Assembly (NCBI GenBank): GCA_016618385.1 | Contig: JABFOP010000807.1 | Location: 152,216 to 216,215, forward strand | Source: Nymphon striatum | Lineage: Eukaryota | Direction: 5' to 3' | DNA: 64,000 bases | Part shown: positions 1 to 64,000 of the stretch, piece by piece | Layout: each line of letters begins with the position of its first letter | Numbering within the stretch: position 1 is the first letter of the stretch | The notes under the pieces: model-generated | Databases searched by the model: none | Told to the model about the DNA's origin: nothing | The model's input: the letters and a program-made list of their open reading frames with translations, nothing else | Made by a program: the position numbers and the translations under genes

Positions 1-3000
1 ACTTCAATTATATGTCATAGAATTTTTTAGGATAATAAATATTGAATGTAGAAAAAACCCAAATTATATACACATGTATTTTTAAATGCTAAATTAGGAT
101 AAAATACAAACTCTAAAATAATTCCCAAACATTTTAATAGCAAATTAAATATTTTTATTAACAACCTGAGAGGTACATAAATTTGGTCTGTCAGTATTGA
201 ACTACTAATAAGAAGTTTTATAATACATACAATAATATTATCTTATTTTGTAACAATTGCTTGGCATATAATTCTAATTCATATTTTTGACATGTGAGTA
301 CATAGCTCTAAACTTTACAGAAAAATGTATGATTCAGAATAAAGCACATACCATTCCTGTCTCAAAGTTGGGATCCAGAAATCTGGTCTCCATTGCAATA
401 CTCGACCGAAATCACGGGGAACTTGCACCTTCGGGAGGGATGAACTGGCTATCTTCTGGGGTCTTCTTTTGCTCTCTTAATAATCTAGCCAACATACTTG
501 TGTGCTTCCCTAATATCCTCCACTCCAGAAGTGACAAGGTTGTTCACTCTGCTGTAAATGGAAAAATAAGAATACCAATAATTGTCAGACAATAAATTTC
601 ATTTATCTTTTTTTAGATCATGGTAAGTTAATATTCTGACCAATGGATTTTTACAAGAAATTAATGAAACTACAACAAAATTTAAAATATTCAAAACATT
701 TTATAATGCAGTAATGACCGTTACTTGCAACTTTATTTGGATTCCACATAAAATGGAGTAAAAGTTATACAAAAACAATTATCTTATGTTTCTGTAGCAT
801 GAACAGAATGTCACATTCATAAAATAAATAAACTTTTATATATTATTAATAGTGATAGTGCATTATCTGCTAAGAGTCGCCCTAGAGTTTGTTGGGTAGG
901 TGTGATCAGTCCAGACTGCGATACCATGCGGCTCGTGGTTGAAGAGGTTCGGCTTGGGGTAGATTCTAGTGGAGGTATTACACTTAGGTTGTCTTCTACA
1001 GCTGAATATGTCTTTGTAAATTGTTGTCTGCCTTGGGGGCGGATATTTATAATAAAGGTAATCCTTATCATTTATGGGATTTGATTTATTTTTATCTGAT
1101 TCATCTTCCATGATGACCGAAAAGAGATATAAAAAATTTTATAAGATAAGGTGTAAGGCGATGTAAAAAAAAAAGAAGAGGATATTTCACCGGATTGTAC
1201 AGCGCCGCCTAACTATATGATAATTATAATACAACCTAACCTAATTATATGATAATTATAATAAAACCTAACTATGTGATGACGTCATGGAAAATTACCA
1301 GAGACAATATCTGGTAAAATAACTTTAAAGGAAATGTGAACAGATCCGGTCAAATATCTACTAACTTAAACTAAAAAAAAAAACAGTAACACTGAGAAAA
1401 TTCATTAAAAAATGTCTATGACTCACATGCCTTCACCATGTGTCTAATCAGACCAAGACCATAATCAAAAATCTAAATCAAGGTTGTGATCAGCTCAACA
1501 GTTAAGCTCTGATTAAGTCAAGTTTGCAAGACAAAAGTATCAAATGCAAAAAATATTTATGAATATCGCCGAATCACATGGCTAGGAAAACGATGTATTA
1601 AATTTACTCGATTAGTCTTAGATTAGGTGAAATGTCTTAAAATACATTGAAATCAAATCAATTGATAATCAAATGTGATAACGTTACTAACCTGTTCTTC
1701 TGTTAACTGCACTTGATGTGTGGAAGGACGAGAATCCTGCTAGAATCAGCCATGATTAATTCAGCTTCACTTCGTTTAAAATTTAAGCGGCGAATATGAA
1801 ACAACATTAGGTAAGCTTCACTCAATCGCTGTGTAAACAAGAAAGATTACAGGTCAGTGGTCAGTGGAATGACCTGACAAACCGGTTGCAAGCTAAATAA
1901 GTGCGCTCTTTTTGTTGTTTTGATATTTCCTCAAAATTCACATAAAGCCCATATATACTGATATATACAAAGTTGGCAGATTTGCAAACTCCCCCTACGG
2001 GTACGTGGTGTAATATTCAAATTAAGGCAGACATCACCGAAATTTCATGTTTTGCCAATAACTCCTTAAATATGCATGATACCAACGTACACTTAGTGTC
2101 CTTACCTATGTTTTCAAGGGTAAGGATTGAGATAAAACAATTTCCGAAACAATGAACCATTAATTAACTCATAATATATAAATTAGGTCTCGCCATGACC
2201 AAAAATCCATCTTTGTTCAATATCTCCGTACATATACATGCTAGCAACATATATTTGGTGTCCTTGCCCATGTTTTCAGTGGTGAAGTTTAAGATAAAAG
2301 CATTCTCGAAACGATCACACCAGTCCATTTACTGGTGTAGACCAAGCACAGGAGCAGGGCAAAAAATACCCTAATAGGCCAGGGTTCTATCAATGGCATA
2401 ACACAAACTTCCGCTACACCTCTCAAATTCCGCATGTGTGCGCCTGAACTGGCACGAATTGCTAATGAGACTGAAAGCATGATTGGGATGATAAACTAGA
2501 ATAGAACTGTGCATCACCGTCTTAACCAGCCAGACCAGCCAACAATGAAGAGGCAGATCAAGCTATTGCAAACCCGAGTGGAGTTCTAAAACCATGTACG
2601 TAACATGACCTCTGATGAAACGCACATGTTCAAGCTCATGACCAAGGAGATCCTTCCAAAAGAAACAGAGGAGAGCATGTTGGCAACAGAAAGAACATAG
2701 AGGCTCTACAGCAATGAATACATTTGTTGAGGAAAGGATATGTGGAGACACAAACCTCTGGGACAAGATGATAAAGTGCAAGCCCCTTCTTTGGAACTCT
2801 CCATCGAAATAGATCAAATTGCAAGCCAAGTCTGAAGTCCTAACTCTACGAGCAACCACGGGTCTAATGCCTAGACTATACTCATCATTGTTCAGCATCC
2901 CGCGAGATTGACATAGAAGAGGTCATCGGCAAATATGAGTTTTCTACTAGCAACCACAATTTAATGACATTAACTGGTGGTGTTCATCCAACTTTGGATA

Positions 3001-3036
3001 AAAGTAATAAGGTGATATCCGTTCTTGAGAACATGT

Positions 3037-3062
3037 CAGGGGAGAGAGAGAGAGAGAGAGAG
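3037..3062. repeat. (GA)n microsatellite.
   Basis: gagagagagagagagagagagag. Confidence 0.95.
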
Positions 3063-4244
3063 CTGACGAAAATATGGTATCATCAGTTGCATTGTCACGG
3101 GATTGTCACGGGATTGTCACCAACAACGAGCAAGTAGCAAGATGGATGGCTGTTAGATCCTTAAGAGTCATTCCTTGACCTTAGCAACGCATATGTTGAT
3201 CTCATAAATGCTAAAGCCCATAACTACGAGATTACCCGTGTTGTATTTGATAATTACTTTATAACAGGATCGTTAAAGGAAACGATGCAGAGGGGGTAAA
3301 AGCCACCAGTTCGCTCTCTTTAATGGTAGTGCTATCATGCCAGCACTAACATTAAAGAAAGGAAACCGTTTCTTAGTAGCAATACTACAAAAGATTCACT
3401 GACACTCTATCAGGCACATAAGCTCATAGATAACGCTGATGTTAACATCATAACTGCAACACATAAGGATGTTATGTCGAACTGCTCTGGTGACATATAA
3501 CATCTGGTACTATAGGTCCCAGGAAGAGGTTGACACGTTGATGATATGCCATGCTGTCGAAGCAGGATATGTCAAAAGACAGGATATGTCGGGCATATAT
3601 ACAGTAAAGACACAGATGCGTTGCTTGCTGCGTTAAGGCGTGTGTTTTGCTTGGTGAAAACGCAGCTATGGTTATGGGTTCAAGCGATAAACGTCGCCTT
3701 GTTAGCCAATCTTTAATGCTCTTGGAAAAAATAAAGCTAGAACTTTGTGCAAATGGCAGGCCTTGAAGGGTTGTGACACGACAGGACACATAAGGGGCAA
3801 ATCCAAGATTACCTGCTTGAATGCATTCTTGAAAGCAAACCTACGTGTTGTGGTTGCCATATCTGCCTCTGGAGTTGGAAGTAAACCTTCAGATGAAACC
3901 AACAAGGGGTGCCATGTCCTATGCAGCCTCTTCTGTAAAAAGGGCGTCACCATTGCCCAACCGCAGATCCTTCGGTAGAGTTTTTTCAAGCAACAAGGTA
4001 TCGACAAAGGTGTCGAGATACAACTGCCAACATCTGGAGCTTGGATACAGAATATCTGCAGAGCTCTTTGCCAATCTCATATATGGGAGCAGGACCTTAT
4101 TTCCCATCTTATCGTTATAGACCCACTTAAGCTTGGCTGGATACTAGAAGACAACAGATTGGTGCCAAAGTTGTCAGATAGTTGCCTCAACCTAAACTAC
4201 TACTGTAGAGTTAGTAAAGTGTAGGTGTGATTCTAGTAAACCAA

Positions 4245-5010
4245 AAGCACCAAATGCAATATGCACTTTTGCAAGATGTTCATGGCTTAGTGCAGGGGCG
4301 CCGGAAGCACGGGGGCAGCGGGGGCAGCTGCCCCCTGGCGTTCTTGCTACGGGGGCTGCGGGGGCAGCTTTGTACCTTTTATGAAAAAAGGGAAAATAAG
4401 TATTTTTGAAAATGTCTTCTTGTTACTTTCGTTTTCATTGAATAAATAAATATTTGTGTCTTTTCTTATGTCTTCCTATTCCGTTAATTTTTAAAATCTC
4501 GTTTTCTATTTATCAATTTGGTCTTCTGTTTATCACATAATCGATAGTTTTGAAAATTAATTTAAAATAGATTCAATTTCAAAGAAAAATGTAAGGTTTC
4601 ATCAAAGATTAAAAAGATCAAAAAAGATTTTAATCTTTGATGAAACCTTACATTTTTCTTTGAAATTAAATCTATTTTAAATTAATTTTCAAAGCTATAT
4701 ATCGATTATGTGATAAACAGAAGACCAAATTAATAACTAGAAAACGAGATATTGCTCGAAAAGCACTGCAATATTACCTTGCTTTTTACCTCTGGCTTAT
4801 TTTATGTTTCGAATTTTATAAATATTGATTGTATTGGCGATAGTAAGGTATTTCCACGTCTTGGTAGGCTCTTGGTACACCTGCACTTTTGCAGAAGCCT
4901 TGTAACCACACATTAAAATATATATGTCATAAAGTGCCATTTGTGAAAAGCTGCCCCCCCCACTCAAAATTGCTTCCGGCGCCCCTGGCTTAGTGTGCAT
5001 TGAACTTTGT
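4245..5010. mobile_element. Non-autonomous TIR element (TIR ~GGCTTAGTGCAGGGGCGCCGGAAGC) that carries a nested palindromic MITE dimer at 4500..4740.
   Basis: catggcttagtgcaggggcgccggaagc (4283-4310) is the inverse of gcttccggcgcccctggcttagtg (4968-4991). The inner 4500-4740 segment is a near-perfect palindrome of the ATCTATTTTAAATTAATTTTCAAAGCTAT...GATTATGTGATAAACAGAAGACCAAA repeat family. Confidence 0.7.
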
Positions 5011-5120
5011 TTTGTGTGTGCATTGAACAAATTTTTATCTGTCCCGCTAGCAAGTTTCCCGAAAATGGACATAAATAAATAAACAGACAGAAAAACGAAA
5101 ACAGACATACTCAAGAATCT

Positions 5121-6045
5121 CTATAGGTTGCCTATAAAGATCCTACAGGAATTGCCTATAGGGATCTTATAGGGATGGCTATAGAGATAATATAGGGATT
5201 GCCTATAGAGATCTTATAGGAATTGCCTATAGAGATCCTATAGAGAGCATATAGGGATTGCCTATAGAGATCCTATAGGAATTACCTATAGGGATGCCTA
5301 TAGAGATCCTATAAGGATGCCTATAGAGATCCTATAGGGATGGCTATAGAGAGCATATAGGGATTTCCTATAGAGATCCTATAGTGATTACCTATATGGA
5401 TGCCTATTGAGATCCTATAGGGATGCTTATAGAGATCCTATAGGGATGGCTTTAGAGAGAATATAGGGATTGCCTATAGAGATCCTATAGGGATGCCTAT
5501 AGAGATGCCTATAGGGATGCCTATAGGGATGCCTATAGGGATACCTATAGAAAGCATATAGGGATTGCTTATAGAGATCCTATAGGAATTGCCTATAGAA
5601 ATCATATAGGGATTGCCTATAGATATCCTATAGGGATGCCTATAGAGATCCTATAGGGATACCTATAGAGAGCATATAGGGATTGCCTATAGAGATTATA
5701 TAGAGATCCTATAGGGATGTTTATAGGGATCCCTATAGAGATTATATAGTGATTACCTATAGAAATCCTATAGAGATCCTATAGGGATGCCTATAGGGAT
5801 ACCTATAGAGAGCATATAGGGATTGCCTATAGAGATCCTATAGGGATGCCTATAGAGATACCTATAGAAATCCTATAGGGACCCTATGTAAAACTTTAAT
5901 AATAAAAAAAAATTATAGAATATCTTACCTATAGCAAATTTGACCTATAGGATCTCTATAGGAACCTATAGGATTTATGCCTATAGGAAACTTCACCTAT
6001 AGGCTCTCTATAGGATCTCTACAGACACCTATAGGTACCTATAGG
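5121..6045. repeat. Satellite array of short (~11/22-bp) units CCTATAGRGAT(Y)....
   Basis: Dozens of tandem copies of cctatagagatcctatagggattg/atgcctatagggat variants span ~0.9 kb. Confidence 0.9.
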
Positions 6046-7225
6046 ACATTTTCATAAGGGATACAACGTTGTAGTAACGTAACTATATGGCGTGACCTTA
6101 TCACAACCAAATCGTGACGTTGTAAAACCCATCATAACATAATATAACATGATTAAAATTCACTAAAAATTAATGCATGCCTTTGTATATATTTAAAAGC
6201 AAAGTAAGCTTATGGGGGTTATAATATTAAAATTATCATAGCGTAATTGTGCAACGTTGTTGGGACGTCAACTTGTGACTGACATACAACGTTGTATAGT
6301 AACGTAACTATATGACGTGACCTTATCACAACCAAATCGTGACGTTGTAAAACCCATCATAACATAATATAACATGATTAAAATTCACTAAAAATTAATG
6401 CATGCCTTTGTATATATTTAAAAGTAAAGTAAGCTTATGGGGGTTATAATATTAAAATTATCATAGCGTAATTGTGCAACGTTGTTGGGACGTCAACTTG
6501 TGACTGACATACAACGTTGTATAGTAACGTAACTATATGACGTGACCTTATCACAACCAAATCGTGACGTTGTAAAACCCATCATAACATAATATAACAT
6601 GATTAAAATTCACTAAAAATTAATGCATGCCTTTGTATATATTTAAAAGCAAAGTAAGCTTATGGGGGTTATAATATTAAAATTATCATAGCGTAATTGT
6701 GCAACGTTGTTGGGACGTCAACTTGTGACTGACATACAACGTTGTATAGTAACGTAACTATATGACGTGACCTTATCACAACCAAATCATGACGTTGTAA
6801 AACCCATCATAACATAATATAACATGATTAAAATTCACTAAAAATTAATGCATGCCTTTGTATATATTTAAAAGCAAAGTAAGCTTATGGGGGTTATAAT
6901 ATTAAAATTATCATAGCGTAATTGTGCAACGTTGTTGGGACGTCAACTTGTGACTGACATACAACGTTGTAGTAACGTAACTATATGACGTGACCTTCAC
7001 AACCAAATCGTGACGTCAACTTGTGACTGACATACAACGTTGTAGTAACGTAACCATATGACGTGACCTTCACAACCAAATCGTGACTGACATAAAACGT
7101 TGTAGTAACGTAACTATATGACGTGACCTTCACAACCAAATCGTGACGTCAACTTGTGACTGGCATACAACGTTGTAGTAACGTAACTATATGACGCGAC
7201 CTTCACAACCAAATCGTGACGTTGC
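6046..7225. repeat. Satellite with a ~239-bp monomer (x4) that decays into ~62-bp sub-repeats (x4).
   Basis: The monomer acaacgttgtagtaacgtaactatatgacgtgaccttatcacaaccaaatcgtgacgttgtaaaaccc...gcaacgttgttgggacgtcaacttgtgactgacat repeats at ~6064, 6290, 6527 and 6766. Shortened 62-bp units built from the monomer ends occupy 6960-7225. Confidence 0.9.
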
Positions 7226-7582
7226 AAAAAGGTCGCCATAACGTTACGTGTTTACTGGGTTGTTATATATAATCTGCTAAGCAGCTTACAAGCAATTTTA
7301 GCACAAAAATATTATTAATAAATATAATAGTTCTGAATAAGTGTGATGTATTAATGATTAATATATGAAGAGTACACAGGCAGAACGATCAAAGTCACAT
7401 TTTCATGAAATGACCGGAAACCGACTCATCGGGAGCTTATAATAATGAAAGCTTCCTTCTAATATCAGCCAAACAGAGAAAAACGATTAGATTCTTTCGC
7501 TGTGGCTTGCTTGACAAATTAACTCCAGAGTCCCCTCTAGAGTAAGAACGATCAATGTCCAAGGACCAATTAAGTTGCCCGA

Positions 7583-7985
7583 TGTCCGCAGTGCAAGTTA
7601 TAGGAGTATACTGAGGCCTCGTTCCATGCTCATTCCCATCAAACTTGCCAAGTTTGGCTTATTTTACTTTTACAGAAATGAAATGAGAAAGTTTTGGGGC
7701 CTTTGATTTTTTTTTTTTTTTTTTCTCAAACAAAACTAAGAAATGTGACTTATTTGATCATTCTACCCGAAATGCAGTCAGACAATGTCCGCAGTGCAAG
7801 TTATAGGAGTATACTGAGGCCTCGTTCCATGCTCATTCCCATCAAACTTGCCAAGTTTGGCTTATTTTACTTTTACAGAAATGAAATGAGAAAGTTTTGG
7901 AGCCTTTGATTTTTTTTTTTTTCTTCTCAAACAAAACTAAGAAATGTGACTTATTTGATCATTCTGCCCGAAATGCAGTCAGACA
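7583..7985. repeat. Tandem duplication, ~200 bp x 2, each with an internal poly(T) tract.
   Basis: gtccgcagtgcaagttataggagtatactgaggcctcgttccatgctcattcccatcaaacttgccaagtttggc...(T)n...gaaatgcagtcagacaat occurs twice in tandem. Confidence 0.85.
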
Positions 7986-8504
7986 ATATATATAAGTAGG
8001 CTACTCAAATCCCCTGATACATCATACATAATAACATATACATTGTAAATTTAATAACTATAGTATATATTTGCATTTACAAATGTCTGATTAATTAAGA
8101 TTAATTAAGTAATTATTAAGTAATTTATACCATGAAAAGTTCATGAACTATGGCTATGGTTAAATATGGCCAAATAGTCCGTGTGGTACCTAAATTTGCA
8201 AAATTCTTGAATATAAAATATAAATAACGGTCGTACATCACTACATGATGATGAGAATATCTACTATTATCTAGACTATGTAACGTTATTATATCATGTT
8301 TCTCATGACAAATCTTTAAAACGGAATGGAATAAAGTTATTTGCTCACCTTTTAAGTTCTAGGCTTTTTTCAAAATTCTTGCTTTTTATATATTAAAGTG
8401 AAGAGATAAATAATGCAGCATGATCTGTAATGTCCGTTGAGCATGTGTTCAAATAAAACGAGATTCTTTAACAAAGGAAACGAGATTCACGCATGCGACA
8501 TCTT

Positions 8505-8975
8505 GCGGGAAAATCGTATGATATCACAAGTGTGATATCACTGTGAGATCACTGTGATATCATACAATTTTTTTATTTTAATGCTTGGAAATAGATAAAA
8601 AAAAGAAATATTTATGATATCACTGTGATATCATGTCCGTGATATCACAAGTATGATATCACTGTTATATCACTGTGATATCATGTCTGTGATATCACAA
8701 GTATGATATCACAGTGATCTCACAGTGATATCATACAATTTTTGTTTTTTTAATGCTTGGAAATAGAAAAAAAAGGAATATTTATGATATCACTGTGATA
8801 TCACTGTTATGTCACACTTGTGATATCACACACGTGAGATCACTGTAAGGTCACTGTGATATCGTACTTGTGATATCACAGACATGCTATCACTGTGAGA
8901 TCACTGTGATATCATAATTGTGATATCACGCAAGTGAGTTACATGTGATATCACTGTGATATCATGTGAGACTAT
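8505..8975. repeat. Array of the palindromic decamer GTGATATCAC / TGATATCAC(T/A)GTGATATCA, with a higher-order ~170-bp periodicity.
   Basis: More than 40 copies of gtgatatcac, each containing a GATATC palindrome, are interleaved with a repeated spacer ...caatttttttattttaatgcttggaaatagat(a)aaaaaag(g)aaatatttat.... There is no unique-spacer architecture, so this is not a CRISPR array. Confidence 0.85.
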
Positions 8976-9136
8976 TTCTTGACTGGGATGGCTTTTTATT
9001 CCTGCGAACAGTGCATTTTGATAATTTTCAGATGTAATTAAATCTCTATTTCAGTCGAGAGGGGGAGATTTGTTATTGTAATTAAAGCTTTGCCCGAGGG
9101 CTTCATTCAACTGCTACACGGCTAAAAACAGCTATG

Positions 9137-9935
9137 TTTGATACATACAATACATGCCCGTAGCCAGAGGGGTGTTTAGGGTGTCCAGGCACCACCCCAA
9201 AACAGCCAAAGGTCCACTTTGAAAAATTACACTTAAAAAATAATAAATATTTTTAGATTCTCGCTCATTTTTGTGTTTCTGGTCAATTTTAACTTCCTGT
9301 CGTAAGCTTGCTTGCTCAGTTGAGCTGCAGTTGCAATTTTGTCCCTAGACCTTGTCATCATTGCAAATAATAATGTTTATCACATAATAGAGGAGTTATT
9401 CTACCGATCTCAGTGGACATACAAATGATATAAACACATGTGTAAAAACTTGTTATAAAACGATAAACTGCTTAACGGTGAGAGATGTTTTTAATGGGTA
9501 ACCGATTTAAAGTGACAATAATCTTAAACAATGACAAATGGCTCTTAATAGTTTGTTTTCTTAATGATTTTCTACATTAAACCTACTCAGAAGTTTTTAT
9601 TGCATTTGGCTTGACCGGGAGCTGCAATATTGTCATTTAATTTATTTACAAGCATTTTAAAGAGGCGACAGATCGGAAAATGTTTTTAATGATTTGACCT
9701 GGAGCTCTTTGATAAAACCTTACAATTTTCTTTATACACTTGTCCAAACTGAATCTATTTTAAATTAATTTAAATTAATTTTCAAAGCTATCTATTGATT
9801 ATGTGATAAACAGAATACCAAACTTGCCACGTCATATCTTCTATACACTTTTATCTTGAAACCGGTTCTTATATTCGAAAGAGGCACCTCCCCATAAAAA
9901 AATCCTGGCTACGGGCATGCAATACCTCACACATG
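9137..9935. mobile_element. TIR-bounded element (TIR GTTTGATACATAC..ATACATGCCCGTAGCCAG) that contains a copy of the ATCTATTTTAAATTAATTTTCAAAGC repeat family.
   Basis: 9137-9167 is the reverse complement of 9905-9935. The internal 9740-9830 and adjacent 9950-10015 segments match the dispersed short repeat also seen at 4500-4740, 16810-16905, 37640-37700 and 57470-57545. Confidence 0.6.
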
Positions 9936-10144
9936 CATGTATCAAATTGAATCTATTTTAAATTAATTTCCAAAGCTTTCCGTCGGTTAGGTGAGCAGAA
10001 TACGAAATTCGTCCAACGGGCACTCATTCCAAATCTTCTTCAATCATCTGATTGTAGAATAATAGAAGCAATGAAAACACAAACAGTACACTTTAACCCC
10101 GCCTAAATATAAAACTAAATTACCAAGTATGCAGATACGTAAGT

Positions 10145-10757
10145 GGTTAAAGGCATACTCCACTCATTGGGTGTAAAAAAAGAAAAATTCTCAATCTATA
10201 GTCCATATATCAAACATCAAATCCTGATTTTTAAATTTTTTTTCTAGTTCATTTAATATTTTAAAACTAATTTTAAAAGCAACTACGTAGGAGCTGCCAT
10301 TGTTGACAGAAACGCCACAGCCGTGACGTGTAATCCACAAGTCGTGACGTCATAGGCGATAGACGCCGCATACTGGTTACACTAGCATGTTTACCTTTGT
10401 GGAAAGAAGATACTTTAAAAGATTATATGACCATTATTTAATTTCATTCTCGGCTCGAATCGATTAATAACACCAATAATCATTAAAATTATCTTCTCTC
10501 CTCAAATGTATACTTGCTAGCATATCAATGTGCGGCATATATAGTGTATGACATCACGACTTGTAGAATACACGTCACGGCTGTGACGTTTCTGTCCACA
10601 ATGGCAGCTTCAACGTAGTTGATTTTAAAATTCGTTTAAAAATATTAAATAAACTAGATAAAAAATTTTTAAATCAGGATTTATTGTTTGATATATGTAC
10701 TATGGATTGGGAATTTTTTTTTGTTTACACCCAATGAGTGGAGTATGCCTTCAAGAT
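10145..10757. repeat. Foldback element or long hairpin: inverted-repeat arms of ~250 bp (10145-10395 and 10495-10757) with a ~100-bp loop.
   Basis: The reverse complement of 10495-10757 aligns at ~85-90% to 10145-10395 (ggcatactccactcattgggtgtaaa...caactacgt.gagctgccattgt.gacagaaacg.cacagccgtgacgtgta...). Confidence 0.85.
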
Positions 10758-11261
10758 ATCAAATGATATATTTTGCGACAAACGGAAGTGCTTTCAAAAA
10801 AACTTTCAAACTTTCAAAACTTTCAAAAAATAGATATATAATATGTATTTTATGTATAACTACTCAGTTTATTCTACTATATTCTAAAAAACTATAGTGT
10901 CAGAAAAACAACCTTAACCAAATAGTGTATTTGTAGAGTTTGAACAATGCACTGATTTGCTTTTCCACACTCAGATGTATAAGTTTATGCTGTCTGTCAA
11001 TTGATGCATCAATAATCATGATTTGTACTACAGGGTGGCTACTACGTTATGCAACGGAGATAATCGGGGGCGCCGGAACTACCACCTTGCCCTATCTAAA
11101 TTCTGTGAATTTCTACATTTTTCTATTGTTTTGCCCTGAAAACTATCGTGCGGCCCCCGTCGATCTCTCTAGCTTCCGGCGCTACTGGAGATAATATGCT
11201 ACACTGGAGATAATATAACACAATTAAACAAAATAATTTTAGTTTTTAAAATTTTATTAGT

Positions 11262-12402
11262 GTAGTAGTACATTGTCTTGTACACATAATTACAAAACAT
11301 CATTAAAAATGACCGTCTTTTGCTTTCACTGCAGCTTGACGCTTAGGAAATGAGGAGACTGCGGCACAGATGGTCTTTTGATCAATGTCGGCCCATGCTC
11401 GGCAAAGAGACAGCCTTAGGGACTCCAAATTGTGGGTCTGGTTTAGCCACAAGCCTTCGCTTCTAAAATTGACCATGGAGAATAGTCCATAACCTTGAGA
11501 TCTGGCGAGGAAGGACGCCAGGCATCCTTCGCCCAGAAACGCGGAAATTACTCCTTGCACCACGCTTGAGTGTTGTTGGACATGTGGGATGGTACTCAGT
11601 CTTGCTGGAACGTTTGCTTTCGGTCTCCGAAGTGTTTTTTAGCTTCAGTAGCCATAGGTGTCAGAATTGTGGCGATATACGAATCCGTCTTGACTTTTGA
11701 CGCCTTCTGGAATGAAAATTAACGGACTATTTCAAATTTCAGAAATGGCAACCAGACCATCACTTTGAGAGGTCCTTGACGCAGAGTAACCATTTTTTAG
11801 GCATGTCTTTGGAAGAATGCGCGATCACCAAATCATTCTTCTGATTGAATGATGCCTGGACATCAAGAGTTTTTCATCGGAGAAATCAACCTCCATGCCG
11901 GTTCTCATCTCCTTCAGCAGCAAGCGACCTCTGACCAATCTTTTTATCTTTGTGGCTTCGGTAAGGAACTGTTTCTGTTCAAGACGGTAAGAGAACATCT
12001 TCAAATCGTTATGAACCAGGCTTTGCATTGTCCTGACAGATACCTCCTCGTCTTTGGCCATTTTCTTCATTGATCGTCGAGGATTGCGACAAATTTTTTC
12101 TCGTGTCCGCTTTTTGGTTTGTCAGCTAAGGATTGAGTGTCCGTAAAGCATTTGACAGTCCTCCAAACTGTAGAGCGGTCAATTTTCAGTTTTTTTGGAT
12201 ATTTCTCGTGTTAGAAAATCCAGCTTCATGCATATCAATAATTGTTTTACGTTTTTCATGCATTATTATAACCTGAAAAAATGCATTTGAAATGTTAGAA
12301 TATATCTTGAAGTTAACTTAGAAACAAACGCATCAGAATTTAACAAGTGGCGTATGTAGTACATGCACAAATGTTATGTGTACGTCTGTATGACAGACAA
12401 TG
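11262..12402 (-). mobile_element. Decayed Tc1/mariner (Tc1-like) DNA transposon with a transposase pseudogene (frameshifts and stops).
   Basis: Minus-strand translations contain DRSTVWRTVKCFTDTQSLADKPKSGHEKKF (HTH), MRTGMEVDFSDEKLLMSRHHSIRRMIW, and a DDE-domain C-terminus ...KKHFGDRKQTFQQD..WAKDAWRPSSPDLKVMDYSPW...CRAWADIDQKTICAAVSSFPKRQAAVKAKDGHF, typical of Tc1 transposases. The terminal inverted sequences are TGTACACAT...(11262-11285) and ATGTGTAC...GACAATG (12365-12402). At ~1.1 kb it is internally deleted. Confidence 0.75.
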
Positions 12403-13869
12403 GCGGATAGGCAACATTCGTACAATATCAGAGAAGAATCTTGCTCTCAGATTTGTCAATTGGTATGAGTAGTGCTCCTTCTGGTAGATGGGATCTTCAG
12501 GTGTCTATCATGGTTCCCACACTTAAAAAAACATATTTTTCTATGACTAAATCAAACTCTTTGTCCAGGACTTTCAAGCACCTTGATCGTTATTTCCAAG
12601 TCAAACGAAAAAAATTAATGGCAGTTTTAAATTGTCAACAGTATAATAAATGTTATTTGAATTTGAATCTTTGATTCATCATTAGCGACAGAAATATACA
12701 TATGGGAGTCAATTCACACCTGTACTGGCTGTACACAAACATATATGGCTATGGTGCGGACTCGGAAGAGTCCAATTTATTTTTTATTAAACCTTATTTT
12801 ATGAAGGTAGTCCTTAATAACCTTAAAGGGGCCCTCAACAAAATTCAACAATATCCTACTATATAAATTGGTAAAACATATAAGAAAAAAGAAAAATACA
12901 ATATTAAATATATATATATATTGAATACTTTTGAATATTTTATCTTTTAAAAAATCAAGCACTTTCCAGGGTTTTAAGGATCCGTGGAAACCCTGTCTAC
13001 AGCCACATACTTTTATGCAATATGACTCATTCTGAGGTACCTTTACCTTTGCCGAACATACTCCCCTTGCTTTCGCCATTGAAGAAGTCTGAGGTACCTG
13101 ATATTTCACCACAATGTTGCAAGTTTGGAGAGGTCAGCCTTGCAGGCTGAGACAGATATAACCATATAGTAAAAATAAAGAAAAATTTCTTTGCTAAAAA
13201 ACAATTTTGCCGAACACCAGGTTTATGAACACAGATGAAATATTGTATATAAATATTAAGTATGTTAGAATCATTTACCACACCATAAAACACATCAGTG
13301 GTTTGCACAGATTGTTATAAAGAAGATATATAATCTTTGAATGGTACTAAAATTAGACTATTTCAAATATTTCCATTTTTATTAATTTATTTACTGACAA
13401 AAAAATAAAATAAAAATACGAATGAATAACGTGAGATGAATGAGATGAAAAAATTTAATATGATGGGAAGGTAAAATATGATTAAATTGCAAAATTTACA
13501 AAATGTGCTGGAAAAAAGAAATTCTTTTTTAACAGGAAATTATATATACATTAATTAATAACAATAAAAAATGCATATAGATTTTATAATATATTGGCCA
13601 ATTAGAATAAGATTTCTGAATACTTGATTCAACATAACACTTAATTCAAATTTTATGCATTCATATTGGGAAGGGAATAAACTATACCTTTTTTCACCTG
13701 AGGATACCAATCAATAGGTTCATGAGAATATAAGCTCTTATCCTGTTAATCCAAGATAAAAGAAAGAACGGGTTACCTTGGCATGTCCATCCTTGAGATG
13801 CTGCTATTATAAAGGTTTTGGTTTTATTTCTCAGCTCAAGAAATATAAGCTAAATGAAGGGAGTGCTCT

Positions 13870-14110
13870 TTGACAGGAAATTCAGTCCAAAATCCTAGAA
13901 TGTCCTTCCGCTCCTATAATCCCAGTCATGCTAAGCTTTCCGTGATACTGAAGTTTTTCCTTCAAGATATCCTCCTACACGTGCCTGAAATCAAGGGAGT
14001 GTTCTCCAACTGGAAATATGATCCAAAATCCTAGAACATCCCAGCATGCTAAGCTTTCCATGAAATTGAACTTCAGATATCCTCCTTAATGAATTATTTC
14101 TGAAATCCTC
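13870..14110. repeat. Diverged tandem repeat of ~120 bp (..aaatcctagaa.(g/a)tcc...catgctaagctttcc.tga.a.tgaa.tt..).
   Basis: Two adjacent copies at ~13880-13990 and ~14020-14100. Confidence 0.55.
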
Positions 14111-15461
14111 ATGATATATTTCCTGATAAATCCTTAAGAAATCCTTCCAACATCTTAATCCTTTACTCATGATGCTAAGAAAAGATCCTAAGCTCCAAGA
14201 ATGAATGCAAGGCCTCCAAATGTCCAGATTACCTTCATAAAACAAAATAAATGAAAGGTTAATTTGTTTCTTAATAAATGAAAAGAAAGAAAAAAAATTA
14301 AGTTTGTTGTTTTGATAAAAATAACAAAAACAATAAAGTACACAAACAAGGGCTTCTGCTTACAATTATTTTTCGCTTCCATTTCCCATGTTAAATTTAG
14401 CATTTTCTAAATCTATGATGCCAAAAATAGTCTTATTTTGCTAACATTTATGAATACAGCAAAAATTTGCACAGCATTCAAAAATACATATTTATGCCCT
14501 AATCAATTGCAATTTGGCAATCTTAGAGCAATTTTTTACTTTCAAAACAACTTTAAATTCAAAAATTTGATAAAAAACCTGTTACAGACTCAATTAAGTA
14601 AATTGAGAATACGAAGAGTATTGGTCTGGAAATAAAGCATTCAAGAAAAAAATCTACAGGGCCTGAAATAATGAATGATTGAATATATCAAATCAAACTA
14701 TAAACTAGATTCTAGTTCTAAATGGAAATATTTTTTTTATAAAGATGTCAATCTATTTTGAGTCCACGGCAGAAGCATTGCCTGATTCTGAGCCCATAAT
14801 CATTAATTTACACCTTAAGTGAGAGCTTTCTGGCTGCAAAAACAATGTTTTCAGCTCTCAGAACTTGCGATAATTAATAGGACACAATATCTTGACATGC
14901 CCATAAAAATGAAGGATATAAAAATTTCATTTGAAGATAATTGATATAGATAAATGTAATAATATTTATGGTCAATTTTCATGGTTTCAGGCATACCATA
15001 AATTCCTAAGAGAAAGGTGTAGAATCCTGTCCTCTTGGATATCCAGGATGCATGAATACCACACACCTGCTTTTCCACATAATACGTAATTGTACTAAAT
15101 CCAAGACATAAAAATTTGATCCAAGAAACGAGTCCACATCATGCTGATAAAATCAAATCTATGAATACAAGTAATAAAGAGAAAAAAACAGATACAGAAT
15201 ACAGTTAGCAATGGAAAACACTTTTATGTTTGAACTAAAAATGTTAAAGATATCATATCATATTCATATTTCAATACTGACAATCAAAAACATATCAAAA
15301 ATGGAATATGACTAGTGTGAAAAATGAAAGAATGATTGAAACAAATTTTTTTTTTTTCAATAGGAAACTAAAAATTGAAGTAAATTTAAGGAAAAAATAT
15401 ATTGACTAAAATTTCAGGAAAAATGAAATGAAAACATGACCTCTGGATCATGGATGATTGA

Positions 15462-18400
15462 TTAATAGTATGAATCTGAATATGATCGAGAGCGAGATCT
15501 ATACAGACTTCTTGATCTAGACCGTGACTTTTTGAAGGAATATGCTGGTGAACTTCTACTAAATTTACGGGGCGAATAACTTCTACTCCTTGATCTTCCG
15601 CGACTGTAATCATCTTTTACATAAATATGTGAGGTTTCACCCTGAAAAATCAAAAACATCAGTTTTTCATAATTACCTTTAAATTTATCAAATTAATCAA
15701 TATCAATGTATTACATAATGATTTAATAACACACTCAGAAATTAAAAATAAAATGCAGTATAAGCAAGAGAACCAATAATATATTATCTATCAAAATTTC
15801 CTACAATTTTCAGATAAGTTTTATTCTCAATTGGAGGTGAATGGTTATAAAAAAAAAAAACCAATAAACTAATTCGGTCAGGCCAAAGAAGCATAGCTTC
15901 ACTAAGATATTAAACTTGAGTCAAAATTTGGATTTCTCGATTGTCATGATATTTATACTACTTGCAGGGTACAAAACAGACGATCGTCGCATTTAGTCAA
16001 TAAACATCTTTCCGAACAATACTCGGCGATTCAACACTTTTGTGTGTTCCCTAAACTTTTAGGCCTCTCGAACTGCATGCCAACTCAATTTTTTTTTACA
16101 TTTAATTACACAGAATCAAATTAATCAGTATAATTATCATAAAACCTAACTTAACTTAACCTACCGTATTTTCCGCACTATCAACCGCACAGGATTAACA
16201 CCCGCACCCCCACAAGGGTCATACAAAATCCACACAATCTCCGCACCGTCTTATCACCCGCACCTCTCCAGTGAGAAATTTCCCGTCTGCTGTACACTGT
16301 TATAGTGTATCTCCACCACGCACATCGGAATGATAGTCATATATCCGAAATACAGTGATAATCCTGAGTTTAATCGTCACGATCCTCATCAGATTCGAAT
16401 CCATCGAAATCCTCGCCTTCCGTATCGCCATGGAACAGATCGTAATACAGCTGGGCCAACAGACAGTGCATGGCCGCTGGGAGGTGAACAAACCACCTCG
16501 TTCGTTGACAATGATTGGCTTTAGGGGTGATATTACGGAGAATGAAAACGTAGAAATTACAATATACAACCGTAAGACTACTTCCCTTCAATTTGGATAT
16601 CAAAATGATATGGATATAAACAGGAAATTTGGTAATTTCTTTACGCCATCTTCGATAGTGCCGTCATCATCATATCAGTCTACTGTCGATGCTGCGATTG
16701 CTTGTGTATCGGTGTATGCATGGGTTGAGTGCAATGCAGGGTGTCTTTGCGAGTAGCGACCGTATATATTTTTTTATTTCTTTCGGAGTTGGCTGTGTAT
16801 AATTGATCCCAGTTGGAGCAATTTAAAAATTATTTTAAATTATTTTCAAAGCTATCTGTCATTATATGAAACTAGTTACATATCCTCTATTTATCACATA
16901 ATAGATGTTATCAAGTGCATTGTGCAAATAATTGTGATATATTCCACGCGTTGAACACCATGCAATAACATCAGATTGGAATAACTTAATAATTGTGTTA
17001 TTCCACTAATAATAATAAAAAAATTTCAAATATTCCTCCACGCACAGTAAACAGATGCCATTGTTGTCTTGCATACTAAATTCAAGGTAATTTTTTGTTA
17101 CATATTATATATGGACATTATCAATTTCTACCAATATCCATATTGTGATGGCTTGCAGAAATACAAACAATGTTGGATTGTTGCATATATCTCATATCAA
17201 ATGGGAACTCATTTTATTATAAACATTTGGTTGTCGTAAGTTTGAAATCTTCTGTTTTTCGTTTTGTCCTACACATGCTAAATGTTTGTTAAATATTAGG
17301 ACCATTAGAAAGCACAGAAAAGAAAGTAGAGGTAGCTCTGAGACAAATGAAGAGCGGAAAGGCATTAGGACCAACAGACAAGCGATCTATTAAAGGCAGC
17401 AGGAAAGAAAGGAGAGAGAGAGGGGATACCAGTAGACTGAAAGAAGTACAACCATACCAATTTATAAGGGCAAAAAAGATGCTATAGATTGTGGCGCTAC
17501 TATTCATCGTAGTAATGGATAGTGTATTTGCAGATGATTTAGTATTGACAGCAGAATCACAGCAAGAAGTACTGGAAACGTTCGAGAGATGGAGATAAGG
17601 AATAGAAACAAGAGGACTGTGTAAACTTGGATAAAACAAAGGTAACGGTAACTGAAAGCGATATTAATTAATATGCAAATTTCTCATTTATGCAATAACA
17701 TAGTAAACAATACCCAAGATTATGACATATTAATAAAATGAAATCACACATACAATTGATGAGATAGAAAAAATAAATTCAATAAATGATACCTCATGGG
17801 AACGGAACTTGGATTCATCCAACTTTTTCACAGCATATTTCATATCTTCATACCTTAAAAATTCAACTACTCCTGTGCCATCTTTAAACACATCAGCATA
17901 GCATACATCACCAGCTTCTCTCATGTGGTCTTTTAAATCTTGCCAGCTACCAGTTGAAGGTAAGTTAGAGACTTGTACACGATACTGAGAACGCCTTGCA
18001 GGAGGCCCACGTCCCCTCCCTCGAGGTGCATGAGATCTATGACCACCACCACCTCCTCCTCCTCCACCACCACCTCCTCCTCCACCACTGCCGCCACCAC
18101 CACCACCTCCGCCACTACCACCACCACCGCCTTCTCCTCTGCTTCCTCGTGGAAACTCGACTCTCAGTTTATAACCATCATAATCATACCCATCTCTTGC
18201 ATGTACAGCATCATCAGCATCTCTGAAAAATAATGTTTCAGATATAGAATCCTTTATAGTTGAAAATATTCTTAAAAACAGAATTGTAGCCTGAAATAAT
18301 GCCACAATCGACGTCACAATGAACCATGACTGCTTCCTAACAGGCATTTTTTCAGGCTTCTTACTGGCATTGATTATTAAAAAATTAAAATAACAATGTG

Positions 18401-21400
18401 GCAGAAGACAAATAACAAACAAGTTTATTCAGTCAGCCAAAACGAAATAAAAAAGTCAGGTGCACAGTAATTCATAATATAAAAAGCGAACTAACTACTA
18501 GAAACCCAAGTATAAAACAAATTAACAGAGGATTTTCCTCTACGATTGGAATGTTCTTTAAATGGAAAGTCTAGTGGTCATTACAAAACTGGCCAGGGTT
18601 TCCGCTGCCAGTCGCCAACGGCGAAAAAATAAAAAAAATGGCGATAAAATGATTTGCCGAAAACAATCGTTTTTTATAGGTTTGTTTCTTGGCGAAATTG
18701 AGGCCGTTATTAGGAACATAAATTAAAAAATTATTATTCACAGAGGTTAGTACAGTATTACGGTAAACATTATATTTGATTTCGGTTCTTATTTTGTGTA
18801 ATTATGAGTAAAATGTGTTGTGATGTCCTAACGTTGAATTTTCGTACCTCCAACTGAGCGCTCGGACGAGCCACATTTTCACCGTCACGATTACGGCATG
18901 GAAAATTACCCAATCCGGGTAAACAGGCCTCAACGAAATGTGGTCGGTACCGGCGAAATATCTACTACCTTTTTTATACACAAAATTTCTCTTTACTAAA
19001 CATCTCGATCTGGCCTAGGGAGCAATATAACACACAGCCAAAAACACAGTACGCAGTACTTTCACGCATGTATTTTAGGCCGTATGCGAGATCGCGTTTG
19101 AAAATTCCGCAACCGAAAAGCATATAAAAAGTTTTAAAATGCGTTATTTGAAGTATAAGAGTATTTCCATTTTATCTTTTACAGGGTTCGTACGTGTCCT
19201 TAAATTTCCTGAAATTTCATTTTAGTCCTGAAATGTCCTGAAAAATGTCAAAGTTAGTCCTGGAATACCCCCCTCCCAAACCCTCCCCGCACGTAAAAAA
19301 TATTTGGGATAATTGTGGCGAAAAAAATATAAGGTCCAGTGGAAACCCTGACTGGCTGTGTGTTGTTATTTTTGAATTGAGTTTAGCTTTTCAAAACATG
19401 ACCACACATTAAATTCGAGTTTGATTTCTTTAAACTATACCACCAAGCTAATCTCTCGACTCTCAGCAGATTAGGTGTCAACTGCTGGGCATGTGGGATT
19501 AATGACACCATATAATGTCCGAAGCATCGTATCCATGACATTGACACATTAAACATAAGCACAAAAATGTGGCTGTGCACCAATCACCAAAATCCAACTC
19601 CGGTCGTCCAAAGGGCGACTGGACACATAGCTGGCTAACCTTATGCTCCAGTAGCGATTGCCTGCGCTAGCTACGCCACGTGTAACCCAAAATTACAGAT
19701 TTTTTCAGACGGAGGTGTTCTTGTGTTTAAACATTCATTTTCATAATTTCGAGAAGTAAAGCCTGGAAGTTGAAGAAAGAGCACGAATTTGGGGTGAGGG
19801 AAACTTTCAAGATAGTTATAATCATCATTTATATGTTCACTGCTTGATAGTTGAACAAATGAGTGCTGGGGGAGGAGTCATCAATGGTGGCGTGATTGGT
19901 TGTTACAGTGTTACAGACGCTGGGTAGGTGGGTGGGTAACAATTTTGGTGAAGAAAGATAGTGTACGTAATTTTTTCATTTTCATTCACTCGAGCGCTTT
20001 GTATTGCGGAATGTGTAATTATTTAACTGAATGTAGAATCATCATGAAATTTTGTCAGAATAGAGACAAGATATAGTTGTATATGTTGATTTACCTTTAA
20101 AGACCGTTGGTTGAGTAGAAACTTTCACTACGGTTGATAGTAAATGACATAAATTTTCGGATCGATCACAGACACACTAAACTATGTCCGAAATAAAAAA
20201 TTTTAAAACTAGGTTACTGGGGGTTAACTCGATCGACTCTAGTGACCGCCAATTCCAGGAAAATCTAGCACTGAGAGCCAGTGAGAAGCGAGAATTAGGG
20301 AGTCCCCGCTCAACCAGATTTCATTCCATGGAACATGGATTAAGACACGATTTGAACATTTACCATCATACCTATTTATTGTAGGAAAGCAGCGTTTCAA
20401 AATGTATACATTTTTTACTTTTTAAAATGATCTCGTTTCGCAACCAGTGGTAGGCACCGGTGAATCCGTCAGATGGCGCTGCAAAATATGTAACACTCTG
20501 TAACACGGAGATACTATTGCCCTACGTCAGCAAAGGGCTGCCAAACATGAATTTGAAAACATGTTTTTTTAAAATGGCCATTTCATCGTTTCTCATGTTA
20601 AGATACACATTGTATGGGTCACAACAAATATTTGGGATATCCCGTGATCATTTGACCGCCTTCATTTTTTAACTTTTGTCTGCTAAATTTATAAAATGGC
20701 GATCGGAAGATAACCCAAATTTCACCGTTATTAAAATAGCTCACGCATCTAAACGGAGCCATGAGCAACATTAAAACATTGCTTTTAATAATTTTGAGAA
20801 ACTATTCTATCATTTAATCTTCGCGAAATTATGATACCTGTAGCACTTTAGGAGAAATAAAGCCTTGAAGTAGAGGCTTTTTCGTTCGTGTTGCATCAAA
20901 TTCAATGTCGTTAACATGGCATCTGGGGAGGGAGAAGTCAATAGAGACGTAATTATGACGTCACCACAATGTGTTCGGGCAATAAGTAACATGTAAAGTA
21001 TAGAAATTCGAGTGTTACAAAAATTGGTACATTTTTGACTCTAAAAACTGCTCTCGTTTCCAAATCAGTGGTCCAATTTGACCCATGTAAAAAGCATATT
21101 CACCCATTTTCCATAGGCTTTCCAGTGTGGCTGAAAAAAATCCTGTAAGAAAATATTTATTTTTTTATGCCGGTGCCTACCAGTGGTCCAATTTCCAATT
21201 TGGCTCATTTTTATAGGCTTTCCAGTCTGCCTGAAACGGATCAAGTGGTGACAGATTTTTTTTTTTTTTTTTATACCGGTGCATCCTCCTCGGCCAAAAG
21301 AAAATTCAAGTGAGAATCAATCTTCAAAATTAAATAGATTAAAATTATTTGGGCCGTACCCCTAACCGCACTATTACGAGAGCAAAGGTCGTAACTGCAT

Positions 21401-21637
21401 ACAGATTGATTATAATGAAGAAAAACCATTGAAATAATATTAATTAATAGGCAATAAACATAACAAAGACCTTGGATCTTCAAATTCAACAAAAGCAAAT
21501 GGAGGCCCACGGCGATTCTTCAAATCAATGAAAACGATTTTCCCATATTTATAGAACAGATCTTCAATATCCTTGCTTCGAATATCAGGAGGCAAATTAC
21601 CAACGTATACTCTACATTCACTGTTTCTATTTGACAT
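15462..21637 (-). CDS. SRSF1: SR splicing factor, SRSF1/SRSF9 (ASF/SF2) ortholog. CDS = join(complement(21471..21637), complement(17793..18222), complement(15462..15641)), 258 aa.
   Basis: Exon 1 translates [56 protein letters not shown] (RRM1), with donor AAG|GTCTTT. Exon 2 follows acceptor TTTTCAG and reads [29 protein letters not shown], a ~40-residue Gly/Ser hinge, then [66 protein letters not shown] (RRM2), with donor GAG|GTATCA. Exon 3 follows acceptor TTTTCAG and reads [59 protein letters not shown] (RS domain). Splice phases are consistent (2/1, then 0/0). The match to human SRSF1 is near-collinear. Confidence 0.85.
17290..17650 (+). mobile_element. Non-LTR retrotransposon (LINE) reverse-transcriptase fragment, internally deleted, in SRSF intron 2.
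   Basis: The + strand translation contains [20 protein letters not shown] (RT N-terminal motif) and [22 protein letters not shown] (YxDD box region), joined out of frame. Confidence 0.6.
18040..18135 (-). repeat. (GGN)n coding microsatellite that encodes the expanded glycine hinge of SRSF.
   Basis: ccaccacc/tcctcc runs on the + strand read as Gly codons on the - strand ([30 protein letters not shown]). Confidence 0.9.
18594..19350. mobile_element. MITE-like TIR element, family 'CAGGGTTTCC' (TIR CAGGGTTTCCRCTG), with a 6-bp direct repeat ACTGGC at both flanks.
   Basis: The left end is cagggtttccgctgccagt. The right end is ccagtggaaaccctg. The flanks are ...aACTGGC|cagggtttcc...ggaaaccctg|ACTGGCtgtg. 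It sits in SRSF intron 1. Confidence 0.75.
21050..21262. repeat. Tandem ~110-bp repeat x2 (cagtggtccaattt...ataggctttccagt.tg.ctgaaa...) in SRSF intron 1.
   Basis: Two adjacent diverged copies, each followed by a T-rich tract and tgccggtgc/taccggtgc. Confidence 0.7.
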
Positions 21638-21960
21638 CTTAAAAAGGATATTAAATTAAGAATTCTAAATGCGTTGAACGAAGAGATTGAACAAGCACGC
21701 TTTTCCGAAAACGTAATCTCGCACCAGGGCACCAAGAGAATTAAAAATTTTAAAGTTAAAATTATTTTGATATCGTATCATCCTTATTATATTAATATAA
21801 TTTAATTTTATATAAAATGAATAACATTACATTAACTTATGGGACATAATATTTTTAGATATAAAAATAAAAGCGGGAAAAATTTGCACATTGCATTCTG
21901 GGCTGATAGAAGAACCTGCCAGAAAATAGATCATATCATCCAATCATCATTCGAGTAGAA
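21638..21960. promoter_or_regulatory. Putative bidirectional promoter region between the divergent SRSF (-) and DYNLL (+) genes.
   Basis: The SRSF start codon at 21637 (minus) and the candidate DYNLL exon 1 (plus) are separated by ~300 bp. Human SRSF9 and DYNLL1 are arranged head-to-head (from memory). Confidence 0.35.
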
Positions 21961-22059
21961 TAGGGCCAAGAACTCGTGTTGAAAAAAGTTGTAGAAGCGA
22001 CAGCTCATAACATTGTTGTTTGAAGTGACTAAATTTGATTTGATTTGATTAATCTTGTG
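21960..22059 (+). other. Candidate non-coding first exon of DYNLL (5'UTR), with splice donor GTG|GTAAGT at 22060.
   Basis: A strong consensus donor (GTAAGT at 22060-22065) lies ~3.7 kb upstream of the acceptor TTTTTAG (25732-25737) that directly precedes the DYNLL ATG. It sits ~320 bp from the SRSF start codon on the opposite strand. No expression data are available, so this is inferred only. Confidence 0.35.
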
Positions 22060-22609
22060 GTAAGTTTAGTAAATTAATGTAATCTTTCATTAGAAATTTA
22101 GGCGTTTAGAATCCATTATATTTAAAGATTTTACACTGGAGTCACTTAATTTTTTTCGCACTATTCAATTCATGAATGATTTTTCTACATCAACTCCAGC
22201 CAGAGTCGAGAAGTCTTTATTACAATGAGTTAATCCTGTAATGAATATAATATGGGTTTTCTGTTGAATTTTTTCTCAATAGACACTCCATATTTAGAGT
22301 ATTTATTTAAAGATATAATTTTTATATCAATTATTAATTCGGATTGGTTCGTATCTAAATCGGTACCGGCTGTCAGAAATTTGAAATGCGGAGCCTGAAG
22401 AGGCTGCGGGTACGACTGGTATTTGGCGTTTAGAATCGAAGTTATACTCAATTAAGACTTTTCTTATTTCTTGATTGAATTAACCTCCTGATAATGCCCA
22501 TATTGTCATAATGATACTCCCGTAGAATGAAAGAGGAGAGTATGTTGCCATTGTTGGTGTTTGAGTGGTTAGATCATTAGAAATTAATTCCAATTCAATT
22601 AAGGTAGTG

Positions 22610-22750
22610 TCTATTTGACCGGTAGCCGGCCACATTTTGTTTAAAATTGTTTACCCGGAGTCAATCCTGATTGGGTAATTTTCCATGACGTCATTGTGAA
22701 TATGGCTCGTCCGAGCGCTCAGCTGGAGGTACAGAATTTAACGTTAGCAC
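22610..22750. repeat. Inverted partial copy of the internal segment of the 18594-19350 element, related to 1270-1330.
   Basis: ggctcgtccgagcgctcagctggaggtac...ttttccatgacgtcattg is the reverse complement of gtacctccaactgagcgctcggacgagcc...ggcatggaaaattaccc at 18835-18965. Confidence 0.7.
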
Positions 22751-24139
22751 ATACATTTTAAGCAGTGTCTTTTTTGCCGGAATCGGGCACATTTCGCTCT
22801 AAAGTTATTTTATCCGATATCATGTCTGAATGGCTAAAACTGTACAGAGATTTGAAAACGTCTCTTGATCAGCCTGCGGAATAGCTAGGTTAAGTTAATA
22901 ATAATTATAATGGATGGAAGATAATAATAACTGTGTATTATAACAGAACAAACTTTACCTAACCTATTCCGATCTAGGCTGATCCAAGCCTGGGGATTTC
23001 AGATTTTATCGGTAACAGTTTTTCAGTTCCGTACTTTCTCTTCATGGGAACCCAAGGGAAATAAAATTTCGATTCCGTGCTTAAAGTTCATAGGAACCGT
23101 TTTTTTTTTTTTTTTTTTTTTCCCAGTCATATTCAGCTGTTTTAGGGCTATTCCAGAAAATTGTACATGGGGGACAGAAGGTACTTTTTTCATACCCCAA
23201 CAACCCGTTTAATTTTTTACCATGCGTCATATAAAATTTTATAAAAATAAATAAACTGATAGGAAACGAAATTTCTTCTGGTAATTATGCGTACTAGATC
23301 CGAGTCGGCGCTGCTTATCCTGAAACCAGAAATCAATTGCTGGATCTGCATTAAAGTTTTCAATACTGGTTTTTTCACTTTTACGGAGACATACTTTCAG
23401 CATTGGCCTGCCTAAGCTGCTTCTGTGATCATTAGCCAAAATTAATATTCAAATCTTCCATATTCTATCATTTTCAAGATTGACGAAAAAATTTTTGTCG
23501 TACCGATACGATTTACGGCATAATTATCAAATTATTCCATCATTTTTAAACAAAAGCCTAGATTTTGATTTGATGTTTTTTTTTCAAATAGTTTGTAGGC
23601 AATATTTAAACTCGCTGCCTCTACCATGCTGTTTATTTTCTTGAATGTAATGAGGGAAAAGTTAAAATAGCATGGATACCCAGGCTAGTAGCGTAATTGC
23701 AATTCATGAAAGTCAAAACTGCTATCTCACATCGTAAAAATAATGTGTGACCCCAAACAATTTTTTTCTGCAGCGCTATTTTTTTTATGAACCGTTTATA
23801 AATCCTTATTTCGGGCCTTGTGTATGCATCGGTTTCATGAAAGAGCTGTGTAGTATTTTCTTAATCTAATACAGTTGCATCAAAGACAAAAATACAATGA
23901 CATGTTATTATTCATTTGCTGATTAAAATGAATAGAAAGTGTATTTGATGGTGAATCTGCATGAAAGATTTCGGGAAAATTGTATATAATGAATACATAC
24001 CTGAAATTTGAAAAAAGTTGTCATAGAATACAGGTTCAAGGGTGAAAGTATTCCGGAACACGTCGGATTCTCCGGTTTTTACGGGTCTTGAAGGGTCGTT
24101 TTTCCAAATCGTGTAAATCCGTTGAGATTTTTTTTCAGA

Positions 24140-24410
24140 GTGGGGGGGAGGTATGACCCAACTCCTCAGATTTTCGATAGTTAATTTCTCAAAAGATACT
24201 GGCAGACTGGTTTTAGAGAGAAAATACCCCGTCCCTCGGATAGGACGTTAATGGAGTTCCAGTGTAAAGGAGAGTCATACCCTCTATACGTTAAAGAACA
24301 CACTTCACTATTCGGATAAAGAGTAGGGTAATCCTGGTGAAGTGTAGCACCTGCGTAGAACACGCAGAACACCTATTCTTGACTTTTAAAGGACCCGTAC
24401 GAACCCTGAA
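24140..24410 (+). mobile_element. Fragment of a SINE-like repeat that shares its 3' tail with the 39428-39820 SINE.
   Basis: gtgaagtgtagcacctgcgtagaacacgcagaacacctattcttgacttttaaaggacccgtacgaaccctg matches gtgtagcacctgcgaggaacgctattcttgactgcgg. Confidence 0.4.
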
Positions 24411-24859
24411 TTCCTACAAAATATGAATTACTATGGATTTTAAGATTATTTATAAAATGAAAACCTTTATTGCACCAAACTCACAAGGGTTTTTTTTTTT
24501 TTGAGTTTAGTGCAACAAAGGTTTTTAAAAAAATTAAAGAAGAAATAAAAAAAAAATCATAAAAACACTCCAGTTACATGAGTGAAGGTTTTTCAGGTTT
24601 TTCAAAATTTTCAACTCTCACCCATGCAGGTTAAATACTTCGGAAATAAAATTAATTTGCTTTAATTTTGTCATTTCATGTCATGTTTTAGCTATGAATT
24701 ATGACAACCCTAATAGATATTTAATGGGCAGCATAAATAATTGTGGGTGTCACATTTGAAGGAGTGCTTATGCACCACACCTTAAGTGAATAAAATCTCA
24801 TTGCCATTTATAGAAGCAATTGATTATTACTTTTTTAGTTATAATAATATCCATGTGTG

Positions 24860-25015
24860 AATAGTTTCAACTTTATTAAATATTGATAATAATAATATTT
24901 AAATTCTTTGGCCTAACTAAGCTATAGATATCTGAAATATTGAGATTTCAAATATCTATAGCCTAGTTAGGCCAAAAAATTTAAATATCATTATTTAATA
25001 AAATTTAATATTTTT
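24860..25015. repeat. Near-perfect palindrome (hairpin MITE-like), with core ggcctaactaagctatagatatctgaaatattgagatttcaaatatctatagcctagttaggcc.
   Basis: The self-complementary sequence is centred at ~24940, and the flanks extend the inverted symmetry. Confidence 0.8.
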
Positions 25016-25754
25016 CTGAATATACTTCTAAATGTAATTTATCAAAACACACTTTTATTCATGTTTAATATCTGTTAAAATATAAAAAAAAAAATTTAAT
25101 TTCATAATTTTATTTTCATTCAGAACCCCCTATTAATGAATACACAAGAACGCATCTTTGTTCATTCCATTCCATTCAGAAATTATGTCTCTTTTTTTCA
25201 TTTTTTTTTTTTTTTGCCAAAATTATCACCCTACCCCCATAACATAACACTTAACCATACCCCCTAAAAATTACGTAACAAATGTATGAACCCCCCCCCC
25301 CCCCCCATTTTTCCTGGCCAAAGCACTCTAAAAAATACCAAACTTGCAAAATTTGGCCTTTAAATAGGCCAATCTGACAATGCTGATGGTGTTATGTAAC
25401 ACTTGGCCAGATACACACCCCCCTAGTAACACTAGGATACATTTTCAACACATATTAAAGTGTTTTTTTTTTTTAATTTTCTTCAATTTCATTGAAATAG
25501 ATAGTTAATTCTGGGACAGGGACACCTTGTATAGAAGAAAATGAAATGATCTTATATTAACGTACATTTAAATATATTTAAATGATAATCAGAAGGCATG
25601 CATGGATGCACTAAATTAACATCTCCAAAAGTATGTGTAAGGGTTCAAAGAAAACTACAGTCTTCTTTGTATTTATTTATGTATTATGCTGATAATGATA
25701 ACCATGATAATTTATGTGATTTTTATCATTTTTAGGCAATCAAAATTTGCAGCT

Positions 25755-26024
25755 ATGACAGACCGTAAAGCTGTTATCAAGAATGCTGACATGACAGAAG
25801 AAATGCAGCAAGATGCTGTTGACTGTGCTACTCACGCATTAGAAAAGTTCAACATCGAAAAAGATATTGCAGCATATGTCAAAAAAGAATTTGACAGGAA
25901 ATACAACCCAACTTGGCATTGCATTGTTGGCCGTAATTTTGGTAGTTATGTTACTCATGAAACAAAGCATTTCATATATTTCTACATCGGACAAGTGGCA
26001 ATCCTCTTATTCAAGTCTGGATAA
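25755..26024 (+). CDS. DYNLL: Dynein light chain LC8-type (DYNLL1/2 ortholog). Single coding exon, 89 aa.
   Basis: The translation [89 protein letters not shown] is ~90% identical to human DYNLL1 over its full length. An acceptor TTTTTAG lies at 25732-25737, just upstream of the ATG, implying a 5'UTR intron. Confidence 0.95.
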
Positions 26025-26264
26025 TTTAGATACGATGATCAAATAATACTAAGTATGATAGCTGTAAATTCTGTTCACCGCTAAAGGCGCTTAAAAGTCA
26101 AATTTAGATGTATTGTTCTGCCAATTGTTTCATCCAATCTATTAATATTAATATGATATATTATTTCATATAAGTTTGACTTTTTTTTTTCTTCAGTGTA
26201 CATATTGATAGCACTAACTTATTTATTTAAGTTTGAAGGGGAGGCCAATGAGATGGGGGATTCC

Positions 26265-26692
26265 AGCGTTATGTGTGCGACATCCAGACACTATTTTCAC
26301 CCTTTTCACTTAAAGAACTTTTCTTCGACAGTTAGATTTTCTTTCTTTCACGTAATTCTTCAATACATAACTATAGCCTGATATTACATTTCATTTTTTT
26401 TCTAAATCTACAGGAAAAGTTAACGTTAACATTCAGTCAGATGGAAACGGCCTCCAGCTTGCCATAAACCCATGTGAGTTTAGTGCAATAAGGTTTAAAA
26501 AAAAAAAAAGTTAACGTTACGTGTGTGCGCGCACTTCTCCTGTAGATTTAGAAAAAAAATGAAATGCAAACTGGTAACATCCGGCTATGGTCATGTATCG
26601 AAGTATTACGTCAAAGAAAGAAAATCTAACTGTATAAGGAAAGTCTTTCAGTGAAAAGGGCGAAAATAGTGTCTGGATGTCGCACACGTATT
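26265..26692. repeat. Foldback inverted repeat (arms 26265-26425 and 26512-26692, ~85% identical; ~85-bp loop) 240 bp downstream of the DYNLL stop codon.
   Basis: The reverse complement of 26512-26692 aligns to 26265-26425 (gtgtgcgacatccagacactattttc.cccttttcact.aaaga...ttagattttctttctttcacgtaat.cttc.atacat...ttctaaatctacagga.aag). Confidence 0.8.
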
Positions 26693-27033
26693 GCTAGAAT
26701 CACCCAGAAGCACTTTTGGAAGAGAGCCATATGATTTTGGCTATGAATGCTATTTTGATTCAGAAGTCATGCAACAAATATTCCATAATAATTGTGAAAA
26801 TTTCATTCCTTTACTCATCATCTCTAATTTGTTTTCAATATTTTTTTTTTTTTTTTTTGATAGAGAAAGAAAATTTTAATTAAATCATCCAGGATTTTAG
26901 GTTGTTTTATAAGTTTACAATGTATGTTCATATAATAAAGTGTTGAGGAAAAACTATTCAGAAATAATTTTCTTTTTGTCGAGAGACGAAAGTTGGATGC
27001 TTTGGCTTTTATATATTCAAAATATATATATAC

Positions 27034-27433
27034 ACGTGCGGAACCTTTTATCCGAAATCCTTGGGACTTGGGACTTTTCGGATTTTGGAATGAAAATTTT
27101 TTTAAGTGAAAAATACAATAAATATATATGTTATTTTAAAGTTTTTTGGTTAATTACGCATACACAAAAGTATTTTATGACCCTGCTCGGTGCTGTTTTT
27201 TGTAGTCCGAGAGGCTTGGTTATTCGCTTTCTGTATACTGTAGTAAGTTACTTAAATTCTTTCAATTTACTAAAGTCACACAACATAAACGCCTTAATTA
27301 TTTTCTGGTTAACTATTCCTGGCACAACATGTGGATTGTTTCCGGTCAAGTTTGGCGCCAAACGCGAATTTTTATTATAAATTTTGGAAAAAAAAGTCTG
27401 GTTTTAGGAATTCCGGATAAAAGGTTCCGCATC
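27034..27433. mobile_element. MITE (~400 bp) with ~25-bp TIRs GCGGAACCTTTTATCCGRAAT.CC.
   Basis: acgtgcggaaccttttatccgaaatcc (27034-27060) is the reverse complement of ggaattccggataaaaggttccgcatctg (27405-27433). The interior is AT-rich and non-coding. It lies in the DYNLL-COQ5 3' intergenic region. Confidence 0.75.
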
Positions 27434-27578
27434 TGTAGTTGTAGTAATGTGATGATATTTTTTTTTACTTTTTGTTTTGTTTGTAAAAATTTTGACAGTA
27501 AATGTAAAACAAAATATGATTGTAACTAGTTTTCTTTTATTGTCTTCATTATTTTCATATATTTTACAATAAATCTAT

Positions 27579-31842
<4,264 letters not shown>

Positions 31843-32411
31843 ACATGAACATTCTAAACACGACAATCTTCTAAAGTACCATTAGTTTTGCAATAAAGAA
31901 AGGCATAATATGTTGCATATTAATAAGAGTCTTATTTTGTTACAACTTAACATGACATGACTATGATTTAGTAGTTGTTCGGACCTGTCTGTAACCGTGA
32001 TCCAGCCAGTACTGTGAATTTCATTTCTCTACTCTAGTCTAGCAAGAATATTCAAGAAATATGGAAGGAATCGAAAAACATAAAGCAATGTATAAGCGTA
32101 AAAATTCTCCATGGAGAGATGTTTACAGACAGGTATTATCAAATAGTATTACACCTGAATAAGGATGTATTCAAACTCTTGTTATTATGTAGATCGAGTT
32201 GTCGTCCGAGACAATATTATGACCTACCCTTAAGTTTAATCAAATTAAAGTTTATTTTAATAAGTGCGTGTTTGAAAGAACGATACGTAATAGAACATAT
32301 AGTATCAGGTTGAATATAGGATAGAACGTTATTAAAGAAAATAACAAACATAGATTCACAGTGGATATTTTGGAAAGAGAAATATGTTGTTACTTGTACA
32401 ATAATAAAATG

Positions 32412-33262
32412 GGGCCGCCGCCGGTAGTACCGGTGTCAAGCTAAATAACTGACCACTGCGAAATTTCTGACTTGGCCACGCCCACGTGTCAGACATCAGT
32501 TATTTAGCGCCTATAGTGCGAAAAACATGACTCTGCGAAATAACTGACCTGGTTATTTTCCTCTTTCCTCTTTCCCCAGTGAGCTCCGACTGAGCCCTTA
32601 ATGAGCCAACCACTAAACACAGGACTTCGATCCGTATCTCTTTCCCAATGAGCTCCGACTGATCCCCTAATGAGCCCACCACCAAACACAGGGTAGACCT
32701 ATACTTTAGCGTGAACCGTTGAAACCAACGCTCGGATGACATTGATCTTCGCAACATATTTTACTCTTAATTACACAAAATAATAATAAAGTTTAAATTT
32801 CACATTTTTCGATCAGCCTAGATCCGAACAGGTTAGGTAAGGTTGGCTCGATTAAAATAAATAATAGTACTAATTACCAAATTATAATGTTTGGAGGGTT
32901 AGATCAATGTCATCCGAGCGGTGGTTTAAACGGTTCAAGCTAAAGTATAGGTATATAGGTCTACCAAACACAGGACTCCGAACCGTATCTATTCCCCCAG
33001 TGAGCTCCTAATGAGTCCACCACTAAACACAGGACTTCGATCTGTATCTCTTTCCAAATGAGCTCCTAATGAGCCCACAATTAAACACAGAACTCCAATC
33101 CATATGATGGCTTGCTGATTTGTTGATCTATGGTTGAATGCCGTTGCGAAATATCTGACTGCCACAATGCGCAGCACACCCTCTGCGCAGATGCTACGCA
33201 TGCGCACCGGTTCCTTAGTCAGATATTTCGCAGGTCAGTTATTTCGCGCTACACCGGCGGAC
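32412..33262. mobile_element. Composite TIR-bounded element (~850 bp) with internal ~70-bp tandem repeats and internal inverted repeats.
   Basis: The termini are ggccgccgccggtagtaccggtg...cgaaatttctgac...cagttatttagcgc and, inverted, gcgctacaccggcggacggtacagg...gtcagatatttcgc...cagttatttcgcgc. The internal repeat ccagtgagctcc(g/t)a(ctg/atg)agcc.a.cac(t/c)aaacacaggact(t/c)cgatc.gtatctctttcc occurs x4 (32570-32700 and 32960-33090). The inverted pair is 32690-32750 and 32890-32960. Confidence 0.6.
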
Positions 33263-33985
33263 GGTACAGGCTGATGATGATGATGTACAATAAAATTTAA
33301 GGCAACCTGGACCATAAAATAAAGTCTCAAAGTCAAACTTTAAAGACTTACTTTCGTCTTTCCAGTTGAAAAGCCCTTGCCGTTGGCCTTACTTCAATGT
33401 TTGTAGGAAATTTCTTCATTGTATACTTTTGTGACCAGGTTCTATTGTTCTGAACGAAATTACTGTCAGTGGTCTTCTGTTTACTCTCTCGTCGTTTTTG
33501 ATTGAACCGTTTTGGTATACGTCAAACACAATGTCTATTCGATTACTTCTGCCCTCGTCCTAGTCTTACAGCCTTTGAGAAAATTGTTTTTGATACATCA
33601 CTGAAGTACATATGATTTGCCTCTAAACGTTGAACTAGTGCCATGTCCCATCGATGATACTTGCAGAATTTTCAGGTACTTTTTAAGTACTTTTTCAGCT
33701 TTTTTGCCAGAGTGGGTTTGCTGATTTTCCTAAGTGTTTTCCCAGGTGTAGCTAGTGCCCATGGTATTGGACTAAATTGGACTGTTGTGAGCCAGCACCA
33801 TAGCCATATATTTGTGTATAGCCAGTACATCAAAGATTTAAATATTAAAACACTATTAATTAAAAGTTTGTTCATCATAAACACATCTTTATTCAATCAT
33901 CCAATACACAGTTCAGTCTGCAGAGCTACAGTTTCAAAATGGGTTACCATAACTAAATTTGCGCAACTTGTATGGGTTACCTAGC

Positions 33986-36900
33986 ATGCCTGAACAAGAA
34001 CGTATCAGAAGTTTGTTGGAGGTGCAGGACATAGAAAAGGTTGGGAATTGCTGGTCTAGTATCATATACACAACAATGACGTACCGGAAATAAAGTAGAC
34101 GGCTGGGATTCCCCATTGGAGGAATCATTTTGTATGTCCATGATGGATTTTGTCAAAATCTGGGCCAGAAATCTAGAACATCTATTGCGTATATATATTT
34201 TTTCTTTATGAAAATGCTGATTCAATTCTATCTTTTCCTTAATTTTCTACTGTATTGTTATTTTTATACTGTGCAAACAAGAAGGCTGAGTGAATAAATA
34301 TCTTTCCACCTGTGTGTGGGATCTGATTGACCCATGTACGAATTGCTCTGTCAGGCAATCAGACTAGTGATTTTGCAACCCCTGATTACATTATTATTAT
34401 TATATGAATTTTCTTATGTTTTTTCAGCGATGCTTGGAACAAGTTAAAAAAGGAAGACAAAGGCTTATTGACCGTTTTCGAAATATAGAACCAGATTTTA
34501 AATGTGAGAATGGGATTATGGAAGTTATGGCCCAAGAATGGGAAGCATTGAAATCTGACCACAATTTACCATCTTTACATTCAGGAATATTTGATAGTCA
34601 GGTACAGGATTTTAAGGAGTTATCATTTTTGAAATTTTCATGTGTTTTATTTATTGCTAATGTGTGAACGTCTTTAGAATAATTAACAATTCCACTGTTT
34701 GAATTAATATTAATAAGGAAGAATTAAAGATGAATAAATTAATGAATATTTAGATGTTAAATTTCTTTATGGAGTTACTTGAAGCAGTGATAATGATATT
34801 ATATTGAACGCCAAGGGATCACTTTTTACTCCTTTCTCATTTCAAGCCATGAACAAAGTGTGTAGAACCGTTTTCATATAAGATCAAGAGAACAAAGTAA
34901 ATTAGTTACCAAAGTTTTAGTAATCTTCAGAGACTTGAAAAGTTCCTGTTACATGAAGCGGATGTTTTCTTATTTCTTTCTTTCTTCTTCTGTTGTTTTT
35001 TTATGAGTTTTTTTTTTCTTTTAAAAGTAGAGAATATAATAATGTTAATGGAAGAAAATATAGAATATCGTAATGGACTCTGTCGGCACTTTCTGGAGTA
35101 ATTGGATTCCTGGTTGTTGAACAAATAACTTTTTTTCTCTTTACCCAGAAAACAATCTATTCACTTGAAAAAATTAGACGTTTCTGAGTGATTTATTAAC
35201 TTGAGGAAAATTTATACAGTATGTTGTTTGAATCACATCCTTTAGTTTCTTAAATTAGACAAAAATCTTCACCTTAATCAAGAGTAACTAAGCTCATTGC
35301 CGATGAAAAATATATCGTCATAGTTCTGACTCTGTAAAGATGTTAGATGTCATGGTTCTCTATCTGTAACTGTTTTGCAACAATTCAATTTTAATTTTGA
35401 CTTGCAGAGCTTCCATGTATAAACATAGAAGCCGAGACTCCAGGTTTCACCCTCAATGCATTTCAGCAAACAGGTAATGATGTGATTATGTATTAGGCCA
35501 ATTAAAGAAACAGTGCCTAGATTTTTTGCTTTTGCTTTTTATTATTATTATTTTATGTGTTTAGTTTATCTGGAAAAATCGAACTGAAAAAATTTCTAAG
35601 CCTAAGTTTCTGTTATATTTTGCATGATTTACATATTTTCATAAACAAGTCTGTAATACATACATGTATAAAAGCGATTGGTTTCCTGAACTTGATTAAC
35701 TATATTGATTTTATCAGCTTTTAAATGATAGCAGTGAAGATGAAGCAGACGAAGAAATAATTTCTTTTATTGACATGGTAAAAGAAGAGTTGCTTGAAAC
35801 AGGTTTGTCACAAGAAATCCTTAAATTTTGCTAATGTTTCTTCTCGGAATATGTAGAAATAAGCATTATTTTAGTCATTAATGCTACATATGAAAATAGA
35901 TTTTCAGTTAAAATTCTCAATTCAGAAAAGTTCTGACGATAAACAGTCGTAAGTGATAAGTGCCATTTGCCACATTATAAGTTTTATTCAATTTACTACT
36001 TTCGGCAATAAAAATATTGTTGGTGAAATAATTAATTGATGTCAAGCCTTCTTAGTTTTTTCTATAAAAGCTACTGTATTAATTTGGCTAAATCCAAATG
36101 AGAAGTTGTTGAAAATCACATTTCATGTTTGCTGAACCAATTTTTTAATCTCGTCTCTTAAGATAGAGAAAAATAAATCTTCACTGGAATACGTTAGATG
36201 ACCTACTGAGTAAGTTCTTGCTTACCCTGATGCCTCAGCTCTCCTGTTTCATTCTCAGCATTCCGTTGCAACTAATAAACTTCATTTAACTCATTTGTCT
36301 TCATCTTCTAACTCATGAGGTTGTACTTAGCTTTTTTACGTCCATGTATGTGTTAGACATAACTTTTTGATTTTTTTAAAAAGATATATATTTACAGAAG
36401 TTATTAGTTATCTAATAATTAGTCCACAATAATTAGATACATCTGGAAGCCCAGTAGAACTGAATTTACAGGTTCAATTAAAATTTGTATGCATGAATTA
36501 TAATATATATACTATATTTTCATGCAAATTTCTCACATATGATACATAGGTATAGAAAAATAATTAATGCTGCCTATACTCTAATGCAGAAAATATGTCT
36601 CTTTTTTTCCTCTCAAACAACAAATGTATACACATAAAAAAATTTTAGCAACAACTAGTCCAAAACAGAACCAATTGTTGCCACATCAAGAGAGAGTTCA
36701 GAGACTTGAAGCCATGTAAAAAATTAGGTACACTAACTTATGCAAAAATCACTGATAAAGATGGATTCCAAGTGGTCATGTTGCTTTCTGCTAGTTTTAT
36801 GCAGTGGATATTCACCAGTATCAGTTATATTTGACAACTTCACCGAAAGGCAGGATACATGTTTGTGAAGGGTAAATGTGCTTGGAAAATAATTTATTTA

Positions 36901-38056
36901 CATTTTCATCCCGAAAAAGGGTATAAAAGGTTGTGAATAATTCATTTGAAAATATGGTAGATACGATGTATAGAGAAGAAATGACACAGTTTATGTTTTT
37001 AAATAGCTAAAAAAATTAATGAATTTATTGTTAATCCATGTTTTTGATTTTTTTTTTTTTTTTTTTTTTACAGAAAAACAAATAATTTTAGAGTACGAAA
37101 AAAACACTAATTTTACAAATAATGCTGTAAATAATTTTCCACAGTGATGCCGTCACATGTCCAATTTGCAAAAAGTATGATATGTTTTTATTTATTCAAT
37201 TGTTTACTTTGTTTTAACACATTAAACCCCAGTCCTATTAAGGCCCCGGTGCCTACGCAGTGGTTTTCTGCTCCGTACCATGTAGGCACCGGGGTGTACC
37301 AGGGTAAGATTTTTAAAAGTTAATCATCCAACTTTTAGAAATCCATGGGGTCTACTGTGTAGCCACCGGCTCTGGTCCTTCTTTAAGGGTGGGGAGTCTT
37401 TACCATGTAGGCACCGGGATGTACCGTGTAGCTACTGGGGAGAGACGATTGTCGATGAAAATATGTCAAAAACACTCCGGTACATGTCGTTGAACAAATT
37501 ATTTTTCGCTGAGGTCTACCGGGGTGTACCGTGTAGACGCCAGCTCAATGGGACTGGGGTTTTACAAACGTAATCTCTTCATTCAACTTCTACATGGCAA
37601 AAAATGGCTATTTAATAATAATAAAAATACTTTACACTTGCATGCATAAAATTGAATCTATTTTTAATTAATTTTAATTAATTTTCTAATTCTCTAACAT
37701 TTGAACCCACAATAAATTTTTTTTTTTATTCAGAAATCCATTAATGTTGAATAACGGAATCCTATTTTGCACATGTGGAATACGCCTAAATACTGAGGTA
37801 TATCTTCTTCTTTTAAAAATGTTTATTTATACACGAACATTTGCATACATTAACTTATTACTTGTTGATTATCATGAAAAATGCACAAAGTTATTCTGAA
37901 AATATGGTATAATTACAGCAAGATTGTATATCAATGAGTAATATCAAAGAGCAACTAAAACTTGGAATGACAAGCCATAATTCCGGCTGTTGTGCAGAAC
38001 CAAATTTTTCTGTTTCACGAATGTTTGAAATGAGTAACATTGTGTTGACATGTTCA
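33986..38056 (+). CDS. RPAIN: RPA-interacting protein (RPAIN/RIP-like), partial model. Exons are 34428..34601, 35718..35802, 36649..36715, 37734..37797 and 37919..38056. A possible first coding exon lies at 33986..34039 (MPEQERIRSLLEVQDIEK, low confidence). The terminal exon was not found.
   Basis: RCLEQVKKGRQRLIDRFRN...IMEVMAQEWEALKS resembles human RPAIN QGCLERMRNSRDRLLNKYRQ...VQEVMEEEWNALQS. LLNDSSEDEADEEIISFIDMVKEELLET resembles PEDLAQLEELIDMAVLEE. NPLMLNNGILFCTCGIRL with GCCAEPNFSVSRMF...LTCS resembles the C-terminal zinc-finger region NPLICPVCTK...CQCGL...HCPHTPEFSV...SCLAC. All junctions are GT-AG with consistent phases (0, 0/1, 1/2, 2/0, 0/0). The human sequence is recalled from memory, so the identification is moderate. 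Confidence 0.55.
37213..37563. mobile_element. MITE (~350 bp) with TIR AACCCCAGTCCYATT and internal repeats of gtaggcaccggggtgtacc.
   Basis: aaccccagtcctattaagg (37213-) is the reverse complement of ctcaatgggactggggtt (-37563). It has four internal copies of taggcaccggg.tgtacc. It sits in RPAIN intron 4. Confidence 0.7.
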
Positions 38057-38175
38057 GTAAGTATAATTTTGCTTGTGATAATGGGATAGAGGTGAAATTA
38101 GTCTACAATGTGTTTTGTAATTGAAATTTGCATGAATGTACCATATATTTTTTAATTGAGGCCAATAATAAAAAA

Positions 38176-38442
38176 TTGTTTGTTTAGGGTAACCCGACCG
38201 ACCGTAAAAAATGGCCCGACTCATATTTTTTTTTCCAGCTTTTTTGAGTGAAATAATTTTATTTCCAACTGTAGCAAAAAACCAAATATTGTCTGGAAAT
38301 TATCGGTAATTTTCCCCCGCCATTGTTTGATTGAAGCGATGTAAGCCAATCTCACTCAAGTATCGCGAGAGGAGGAAATAAAAAATAAAAAAAACCGACC
38401 GACCTACATTTTTCAAGCTGGTCATGTTACCCTAAACAAACA
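38176..38442. mobile_element. MITE family 'GTTTGTTTAGGGTAAC' (TIR TTGTTTGTTTAGGGTAAC), copy A (~265 bp).
   Basis: ttgtttgtttagggtaacccgaccgaccgtaaaaaatggcc...ggtcatgttaccctaaacaaaca, with a perfect 17-bp TIR. The interior holds poly(T) and poly(A) tracts. It lies downstream of RPAIN exon 6. Confidence 0.8.
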
Positions 38443-39427
38443 TTTTTTTAAGGATGGCCTGAGGTTTAGGCTTTTTCCTGCACTATTGCTCATTATGAGC
38501 ATCTTGACTTCAACATTCAAATCTGTCACAAGAAGAAAGCAAACTCCTATCTTTTACTTGACTTATTAACAAAACATGGTGTGACGGTAAATGTAGCCAA
38601 AGAATTAGGATCTTAACCTAAACACACTATAGTGAGGAGATACAACATGTGAATGCCAGACTAAAGACTTAGAAGTAGACCCTATAAAAAATATCAAGGA
38701 AGCAGAGGGTAAATTGGGAAATTAATAATTCTCGGTAAATGATAAACCGCTGGCCAAAGGTTTGCAGTTTGATGAGCATCTTAGTCATTCATTTGAAAAA
38801 GTTTGACCAAACATTCCATCAATTATGAAACCCTGAATCTGAGTTATTGAAAAGGGAAGCCACTTTTGTACCAAGTAATTTAATTTTGAGGGGCGACATG
38901 AATGACTGTGACAGATTTCACACAAAATTGAAGCCCAGGATAACTTGATTTATTTTATGATCTAATGTCAGAAATAACTATAGATACAAAACATATCATT
39001 TAGCTAATTAAACCTCATGTCTTTTATATACAATCATGCTCACAGTGTGTGGTTGAATTCACCTGCCATCTTATTGCAATTTTTAAAACGTTTTTCTTTT
39101 CTATTTTTCAGATTTGTGACTTTATATTTATTGTTGTGTAATTTTTATTATTGTATTGTTTCTGTTTTTTATTTATTTTATAAATAAATATTTATTTTTT
39201 AAATTAAGCTTGTTTGTTTCATCAATCAGGACGAAACATCAAATTACCTATATCTAAAATACTTTTTCATTGCTTCTACTAGCTATTTCTCACTCAAAGT
39301 ACATTAGATTTTTGTTAAAATGTGTTTGCGGTTAATATGCAATGTGCTAAAATGCAGAAACGCTACCTTAGTCCCCAAGAACCACACACAAAAGGGAATT
39401 ATTAACTGTACTTTTCTTTCTTGCAAA

Positions 39428-39820
39428 GCGGGTTGGCGTAGTGGTACCGGGTCAAACTTTCAATCGAGATTGCTGGTTCGTATCTGGAATCAGGCGCCCT
39501 CTTTCGAGGAATCAAGTAGCGTAACGACTCTGGGTTGAACGTCTACTTTATTTGTGTTCTTGGGCAAGATACTTAACCTCGATTGCCTCTCTCTACCCAG
39601 GTGTGTAATTGGGTATCCAGTATGCACCTTGCAGAAGATTACAAAGCTTCAAGCACCAGTTAGTTTGGGCCTCCGCAGGCCTGTGAGGGAATTTTTCCAT
39701 CAGACTTTACTTTTCTTCTTTAGCAGTTATATACTTCCGAGTATTTCACTATTTCATTAGTAGTTCTAAATACCTTTAGTGTAGCACCTGCGAGGAACGC
39801 TATTCTTGACTGCGGTGTTA
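39428..39820 (+). mobile_element. tRNA-derived SINE (tRNA-like head with A/B boxes, conserved-looking central domain, tail shared with the 24140-24410 fragment).
   Basis: The head is gcgggttggcgTAGTGGTAccgggtc...ctGGTTCGTATCTGGaatcaggcgccc (A box TRGYNNARNGG; B box GGTTCGANTCC-like). The body is ...ttgggcaagatacttaacctcgattgcctctctctacccaggtgtgtaattgggtatc.... The tail ...gtgtagcacctgcgaggaacgctattcttgact is shared with 24330-24400. Confidence 0.65.
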
Positions 39821-40480
39821 GAAATATAGATGGTAATATTATCTTTAATTAATTTTCATGTTTTCAAATGTTATCGTCCCACTTCTTGAGGGTGAGCTCT
39901 TATAGCATAGACCTCACTTCGGAAGATAGAACATATTTATTAAATATATCTAAAATGAAATACTCCGTAATACTAAAAAATGGTAAAGAAAATCCTTGTT
40001 TCAATAGACCGAGTGAAACCGGCATCTATTTTATCATATCTTCTCCAAAGAACTTAAATAACCCAGAACAAAATTTATCTACTTCAAACGAATCTTCTAA
40101 TGAAATACCGGATTCTCCTCAGAAAACACGTTATGGAAGAGTTGTAAAACTTAAACCCAAGCCAGATTTTTAATATTTATGATAATCCAATATATTTTGT
40201 CGATAATATTTTTCTTTGATTTTCATGTTATCGTTCAACTTCTTGCGGGTGAGCTCTTGTAGCATAGACCTCACTTCGTAAGATAGAACATATTTATTAA
40301 ATAAATCTAAAATAAAATACTTACTTCAGAGGATTTAATATATAGTTAGCCAATAAAATAAAAAGTGTTACTAGTTAATAGAACTGTCTTCCTTCTCACT
40401 CTACGTTACATATGACTGCCTTGCTTTGTGAGTAGAAACATAGCTGGTAATATTATCTATAATTGATATTATTTATTATA
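39820..40480. repeat. Local tandem segmental duplication (~39820-40185 duplicated at ~40190-40480, ~85% identical).
   Basis: ttttcatgtt..atcgt.c.acttcttg.gggtgagctctt.tagcatagacctcacttcg.aagatagaacatatttattaaata.atctaaaat.aaatac and agaaa.atag.tggtaatattatct.taatt occur in both halves. Confidence 0.7.
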
Positions 40481-41839
40481 TACAAAATAACTCCACCACA
40501 CTTTGATTGGTTATCATCTTAGGTGAATATTTGGCCGCGTTGATATTTAGACTCCCTTTCACTATGCGAAATTAGCAGTTTTCATCTATCTATCCCAACT
40601 CCTGGGGACAAGAGGTATGGATGAACTCGTGCAGTTTATAAAAAAAAAATGTGATAATTTTTCTTACTGAAAATCAAGTTCCTTTCCATATAAGTTAATA
40701 GACAGGTGCACGCCAGGAAAAAACAGCCTTTTATTCCACTCAAGGTTTTCTCAGTGGATTCAGCTCATTGAAACCACACTATATGGAATAAGCTTCTGGG
40801 CCACCCTGAAATTTGCCTCATATCCAATATGGCGACCAAAATCCTAAAATGCCTGCATAATTACCTAAAATGTAATTTTTTGAAGTTCCCTTTGCCTAAT
40901 CAGGATGTTTCTTCTTCTAATATTTGAATTTAATTGTACAGAAAGATGATTCAGTGGTCTAGAACCCTCGACGGTGCGTTCTCAGTTCAAAAATTCAAGT
41001 TAGATCCTTGTCGTAAGTTCCTTTCTGGTGTGGCTAGAGCTAGTGTGATGGTTGTACAGGGGAATAGGTCAGGCAAAAATTCAAGATGAACGCCAGTCTT
41101 CTCCCTAATACGGTAAAGTCATATAGTTCTATCCATAGGTTTTTAGGGTCAGAGAATCAATTTAAACAATTTCTATTGGAAGTCATGGAGGAAATTAAAG
41201 ATGGCTGTCTAAGCCGATCTTTATAATAGGTTATTGGTCATATTTCTTTCTATATGACCACTATTTTTGGGTCAGGAAATCTATTTATGCACTTTTTATT
41301 TGAATTATCTCGGTAGGTCGTGCAGTATCGACCCAAAGATACCTGTAAGGCACATTCGGAGTCGTCCTCTATCTTCCTATTTAGACTATTAAATAAATGT
41401 GTCCTGTAAATCTGTTAAAAATTCCTTATCCTTTGTTGAGTGTCGGAGGTTATTGGCTTTAGCAATACACCTTAAGTCCCTTTTCTGGTCAGCCTTGTCT
41501 AAAAATTCATCTGTTGATTTTAAGTTAAAACGACTACCATATATTCTCAGGAGTAGCAGAGCATTTTTAAGGACATTTAAAAACTAAAATGACTTTCTAG
41601 GATGCGTACAAACCCTGATAACAAGTATTTTGCCAAAAAAAATAAAAAATAAAAACAGATTCCCATTGTAGTAACATGTTAAAATGTAGGCTATTTATTA
41701 ATAATACTTCTAATTATATAATATACCCAGGCTCATCACAGGTTCAAATCGCGTATTATTTAATAATTTTATGATTTATATTAAAAAATAACTGATAATA
41801 AGAATATAGTCAAATTATTTATAAAAATGGACTACTTGG

Positions 41840-41955
41840 CAGGTCTGCTACATGTTTGTACAGGCAGGGTCACTAACCTTCCGCTTCAAGCAGAGGTAGC
41901 TTGTTGTGCCAAACATTGTTTAAACAACCGAAAGCCTAATACGTTGTCTCACTTC
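41840..41955 (-). mobile_element. Short fragment of the same LINE family (matches 58395-58490).
   Basis: caggcagggtcactaaccttccgcttcaagcagaggtagcttgttgtgccaaacattgtt is ~80% identical to ggcaggatacatttgtcaccttccgctttaagcagagagatagtttgctgcgccaaacattgtt. Confidence 0.5.
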
Positions 41956-42377
41956 AGGCTCCCAAACTATATCTATAGAGACATCCTTCTTAATAATAAT
42001 AGTATTATTTATCCATTTGTTCCTCAGTTAAATACCATGTTTTATTGGGTTGGATTTCATGACCTTTGTTTCAATCAAATTATCTCCAAATCGAAAATTA
42101 CTGGTAGATCTAGATATACTGTTCAAGAGATATTTGTTGTAAAATTTAACTTCAATGAAAAAATTAAACATCCACATTTAAAGAAACAAGAATTTATTAA
42201 CAACAATTCACTCATACTTTTTAACTGACATTCTGTAAGAAGCTTTTTTTATTTTAATATTACAGCACAGGGAAATACTTAATGCACAACTTAAATTAGA
42301 AACATGTTGAAGCTATACAATCAAGGACAGCTTAGGAATCTCATAAAAAAAAAAAAAAAAATCTAATGCAGTCAAAT

Positions 42378-48584
<6,207 letters not shown>

Positions 48585-51295
48585 TTTGAGCCATTATGAT
48601 CTAAAATATTTAGAAAAAGATTATTAAAGCGGTAAGCAAGGATATTGAAATACATACAATGTATCACAAAAATTAATTTCATGTTTTAAATTTACATGGA
48701 AGAGCTAAGTAAATAACTTATCTCACTCTTCTTGTAACCCCTATTGCATGCAACCTTCACAAGCCCTTTCAGCTAACGACCGAGATCTTGAACATAGTCC
48801 CAACCATTTCTGATTGTTCTGCAGGGCTTTATTAGGGGTCTACAGGTACGAAATGATTTTGATTTGTATAAATTATTCATATCATGGAGATTATTTAAGA
48901 GTACAGATTCTTGTGCATTAGTACCATATAAAGCATTGGTACGATCATTGGAGACATGTATGCTATAGAAATAGTTTAGAGTGCTATCAAGATGATAGCC
49001 ACGACACTTTGTTTGCCAGTTGTAATTTTCGTTTTAAGATCTTTTATTTATTAGTGTAAATTTTACGTGACAGTAAAATGTAATATATATCCATTAATTA
49101 TTTTATTTTGTTTCAATGAAGTCAGGAGCCAAAATTAGCTATATATATATATATATTAAAAAAAAAAATAAAAAAAAAAACTTGCCGCAAGTTATATTAA
49201 CAATTACTTGCACCAAGAGAATTTAACTTGTGCTTTCGAAACTGATAGTATCTCTTCACTTTCTCCCTGTTTTAGTTAATGATATAAATAAAACATAAAA
49301 TAAAAAAACAAATCAAACGCTTCGTCCTGCAACTCGAAAATGTATTATGATAAAACCTAATTATATTAGTATAATTATACTAATTAATTTGATTCATTCA
49401 CATATTCTGTGTAATAAAACGTAAACAATTTTTTGAGTTGCCATGTAGACCGAGAGACCAAAAAGTTGTAAGCTTCTCGGACTACATGTCCACTCAAAAC
49501 ATTATACAGAATAGGTTGATGAATTAAATTTAGTATAAAAGTTTAGGGAACATCAAAGTGTAGTAGAAACGCTGAATCGAAGATGAAACAATTGACATTT
49601 ATTCTTAGATTTTACTTACATGGGTTCGAGCTCTAAATACTTAAGTCTGGCATATTGTCATTTCGTTCGGTGAAAAACACTATATAATTTATTTCGACCC
49701 CTAGAAGTGGATTGATTTGATCAGCATCTTTAACTAGACCGTCCGAGAAATATATGTACTAAGAATGTTGAATTTTTGAAGTGATTTCGGTCAACTTTCA
49801 CTGAAAACGGCTTTTGCGGCACCGAAAAGTAAGTATCTTCAAACACATGATCCTAGCTTCACAGAACTTTGATTCTTTTACCAAACGAAAATTTAGACTT
49901 TATTTACTCCATGTCAGACTACAATAGTCTGGTTTCAAACTTATTCAAGGTCAAAAAACAAAATAAAACCTTTATTGGCATAGACTTGTCAGGTAATTTT
50001 GAAAATTCGGAAAAAATATACCGAATTCACTTACTTTAATTACTTGACTTCATTTTAAGGATAAATTCAACTTGATATTAAATCAGGAACATATGCTCTT
50101 TTGTAGAGAGACGAAGAAGTGGTGGAGGTAACTTAGCGGGTAGACGGGCGCCATTCATTCAGACGCTTTGATAACACTCACTCGTTCATTACACTATTTA
50201 ATATTTCTTTATTCTTTCTTGTTCTTCGGTCATAAATTTTAAAATTGTTCAATAAATTAAATTTTCTGTTATTATTAGTAAGCCGTAAGAATAAAACTGT
50301 AAAATTTAAATATATTACAGATTCCAGGGTTCTCAATAAAAAATTTTGTAAGAGGCTCAAACATGCCTGAGTGGTCCGGGTTCAAAATTTTTTTTGATTT
50401 CTAGGTGTGAAATCGTATTTTGACCATGATAATTGTATCATTTAGGTTTCTGGCCGGATGTTCACAAATTTATTTGAAATAATTAAAAAGAAAATTTTTT
50501 TTTTTTTTTTTTTTTGCCGATTTGAACTGGCCCAAGTTTGTTTTGAAGTAGTCTTTTAAGCCGGTCTTTAATGAGAACCCTGAGAAACAAGTTTTTCTAC
50601 TTCATTAGGACCCATTATGACATTAAAGGACAAATATTGTTAAATATGAAGTTGTAGTTCAAAAATTATCAGTAAGCAGACTCTCGGCGGACACCAAAAA
50701 TGTAAGCATCGAAGTCTGCTAAGAACATAGTTATTAGACTTTTATAGGCCCTTAATCTTCCTTATCGTTTGTTCTGTAATCATTCACAAGGTCTACCTCT
50801 TTAAATCCTTAGAGTGATAAAAAAACATATACCACGAATCTTCCCTGTTTTTCAGTGAGCACGTCTAAGAATCAAAAATTTTAAGTTTCACGCAAAACTC
50901 ATGATTCTCGCGGGATATTTAAAAGAAATGACTGTGATAAGATGACCTTCAATGCACCCTCCACCCCACACTTTATCTCTTTTGTTCAAATCTCTTTCCT
51001 GCCTGCAGCAATGGCTACACAAAACAGCTGGCAGTCAACATTCGTGGTTATCTCTACATCTTATTTGAACCCTCCACTATTTCACTCTTTAAGTTGTGTA
51101 TTCTCGTGTTTTCCTCTCTGATAATAGATGCAGGCTGGTTTTGATTATTTAAAAAAAAAAAAATCAAATAAACAAGCAGAAAAATAAACATTTTAAAAAA
51201 AATGTAAAGATTACTATGCCAAAAAGGCTGCACACAAGGTATAGGAATGGTGGTATGCAAAGAGGCTAAGCTAGGATGATGTGATGCATTTGTAC

Positions 51296-51480
51296 GGTTC
51301 TCCCCATTTCGTCTTGCAATAGCACCTTAGCCGAGCTACGTCATAGCATGCGGACAGAAGTACATTCTAATAGCACCTTAGCCGAGCTACGTCATAGCAT
51401 GCGGACAGAAGTACATTCTCCCCAACATCAGTGCATTACGTAAGATCTATTTTTAGATCTTGGCTAAGGTGCTATTCCGA
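51296..51480. repeat. 52-bp tandem duplication plus an inverted partial copy (agcaccttagccgagctacgtcatagcatgcggacagaagtacattct x2 ... ggctaaggtgct).
   Basis: Direct inspection. It lies in the RAN-STX intergenic region. Confidence 0.8.
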
Positions 51481-53375
51481 TCATTTTGATATATAGTTTT
51501 ATACACTTCCTTTGATAAATATTCTTGTTATAACCGTTACAATTTACTACATGCAAAAAAGTCACAATTTTGACACTGTTTATCATTGAAAATTTGAGGT
51601 AATTTAATTGCTGAAAAAAATTCATAAATTTGGTTGTAATCAACGTAGAGCCAAAAAGTAGGTATTTTGGAAACTATAATTACAGCTGTATACATCGAAC
51701 TTACTATTTTGGATGAAAGTACAATTTGAAATTTTAGCGAGCAGCGGTACGCATCCTTTTAAAATTGTGTGTACGCCGAAAATCAATATATCGGACTTAC
51801 ACAACTATATGAAATCGTGTGTATGCCGAAAATAATCCGCACCCAGATTCTGAGACCTCCATCCTAACCTACCGCACGCCTAGATTAGGTATATCACTAA
51901 AAATATGAAAGTTGTCCAAATATAGTTTAAATAGGCTCATCTGATAGATCTTAGCAACCAAAAATAAGGGATTTAAAATTTTAAAAATTATCTGAAGGTA
52001 ATTTATTTCATTTTAAAGTGCGACTTATACGCTCCTGATTACGGTATCGCTCATCTAAGTTTTTTTCCGGGTAAACAACAGTTCTGATGGGTAAAAAATC
52101 TTTCTGGATGTTGTTGCGGTGGACAATCCGCAGTAGCTTTTGGGGGTTAGTTCTAGGGTCATAAAAGTGTGGATTGTACGTGGGGGTTTACGGTAATTAT
52201 AATAAAGATCAAGAGAAAAAAATAGATCTGATTTGGTCAATTTCTTGATTTTAAAAATAGTTGTGTGGTACCCCAGTCACTGAATTATTTAAAATTAGGG
52301 ATTATACATAACCACACAAAATCCGGGTGTAACAGCAAGTGTCGTATCCGTATCCTCTGCCATTTAGCAATGGCCGACCATAAATCTTGCATGATTTACA
52401 TCAATTTAAAAAGTATGCTTTAGCATTCTTAGAATGTTATGCATACTTGATAATTTCTTGTCAAAATTTAGAACACACGATTTAAACGATTGATCAATCA
52501 AATTTCATTCTCGCTTGCCGATTTAAATTAAATGTGTTCATTTGACTAAATTAGGAAGGAATTGTTGTTCAATCTCAGTCGGCAGTTTCAAAAAACATTA
52601 AAAAAAATCTCAAAATGCTGAACTACGAGGAATACAATTTGAAATGTATGTGGAGAATAAGAAAATCGATTTTAACATTTATTAGGTATACCACACAGAT
52701 ACGAATTCACCGAGAACAAAGGGAGAGAGAGCGCGAGCAATGAGAATGAAGGTAATGGTGCTGGTACTGATGAAAAATTATCCTCATCACCCATTTTGCA
52801 TGTTTAATACAAAACTATGAAGAAAGTGTCACTAAAATTATAAAATATTGCTTCATTCATAAATATAGATCTAAAATCTAACCTGTAATAGGAATGATGA
52901 ATAACAATCGAGGTGGATGATAAGAAATTTTGAAGGATTGCGAGCAACCGGCAACACCGAGGAGAGCGGGAAGAGTAATTCGCCACTGGTTTGGCTGAGG
53001 CGGTTTAAACTGGAAATCGCGGGTGTGAGTTCGGCATTTTCCGGAAAAATACATTTTAAACTTTAGAAATAGTTTGTCAAGCAGAGTTTATTGACCATTA
53101 TTTTGACCATATAATCATACATTCTGACATGGATTTAAATAGGTTTAATCTATCCTTTATATTTAAATAATGAGAATTAATTTTTTTTTTTAATTGTCGT
53201 GCGTCACATCCGTCTTACGGGGCGTTTTCCGGACTTGCGTACTATATAGCTGTCACCGAACGGCTGGAAGACTTGTATTGATTTTTTCATGAGTTCAGGT
53301 TTTTTCTGTCTGAGTGTTCAAAATTCCGATTGATATGTTTCATTAGTATTTAGAAAACTCTATACATCAGCAAGT

Positions 53376-56300
53376 ATGACGAGGGATAGGCTCCAAGCTC
53401 TTAAAAGTGTAAGTATAGAATTTGTATGTGTTTTTTTAAATCAAACATGGCTTCAATACGGCGAATTTCCGTCGACACCAAGCCAACAACATTTCACATG
53501 ATAAAGTCTTGTTATTAATTTAAAACATGTCTTAATATTTAGGCTCAAAGTGAAGATGACGATGTGGGGCCCGAATCGGTTACTGTTAATATGGATGGAT
53601 CGGTATTCATGGAAGCCTTTTTTGCTGAGGTAAGCCTTAAAGTTTATAACTTAAAACTGAAGAATGAGGCATGGCTGAAGCCATGGATTACTGACAACAT
53701 TTAAGTAATTTGTTTTACTTTTGTAAATTATTCTCCTTCACTCAGTTTTGTTTGTATGGTTTAAATTGATTCTATTGTTTCTACATTAAACTTATAATTT
53801 GTGATCACACCTGTTTTTCACACCGTGAATGAGAGATCTTTCTTTCAGTTCATTTAAAAATGGGTTGTAAATGTGAAGCTTCAAGTTGGTAAGAAAATCA
53901 ATATGAAGCAATGCCATGTGTATTATAGTTTTATTATCAAACAAATATATTTCATTTACCGTTAGATGTATCGGTAATGAAACAATATACTGTTCTGTGA
54001 AATAACTTCATTCAATATAATTTGGTGTATTGATTACCTATCCTAACCTAAGAGACAAAATTTGCCATTTTAAATGTTCAATATTTTGGTTGATAAGTCA
54101 CAATAAGTTGTGAAAGGAATGAAAATTCATACCAAAGGCAAAGCAAAGGTAATAAAGAACTGCCATCTGATCTGAATGTAGAGGAAAATACATTTTTTTT
54201 TTACTGTTATTATTTTCAAATTATATAATGTGAAATTGTTCCTACCAAATATTTTTAGTTTAATTCATTGTCTTCAACTTATTTATATTGACTATTCATA
54301 TAGACCCCTTTCAATGTTATTGTTTACATATGATGTGCGCGCAACTGACAGGCAAAACACGTTTCTCTTATGCGATATACAGTACTCAATGTGTTACCTC
54401 TGTCAGCTGAGAAGAAATTAATATATATTTATGAACCTCAACAACGAAGAAATCTTAATTTTATCTATTTGAAATGCCGGACAGTTGCTGCGCAGTTGGA
54501 TGTGCAAACAGACGAGAAGGAAATAATAAGACCTTATCACTTTACAATATTACATAACGCAACCTGGATGCTGAACTTACGCCAGTCCCGCTTGATCGAA
54601 CATACATAGAATACATTCTGACAAATTAGGATTTTACTATCCTTTGGTAGCCAGCTCTGTGAATTAAAAAATATTACTAAAATTCAATTTTTAAAGTTCG
54701 ATACTTTCTTTAAATTCGTATTTTTGCGGTTGGTTTTTCCAAGCACATATGAGTATTGGTGAAAAGGTGACTCACACGGGGTGAAACCTCGATGTGAAGA
54801 TTGCTAAACTGAAAAATGTTTACAAATTAATCTAATCTAATCTAATAATTTGCAATGCAGCCATGTTCAAGAATCATGTTTTTTTTTACTGCATTTAATG
54901 AAGTTAATTTTTGAAAGTGTTTGGAAACTTTTTCTTGTTGAGAAGAGGGTTTTGGAAGACTGGAAAAGCAGCAGATAATGATTGACGGAGCAGCTTGAGC
55001 TGGACACTGCTGCTAAGCATGGGTGTTCGCTACTTGAGTTTGCCGTGGTTGTTAGTAGATACTCCGGGGCAGAATTTTGTACCTTGCGTCAAAATACCCC
55101 GGAAAATCTCTTTTCCGCCTGATTTGGAAAAAAATTATTTTCATATTCTTGCAGAGGATTAAACTCTTCACCTATGTAAGTATTCATGGAAAACATCTAA
55201 ATATGAGATGGAGGGTTTTTTTCTCCTCAACAAGAAAAAGTTTCAAAACACTTTCAAAAATTAACTTCATTAAATGCAGTGAAAAAAAATATGATTCTTG
55301 AACATGGTTTCATTGCAAGTTATTAGATTAGATTAGATTAATTTGTAAAAAAAGTTTTTCAGTTTAGCAATTGAGTCACCTTTTCATCAATGCTCATACG
55401 TGTTTGGAAAAATATGTTTTAATTCACAGAGCTGACCTAACAAAGGATTGTAAAATCCTAATTTGTCGGAATGTACTAGAAGGAGGGTACCCGTCCCTGA
55501 CGGGTTAGTTCGATCAGTAGGGAAGAGTATCAGCCAAAATATATAGTGGATATGATCCCGTCTCGATCGGATGAAATTGAGAAATTGACGTTACTCGGTG
55601 ACCTTTGGATTTGACCTTGGCCCCCTATGTCCGTTCCCGTGACCTAAGGATTATTCATGCCAAGTTTCATCTCATTCCATCCAGCGGTTTGGCCGCCTAT
55701 AAAGGACAAACAAACACACACACACACAGTCTATCTTTTTAGTATACTAGATTCTCTGTATGTTTGATCGAGCGAGACTGGCATAAGTCCAGCATCCAGG
55801 TTGGGTTATGTAATATTGTAAAGTGATGAGGTCTTATTATTTCCTTCTCGTCTATTTGCACATCATGCAGCAACTGTCCGGCATTTCGAATTGATAAAAT
55901 TAAGATTTCTCCGTTGTTGAGATTCATAAATATATATTAATTTCTTCTCAGCTGACAGTGGTAATGCATTGAGTATAGCATGTAAGAGAAGTGCTTTGCC
56001 TGTCAGTTGCGCGTGCATCATATGTAAACAATAACATTGAAAGGGGTCTATTGACTATTCATATTAATTTTATATGGAAACGTTTTGTTTTTCTGTTATA
56101 AGTGTAATTTATTTAATTTCAAATAGAAAAATTATCATAAATTGCAGAAAATAGTGACCACAATAAATGTGCATTGAATTTTCTTCTTCTGTCTTGCTAG
56201 TTAACGTAAATATAAGTATTAAGTTAGTTGAATAATATTGAAACCTTCAGTTCTTTTCATTTAGTTACTTCTTATTGGTTTTGATTTAATATATATTTAA

Positions 56301-59300
56301 TATATATACTTGTCTGATAATTGTATTGTGAAGAATTAACATCATTTTAATTTTGATCAACATTTAGATTCACCTAGAAAGGATTATTGACCTTTAACTA
56401 TTGTTGTAGGTATCATATAGATAATTTAACCCTTTCTTCTCAAAAGGAATTCAATCAGTCAACTAGAATGTATCCTTTTATTTTTTTCCTCCATTGTCAC
56501 CAGGTGTGTGGATACTATTCATGATAATAGTACAGGAGCACCAGGAAGTGTCGAGTTATTGACATAGACTACCTGTCTCCCTTTACAATATCCTGGACAG
56601 GCCCCTAATTTTGAATCTTGCGAAAGAAAATAACGAAAGTTATTTGTATTTGATGAAAGTAGAAGGAGAAAATGGATTTAAATTTGTATTAAATATAAGT
56701 AAAGCCGCGTACAAAATTCATTACAGAATGAAAAGATATGTCTTGTAAAAATTATGTTATATATATAAATAGATTTATCGCACAACCTTGACTTTATTGC
56801 ATGCTTTAGAGTTCTTATATTTCCTGTATAAGGACACGTCCCTATATTGGTGTTGATTACAGACAGAGGTAGTCTGAGATTGTGAATGTTGCTTACCACA
56901 AATTTATTTTTCCTTTGTTATATTACAAACACGCCGTTTACTGAACAAGTCTGTTCTCGAGTTTCAATTATTTTCAGTTGCGTCATTTCTATTTTGTTGA
57001 ATTGAAGAAATCGGATATTATCAGAAGACATCACCGACTTTTGTCAGTTATGTCTCGAGAAGATAAAGAGAAGAGTCGATTTCTTCCTGTGGAAGAAATA
57101 GAAAGAGGAATAGAGAAATAGAGAAATTGAAAGAGGAAAGAGGAATATTTTTCATAAGTTTCGAAATGTTAAATATTTTTCATAACTTTCTATAATGTAT
57201 AGCCAACCTATATATTTTTAAAAAATAAAGTTATTATCTGCAAAAATGAGCTATTTTTTGTCTTTTATGAATTTATTTACCAGCTGTTTTAGACCAAATT
57301 CTTTATTTTGTGACGTATTCTCTCCCAACACCCATATTGAATTTCTTTCGCTTTCAACTTCCAACTTCGTCTGTATCGGATTTCGATAAAGTGTTGAAAC
57401 TTTTTCCCCTCCCGTTCTCACCCTCTCAACAATTAATTCTTTTTTTTTTAGCTTGACTGGCACAAAATGAATCAATTATAAAATCTATTTTAATTAATAA
57501 ATTCATTTTCGAAGCTACCTGTTGGTTGTGCGATAAACAGAATATAAAATTTGTGCTCGTTGCTCATTCTATATCCTCTATATATGTATATAACATCCAT
57601 ATAGTTCTCTTAATCATACGATTGCAGACCTACAATCTTTGATTGTCTGTATAAACACGCTATTTGTGCTCTAAAATTGCATAAATCCAGAAGTGTTAAG
57701 CCATTGACGTAACTACCTTGTCTCCTTTCTGAATATTTTTATTTCAATTTATTAATCTGATATTACTTTGGAAATTATTTCAATGGATTTAATAAAATTC
57801 ATTTTGTTTTCAATTAACAACCGTAAGTCTCATTGAAATTTCATTAAAAAAAAAAATGTTCTATTTATATTCTACTATATTAGAAAATTCATATACTCAA
57901 AGCCACCTGCAATTTTTACTTCAATGTTGTTGTTCTTTCTTATCCATATTAATGCAGACTCCTGGCTATTGTTTAGATCAGGATTTTCAAACTGCACATC
58001 CAAACTCATAAATGAGTTGCAGCAAACAAAAACAGAAAAATGTACTAAAAATTCAGACTTGAAATCGATCAAAACTTTCCACCCAATCCCTGTAAAACTT
58101 AGCTATATCATCCACCCACCTTCTCTTTGGTTTTCCCCGTTTTCTTCCTCCCCTATCTGTTATCGAAATTGTGGATTTAGTGGTCCATCTATCGTCTGTT
58201 CTACGGGTCAAGTGTCCGGCCCAGTTCTACTTGCTACTCTTCACTGTCTGGATCAAATCTTTACACCCTGTGTGTGTCCTCACCCAACTGTTAGTCTTTC
58301 TATCCAGCTCCAGCTCACACCTAGGATCTATCTTTTCACACTGTGTCTCGCCAATTTTCTCAACAGGGTATCTGTAATTGCCCAGGTCTCTGACCCATAC
58401 ATTAGTACAGGCAGGATACATTTGTCACCTTCCGCTTTAAGCAGAGAGATAGTTTGCTGCGCCAAACATTGTTCAGGCGACCAAAAGTTTGCTAACCTAG
58501 GCCAAAATGTCAGCAAGCTTTTTTAACCGAATTGTAATTTAATTAGAATATTGGAAGTATGTTTAGGGAACTGAATAGTAAATTGAGTCAAGTTGAACTA
58601 CATAGTCTTAGATCCCTAAATTAAACAGCTATATAAAATAATTGACTATTACTATTACATTTTGCTACTAATTGCATGTGTAAACTAGGATCTTCCACAT
58701 TAACTCAATTAAAAATGAAGTATATGAACAGGCTAGACTCTGCACCCCATATGCAATTGGGTACGACCCAATTGAAATCAGTACTTTTGAACAAACTAAC
58801 ATATCCATCTCATTAAATGAAAACTTCTGTTTACTGTGTTTTTTTACTAAAATTTTATGCCAGATGTTTCTCTCTTTCTGTTTTTATTTTTATTTTTTTA
58901 GTTTAATTGTAATGATTCTATATTTCTGACCATGCCGCGAATGTGGCAATAAATATTTTCAAGCTTCAGAAGGCACTGAATTACGCTGTGAGATAAAAAA
59001 AAAAAACCTGTGTAATTTTTTCCTATGATGCCCGCAGCGCTTTCAATAGTGTCAGTAAGCAGTGCCGGATTAACCAAGTGCGGGGCCTGTAGCAGATTGA
59101 TTTTATGTACAGATAATGACCGGGAAGTAATTGAATATTTTATAGATTTAATCTACATTCTACAACAACAAAAGTCTAACGTAATGTTTTATTTGCAAGG
59201 AGAAATATAAAACTTCAACAATATCATTCAAAGGGCTTTTCGACGCATTTTTATCTCTGCCAATTTGGCAATTATTTCAGATGAGTTCAGCTTCAGAACG

Positions 59301-62300
59301 TCATTTTCAATATTCAAAAGAGTTAAATAGTGTAGCCGCTCTTGCCCTACCGGGCCATCCTTTAAAAAATGTTTGTTTAGGGTAACATGACCAGTTTGAA
59401 AAATGTGGGTCGGTCGGTTTTTTTTTTTTTTTTTTTTTTATTTCCTCCTCTAATCAGATAATGGCCTATGAAACGCACAACAAAGACTAACATAAATTTT
59501 TTTTGCTACAGTTGGAAATAAAATTATTTCACTCAAAAAAGCTGGAAAAAAAAATATGAGTCTGGCCATTTTTTACGGTCGGTCGGGTTACCCTAAACAA
59601 ACAACTTTTTATTATTGGCCTATGTGTTATTTTTTAATTATCGATAGTTTTTAATCAACTTCAATTTTGTATCAGTTTTCCTCCAACTGACCATAATGAA
59701 GGGCCCTATCTGCTATGTCATATGAGACGATTTAAAATAAAAAAAATTTTGCTCACCACGCCTTTGTGAAGACGGGGCCCATAGCAGCTGCTACATCTGC
59801 GACTACGTTAGTCTGGCCCTGTCAGTAAGGCACACAGGACACAAACTCTGACAAATCTTCCCCTTCCAGAGCAGCTCAAATTGTCTTTAATGAATCTCTT
59901 CAAAAATAGTAATGTGATAATTGTGCACAAGTCTCAGGTAACACCTGTTATTATTATTAAGTATAAGTTGGACATATAACCTAACCGTTTCAAGTCTGAA
60001 TAAGGAAAATGCGCATATTGCATGCATGCAGGAGCATATTTTTATTATAACATCTTATTTATTTACATTAAATTTTTACTCAAGCTCCAATGTTTATTAT
60101 GTTTATTTATAGCATTTCTTGTGCAAAATGGGATATGAATTTTTTTTTTTTTTTTCGCTTTCTCCTCTATTTGTGTCTCTTCCATCATGACATGGCTTAA
60201 GCAGGGTTTCCACTGGACCTTATATTTTGTTGGCCACAATTATCCCAAATATTTGTTACACGTTTGGGAGGGGGTATCCTCCTCTCGACCTCAAATTTTT
60301 TTTGATTAGCTGTATTGATATACACTATTTTAAGCATATCTAGCACTTTTATGGTGTCGAAATGTGGCCGGTACCGGCAAATCATTTTTCCGCCATTTTT
60401 TTTTTTTTTTATTTTTTTGCCATTGGCGAATGACAGCGGAAACCCTGCTTAAGTATTACCATAAATATAAAAGCCATGTATTTATTTTATCATTTTGGGT
60501 TATTCACTTCTGGAAAAAGTATTCTTCTTTTAATTTATAGACATATTACCTTCATACTACTGTCTAATAGTAATATGCTAATAAATTTCAGGTGGAAGAA
60601 ATCAGAAATAACATAGAAAAAATCCAAGCAAATGTGGAAGAAGTCAAAAAGAAACATAGTGCCATCTTGTCTGCTCCACAGTCTGATGAAAGTAGGTGTT
60701 TGTTATGACTATAATATGATGTTATATACATTTTTTTTTTTTTTTTTTTGTGTGTTTAATTGAATCCATTGATATGTCGAGCTAGATTTAATCAATGCTT
60801 TATGAAAATCAAATAGAAAATAGACCTTGCATGCATTAAATTTTTGAATAGCCACTTCTTTTTTCCTGCAATTCCTTTGCCTGTGCAGACAAAAATAGTC
60901 AAGATGCCCAAAGCAGACATTTGGTATCATGATGGATATTTTATTTTTATCTCGTATAATTTATGTAAAATATCTTCTTCTTTCAATGTTTTGGCCGATA
61001 AATTATTTAGGTATGGGCAGCTATGAGAAAGGTTGTTTTTATATGGAGAATGTAATTCCTCTGGATATTAAACAAAGCTATTTATTTAATTGATTTATTT
61101 AATTTAAAAGAACCACAAAGTGGAATAAAAATACACACATCGTACATTTATAAATAAGTAGCAAGATAATATGACTAAAAATGTGTTAATGTTAGTAAAA
61201 AAAATGTTAGTAAAATTCAAAATTCAATTATTTTTTAGATAAATATTATTATAAAGTTTAATTGCCTGTGGAATAAAAGAGTGTTTATGTCTGTTGGTTT
61301 TAAAGGTGGTAAGAGTAATCTACTAATACCTCGACGGGAACGTTGTTGCTCCAGGCACTTATTAAGAGGATGATTTTTATCCTCCAGTATAATTGCTAGT
61401 TTAGATTTTATTCCTGAGCCGTATATGGTATTCATACATACTTCGGGTGAACCTATTAGACGGCTGGCCCTTTTTGGTCACTCGGAGCAATTTGTATTTA
61501 ATTTTTTCACTGATGTTCCCATACCAGCTGACCAGGCAGTATCGCCAGACTGAGCACAGACTGAATTAAAAAATATCTTTAGAATTTGTTGCCGGACATC
61601 AAACTTTTTTCATTTTGTAGAGACAGTAGAGCAGTAGTTGTATCAAGGCTATTCTAGAAGTTCACTGGTCCAAGATCATCAAAGCATGAATTTTTCTGTC
61701 CTAGGAACTCAGTTCTAAATTCATTCTAAAATTGAGTCTGAAAAATGTAAATATTGTCATTTATTGTGAACCCATAATTTACAAATTTTTGCAAGGATAA
61801 AATTCTATAATTGGAAGTAATGAAACATCCTCTGGAGAATCCAACTATTCCACTGATTTGATAATTACATGTAATAAAACTCTATCGTATGTGCAATTTA
61901 CTATTAGTGCCGTGAGATAATCAGGGGTGAAAGTTAGTCTGTCAGATGACGGAATTCCGTAACAGAAAATATTTTCTGGGTCGTTCCTGAGTTTAGCGCA
62001 AATTTGTTGAAAAAAAAATTGTATTTATGAAATAAAGGGCAAGAGTGTTAAAAAAATTTCCCAGTCCCCTCCCCGCGCTTCAGCAGCTGTACAGCTTCAA
62101 ATTTCAGTACCAGAAAAATTAACAACTTTCACCCATGGATAATTGAAAGCTATGCAAAATTAGAATTTTCCTGAAGAAATTATTAAAATTTACTGATATT
62201 GTGATGTACTCCTATAAATGGCTGCAACCCTAGGTCTAGACACTTAAGAACCCAAAATATATGGTATTGCCCTTGAAGTCTACTTTATTTTATCATGGAA

Positions 62301-64000
62301 CAATGTATCTTATTATTACTCTTATTTTCATTTACAGAGGTCAAGCAAGAATTGGAAGATCATATGGCAGATATTAAAAAAACTGCAAACAAAGTACGGG
62401 CAAAATTAAAATGTAAGTTTGTTGTGCCTAATTGAAGAGAAAAAAGAAGAACCTTATATTAAAAACTAATTCATCAAAAATAGTTTAATGATTTCAACTT
62501 TAAATTTGTAATATTTTGATGTTTATTTCCCATAGTAATAGAACAGAATATAGAGCAAGAAGAGCATTCTAGTAAGCAATCATCTGCTGATTTAAGGATA
62601 CGTAAAACTCAAGTATGTATCGTATGTGCAAGCATGTTATTTTGTTTTTAATGTTTATGCGAGAGGAACGGAACCCATACATGATGCAGGGAGGGAAGTT
62701 ATATGCTTAATTTAACCGAATAAAATATTGTTGAGGAATTGGATAAAAGTGTTTCCCCTTTCAAAGCTGTAAAGAAAATTTCAGAAGGGAAATGGAGTTA
62801 TTTATTTACTTTGAATGCATTCTAATATTCTTTTATTCTTTGGGTATAAATTCGTCTGTTTAAAATTTTCAGTTTAAATAATGTACCGTGAAAATACTTC
62901 GATTCAGCACTCCTTCAGCTTGAAATCTGTGTCATCAGACAAATGTAGTTTTGAATTGGTAGTCATGTATTTACAATTTTTGGAGCCCTAAACATTATGC
63001 ATGTGTAAAAGAACTTTGACAATATGCAGACCAAGTATTTACCAATTAATATGAAATACCTGTGAAACAATTTATAGTAATTTTGTTTGTAATTAGCAGT
63101 TACCGCTGTTATTTCTAAATGTTGGAAATGATAATTTTTTATGAATTGTAGGAGAACTACTTCCGGAATTCATTTATCTGTATGATATGATTTGTATTAT
63201 AATGTTCTCCCTCTTTTTTCTTTTTTTTTAATTTTTAAATATGTATCCTGTTGCATCTTAACAAATAACTGAAGCAGTTGCATGGTTGCTTCTTAGATCG
63301 CTATTGACGATGGTAGATGCTGACGTCAGACGCCCTGGCAGAGTGCCTCCCAGTGTAAAGAGTGTAAAGAGTGATCAACAAGTTATAGAGTTAAAGATCA
63401 GATGATTTTATTTACAAATTATACAAGGTTTATATAGTCTGGGAAAGAGGATTTGGGATTGAAATGAGATTTCTATCTCATTGGCTGATTGCTTCAAACC
63501 TCTTGGATTGGTTTACTTCAAACCACTTGAACATTTGACAGATGGTCGAGGTGTCACATCTTGAGGCAAACGGAAGTGGCGTTTCCGCTGGGTCGTTGTG
63601 ACATCGGACGAAAGTGAAAGTGAAACGTAGGTGTGGTGTATTTTATTGGTCGTTATGACATCTGACGAAAGTGCTGGTGGCGTCTAAAAGGAGGGAGAAG
63701 AAATAATATTAATGGCCTCGGGTCATTCACTTCTGTGTTTGTTGCAGTATGTTCTGCTACATAACTTTTGAATGGTATTTTTGACCGTAGTAAGGATGTA
63801 TTGGTATATTTATCGTTTCATTTTTAAATGTGCAACGTTGACACCATAGTGTGTAGTGTGAAATTTTGAGAAGAAAAATAATTTCAATAACTGTTTCTTT
63901 CCACTTTTGTAGCATTCAACACTGAGTAGAAAGTTTGTTGAAGTAATGACAGACTATAATAAAACTCAAACAGATTATAGAGAGAGGTGTAAAGGACGGA
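53376..64000 (+). CDS. STX1: Syntaxin-1 family t-SNARE (STX1/STX2 ortholog), 5' part only; the gene continues beyond the window. CDS exons are 53376..53408, 53543..53629, 60592..60691, 62338..62412, 62536..62612 and 63913..>64000.
   Basis: The translations are [11 protein letters not shown]; [29 protein letters not shown]; [33 protein letters not shown]; (K)[24 protein letters not shown]; (L)[25 protein letters not shown]; [29 protein letters not shown]. This is collinear with syntaxin-1A Habc/linker regions such as [30 protein letters not shown] and [22 protein letters not shown], and is very close to Aplysia syntaxin. GT-AG junctions and phases are consistent (0, 0, 1, 1, 0). A candidate 5'UTR exon ends near 53022 (donor GTGTGAGT) and an acceptor CATCAG lies just before the ATG exon. 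Confidence 0.85.
54290..56060. mobile_element. Large foldback element: long inverted arms (54290-54960 versus 55130-56060) around a ~170-bp unique core. The right arm carries a ~255-bp nested insertion (55483-55738).
   Basis: 54290-54620 is the reverse complement of 55740-56060 (~90%). 54640-54960 is the reverse complement of 55130-55450 (~88%). The right arm has an extra segment ctagaaggagggtacccgtccctgacggg...cacacacacacagtctatctttttagtatactag that is absent from the left arm. The whole element sits in STX intron 2. Confidence 0.8.
58062..58520 (-). mobile_element. LINE ORF2 C-terminal fragment, same family as 28119-28462, frameshifted.
   Basis: Minus-strand translations read [28 protein letters not shown] and ...[21 protein letters not shown]. 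The nucleotide sequence is ~85% identical to 28119-28330. It sits in STX intron 2. Confidence 0.7.
59370..59603. mobile_element. MITE family 'GTTTGTTTAGGGTAAC', copy B, inverted relative to copy A.
   Basis: tgtttgtttagggtaacatgaccagtttgaaaaatgtgggtcggtcgg...ggccattttttacggtcggtcgggttaccctaaacaaaca is the reverse complement of copy A. It sits in STX intron 2. Confidence 0.8.
60202..60447. mobile_element. MITE-like TIR element, family 'CAGGGTTTCC' (246 bp), flanked by CTTAAG on both sides.
   Basis: ggCTTAAG|cagggtttccactgg...cagcggaaaccctg|CTTAAGtatt. The internal sequence (ggccggtaccggcaaatcatttttccgccatttt...gccattggcgaatgacagcgg) matches the 18594 and 42920 copies. It sits in STX intron 2. 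Confidence 0.75.

Follow-up and report, generated by a model that had tools for sequence, protein, structure and literature searches.

Conserved microsynteny of SRSF, DYNLL and COQ5, and of RAN and a syntaxin gene, in a contig labelled Nymphon striatum

The window, i.e., the whole stretch of 64,000 nucleotides analysed here, belongs to an invertebrate nuclear genome, and its GenBank contig is labelled Nymphon striatum, a sea spider (Chelicerata). Genes were called by tblastn with human probes, combined with splice-aware models (GT/AG junctions) and Pfam. Six genes were found, in the order SRSF1/9-type (-), DYNLL (+), COQ5 (-), RPAIN-like (+), RAN (-) and syntaxin-1-type (+), all of them ordinary housekeeping and neuronal genes. 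The SRSF/DYNLL, COQ5/RPAIN and RAN/STX junctions are head-to-head, DYNLL/COQ5 and RPAIN/RAN tail-to-tail. An initial annotation, made from the letters alone, had given the same identities, places and strands, which were borne out by tblastn, the GT/AG splice models, Pfam and PDB matches, and the same orientations for SRSF/DYNLL and DYNLL/COQ5; it had taken the source for an invertebrate on account of a 'molluscan-type' syntaxin, and the contig carries the label of a chelicerate, not of a mollusc. The members fall into different Pfam families (RRM_1, Dynein_light, Ubie_methyltran, Ras, Syntaxin), so these are unrelated genes and not tandem duplicates. Beyond the six, no further recognisable gene and no Rfam RNA was detected within the window, and probes for GATC, TRIAP1, POP5, MSI and COX6A1 found no counterpart in it.

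The SRSF1/9-type splicing factor gene (15462..21637, minus strand) was identified by tblastn, junctions, translation, Pfam and PDB. Three coding exons (21637-21471, 18222-17793 and 15641-15462) encode 258 aa, and the stop codon at 15462-15464 coincides exactly with the coordinate at which the initial annotation began. All four expected parts are present in the translation (an RRM, a Gly-rich linker, a pseudo-RRM with the SWQDLKD motif and a C-terminal RS tail); Pfam reported RRM_1 twice (4.7e-34), and among PDB entries SRSF1 scored best (298 bits), with RRM2 of mouse SRSF9 (1wg4) at 137 bits and SRSF6 at 80 bits. Judged by these similarities, the protein belongs to the SRSF1/SRSF9 subfamily, its best match not being one of SRSF3-7. 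The intron after residue 56 is common to amphioxus, Lingula and Actinia, and the donor of exon 1 is atypical (GTCTTT). DYNLL (dynein light chain LC8; 25755..26024, plus strand), recognised as an open reading frame and by tblastn and Pfam (Dynein_light, 4.3e-43), has one coding exon of 89 aa with 89% tblastn identity to the human DYNLL1 probe; a single-exon DYNLL coding sequence also adjoins COQ5 in amphioxus, scallop and Actinia. COQ5 (ubiquinone C-methyltransferase; 27579..31842, minus strand), modelled from junctions, Pfam (Ubie_methyltran, 8.7e-92) and PDB (best match yeast Coq5), comprises seven coding exons (31842-31674, 30444-30295, 30136-29912, 29823-29717, 29640-29552, 29233-29122 and 27680-27579) and 317 aa, which are 100% identical over the full length to KAG1656033.1 of N. 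striatum. The start codons of SRSF and DYNLL are ~4.1 kb apart, the stop codons of DYNLL and COQ5 1.55 kb.

The RPAIN-like gene (RPA-interacting protein; 34425..38057, plus strand) was traced by tblastn, exon segments, junctions and Pfam, and its model is incomplete: exons were recognised at about 34425-34601, 35718-35802, 37074-37174, 37734-37797 and 37919-38057. No first (Met) or last exon was found for it, and its frame is interrupted near 37133-37145. RPA_interact_C passes its Pfam cut-off (2.4e-16), whereas M (8.6e-5) and N (1.5e-3) do not reach their own. The RAN GTPase (42378..48594, minus strand; tblastn, junctions and Pfam Ras, 1.1e-47) has six coding exons (48594-48553, 48469-48385, 46628-46503, 43687-43500, 42683-42513 and 42425-42378) and 219 aa identical to KAG1656035.1, 'GTP-binding nuclear protein Ran [Nymphon striatum]'; the accessions matched by COQ5 and RAN are thus two apart, and they belong to one contig of 335,549 bp. 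Of the syntaxin-1-type gene (53376..64000, plus strand, running past the window end) only the 5' part is covered, by segments, junctions, Pfam and PDB. Its exons at 53376-53408, 53543-53629, 60592-60691, 62338-62412, 62536-62612 and 63913-64000 encode the N-terminal peptide and the Habc domain (Pfam Syntaxin, 2.8e-30), and the SNARE and transmembrane parts fall outside the window. PDB matches were led by squid s-syntaxin (1s94), then STX1A, and we assign the protein on similarity to the syntaxin-1 group (STX1/2/3 clade). It had been described as 'molluscan-type', a description not supported by the best full-length database matches, where insect syntaxin-1A (79-82%) is closer than bivalve sequences (69-73%).

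The divergent intergenic regions between SRSF and DYNLL (21638..25754), a presumed shared or adjacent promoter region, and between RAN and STX (48595..53375), likewise presumed to be a promoter region, are assigned these putative roles from the head-to-head layout together with CpG content. The CpG observed/expected ratio is raised in all three divergent intergenic regions, reaching ~0.95-1.07 over 18-24 kb and ~0.85-1.1 over 49-54 kb, with much of the window at 0.3-0.8. Noncoding similarity to other phyla was not found, blastn matches being confined to coding exons. The classical signature of a bidirectional promoter is a pair of starts <1 kb apart. The window shares the head-to-head layout of such pairs (SRSF/DYNLL, COQ5/RPAIN and RAN/STX), but the start codons of SRSF/DYNLL and RAN/STX are 4.1 and 4.8 kb apart.

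Loci of amphioxus, Lingula, Actinia, kiwi, Pecten and Lottia were compared within a view of +/-10 kb. Amphioxus has COQ5(+) at 10001-20385, DYNLL(-) at 20978-21247 and SRSF(+) from 23381; the sea anemone Actinia has COQ5(+) up to 13039, DYNLL(-) at 13985-15954 and SRSF(+) from 16946, the annotated ends of the latter two genes lying 0.99 kb apart; and the kiwi has COQ5(+), DYNLL(-), a match to an SRSF9-like fragment (+) and GatC(-). The arrangement COQ5(+)/DYNLL(-)/SRSF(+) of these three is that of the window inverted, with relative orientation kept. The scallop Pecten retains the pair COQ5(+)/DYNLL(-), and Lingula COQ5(+) and SRSF(+) without DYNLL between them. Across the loci, whose genes are putative orthologues, tblastn identities were high, at 87-90% for DYNLL, 79-90% for SRSF RRM2 and 55-80% for COQ5 exons. 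Five species have the DYNLL/COQ5 pair; the gap between the two genes is 4.7 kb in the scallop and 0.6-1.6 kb in the other four, and the upstream neighbour of COQ5 differs by species (RPAIN, an RH-domain gene, a HEAT-repeat gene or extra DYNLL copies). The presence of the trio in sea anemone, amphioxus, kiwi and sea spider indicates that it is older than the cnidarian-bilaterian split; conservation for >550 My had been proposed, and the identical trio in amphioxus and sea anemone takes it deeper. In Drosophila the genes of the block are presumably dispersed, and the trio has, we assume, likewise decayed in C. elegans.

The human order is GATC, TRIAP1, SRSF9, DYNLL1, COQ5, RNF10 (PMC11061283), and the pig has the same. 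Human 12q24.31 therefore resembles the window in the order SRSF/DYNLL/COQ5, and likeness in orientation is read from the kiwi locus as a proxy; between them, the human list and the kiwi orientations uphold the proposed match of SRSF(-)/DYNLL(+)/COQ5(-) to vertebrates. On 17q22, MSI2, VEZF1, SRSF1 and DYNLL2 lie inside a 976-kb deletion (PMC13106306), and the suggestion that SRSF1-DYNLL2 forms a paralogous pair there agrees with the finding of both, with MSI2, within a segment of <1 Mb. The gene sets of 12q24.31 and 17q22 are compatible with a duplicated block. We take SRSF1 and DYNLL2 to be immediate neighbours on human 17q22. Compared with the vertebrate 2R paralogon (MSI1-SRSF9-DYNLL1 on 12q24 and MSI2-SRSF1-DYNLL2 on 17q22), the window represents the unduplicated state, a single SRSF1/9-type gene next to a single DYNLL, which is what a pair older than the vertebrate duplications should show; it differs in having no Musashi gene, and human COQ5 is kept only on the chromosome 12 copy. 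MSI1 adjoins the 12q24.31 block, mirroring MSI2 with SRSF1 and DYNLL2 on 17q22.

For the other pair, the limpet Lottia has RAN(-) at 2203-4210 and STX(+) from 10001, divergent as in the window; here 4.8 kb separate the start codons, against 5.8 kb for the corresponding gap of the limpet. No RAN was found within 10 kb of the annotated STX start of Lamellibrachia. On gene order, RAN-STX is at least as old as the protostome ancestor, and it would go back to the ancestor of bilaterians provided that STX2-RAN in mammals is a homologous adjacency. Human STX2 and RAN on 12q24.33 are presumably divergently oriented. That they are neighbours, as the initial annotation had it, is matched by the cattle order ADGRD1, RAN, STX2, RIMBP2 (PMC12828016). 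In RIMBP2-STX2-RAN-ADGRD1 of human 12q24.33, RAN adjoins a syntaxin of the 1/2/3 group, as in the window; however, the mammalian gene is STX2 and that of the window is syntaxin-1-like.

In the window the trio and RAN-STX are ~11 kb apart, with only RPAIN between them. It had further been suggested that COQ5, RAN and STX shared one ancestral neighbourhood of ~50 kb. This found no support: the three were not together within +/-10 kb at any of the six loci (amphioxus, Actinia, Pecten, Lingula, kiwi and Lottia), RPAIN was not beside COQ5 in any of the five other species (amphioxus, Lingula, Actinia, kiwi and Pecten), and Lineus, Babylonia and human 12q24 pointed to same-chromosome linkage and nothing closer. 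In mammals the 12q24.31 and 12q24.33 blocks are, as we assume, about 10 Mb apart, and human RPAIN presumably lies on 17p13. The close packing of both units and RPAIN, inside 50 kb, appears to be a trait of this lineage, superimposed on an older same-chromosome linkage.

The arrangement is conserved microsynteny, real but expected. Conserved ancestral microsyntenic pairs number nearly 600 and show an excess of 5'-5' orientation and of short distances between the genes (PMC3514665); by its features the window can be placed in this class. As in those pairs, unrelated genes are neighbours across cnidarians, protostomes and deuterostomes, the adjacency here spanning a protostome, deuterostomes and a non-bilaterian (the trio in sea spider, amphioxus, Actinia and kiwi; COQ5/DYNLL also in Pecten). 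Two of the junctions (SRSF/DYNLL and RAN/STX) are 5'-5', and most of the members have housekeeping roles, a likeness to the 'coregulated pair' class, e.g., HSPE1-HSPD1. The window differs in that its start codons are 4-5 kb apart instead of <1 kb, and DYNLL/COQ5, being 3'-3', is outside the promoter-sharing model (PMC3514665). Genomic regulatory blocks, which offer another instance of long-term linkage of unrelated genes, were considered and rejected, the window containing no transcription factor or developmental gene and, by blastn, no conserved noncoding elements.

The arrangement is very probably explained by two ancient microsyntenic units that were inherited and have been kept since breakpoints between their genes are disfavoured. 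The first, SRSF1/9-type and DYNLL head-to-head with DYNLL and COQ5 tail-to-tail, would have been present in the cnidarian-bilaterian ancestor and survives in order and orientation in this arthropod, the sea anemone, amphioxus, birds and mammals (12q24.31); of the two copies left by genome duplication in vertebrates, one would have retained only SRSF1-DYNLL2 (17q22). The second unit, RAN and syntaxin-1-type head-to-head, is common to a mollusc and, as RAN beside STX2, to mammals (12q24.33). Inheritance, not convergence, is the likely origin of the arrangement, and disfavoured breakpoints may account for its persistence: the 3' ends of DYNLL and COQ5 are very close and therefore leave little neutral breakpoint space, and shared or interleaved promoter regions are probable for the two head-to-head pairs. 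The units are not universal (Lingula is without the intervening DYNLL, Lamellibrachia STX without RAN within 10 kb), an observation that runs against this explanation, as do the 4.1 and 4.8 kb between the start codons of the head-to-head pairs and the restriction of blastn similarity to coding exons.

Independent joining of the same neighbours in different lineages is exceedingly improbable. Nothing specific speaks for it apart from the handful of species and the +/-10 kb view; by our own estimate, with ~10^4 genes, a named pair is adjacent with a probability of ~2/N, i.e., 10^-4 per pair per genome, yet the trio occurs in sea spider, amphioxus, sea anemone and a bird, and divergent RAN/STX in both sea spider and limpet, a recurrence that effectively refutes coincidence. 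The likeness to vertebrate gene order is far above chance because the trio recurs in the same orientation in four distant lineages. Nor do we expect, although the chance is larger, an artefact or contaminant of the N. striatum assembly, which would make the taxon, and perhaps the linkage of the two units, unreliable. It would fit the best non-self matches of COQ5, which are nemertean and bivalve (59-61%) with no chelicerate among the best 120, the RAN 90% cluster, whose animal-named members besides Nymphon are only molluscs and one brachiopod, a near-identical COQ5 on a second contig and the frame break in RPAIN. However, slowly evolving housekeeping proteins are often poor trackers of phylogeny, the syntaxin matches insects and other arthropods best, COQ5 and RAN correspond to GenBank proteins two accessions apart on one 335-kb contig, and, as each unit was confirmed independently in further animals, the microsynteny holds whatever the label.

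A stronger contender, with a little less than an even chance, is neutral retention of the ancestral arrangement without functional coupling, where small gaps are small targets, the sampled lineages (cnidarians, amphioxus, molluscs, vertebrates and sea spider) are slow to rearrange, and selection for common regulation has no share. The DYNLL/COQ5 gaps of only 0.6-1.6 kb in four species, the failure of blastn against other phyla to find conserved noncoding sequence, and the decay of the block in Lingula and, presumably, in Drosophila and C. elegans, typical of neutral decay in fast-rearranging genomes, are all in its favour, and we know of no functional relationship among SRSF, DYNLL and COQ5. 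Against it, at least four lineages have kept three genes in order and orientation for >600 My, although each species examined has different flanking genes, and the SRSF-DYNLL gap of several kb does offer breakpoint space. Conserved pairs are, moreover, enriched for 5'-5' orientation and co-expression above neutral expectation (Irimia et al. 2012, PMC3514665).

Beyond the preferred reading of two inherited units, one might speculate, tentatively and with the odds against it, that SRSF1/9-DYNLL-COQ5 is a selectively maintained regulatory unit >600 My old, with a shared divergent SRSF/DYNLL promoter and convergent, possibly overlapping DYNLL/COQ5 3' ends, that RAN-syntaxin is a second such unit, and that the 50-kb neighbourhood is what is left of a more compact ancestral cluster, located on the linkage group from which human 12q24 derives. 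If RAN-syntaxin were such a unit, vertebrate STX2 would have inherited its position from the ancestral syntaxin-1-type locus.

The window is AT-rich (G+C ~33%) with short, exon-like open reading frames, as befits eukaryotic nuclear DNA. Exons were located by tblastn with human proteins as probes, and their borders were set by GT/AG junctions and open frames. The models comprise an SRSF1/9-type gene on the minus strand (CDS 21637-21471, 18222-17793 and 15641-15462; 258 aa), the translation of which contains an RRM, a long stretch of Gly, a pseudo-RRM and an RS tail; DYNLL on the plus strand (25755-26024; a single coding exon, 89 aa); COQ5 on the minus strand (31842-27579; seven exons, 317 aa); an RPAIN-like gene on the plus strand (~34.4-38.1 kb), incomplete in that its first (Met) and last exons were not found; RAN on the minus strand (48594-42378; six exons, 219 aa); and a syntaxin-1-type gene on the plus strand, whose exons start at 53376 and run up to the end of the window (64000). 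The order and strands of all six genes are those of the initial annotation, the start coordinate of which (15462) coincides exactly with the SRSF stop codon. Its gene identities were likewise supported at the family level by Pfam (RRM_1 twice, 4.7e-34; Dynein_light, 4.3e-43; Ubie_methyltran, 8.7e-92; RPA_interact_C, 2.4e-16; Ras, 1.1e-47; Syntaxin, 2.8e-30) and, for three of them, by comparison with PDB sequences: SRSF1 is the nearest match of the SR protein (298 bits, with SRSF6 at 80 bits) and yeast Coq5 that of COQ5, and the syntaxin is nearest to squid s-syntaxin, followed by STX1A. The donor of SRSF exon 1 is atypical (GTCTTT, 21465-21471); the junction is backed by the exact reading FEDPR/DADDAV and by the presence in amphioxus, Lingula and Actinia of an intron at that position. 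A protein identical to the 258-aa model was absent from the protein collection searched. In the RPAIN-like gene, the reading frame is broken inside one exon (37074-37174): the EKQIILEYEKNTNFTNNAVNNF frame meets a TGA at 37145 and HSDAVTCPICKK goes on in the +1 frame, and one T less in the run 37133-37136 would give a single frame again. An error in the assembly, a genuine frameshift or pseudogenisation, or unusual splicing could each account for this.

Over its full length, the COQ5 model matches KAG1656033.1 at 100% identity, and the RAN model is identical to KAG1656035.1; these two Nymphon striatum entries share one 335,549-bp contig. N. striatum belongs to the sea spiders (Chelicerata, Pycnogonida) and is hence a protostome, in line with the invertebrate proposed from the sequence; a molluscan origin was rejected in view of the GenBank label and the arthropod best matches of the syntaxin. 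The supposedly molluscan type of the syntaxin does not mark out a mollusc: over the full length it is best matched by insect syntaxin-1A (79-82%), with bivalves at 69-73%. The best non-self matches of COQ5 are nemertean and bivalve (59-61%), with no chelicerate among the best 120 listed, and the animal-named members of the RAN 90% cluster are, besides the Nymphon entry, only molluscs and a brachiopod (Lingula). The taxonomic signal of the proteins is thus mixed, and we take the label as reported; the conclusions on synteny are independent of it. A COQ5 belonging to the 90% cluster of the window COQ5 is also found on a second N. striatum contig (663,484 bp; KAG1672654.1, KAG1672655.1), which could represent a haplotig that was not collapsed or else a recent duplication.

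COQ5 homologues served as anchors for comparison with other animals (DYNLL homologues, mostly over-extended models, were poor anchors): 10 kb on either side were fetched in five species and the DNA was re-scanned with the window proteins. In amphioxus, COQ5 (+, 10001-20385), DYNLL (-, 20978-21247) and SRSF (+, from 23381) reproduce the arrangement of the window in inverted form, and the sea anemone Actinia tenebrosa has COQ5 (+, to 13039), DYNLL (-, 13985-15954) and SRSF (+, from 16946) with gaps of <1 kb. The kiwi locus, with COQ5(+), DYNLL(-), an SRSF9-like RRM2 match (+) and GatC(-), has the same order as human. In Pecten (scallop), COQ5(+) and DYNLL(-) are separated by 4.7 kb and the flank stops before any SRSF. 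In Lingula, COQ5(+) is followed directly by SRSF(+) and then by a second SRSF(-), DYNLL being absent; the block is partly decayed there. The human order is GATC, TRIAP1, SRSF9, DYNLL1, COQ5, RNF10 (PMC11061283), and a pig gene list gives the same; together with the kiwi locus, these lists confirm that the order and relative orientations of the trio are those of vertebrates. Since the trio occurs in amphioxus, Actinia and kiwi as it does in the window, it predates, with its head-to-head and tail-to-tail geometry, the cnidarian-bilaterian split, and the age of more than 550 My first assigned to it would if anything be an underestimate. Upstream, COQ5 borders on something different in each of the five species (an RH-domain gene, an unannotated gene of 965 aa, a HEAT-repeat gene, additional DYNLL copies, a COQ5 fragment) and on RPAIN in none. 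Four DYNLL genes surround the kiwi COQ5 (L004, 1-7441 and 18006-19471), one of them tail-to-tail with it, as is canonical, and the other three in tandem upstream, in the place of human RNF10. The Lingula locus (L002) has, upstream of the complete COQ5, a partial tandem duplicate encoding 205 aa (4341-9359) and, downstream, its two SRSF1/9-type genes in opposite orientations (18215-26859), with no DYNLL between COQ5 and SRSF.

RAN and the syntaxin gene form a second unit. In the limpet Lottia, RAN (-, 2203-4210) and syntaxin (+, from 10001) are a divergent pair as in the window, 5.8 kb apart. At the Lamellibrachia syntaxin locus no RAN was found within 10 kb, a negative that says nothing about the pair because the annotated model begins at the third coding exon. 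The gene order that we presume for human 12q24.33 is consistent with that of cattle (ADGRD1, RAN, STX2, RIMBP2). These four cattle genes are listed in one 0.5-Mb interval of a GWAS table (PMC12828016), which bears out the proposed proximity of RAN and STX2 in mammals. One syntaxin exon occurs as a tandem pair in both Lottia (L006, 34611-34704 and 35401-35487) and Lamellibrachia (L007, 41046-41132 and 42046-42132); it matches residues 125-153 of the window syntaxin, and the window ends inside this exon. The two copies may be mutually exclusive alternative exons.

An ancestral neighbourhood of ~50 kb holding COQ5, RAN and STX together, as the initial annotation envisaged, is not supported: neither RPAIN nor RAN nor syntaxin lies within 10 kb of COQ5 at the five loci, and the Lottia RAN/STX locus has no gene of the COQ5 side. 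Sequences of equal size tentatively place COQ5 and syntaxin on one chromosome in the nemertean Lineus (29,188,318 bp for both), and COQ5 and RAN on one in the gastropod Babylonia (42,200,420 bp for both). With both units on 12q24 in human, this points to an older same-chromosome linkage of the two units, and their tight juxtaposition in the sea spider is lineage-specific or at least unproven elsewhere. As for the proposed paralogous pair SRSF1-DYNLL2 on 17q22, both genes lie within one segment, a 976-kb 17q22 deletion that holds part of MSI2, VEZF1, SRSF1, DYNLL2 and MKS1 (PMC13106306), which supports the pair to that extent. On chromosome 12, MSI1 is found just upstream of the SRSF9-DYNLL1 pair (PMC11061283), and MSI2/SRSF1/DYNLL2 vs. 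MSI1/SRSF9/DYNLL1 is the pattern expected of duplicated copies of one ancestral block. The window has the unduplicated state.

That the arrangement was inherited from an ancestor is essentially certain, because chance adjacency of the named genes has, by our own estimate, a probability of ~10^-4 per pair, the order and orientation of the trio recur in four lineages, and the flanks differ. In its persistence the arrangement would belong with the conserved ancestral microsyntenic pairs, of which Irimia et al. described nearly 600; 5'-5' orientation, short spacing and co-expression are over-represented among them (PMC3514665). SRSF/DYNLL and RAN/STX meet at 5'-5' junctions, CpG observed/expected is elevated, at ~1, in both intergenic regions, and the annotated DYNLL and SRSF gene ends of Actinia are <1 kb apart. 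The DYNLL/COQ5 junction is 3'-3', with 0.6-1.6 kb between the genes in four species, a gap that would offer little space in which a breakpoint does no harm. A strong functional claim is opposed by the start codons of the head-to-head pairs, 4-5 kb apart in the window, by the result of blastn of the window against all fetched loci, which found no conserved noncoding sequence, and by the decay of the block in Lingula. Neutral retention, in genomes that rearrange slowly, therefore stays a serious rival and is quite possibly the explanation. A genomic regulatory block was rejected, the window containing neither a developmental regulator nor a conserved noncoding element.

The observation that started this analysis was therefore real and its core interpretation right, and the conservation is deeper in time than claimed: a three-gene block kept its order and orientation from the cnidarian-bilaterian ancestor to humans, alongside a second block of two genes. 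Such blocks can anchor orthology, e.g., of ohnologs that kept the ancestral position (SRSF9/DYNLL1/COQ5, STX2/RAN), are useful for the reconstruction of ancestral linkage groups, with the trio as a paralogon anchor, and are candidates for testing whether shared promoters or tight 3'-3' spacing hold housekeeping pairs together. They represent no new kind of biology, since hundreds of such pairs are already catalogued, and a multi-phylum, orientation-preserving trio would not surprise a comparative genomicist. Full-text literature searches returned no explicit description of the COQ5/DYNLL/SRSF block, and it may already be in published genome-wide lists.

In the remainder of the window, Rfam detected no RNA genes, the ten longest leftover ORF segments had no significant Pfam match, and probes for the 12q24.31 neighbours TRIAP1, GATC, POP5, MSI1 and COX6A1 found none of these genes. 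Positions 1-15,461 appear to consist of tandem repeats and transposon debris, with three arrays upstream of the gene block: 5153-5887 (24/59/70-nt units), 6061-7222 (4.3 copies, 98% identical, of a 225-nt unit, running on into related 60-133-nt units) and 8519-8965 (50/181-nt units, rich in TGATATCAC). Segments resembling transposon debris, none significant in Pfam, lie at 11306-12210 (-), 28119-28409 (+) and 54459-54554 (+), and include pieces of mariner/Tc1-like ORFs, an ORF resembling a LINE/RTE tail within the last intron of COQ5 and, in intron 2 of the syntaxin gene, a THAP-like fragment.

Follow-up and report, generated by a model that had tools for sequence, protein, structure and literature searches.

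Transposons of the hAT superfamily typically end in YARNG (CAGGG, CAGTG, TAGGC and similar). Terminal inverted repeats (TIRs) that begin with CAGGG are common in this superfamily, for example CAGGGTTTCTTAAACT in the Buster MITE of Heliconius (PMC4298943), and short repeats in the subterminal regions serve to separate hAT families from one another (PMC4298943, PMC3014272). In addition to the canonical target-site duplication (TSD) of 8 bp, hAT subgroups with TSDs of 5, 6 and 7 bp are recognised (PMC12730594). As recounted in PMC12730594, the names hAT5 and hAT6 date from 2007, when Kapitonov and Jurka (Repbase Reports 7:1192) described hAT families with TSDs of 5 and 6 bp, respectively. The hAT6 group, for which the 6-bp TSD is a defining feature, includes hAT6-1_NV of Nematostella and hAT6-1/2_SP of sea urchin, which form a clade adjoining Blackjack in the tree of PMC12730594, and hAT6-1_NVp of Nasonia, which was used in PMC3942097.

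The stretch of Nymphon striatum DNA analysed here, a window of 64,000 nucleotides (64 kb), contains three short elements, termed c1, c2 and c3, that share this TSD length. Each carries CAGGGTTT(T)CC at one end and its reverse complement at the other, and is flanked by perfect 6-bp direct repeats. The element sizes range from 246 to 757 bp and the TIRs from 11 to 14 bp. The first bases of c1 are CAGGGTTTCCGCTG and the last bases are CAGTGGAAACCCTG, giving a TIR of CAGGGTTTCCGCTG / CAGGGTTTCCACTG in which 13 of the 14 bases match. Element c3 carries the termini of c1 in reversed order. The TIR of the main family is an imperfect 14-bp repeat, CAGGGTTTCCRCTG. The first bases of c2 are CAGGGTTTTCC, an 11-bp TIR, and its last bases are GGAAAACCCTG. 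Direct reading of the sequence returned the coordinates, termini and flanks of all three elements as the earlier note had given them, and supports its view that these are non-autonomous, MITE-like DNA transposons whose CAGGG termini resemble those of hAT and whose 6-bp TSDs are genuine. The three elements, together with the partial copies found in the window, are listed in Table 1.

Table 1. Elements, flanking duplications and partial copies, with positions counted from the first base of the window
Feature	Position	Strand	Description	Location
c1	18594-19350	+	757 bp; longest copy; no coding capacity	SRSF1 intron
c1 TSD, ACTGGC	18588-18593 (left), 19351-19356 (right)			
c2	47045-47507		463 bp; AT-rich interior; different family, sister at most	RAN intron
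c2 TSD, AAGTTT	47039-47044 (left), 47508-47513 (right)			
c3	60202-60447	-	246 bp; c1-family derivative with an internal deletion	upstream of syntaxin-1 exon
c3 TSD, CTTAAG	60196-60201 (left), 60448-60453 (right)			
c4	42920 to ~43000	+	belongs to the c1/c3 family; one-ended, truncated at the 3' side	RAN intron
Internal fragment	22601-22752	-	lacks termini; matches c1 positions 230-378 at 74.5% identity	
Second internal fragment	1278-1369	+	same c1 module; ~71% identical to c1 positions 296-378	
Mini-palindrome	12967-12995		CAGGGTTTTAAGGATCCGTGGAAACCCTG, 29 bp; two family termini back to back; no recognisable TSD	

In c1 and c2 the TSD is exactly 6 bp long, as the neighbouring base disagrees both outward and inward. 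The TSD of c3 is also readable as 7 bp (GCTTAAG), because the base upstream of it, a G, is identical to the final base of c3. The c3 hexamer, CTTAAG, is palindromic.

To set these flanks against chance, all CAGGG...CCCTG pairs spaced 30-3000 bp apart in the window were collected (n = 50) and their flanks were compared. Identical 6-bp flanks were found in three of these pairs, which are precisely c1, c2 and c3, against 0.02 expected at a chance of 4.4e-4 per pair for the base composition of the window. The joint probability that three pairs all have perfect 6-bp flanks is ~9e-11 (~4e-4 each). Moreover, the terminal 10-mer CAGGGTTTCC, allowing at most one mismatch, occurs nine times in the window against 2.1 expected, a count reached in none of 100 shuffles. 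A generic scan for TIRs and TSDs is indeed noisy, returning 12-22 matches per shuffled window, which is the one point in favour of a chance coincidence of inverted ends and flanking repeats. However, the same terminus of 10-11 nt recurs in three pairs that all have perfect 6-bp flanks, the homology between c1 and c3 covers both of their ends, and a related copy exists at another locus or genome (KAG1684188.1, see below). We thus give a chance origin virtually no credence; the c1/c3 homology and the flank test refute it.

The same test returned a single pair with identical 8-bp flanks, at positions 4293-4987, the TIR of which differs (CAGGGGCGCCGGAAGC). The window thus also carries a hAT-type element of the conventional kind, with its 8-bp TSD. 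As the test picks up an 8-bp duplication where there is one, the 6-bp length is a property of the family and not an artefact of how the elements were delimited. This finding also bears on the reading that c1, c2 and c3 are ordinary hAT elements with 8-bp TSDs, or P-type elements with TSDs of 7-8 bp, whose ends have been misdrawn. The possible 7-bp reading of c3 and the palindromic nature of its hexamer would fit such a reading, but c1 and c2 show no agreement at the seventh base in either direction, and no shift of their boundaries gives a repeat of 7 or 8 bp. Altogether, misdrawn ends are highly unlikely.

BLASTN searches and alignment revealed homology between c1 and c3 at each of the two ends, with 95% identity over 58 bp at one and 82% over 73 bp at the other. 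Element c3 has the opposite orientation to c1 and has lost most of the interior, and is an internal-deletion derivative of the c1 family. The copy at 42920 (c4) starts with the 5' terminus CAGGGTTTCCGCTGTCATTCGCCAATGGC and has 35 bp identical to c3. Terminal and subterminal sequence is common to c1, c3 and c4, the last being one-ended and contributing the 5' end only. In its interior, c1 possesses a module of the form ...TGACGTCATGGAAAATTACC...AAATGTGGTCGGTACCGGC, also rendered ...TGACGTCATGGAAAATTACC...AAATGTGGCCGGTACCGGC..., to which the two internal fragments in Table 1 correspond. The mini-palindrome is possibly an extreme deletion derivative. Overall, the main family is represented in the 64 kb by two complete copies (c1 and c3), one one-ended copy and two internal fragments.

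By contrast, c2 has only the CAGGGTTTTCC terminus and the TSD length in common with c1 and c3. It contains neither the RCTG extension nor the GCCAATGGC motif, and the ccggtaccggc motif was not found when its sequence was read. BLAST comparison of c2 with c1 and c3 gave no similarity beyond low-complexity runs, and alignments past the terminus were unconvincing, with the possible exception of a G-rich box ~60-85 bp in. Membership of c2 in the family of c1 and c3 was rejected on this alignment, and we propose that c2 represents a separate family, a sister family at most, which probably answers to a related transposase. The proposal that the three elements are copies of one family therefore does not stand, as alignment at both ends is confined to c1 and c3. 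The truncated copy proposed at 42920 is real, and so is the internal fragment placed near 22610-22750, which extends over 22601-22752; the fragment at 1278-1369 is an addition.

Subterminal repeats of the TGGCG(A/T)AAA type lie at element positions 27, 47 and 724 of c1, in the forms GGCGAAAA, GGCGATAA and GGCAAAAA; such a repeat also lies at position 27 of c3 and of c4. More generally, c1, c3 and c4 contain two to four TGGCGRAAAA-like motifs within 70 bp of subterminal sequence at the 5' end, and c1 has one further such motif near its 3' end. Other subterminal variants are TGGCGGAAAAA and TTGCCG. Being short and A-rich, with 2-4 copies per end and a window-wide density of 0.28 per kb, the motif is modest evidence.

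A Pfam scan found a transposase domain in none of the 158 open reading frames (ORFs) of at least 66 aa in the window. The Pfam matches among these ORFs belong to host genes only (COQ5, RRM, LC8 and Ras/RAN), and the ORFs that run through the elements matched no Pfam family. Six-frame translation of positions 21650-24150, around the internal fragment, gave no long ORF that could represent a decayed transposase. As there is no transposase among these ORFs of at least 66 aa, the copies are non-autonomous, and their partner is not in the window.

Element c3 is open in one frame over its full length, giving an 83-aa translation, which was searched by a HMMER scan against 1.84 billion protein representatives. 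The only credible match was KAG1684188.1 of N. striatum (E = 2.6e-7, 69% over 42 aa), a "hypothetical protein" with no domains. In the reverse direction, tblastn of KAG1684188.1 onto the window hit c3 (E = 4e-12) and c1 (E = 1e-7) in the same subterminal region. The matching region of c1 is frameshifted, and is therefore repeat DNA rather than a gene; such repeats seem to make up the gene model of KAG1684188.1. A profile of the translated segments of c3, c1 and KAG1684188.1 found no match in a word-indexed protein database. At the nucleotide level, the 5'-end pattern CAGGGTTTCCRCTGNNNNTCGCCAAYGG had no match in metagenome contigs or in GTDB genomes, and the 3'-end 24-mer had none in IMG/VR. 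A 3'-end 20-mer had two matches in metagenomes, each within a GC-rich bacterial coding region, and these were dismissed as chance. Two further protein searches concerned other parts of the window. A query consisting of a COQ5 exon and an RTE-like reverse-transcriptase tail retrieved four proteins, all from N. striatum, with 86-96% identity to the reverse-transcriptase part. Together with the match of translated c3, these proteins agree with a host that is N. striatum or a close relative. A search with the SRSF1 protein retrieved only arthropod homologues of 60-74% identity, none of them from N. striatum.

The exons of the surrounding genes were placed by tblastn with homologues. Element c1 sits between the SRSF1 exons at 21637-21470 and 18224-17781, and the RAN introns hold both c2 and c4. 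A syntaxin-1 exon starts near 60574, and c3 lies ~130 bp upstream of it; the candidate for an upstream exon, at 53549-53632, is weak. With this qualification for c3, the intronic location in housekeeping genes (SRSF, RAN and STX) claimed for the elements held for all of them. The insertion targets of c1, c2 and c3 are unrelated intronic hexamers, and searches with Rfam and ARAGORN found no RNA genes in the window, snRNA and tRNA genes included. As passengers in introns, the copies have no evident function for the host.

The termini CAGGGTTTCCRCTG and CAGGGTTTTCC both fit the YARNG pattern of hAT ends. All three elements have a TSD of 6 bp in place of the canonical 8 bp, which does not exclude hAT, because subgroups with TSDs of 5, 6 and 7 bp are recognised. 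Judged from their ends, their TIR and TSD lengths and their subterminal repeats, the elements are likely to be non-autonomous members of the hAT superfamily, of the hAT6 type. The TSD length is taken from three elements; the main family supplies two of these, including c3 with its possible 7-bp reading. They share with hAT6-1_NV, hAT6-1/2_SP and hAT6-1_NVp the group-defining 6-bp TSD, and the hAT-type CAGGG termini and short TIRs liken them to hAT6 by description rather than by published hAT6 TIR sequences. The hAT6 group likewise occurs in animals, including an arthropod. The present host differs in being a sea spider, for which no hAT6 family is reported in the literature searched. A further difference is that the present family is known from non-coding copies, so that it is a candidate member of the hAT6 clade.

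The elements were also compared with classical hAT MITEs. Buster1_NA1_HM of Heliconius, with the TIR CAGGGTTTCTTAAACT and an 8-bp TSD (PMC4298943), has the same CAGGGTTTC... terminus, with nine of the first ten bases identical. Both Buster1_NA1_HM and the element at 4293-4987 resemble the present elements in being 250-760 bp long and non-coding, with short subterminal repeats and internal-deletion derivatives. However, they differ in the TSD (8 bp compared to 6 bp here), and there is no similarity past the first 9-10 bases.

The elements could also be non-autonomous derivatives of another superfamily with 6-bp TSDs. The earlier note had considered 6 bp anomalous for hAT, with Dada as the rare exception, which is wrong: 6 bp defines hAT6, and is also the TSD length of IS3EU/GingerRoot and Polinton (PMC10045372), in addition to the 6-7 bp of Dada (PMC10045372, PMC3706591, PMC12730594). 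Beyond this shared length, each of the three groups differs from the present elements. The ends of IS3EU/GingerRoot are TA..TA (TAYGG..CCRTA), occasionally TG..CA, compared to CAGGG..CCCTG here (PMC10045372, PMC12730594), and the fungal IS3EU families have TIRs of >30 bp compared to 11-14 bp (PMC12730594). Polinton/Maverick elements are 15-20 kb long with TIRs of hundreds of bp, so that only the TSD length matches elements of 246-757 bp. Dada elements lack TIRs, having only subterminal inverted repeats, and insert in a sequence-specific manner only into snRNA (U6, U1) or tRNA genes (PMC3706591), whereas TIRs are present here and the insertion sites are intronic and unrelated to one another, in a window without any snRNA or tRNA gene. 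An origin from IS3EU/GingerRoot, Polinton/Maverick or Dada is accordingly very improbable.

A further reading invokes an undescribed transposase lineage, in which the CAGGG ends would be hAT-like by convergence. No transposase among the window ORFs of at least 66 aa can be linked to the family, and the repeats of sea spiders are largely unclassified (43% of the Pycnogonum litorale genome, with only 7% repeats reported in the N. striatum draft; PMC12220506), both of which leave room for such a lineage. Yet hAT, and hAT6 within it, already accounts for every structural feature, nothing observed requires a new superfamily, and the CAGGGTTTC... terminus is already documented in hAT. We consider an undescribed lineage quite unlikely and favour the hAT6 type.

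The impression of a new-looking family is borne out at the family level but not for the superfamily, as hAT6 has already been described. The main family is probably uncatalogued, because the repeats of sea spiders are poorly annotated (PMC12220506). It is a new family of an already described element type, not a new type of element.

By analogy with known hAT biology, we propose a scheme for how such copies would spread. Acting in trans from another genomic locus, a hAT transposase would bind the TIRs and subterminal repeats and excise the element, which would be reinserted at cuts staggered by 6 bp; repair of the gaps would then leave a duplication of 6 bp. Internal deletion of longer copies would give rise to short ones such as c3.

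Two wider readings, in which the family would be something other than an ordinary, vertically inherited hAT relic, appear unlikely even taken together: either the elements answer to a transposase lineage other than hAT6, through an independent switch to 6 bp or as a new superfamily, or hAT6 was acquired horizontally from cnidarian prey. The genome paper of P. litorale reported repeats shared with the anemone Metridium and raised a possible exchange of transposons between sea spiders and their anemone prey (PMC12220506). Members of hAT6 are known from Nematostella, which offers a speculative lead on horizontal transfer.

In itself, the finding is of little importance. It adds one or two unannotated non-autonomous families of hAT6 type to the sea spiders, the repeats of which are almost wholly uncharacterised, and provides a useful seed for annotating sea-spider genomes as well as a small test case for the variation of TSD length within hAT. 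If the autonomous partner should prove to be cnidarian-like, the family would bear on horizontal transposon transfer between predator and prey.

The module AAATGTGG(C/T)CGGTACCGGC lies at window positions 18934-18957 in the 757-bp element c1 and at 60358-60381 in the 246-bp element c3, both members of the probably hAT6-type family with CAGGG...CCCTG ends. Relative to the termini its orientation is opposite in c1 and c3, which implies that c1 underwent an internal inversion or is of rearranged origin. A palindrome formed by termini of the same family, lacking a TSD, may have arisen by extreme deletion or be what is left after a rearrangement.

Further inverted-repeat elements and other repeats of the window are compiled in the table. 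The element at 4293-4987 is of the conventional hAT type, and the 1752-bp foldback element is possibly Mutator-like. No clear TSD was found at the flanks of the 1071-bp element in the RAN intron. Generic TIR/TSD scans of the window were dominated by the two dense arrays of short repeats. In the host gene SRSF1, exon 2 (17781-18224, - strand) encodes a Gly/Ser linker of ~40 residues, a longer one than in the three homologous arthropod sequences examined.

Repeat elements and short-repeat arrays in the window
Position	Feature	Length	Characteristics
4293-4987	hAT-type element, non-coding	695 bp	perfect 16-bp TIR CAGGGGCGCCGGAAGC; 8-bp TSD GCTTAGTG
4493-4753	palindromic MITE	261 bp	nested inside 4293-4987 element
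5200-6010, 8516-8965	densely packed short repeats, direct and inverted (two arrays)		types CTATAGGGATCC and TGATATCACTGTGA
9153-9919	candidate element	767 bp	TIR CATGCCCGTAGCCAG, 15/16 bases matching; 5-bp flanking repeat CAATA
10147-10754	foldback MITE	608 bp	229-nt arms, 87% complementary
12967-12995	palindrome CAGGGTTTTAAGGATCCGTGGAAACCCTG	29 bp	two c1/c3-family termini, almost nothing in between
28119-28406 (+), 58056-58522 (-)	RTE-like non-LTR retrotransposon		two 3' fragments
45265-46335	element within RAN intron	1071 bp	44-nt TIRs, 95% complementary
54300-56051	foldback element	1752 bp	~300-bp TIRs, 88-95% complementary; 11-bp direct repeat TGACTATTCAT on flanks

Two of these repeats show matches at the protein level to predicted proteins of Nymphon striatum. 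The RTE-like fragments share 86-96% protein identity with four of them, one of which is annotated as E3 ubiquitin-protein ligase TRIM71 and the other three as hypothetical proteins, and had no database match beyond these four. The translated termini of the 608-bp foldback MITE (...KGILHSLGV) share a 10-aa string with the hypothetical protein KAG1684188.1, a weak match with an E of about 1. This protein is also matched by translated c3. Its gene model may consist of several repeat families stitched together.

Follow-up and report, generated by a model that had tools for sequence, protein, structure and literature searches.

A putative distant non-coding first exon of DYNLL beside SRSF1 in Nymphon striatum, within an anciently conserved head-to-head gene arrangement

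The question raised by this locus is whether transcription of DYNLL (LC8) begins beside a neighboring SRSF gene, several kilobases away from its own coding exon. In the window, by which we mean the whole stretch of 64,000 nucleotides of Nymphon striatum DNA analyzed here, an SRSF1-like gene (minus strand, ATG at 21637) and DYNLL (plus strand, coding sequence 25755-26024) are divergently transcribed, with their start codons 4.1 kb apart. A promoter counts as bidirectional when the transcription start sites (TSSs) of its divergent genes are separated by less than 1 kb (PMC2713978). The original prediction placed both genes on one compact divergent promoter by giving DYNLL a non-coding first exon close to SRSF, spliced over a 3.7-kb intron to an intronless coding exon. 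The features discussed below are collected in Table 1.

The predicted SRSF start codon was confirmed by a reverse-complement translation that runs up to the donor after 21471. The product, encoded by three coding exons, is 258 aa long and contains two RRM domains, and its top database matches are SRSF1 proteins. Its first exon shares 86% identity and the codon position of its intron with exon 1 of Haliotis SRSF1, and its second exon is matched by tblastn to SRSF1 exons of Haliotis and Pecten. The spliced protein has no exact match in the collection searched, its nearest homologue being 76% identical. Upstream of the ATG, the SRSF TSS is presumed to lie within an ATG-free leader zone, the length of which is reached by 6% of minus-strand ATG gaps and is thus weak evidence.

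As predicted, DYNLL is encoded by a single uninterrupted plus-strand exon, from the ATG at 25755 to the stop codon at 26022-26024. The 89-aa product matches Pfam Dynein_light (PF01221) over its full length (E=4e-43), and its identity to animal DYNLL1/2 reaches 93% among the best matches, a value also held by the nearest relative in the homologue search. Neither this protein nor its extended forms of 112 aa and 97 aa had an exact match in the collection. When metagenomes were scanned twice for DYNLL 26- and 29-mers specific to this species, a single contig (L020) was returned; it comes from another species, begins inside the coding sequence, and is 81% identical to the window in the coding sequence only. 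Across the collections searched, neither transcripts or ESTs nor proteins of the species turned up. Vertebrate DYNLL coding sequences hold an intron, whereas that of the window has none. A retrocopy origin was ruled out, because synteny is conserved and the coding sequence is also intronless in Ridgeia, Patella, and Haliotis; the gene therefore represents the ancestral locus.

A splice acceptor, TTTTTAG, is indeed present upstream of the coding exon, but its correct position is 25729-25735 rather than 25732-25737, and the predicted junction 22059^25738 accordingly becomes 22059^25736, a shift of 2-3 nt in the coordinates. Nor is it the only candidate, as had been proposed: a second AG (tttgcag/ct, where the slash marks the exon boundary) at 25751-25752 is separated from the ATG by 2 nt, although it follows a poorer pyrimidine tract than do the six acceptors that homology fixes in this genome. 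The five further lineages read, which comprise annelids, gastropods, and a crinoid, all have an acceptor 1-22 nt before the DYNLL ATG (Haliotis 4, Patella 1, Lottia 1, Ridgeia 22, and Anneissia 11 nt, compared with 19 nt in the window).

This shared position bears on whether the gene has a 5′UTR intron at all. If it had none, the TSS would lie within ~40 nt of the ATG (25714-25754) and TTTTTAG would be fortuitous. The stretch 25715-25754 is free of ATGs, and A+T-rich, TATA-like sequence is plentiful upstream; however, the recurrence of the acceptor in five other lineages, a restart of annelid sequence conservation ~30 nt before the ATG that is consistent with an acceptor, and the lack of any promoter-like conservation or CpG signal seen there make an intronless 5′UTR highly improbable.

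Table 1. Features of the SRSF1-DYNLL-COQ5 neighborhood in window coordinates (a slash marks an exon boundary)
Feature	Position	Strand	Remarks
SRSF1-like exon 3	15462-15641	-	RS-rich tail and stop; from frame translation and peptide mapping; acceptor tttttcag/ggtgaa
SRSF1-like exon 2	17793-18222	-	End of RRM1, long Gly run, RRM2, ...KFRSHE
SRSF1-like exon 1, coding part	21471-21637	-	ATG 21637-21635; donor AAG/GTCTTT after 21471
SRSF 5′ leader zone, inferred	21638-21778	-	141 nt without ATG; TSS presumed within
A+T-rich core between genes	21740-21880	.	85% A+T
Palindrome TTTTATATAAAA	21806-21817		TATA-like on both strands
TATA-like string TATAAAAATAAAAG	21860-21873	+	
CCAAT (NF-Y-type) box CATCCAATCA	21937-21946	+	Unique in window; 120 nt from CCAAT to last exon-1 base
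Putative non-coding DYNLL exon 1	21950-22059	+	3′ end fixed at 22059
Splice donor GTG/GTAAGT	22057-22065	+	Last exon base 22059
Putative DYNLL intron 1	22060-25735	+	3,676 nt; CpG-poor over last 1.3 kb
Splice acceptor TTTTTAG/G	25729-25735	+	Exon 2 starts at 25736
DYNLL exon 2	25736-26024	+	19-nt leader and 89-codon CDS (25755-26024 including stop)
COQ5 last coding exon	27582-27680	-	Tail-to-tail with DYNLL; further COQ5 exons 29937-30436

At the other end of the putative intron, the plus-strand donor was confirmed in its context (cttgtg/gtaagt). Of all plus-strand sites that separate the two start codons, it is the top-scoring donor and the sole GTAAGT. Across both strands of the window (128 kb), GTAAGT occurs 27 times and 28 donors score at least as high, so that a stretch of 4.1 kb should contain ~0.9 sites of this quality, and chance could account for the donor taken by itself. 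It is also stronger than five donors whose positions in this genome are established by homology (GTCTTT, GTATCA, GTAAAA, GTATAG, and GTGAGA). Since these real donors are weak, ranking donors by consensus is unreliable in this genome. A poor-scoring donor nearer the coding sequence might accordingly be used instead.

Start codons are unevenly placed around this site. A plus-strand run without ATG extends from 21840 to 22059 (220 nt) and stops at the donor, the next ATG lying 18 nt into the putative intron; together with the 19-nt leader of exon 2, up to 239 nt would be free of upstream ATGs. Gaps of this length make up 0.9% of the ATG gaps in the window, where the mean spacing is 50 nt, and the 300 nt upstream of the acceptor hold 12 ATGs. 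The beginning of the run at 21840 is the only bound on the 5′ end of the candidate exon. The putative intron contains few repeats common to the rest of the window, as judged by self-BLAST, and Rfam and tRNA scans of the window gave no match and hence no intron-hosted snoRNA.

Upstream of the donor, on the sense strand, lies a proximal box of the form CCAAT(C/G/A)(A/G), at 120 nt and hence inside the 120-145 nt range set for such a box. The combination of CCAATCA with a donor scoring at least 7 located 100-150 nt downstream occurs once on both strands of the window (128 kb), and a looser triple (donor scoring at least 5, ATG-free run of at least 140 nt, and CCAAT 100-150 nt upstream) occurs three times. 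A second intact CCAAT box exactly 22 nt further upstream is absent from the window; a degenerate CCAGA lies at 21919, 21 nt upstream.

The composition of the sequence between the two predicted start regions had been proposed as a check. Neither a CpG island nor a GC-rich, TATA-less promoter of the Sp1/ETS type was found; GC content is 26-32%, and the A+T-rich core carries TATA-like strings, which chance would produce at such a composition and for which any function would be putative. The observed-to-expected CpG ratio is nevertheless 1.74 at 21600-21899, compared with 0.73 across the window and 0-0.6 at 24400-25700, a pattern in keeping with a promoter free of methylation at the SRSF end and with a transcribed gene body before the coding exon. 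With these elements, a DYNLL TSS is plausible at ~21890, if driven by a TATA element, or at ~21990-22020, if driven by the CCAAT box.

Comparison with annelid and gastropod loci provides a reference for this arrangement. Siboglinid annelids (Ridgeia piscesae, L004; Lamellibrachia satsuma, L010; and the related contigs L011-L017) share with the window the order and orientation of COQ5, DYNLL, and SRSF1, the intronless coding sequence, and a CCAAT promoter with an inferred exon 1 close to SRSF1, within ~0.4-0.56 kb of its ATG. Their donor is GTGAGT or GTAAGT, and their acceptor lies 22 nt before the DYNLL ATG. They differ in having two CCAAT boxes 22 nt apart, where the window has one intact box, and an intron of 0.8 kb instead of 3.7 kb, and their exon 1 is not alignable to that of the window beyond the CCAAT box. 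In the gastropods Haliotis cracherodii (L001) and Patella caerulea (L007), DYNLL and SRSF1 are likewise head-to-head with ATGs 4.1-4.9 kb apart, similar to the 4.1 kb of the window, the coding sequence is intronless, the acceptor lies 1-4 nt before the ATG, and, in Patella, COQ5 is found on the DYNLL side. In these gastropods, however, the double CCAAT box and the inferred exon 1 are near the DYNLL coding exon, at 0.45-0.9 kb, with 3.5-3.9 kb separating them from SRSF1, so the long spacer is intergenic there, whereas in the window it would be intronic.

On the DYNLL-sense strand of Ridgeia, Patella, and Haliotis, a CCAAT box is followed after 129-144 nt by a strong donor, at exon-1 positions that are themselves predicted, compared with the 120 nt separating the two in the window; the ATG-free run before the donor measures 147-168 nt in these loci and 220 nt in the window. 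The predicted junctions are 9438^8645 in Ridgeia (L004), 6351^5900 in Patella (L007), and 5964^5066 in Haliotis (L001). We define the lophotrochozoan DYNLL promoter module as CCAAT-N17-CCAAT, ~130 nt without ATG, and then a donor. The double box was identified in all seven SRSF-linked annelid loci and in Haliotis, Patella, and Lottia, and in the fetched loci CCAAT-N17-CCAAT occurs on the DYNLL-sense strand only, upstream of the DYNLL coding sequence. When the seven annelid loci are compared, intergenic conservation is highest from the distal CCAAT up to the donor, at 81-88% in the three more diverged comparisons, and falls to 36-58% directly after the donor.

At the sequence level, an nhmmer profile of the annelid promoter and exon-1 block gave no match at the window candidate and weak ones in gastropods (E 2-12, on the right strand). 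Local alignments of the window block with the orthologous blocks of Ridgeia, the annelid contig L014, Patella, and Haliotis were not significant (z below 1), and the best alignments to all four anchor at the window CCAAT box. The Mytilus DYNLL locus has no neighbor within 10 kb, the Lottia locus carries DYNLL in three copies but lacks an SRSF gene within 7 kb, and short contigs with annelid DYNLL protein were absent from the 10 places listed.

The gastropod arrangement raises the alternative that the first exon of DYNLL lies elsewhere in the 22.1-25.7 kb interval, as gastropods appear to have it, in which case the donor at 22059 would be a chance site or part of an unstable transcript that the SRSF promoter gives off upstream in antisense. 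Candidate exons would end at TGT/GTAAGG (25636, with a 99-nt intron), GAG/GTATGA (24150), or CGG/GTACGA (22409), and both the weakness of real donors in this genome and the proximity of the Haliotis and Patella modules to the coding exon speak in their favor. At 25369 there is a CCAAT box (taggCCAATctg) that precedes the DYNLL ATG by 386 nt, but no donor scoring at least 5 is found 100-150 nt past it. Similarly, the 24150 donor is preceded by a 162-nt ATG-free run, but the region 24.0-24.3 kb lacks a CCAAT box and is ATG-poor on both strands. A CpG-richer patch (22300-22449) holds an inverted CCAAT (22343) together with the 22409 donor, yet the exon ending there would contain an upstream ATG (22386), as would the exon ending at 25636 (25582-25633), and the 1.3 kb before the coding exon are GC-poor with a CpG ratio of 0-0.6. 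The three candidates were set aside for upstream ATGs, for a CCAAT missing at the right spacing, or for CpG-poor surroundings, and we regard a first exon elsewhere in the interval as unlikely.

The first exon ending at 22059 could also be one of two. The only related statement found in the literature searched is that the main human DYNLL1 isoform has a promoter, described as likely bidirectional, in common with the lncRNA NRAV (PMC6101671) rather than with SRSF9, and the term "main isoform" implies that there are further ones. In Haliotis rubra, the RefSeq DYNLL "isoform X4", along with N-terminally extended mollusc models, suggests alternative 5′ exons. A tissue-dependent pair of first exons or promoters, one proximal to SRSF (22059) and one nearer the coding exon, would accommodate these observations, but the window carries no mark of a second promoter, and we consider this option more doubtful still than a single first exon elsewhere.

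Taken together, donor rank, the run free of upstream ATGs, CCAAT spacing, and acceptor position make the non-coding exon 1 with its 3.7-kb intron the best-supported reading of the sequence, and we consider it probable that DYNLL has a first exon ending at 22059, with divergent starts within ~0.4 kb. In the proposed mechanism, DYNLL transcription would most likely start at the CCAAT-box promoter, a short non-coding exon would be transcribed up to 22059, and the 3,676-nt intron would be spliced out to join that exon to 25736, 19 nt before the ATG. Two divergent housekeeping genes would then begin within the interval 21.47-22.07 kb, with the SRSF TSS expected within 21640-21780. The gene models, the donor, acceptor, and CCAAT sequences, the ATG-free run, and the order and orientation of the genes are read directly from the DNA; donor use, the TSSs, and NF-Y binding are predictions, and the two genes may be co-regulated.

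If exon 1 ends at 22059, the 422 nt that separate this position from 21637 would contain both TSSs; the start regions, less than ~420 bp apart and flanking the A+T-rich core, would constitute a bidirectional promoter by position. Should DYNLL start elsewhere, the two TSSs would no longer lie within the 1-kb limit. One compact divergent promoter would thus apply to the window as a juxtaposition; as a conserved requirement, tight sharing does not hold, because the gastropod module lies far from SRSF1, which makes close promoter sharing lineage-specific. With this first exon, the window would resemble NF-Y/CCAAT bidirectional promoters such as that of PRR11-SKA2 (PMC5372550), in which divergent coding genes separated by less than 1 kb flank a CCAAT box; those promoters, however, have a CpG island and a tested NF-Y dependence, whereas the window has an A+T-rich core, no CpG island, and a putative NF-Y site. 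The literature searched contained no report of a bidirectional SRSF9/DYNLL1 promoter in human, which had been invoked as a precedent.

A non-coding first exon is usual for vertebrate DYNLL, and the human SRSF9 and DYNLL1 gene extents presumably abut head-to-head through a long DYNLL1 isoform. The neighborhood itself recurs in other lineages. The order SRSF(-), DYNLL(+), COQ5(-) is identical in Ridgeia and Patella, and mammals have the same SRSF-DYNLL-COQ5 order within COX6A1-(TRIAP1)-GATC-SRSF9-DYNLL1-COQ5 (12q24.31; paralogous SRSF1/DYNLL2 at 17q22). For instance, the pig gene order is COX6A1, GATC, SRSF9, DYNLL1, COQ5 (PMC10734178), and human SRSF1 and DYNLL2 fall within one 976-kb deletion at 17q22 (PMC13106306). 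The 12q24.31 block includes GATC and TRIAP1, whereas neither was detected beside the window SRSF: GatC and TRIAP1 exons from five loci and an approximate human TRIAP1 query gave no tblastn match in 1-15400, a search that short divergent exons could escape.

The locus is therefore an ordinary, anciently conserved gene arrangement and not a new kind of element. For annotation, it offers a testable DYNLL model, in which exon 1 ends at 22059 and a 3,676-nt intron separates it from an exon 2 that begins at 25736, and it provides a clean invertebrate example of the SRSF1/9-DYNLL-COQ5 neighborhood also found in mammals. Our findings bear modestly on the persistence of ancient head-to-head pairs; they would not surprise a specialist and open no long-standing question. 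The comparison of annelids and gastropods indicates that the genes retain their order and orientation but not the spacing of their promoters. Tentatively, Lophotrochozoa may share a conserved, discrete DYNLL promoter module that moves as a unit, lying by SRSF1 in annelids and in this genome or by the coding exon in gastropods, while the head-to-head COQ5-DYNLL-SRSF(-GATC-TRIAP1) order is kept from spiralians to mammals. If this is so, a constraint other than a shared promoter would keep the ancient linkage in place, for example a chromatin domain common to the genes or regulatory elements that interdigitate.

The window is A+T-rich animal DNA (34% GC; CpG observed/expected 0.73). Neither its DYNLL nor its SRSF protein had an exact match, and in a collection of 5.8 billion sequences the nearest proteins were 93% identical for DYNLL and 76% for SRSF1, with the SRSF matches scattered across molluscs, chelicerates and crustaceans. 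Translation of the ORF confirmed the SRSF ATG on the minus strand, and the DYNLL coding exon proved intronless, as the original prediction had stated. The SRSF1-like product comprises two RRMs (Pfam RRM_1, E=5e-34), a long glycine run and an RS tail, and its best matches carry the name SRSF1. The glycine linker between the RRMs in exon 2 (17973-18127, minus strand) is unusually long and pure, with ~30 Gly and two Ser; it is shorter in the aligned Haliotis and Pecten orthologues, and the end of RRM1, the linker and RRM2 occupy one exon in the window, whereas an intron divides them in Haliotis. A candidate 87-nt intron in the SRSF 5'UTR (21638-21725, minus strand) would run from CTG^GTGCGA, which resembles a donor and has 21725 as its last exon base, to an acceptor-like cctttttaag abutting the ATG; no acceptor directly precedes the SRSF1 ATG in Haliotis or Ridgeia.

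Coordinates of gene models and promoter elements in the window and at the compared loci
Feature	Location	Strand	Remark
SRSF1-like exon 1, coding part	21637-21471	-	ORF start 21637, donor after 21471
SRSF1-like exons 2 and 3	18222-17793, 15641-15462	-	complete 258-aa protein
DYNLL/LC8 CDS	25755-26024	+	uninterrupted 89 codons, Pfam Dynein_light E=4e-43
Palindromic TTTTATATAAAA	21806-21817		in A+T core
TATAAAAATAAAAG	21860-21873		in A+T core
Double CCAAT box, Haliotis cracherodii (L001)	6129-6099	-	
Double CCAAT box, Ridgeia piscesae (L004)	9589-9563	-	
Double CCAAT box, Patella caerulea (L007)	6501-6475	-	
Double CCAAT boxes, siboglinid annelids (L010-L014, L016, L017)			
Double CCAAT box, Lottia gigantea (L021)	9463	+	

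Among SRSF1 or DYNLL loci taken from annotated genomes, the two genes stand head-to-head in Haliotis cracherodii, Patella caerulea and Ridgeia piscesae, with 4.9, 4.1 and 1.4 kb, respectively, between their ATGs. COQ5 lies tail-to-tail with DYNLL in Ridgeia and Patella, whose order and orientation are those of the SRSF(-)/DYNLL(+)/COQ5(-) layout of the window (15462-30436). GatC, or GatC with a TRIAP1-like gene, follows beyond SRSF1 in Haliotis and Patella; neither GatC nor TRIAP1 was detected in the window. The crinoid Anneissia possesses DYNLL, SRSF1 and, beyond SRSF1, GatC and a TRIAP1-like gene, but with DYNLL inverted, and DYNLL is absent within 10 kb upstream of SRSF1 in Pecten, Liolophura, Glandiceps and Parasteatoda. 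The mammalian SRSF9-DYNLL1-COQ5 block has its order in common with the window; the pig order COX6A1, GATC, SRSF9, DYNLL1, COQ5 (PMC10734178) and the inclusion of SRSF1 and DYNLL2 in one 17q22 deletion (PMC13106306) indicate that this block is ancient. Because the DYNLL coding sequence lacks introns in every invertebrate locus compared, the window gene represents the ancestral copy, and a retrocopy origin was ruled out, the invertebrate orthologues being equally intronless. Lottia gigantea carries three intronless DYNLL copies in 6.6 kb (L021, 7001-13603), and in all three an acceptor, tatttttacag^a, stands one nt upstream of the ATG.

Other elements were observed nearby. A Ran GTPase gene (42513-46629, minus strand) with at least three coding exons was recognised by eye from translations; human RAN is on distal 12q, as is the SRSF9-DYNLL1 neighbourhood (12q24.31). 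Between DYNLL and COQ5, an imperfect inverted repeat (26254-26706) starts 230 nt past the DYNLL stop, with arms of ~165 nt (86-95% complementary) and a loop of ~112 nt; it resembles a MITE or hairpin element and possibly lies inside the DYNLL 3'UTR. Two fragments, at 28179-28316 (plus strand, within a COQ5 intron) and 58095-58226 (minus strand), share by eye a similar retrotransposon ORF2-tail-like peptide, ...WAGHL(S/T)RRT(G/D)DRWTTKST....

The original prediction joined DYNLL to a distant non-coding first exon. Its donor, GTG^GTAAGT, is correctly placed (last exon base 22059), whereas the TTTTTAG acceptor, given as 25732-25737, lies at 25729-25735, so that the predicted junction becomes 22059^25736. 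Nor is this acceptor the only one: a second AG (tttgcag^ct) stands 2 nt before the ATG, with an A-rich tract that differs from six acceptors of the same genome fixed by homology. Under a generic metazoan donor matrix, the 22059 donor is equalled or surpassed by 28 sites in 128 kb (~0.9 expected per 4.1 kb); taken alone, it is not beyond chance. Between the SRSF and DYNLL ATGs, no plus-strand donor scores higher and no other GTAAGT occurs. The site is also far nearer consensus than five real donors here (GTCTTT, GTATCA, GTAAAA, GTATAG and GTGAGA), and consensus ranking therefore has limited power in this genome. Haliotis, Patella, Lottia, Ridgeia and Anneissia all have an acceptor at 1-22 nt upstream of the DYNLL ATG, which supports the one in the window, and this conservation makes a short unspliced leader very improbable. 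The 300 nt leading up to the acceptor hold 12 ATGs, which would limit a leader running unspliced into the coding exon to about 40 nt at most.

The region before the donor is distinctive. From 21840 to 22059 the plus strand has 220 nt without ATG, the first one following 18 nt inside the putative intron, and, counting a 19-nt exon-2 leader, a spliced 5'UTR of as much as 239 nt could be free of upstream ATGs; gaps this long make up just 0.9% of those between successive ATGs in the window (mean spacing 50 nt). A CCAAT box, CATCCAATCA (21937-21946), lies 120 nt from the end of the putative exon, and the combination of CCAATCA with a donor of score 7 or above 100-150 nt downstream is unique in the window when both strands are counted. 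Relaxing the thresholds to a donor score of at least 5, an ATG-free run of at least 140 and any CCAAT brings the number of such triples in the window to three. Of the two chance matches, one (donor 21309) arises from a local tandem duplication in SRSF intron 1 (21066-21266, period about 100-115 nt), in which, for example, CAGTGGTCCAATTT and TATAGGCTTTCCAGT.TG.CTGAAA each occur twice. This evidence for exon 1 is suggestive, short of proof. A first exon elsewhere inside the 3.7-kb interval is unlikely, as the candidate sites carry upstream ATGs and no promoter signature, and the use of alternative first exons is less likely still. The putative intron also contains a 16-nt direct repeat, TT(A/T)GGCGTTTAGAATC, at 22098-22113 and 22422-22437, 324 nt apart, which may be the target-site duplication of an insertion; the segment between includes a GC- and CpG-richer patch (22300-22449), in which lie the second-best donor (22409) and a CCAAT in inverse orientation.

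A look-up with the Ridgeia DYNLL protein yielded ten additional annelid-like loci in genomic DNA, and six of these can be aligned to Ridgeia ahead of the coding sequence. In all alignments, homology stops 17-44 nt past a G^GTGAGT or GTAAGT donor, and in the five more diverged loci it restarts only 14-32 nt before the ATG. Intergenic conservation is highest from a pair of CCAAT boxes spaced by 22 nt through to the donor, with 81-88% identity against 36-58% just past it in the three more diverged comparisons. This pattern very probably puts 0.36-0.56 kb between the SRSF1 ATG and the annelid DYNLL exon 1 with its promoter. Used as a profile, the annelid block gives weak matches (E 2-12) in Haliotis and Patella to a double CCAAT box of the same kind, again in DYNLL sense; it lies 1.05 and 0.6 kb upstream of the coding start and 3.9 and 3.5 kb from SRSF1. 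Strong donors follow CCAAT by 129-144 nt in annelids, Haliotis and Patella and by 160 nt in Lottia, and ATG-free runs precede those of Haliotis and Patella. In all fetched loci, CCAAT-N17-CCAAT, with its exact 17-nt spacer and 22-nt period, occurs only in DYNLL sense upstream of a DYNLL CDS; in Lottia it lies upstream of the middle copy only. We found no description of this module in the literature searched. A scan of the window found no CCAAT-N17-CCAAT; unlike annelids and gastropods, it retains the proximal CCAAT box alone. Each orthologue has its best local alignment with the flanks of this box, at scores that are not significant.

The donor, ATG-free run, CCAAT spacing and conserved acceptor make the predicted DYNLL 5'UTR exon and ~3.7-kb intron probably right. 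DYNLL transcription would start within 21840-22059, from a promoter with its CCAAT box at 21940; exon 1 would end at 22059, and a 3,676-nt intron would lead to exon 2 at 25736. SRSF would probably start at 21640-21780 on the minus strand, where 141 nt lack ATG, which is weak evidence (6% of gaps are that long). The core between the two start regions is 85% A+T, and any use of its TTTTATATAAAA and TATAAAAATAAAAG strings is putative, since chance alone predicts such strings at this composition. The CpG ratio (observed/expected) is 1.74 over 21600-21899 and 0-0.6 across the 1.3 kb that precede the DYNLL coding exon, as would suit a promoter near SRSF and a transcribed gene body at the other end; the suggested check for CpG/GC and Sp1/ETS signals revealed neither a CpG island nor a GC-rich promoter of the Sp1/ETS type seen in mammals.

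We take the human SRSF9 and DYNLL1 gene extents to abut via a long DYNLL1 isoform; the shared promoter reported for this pair, according to the original prediction, was not found in the literature searched. For the main DYNLL1 isoform, the promoter described as likely bidirectional is one shared with the lncRNA NRAV (PMC6101671), and head-to-head pairs can be driven by CCAAT/NF-Y boxes (PMC5372550). By position, the window pair would fall within the distance of under 1 kb that usually defines bidirectional promoters (PMC2713978), with functional sharing putative. The proposed compact divergent promoter would stand in this positional respect, but close sharing is not general, as the gastropod loci show a predicted DYNLL promoter module working several kb from SRSF1. 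Overall, the two genes form an ordinary head-to-head pair of ancient synteny, with a putative 5'UTR intron.
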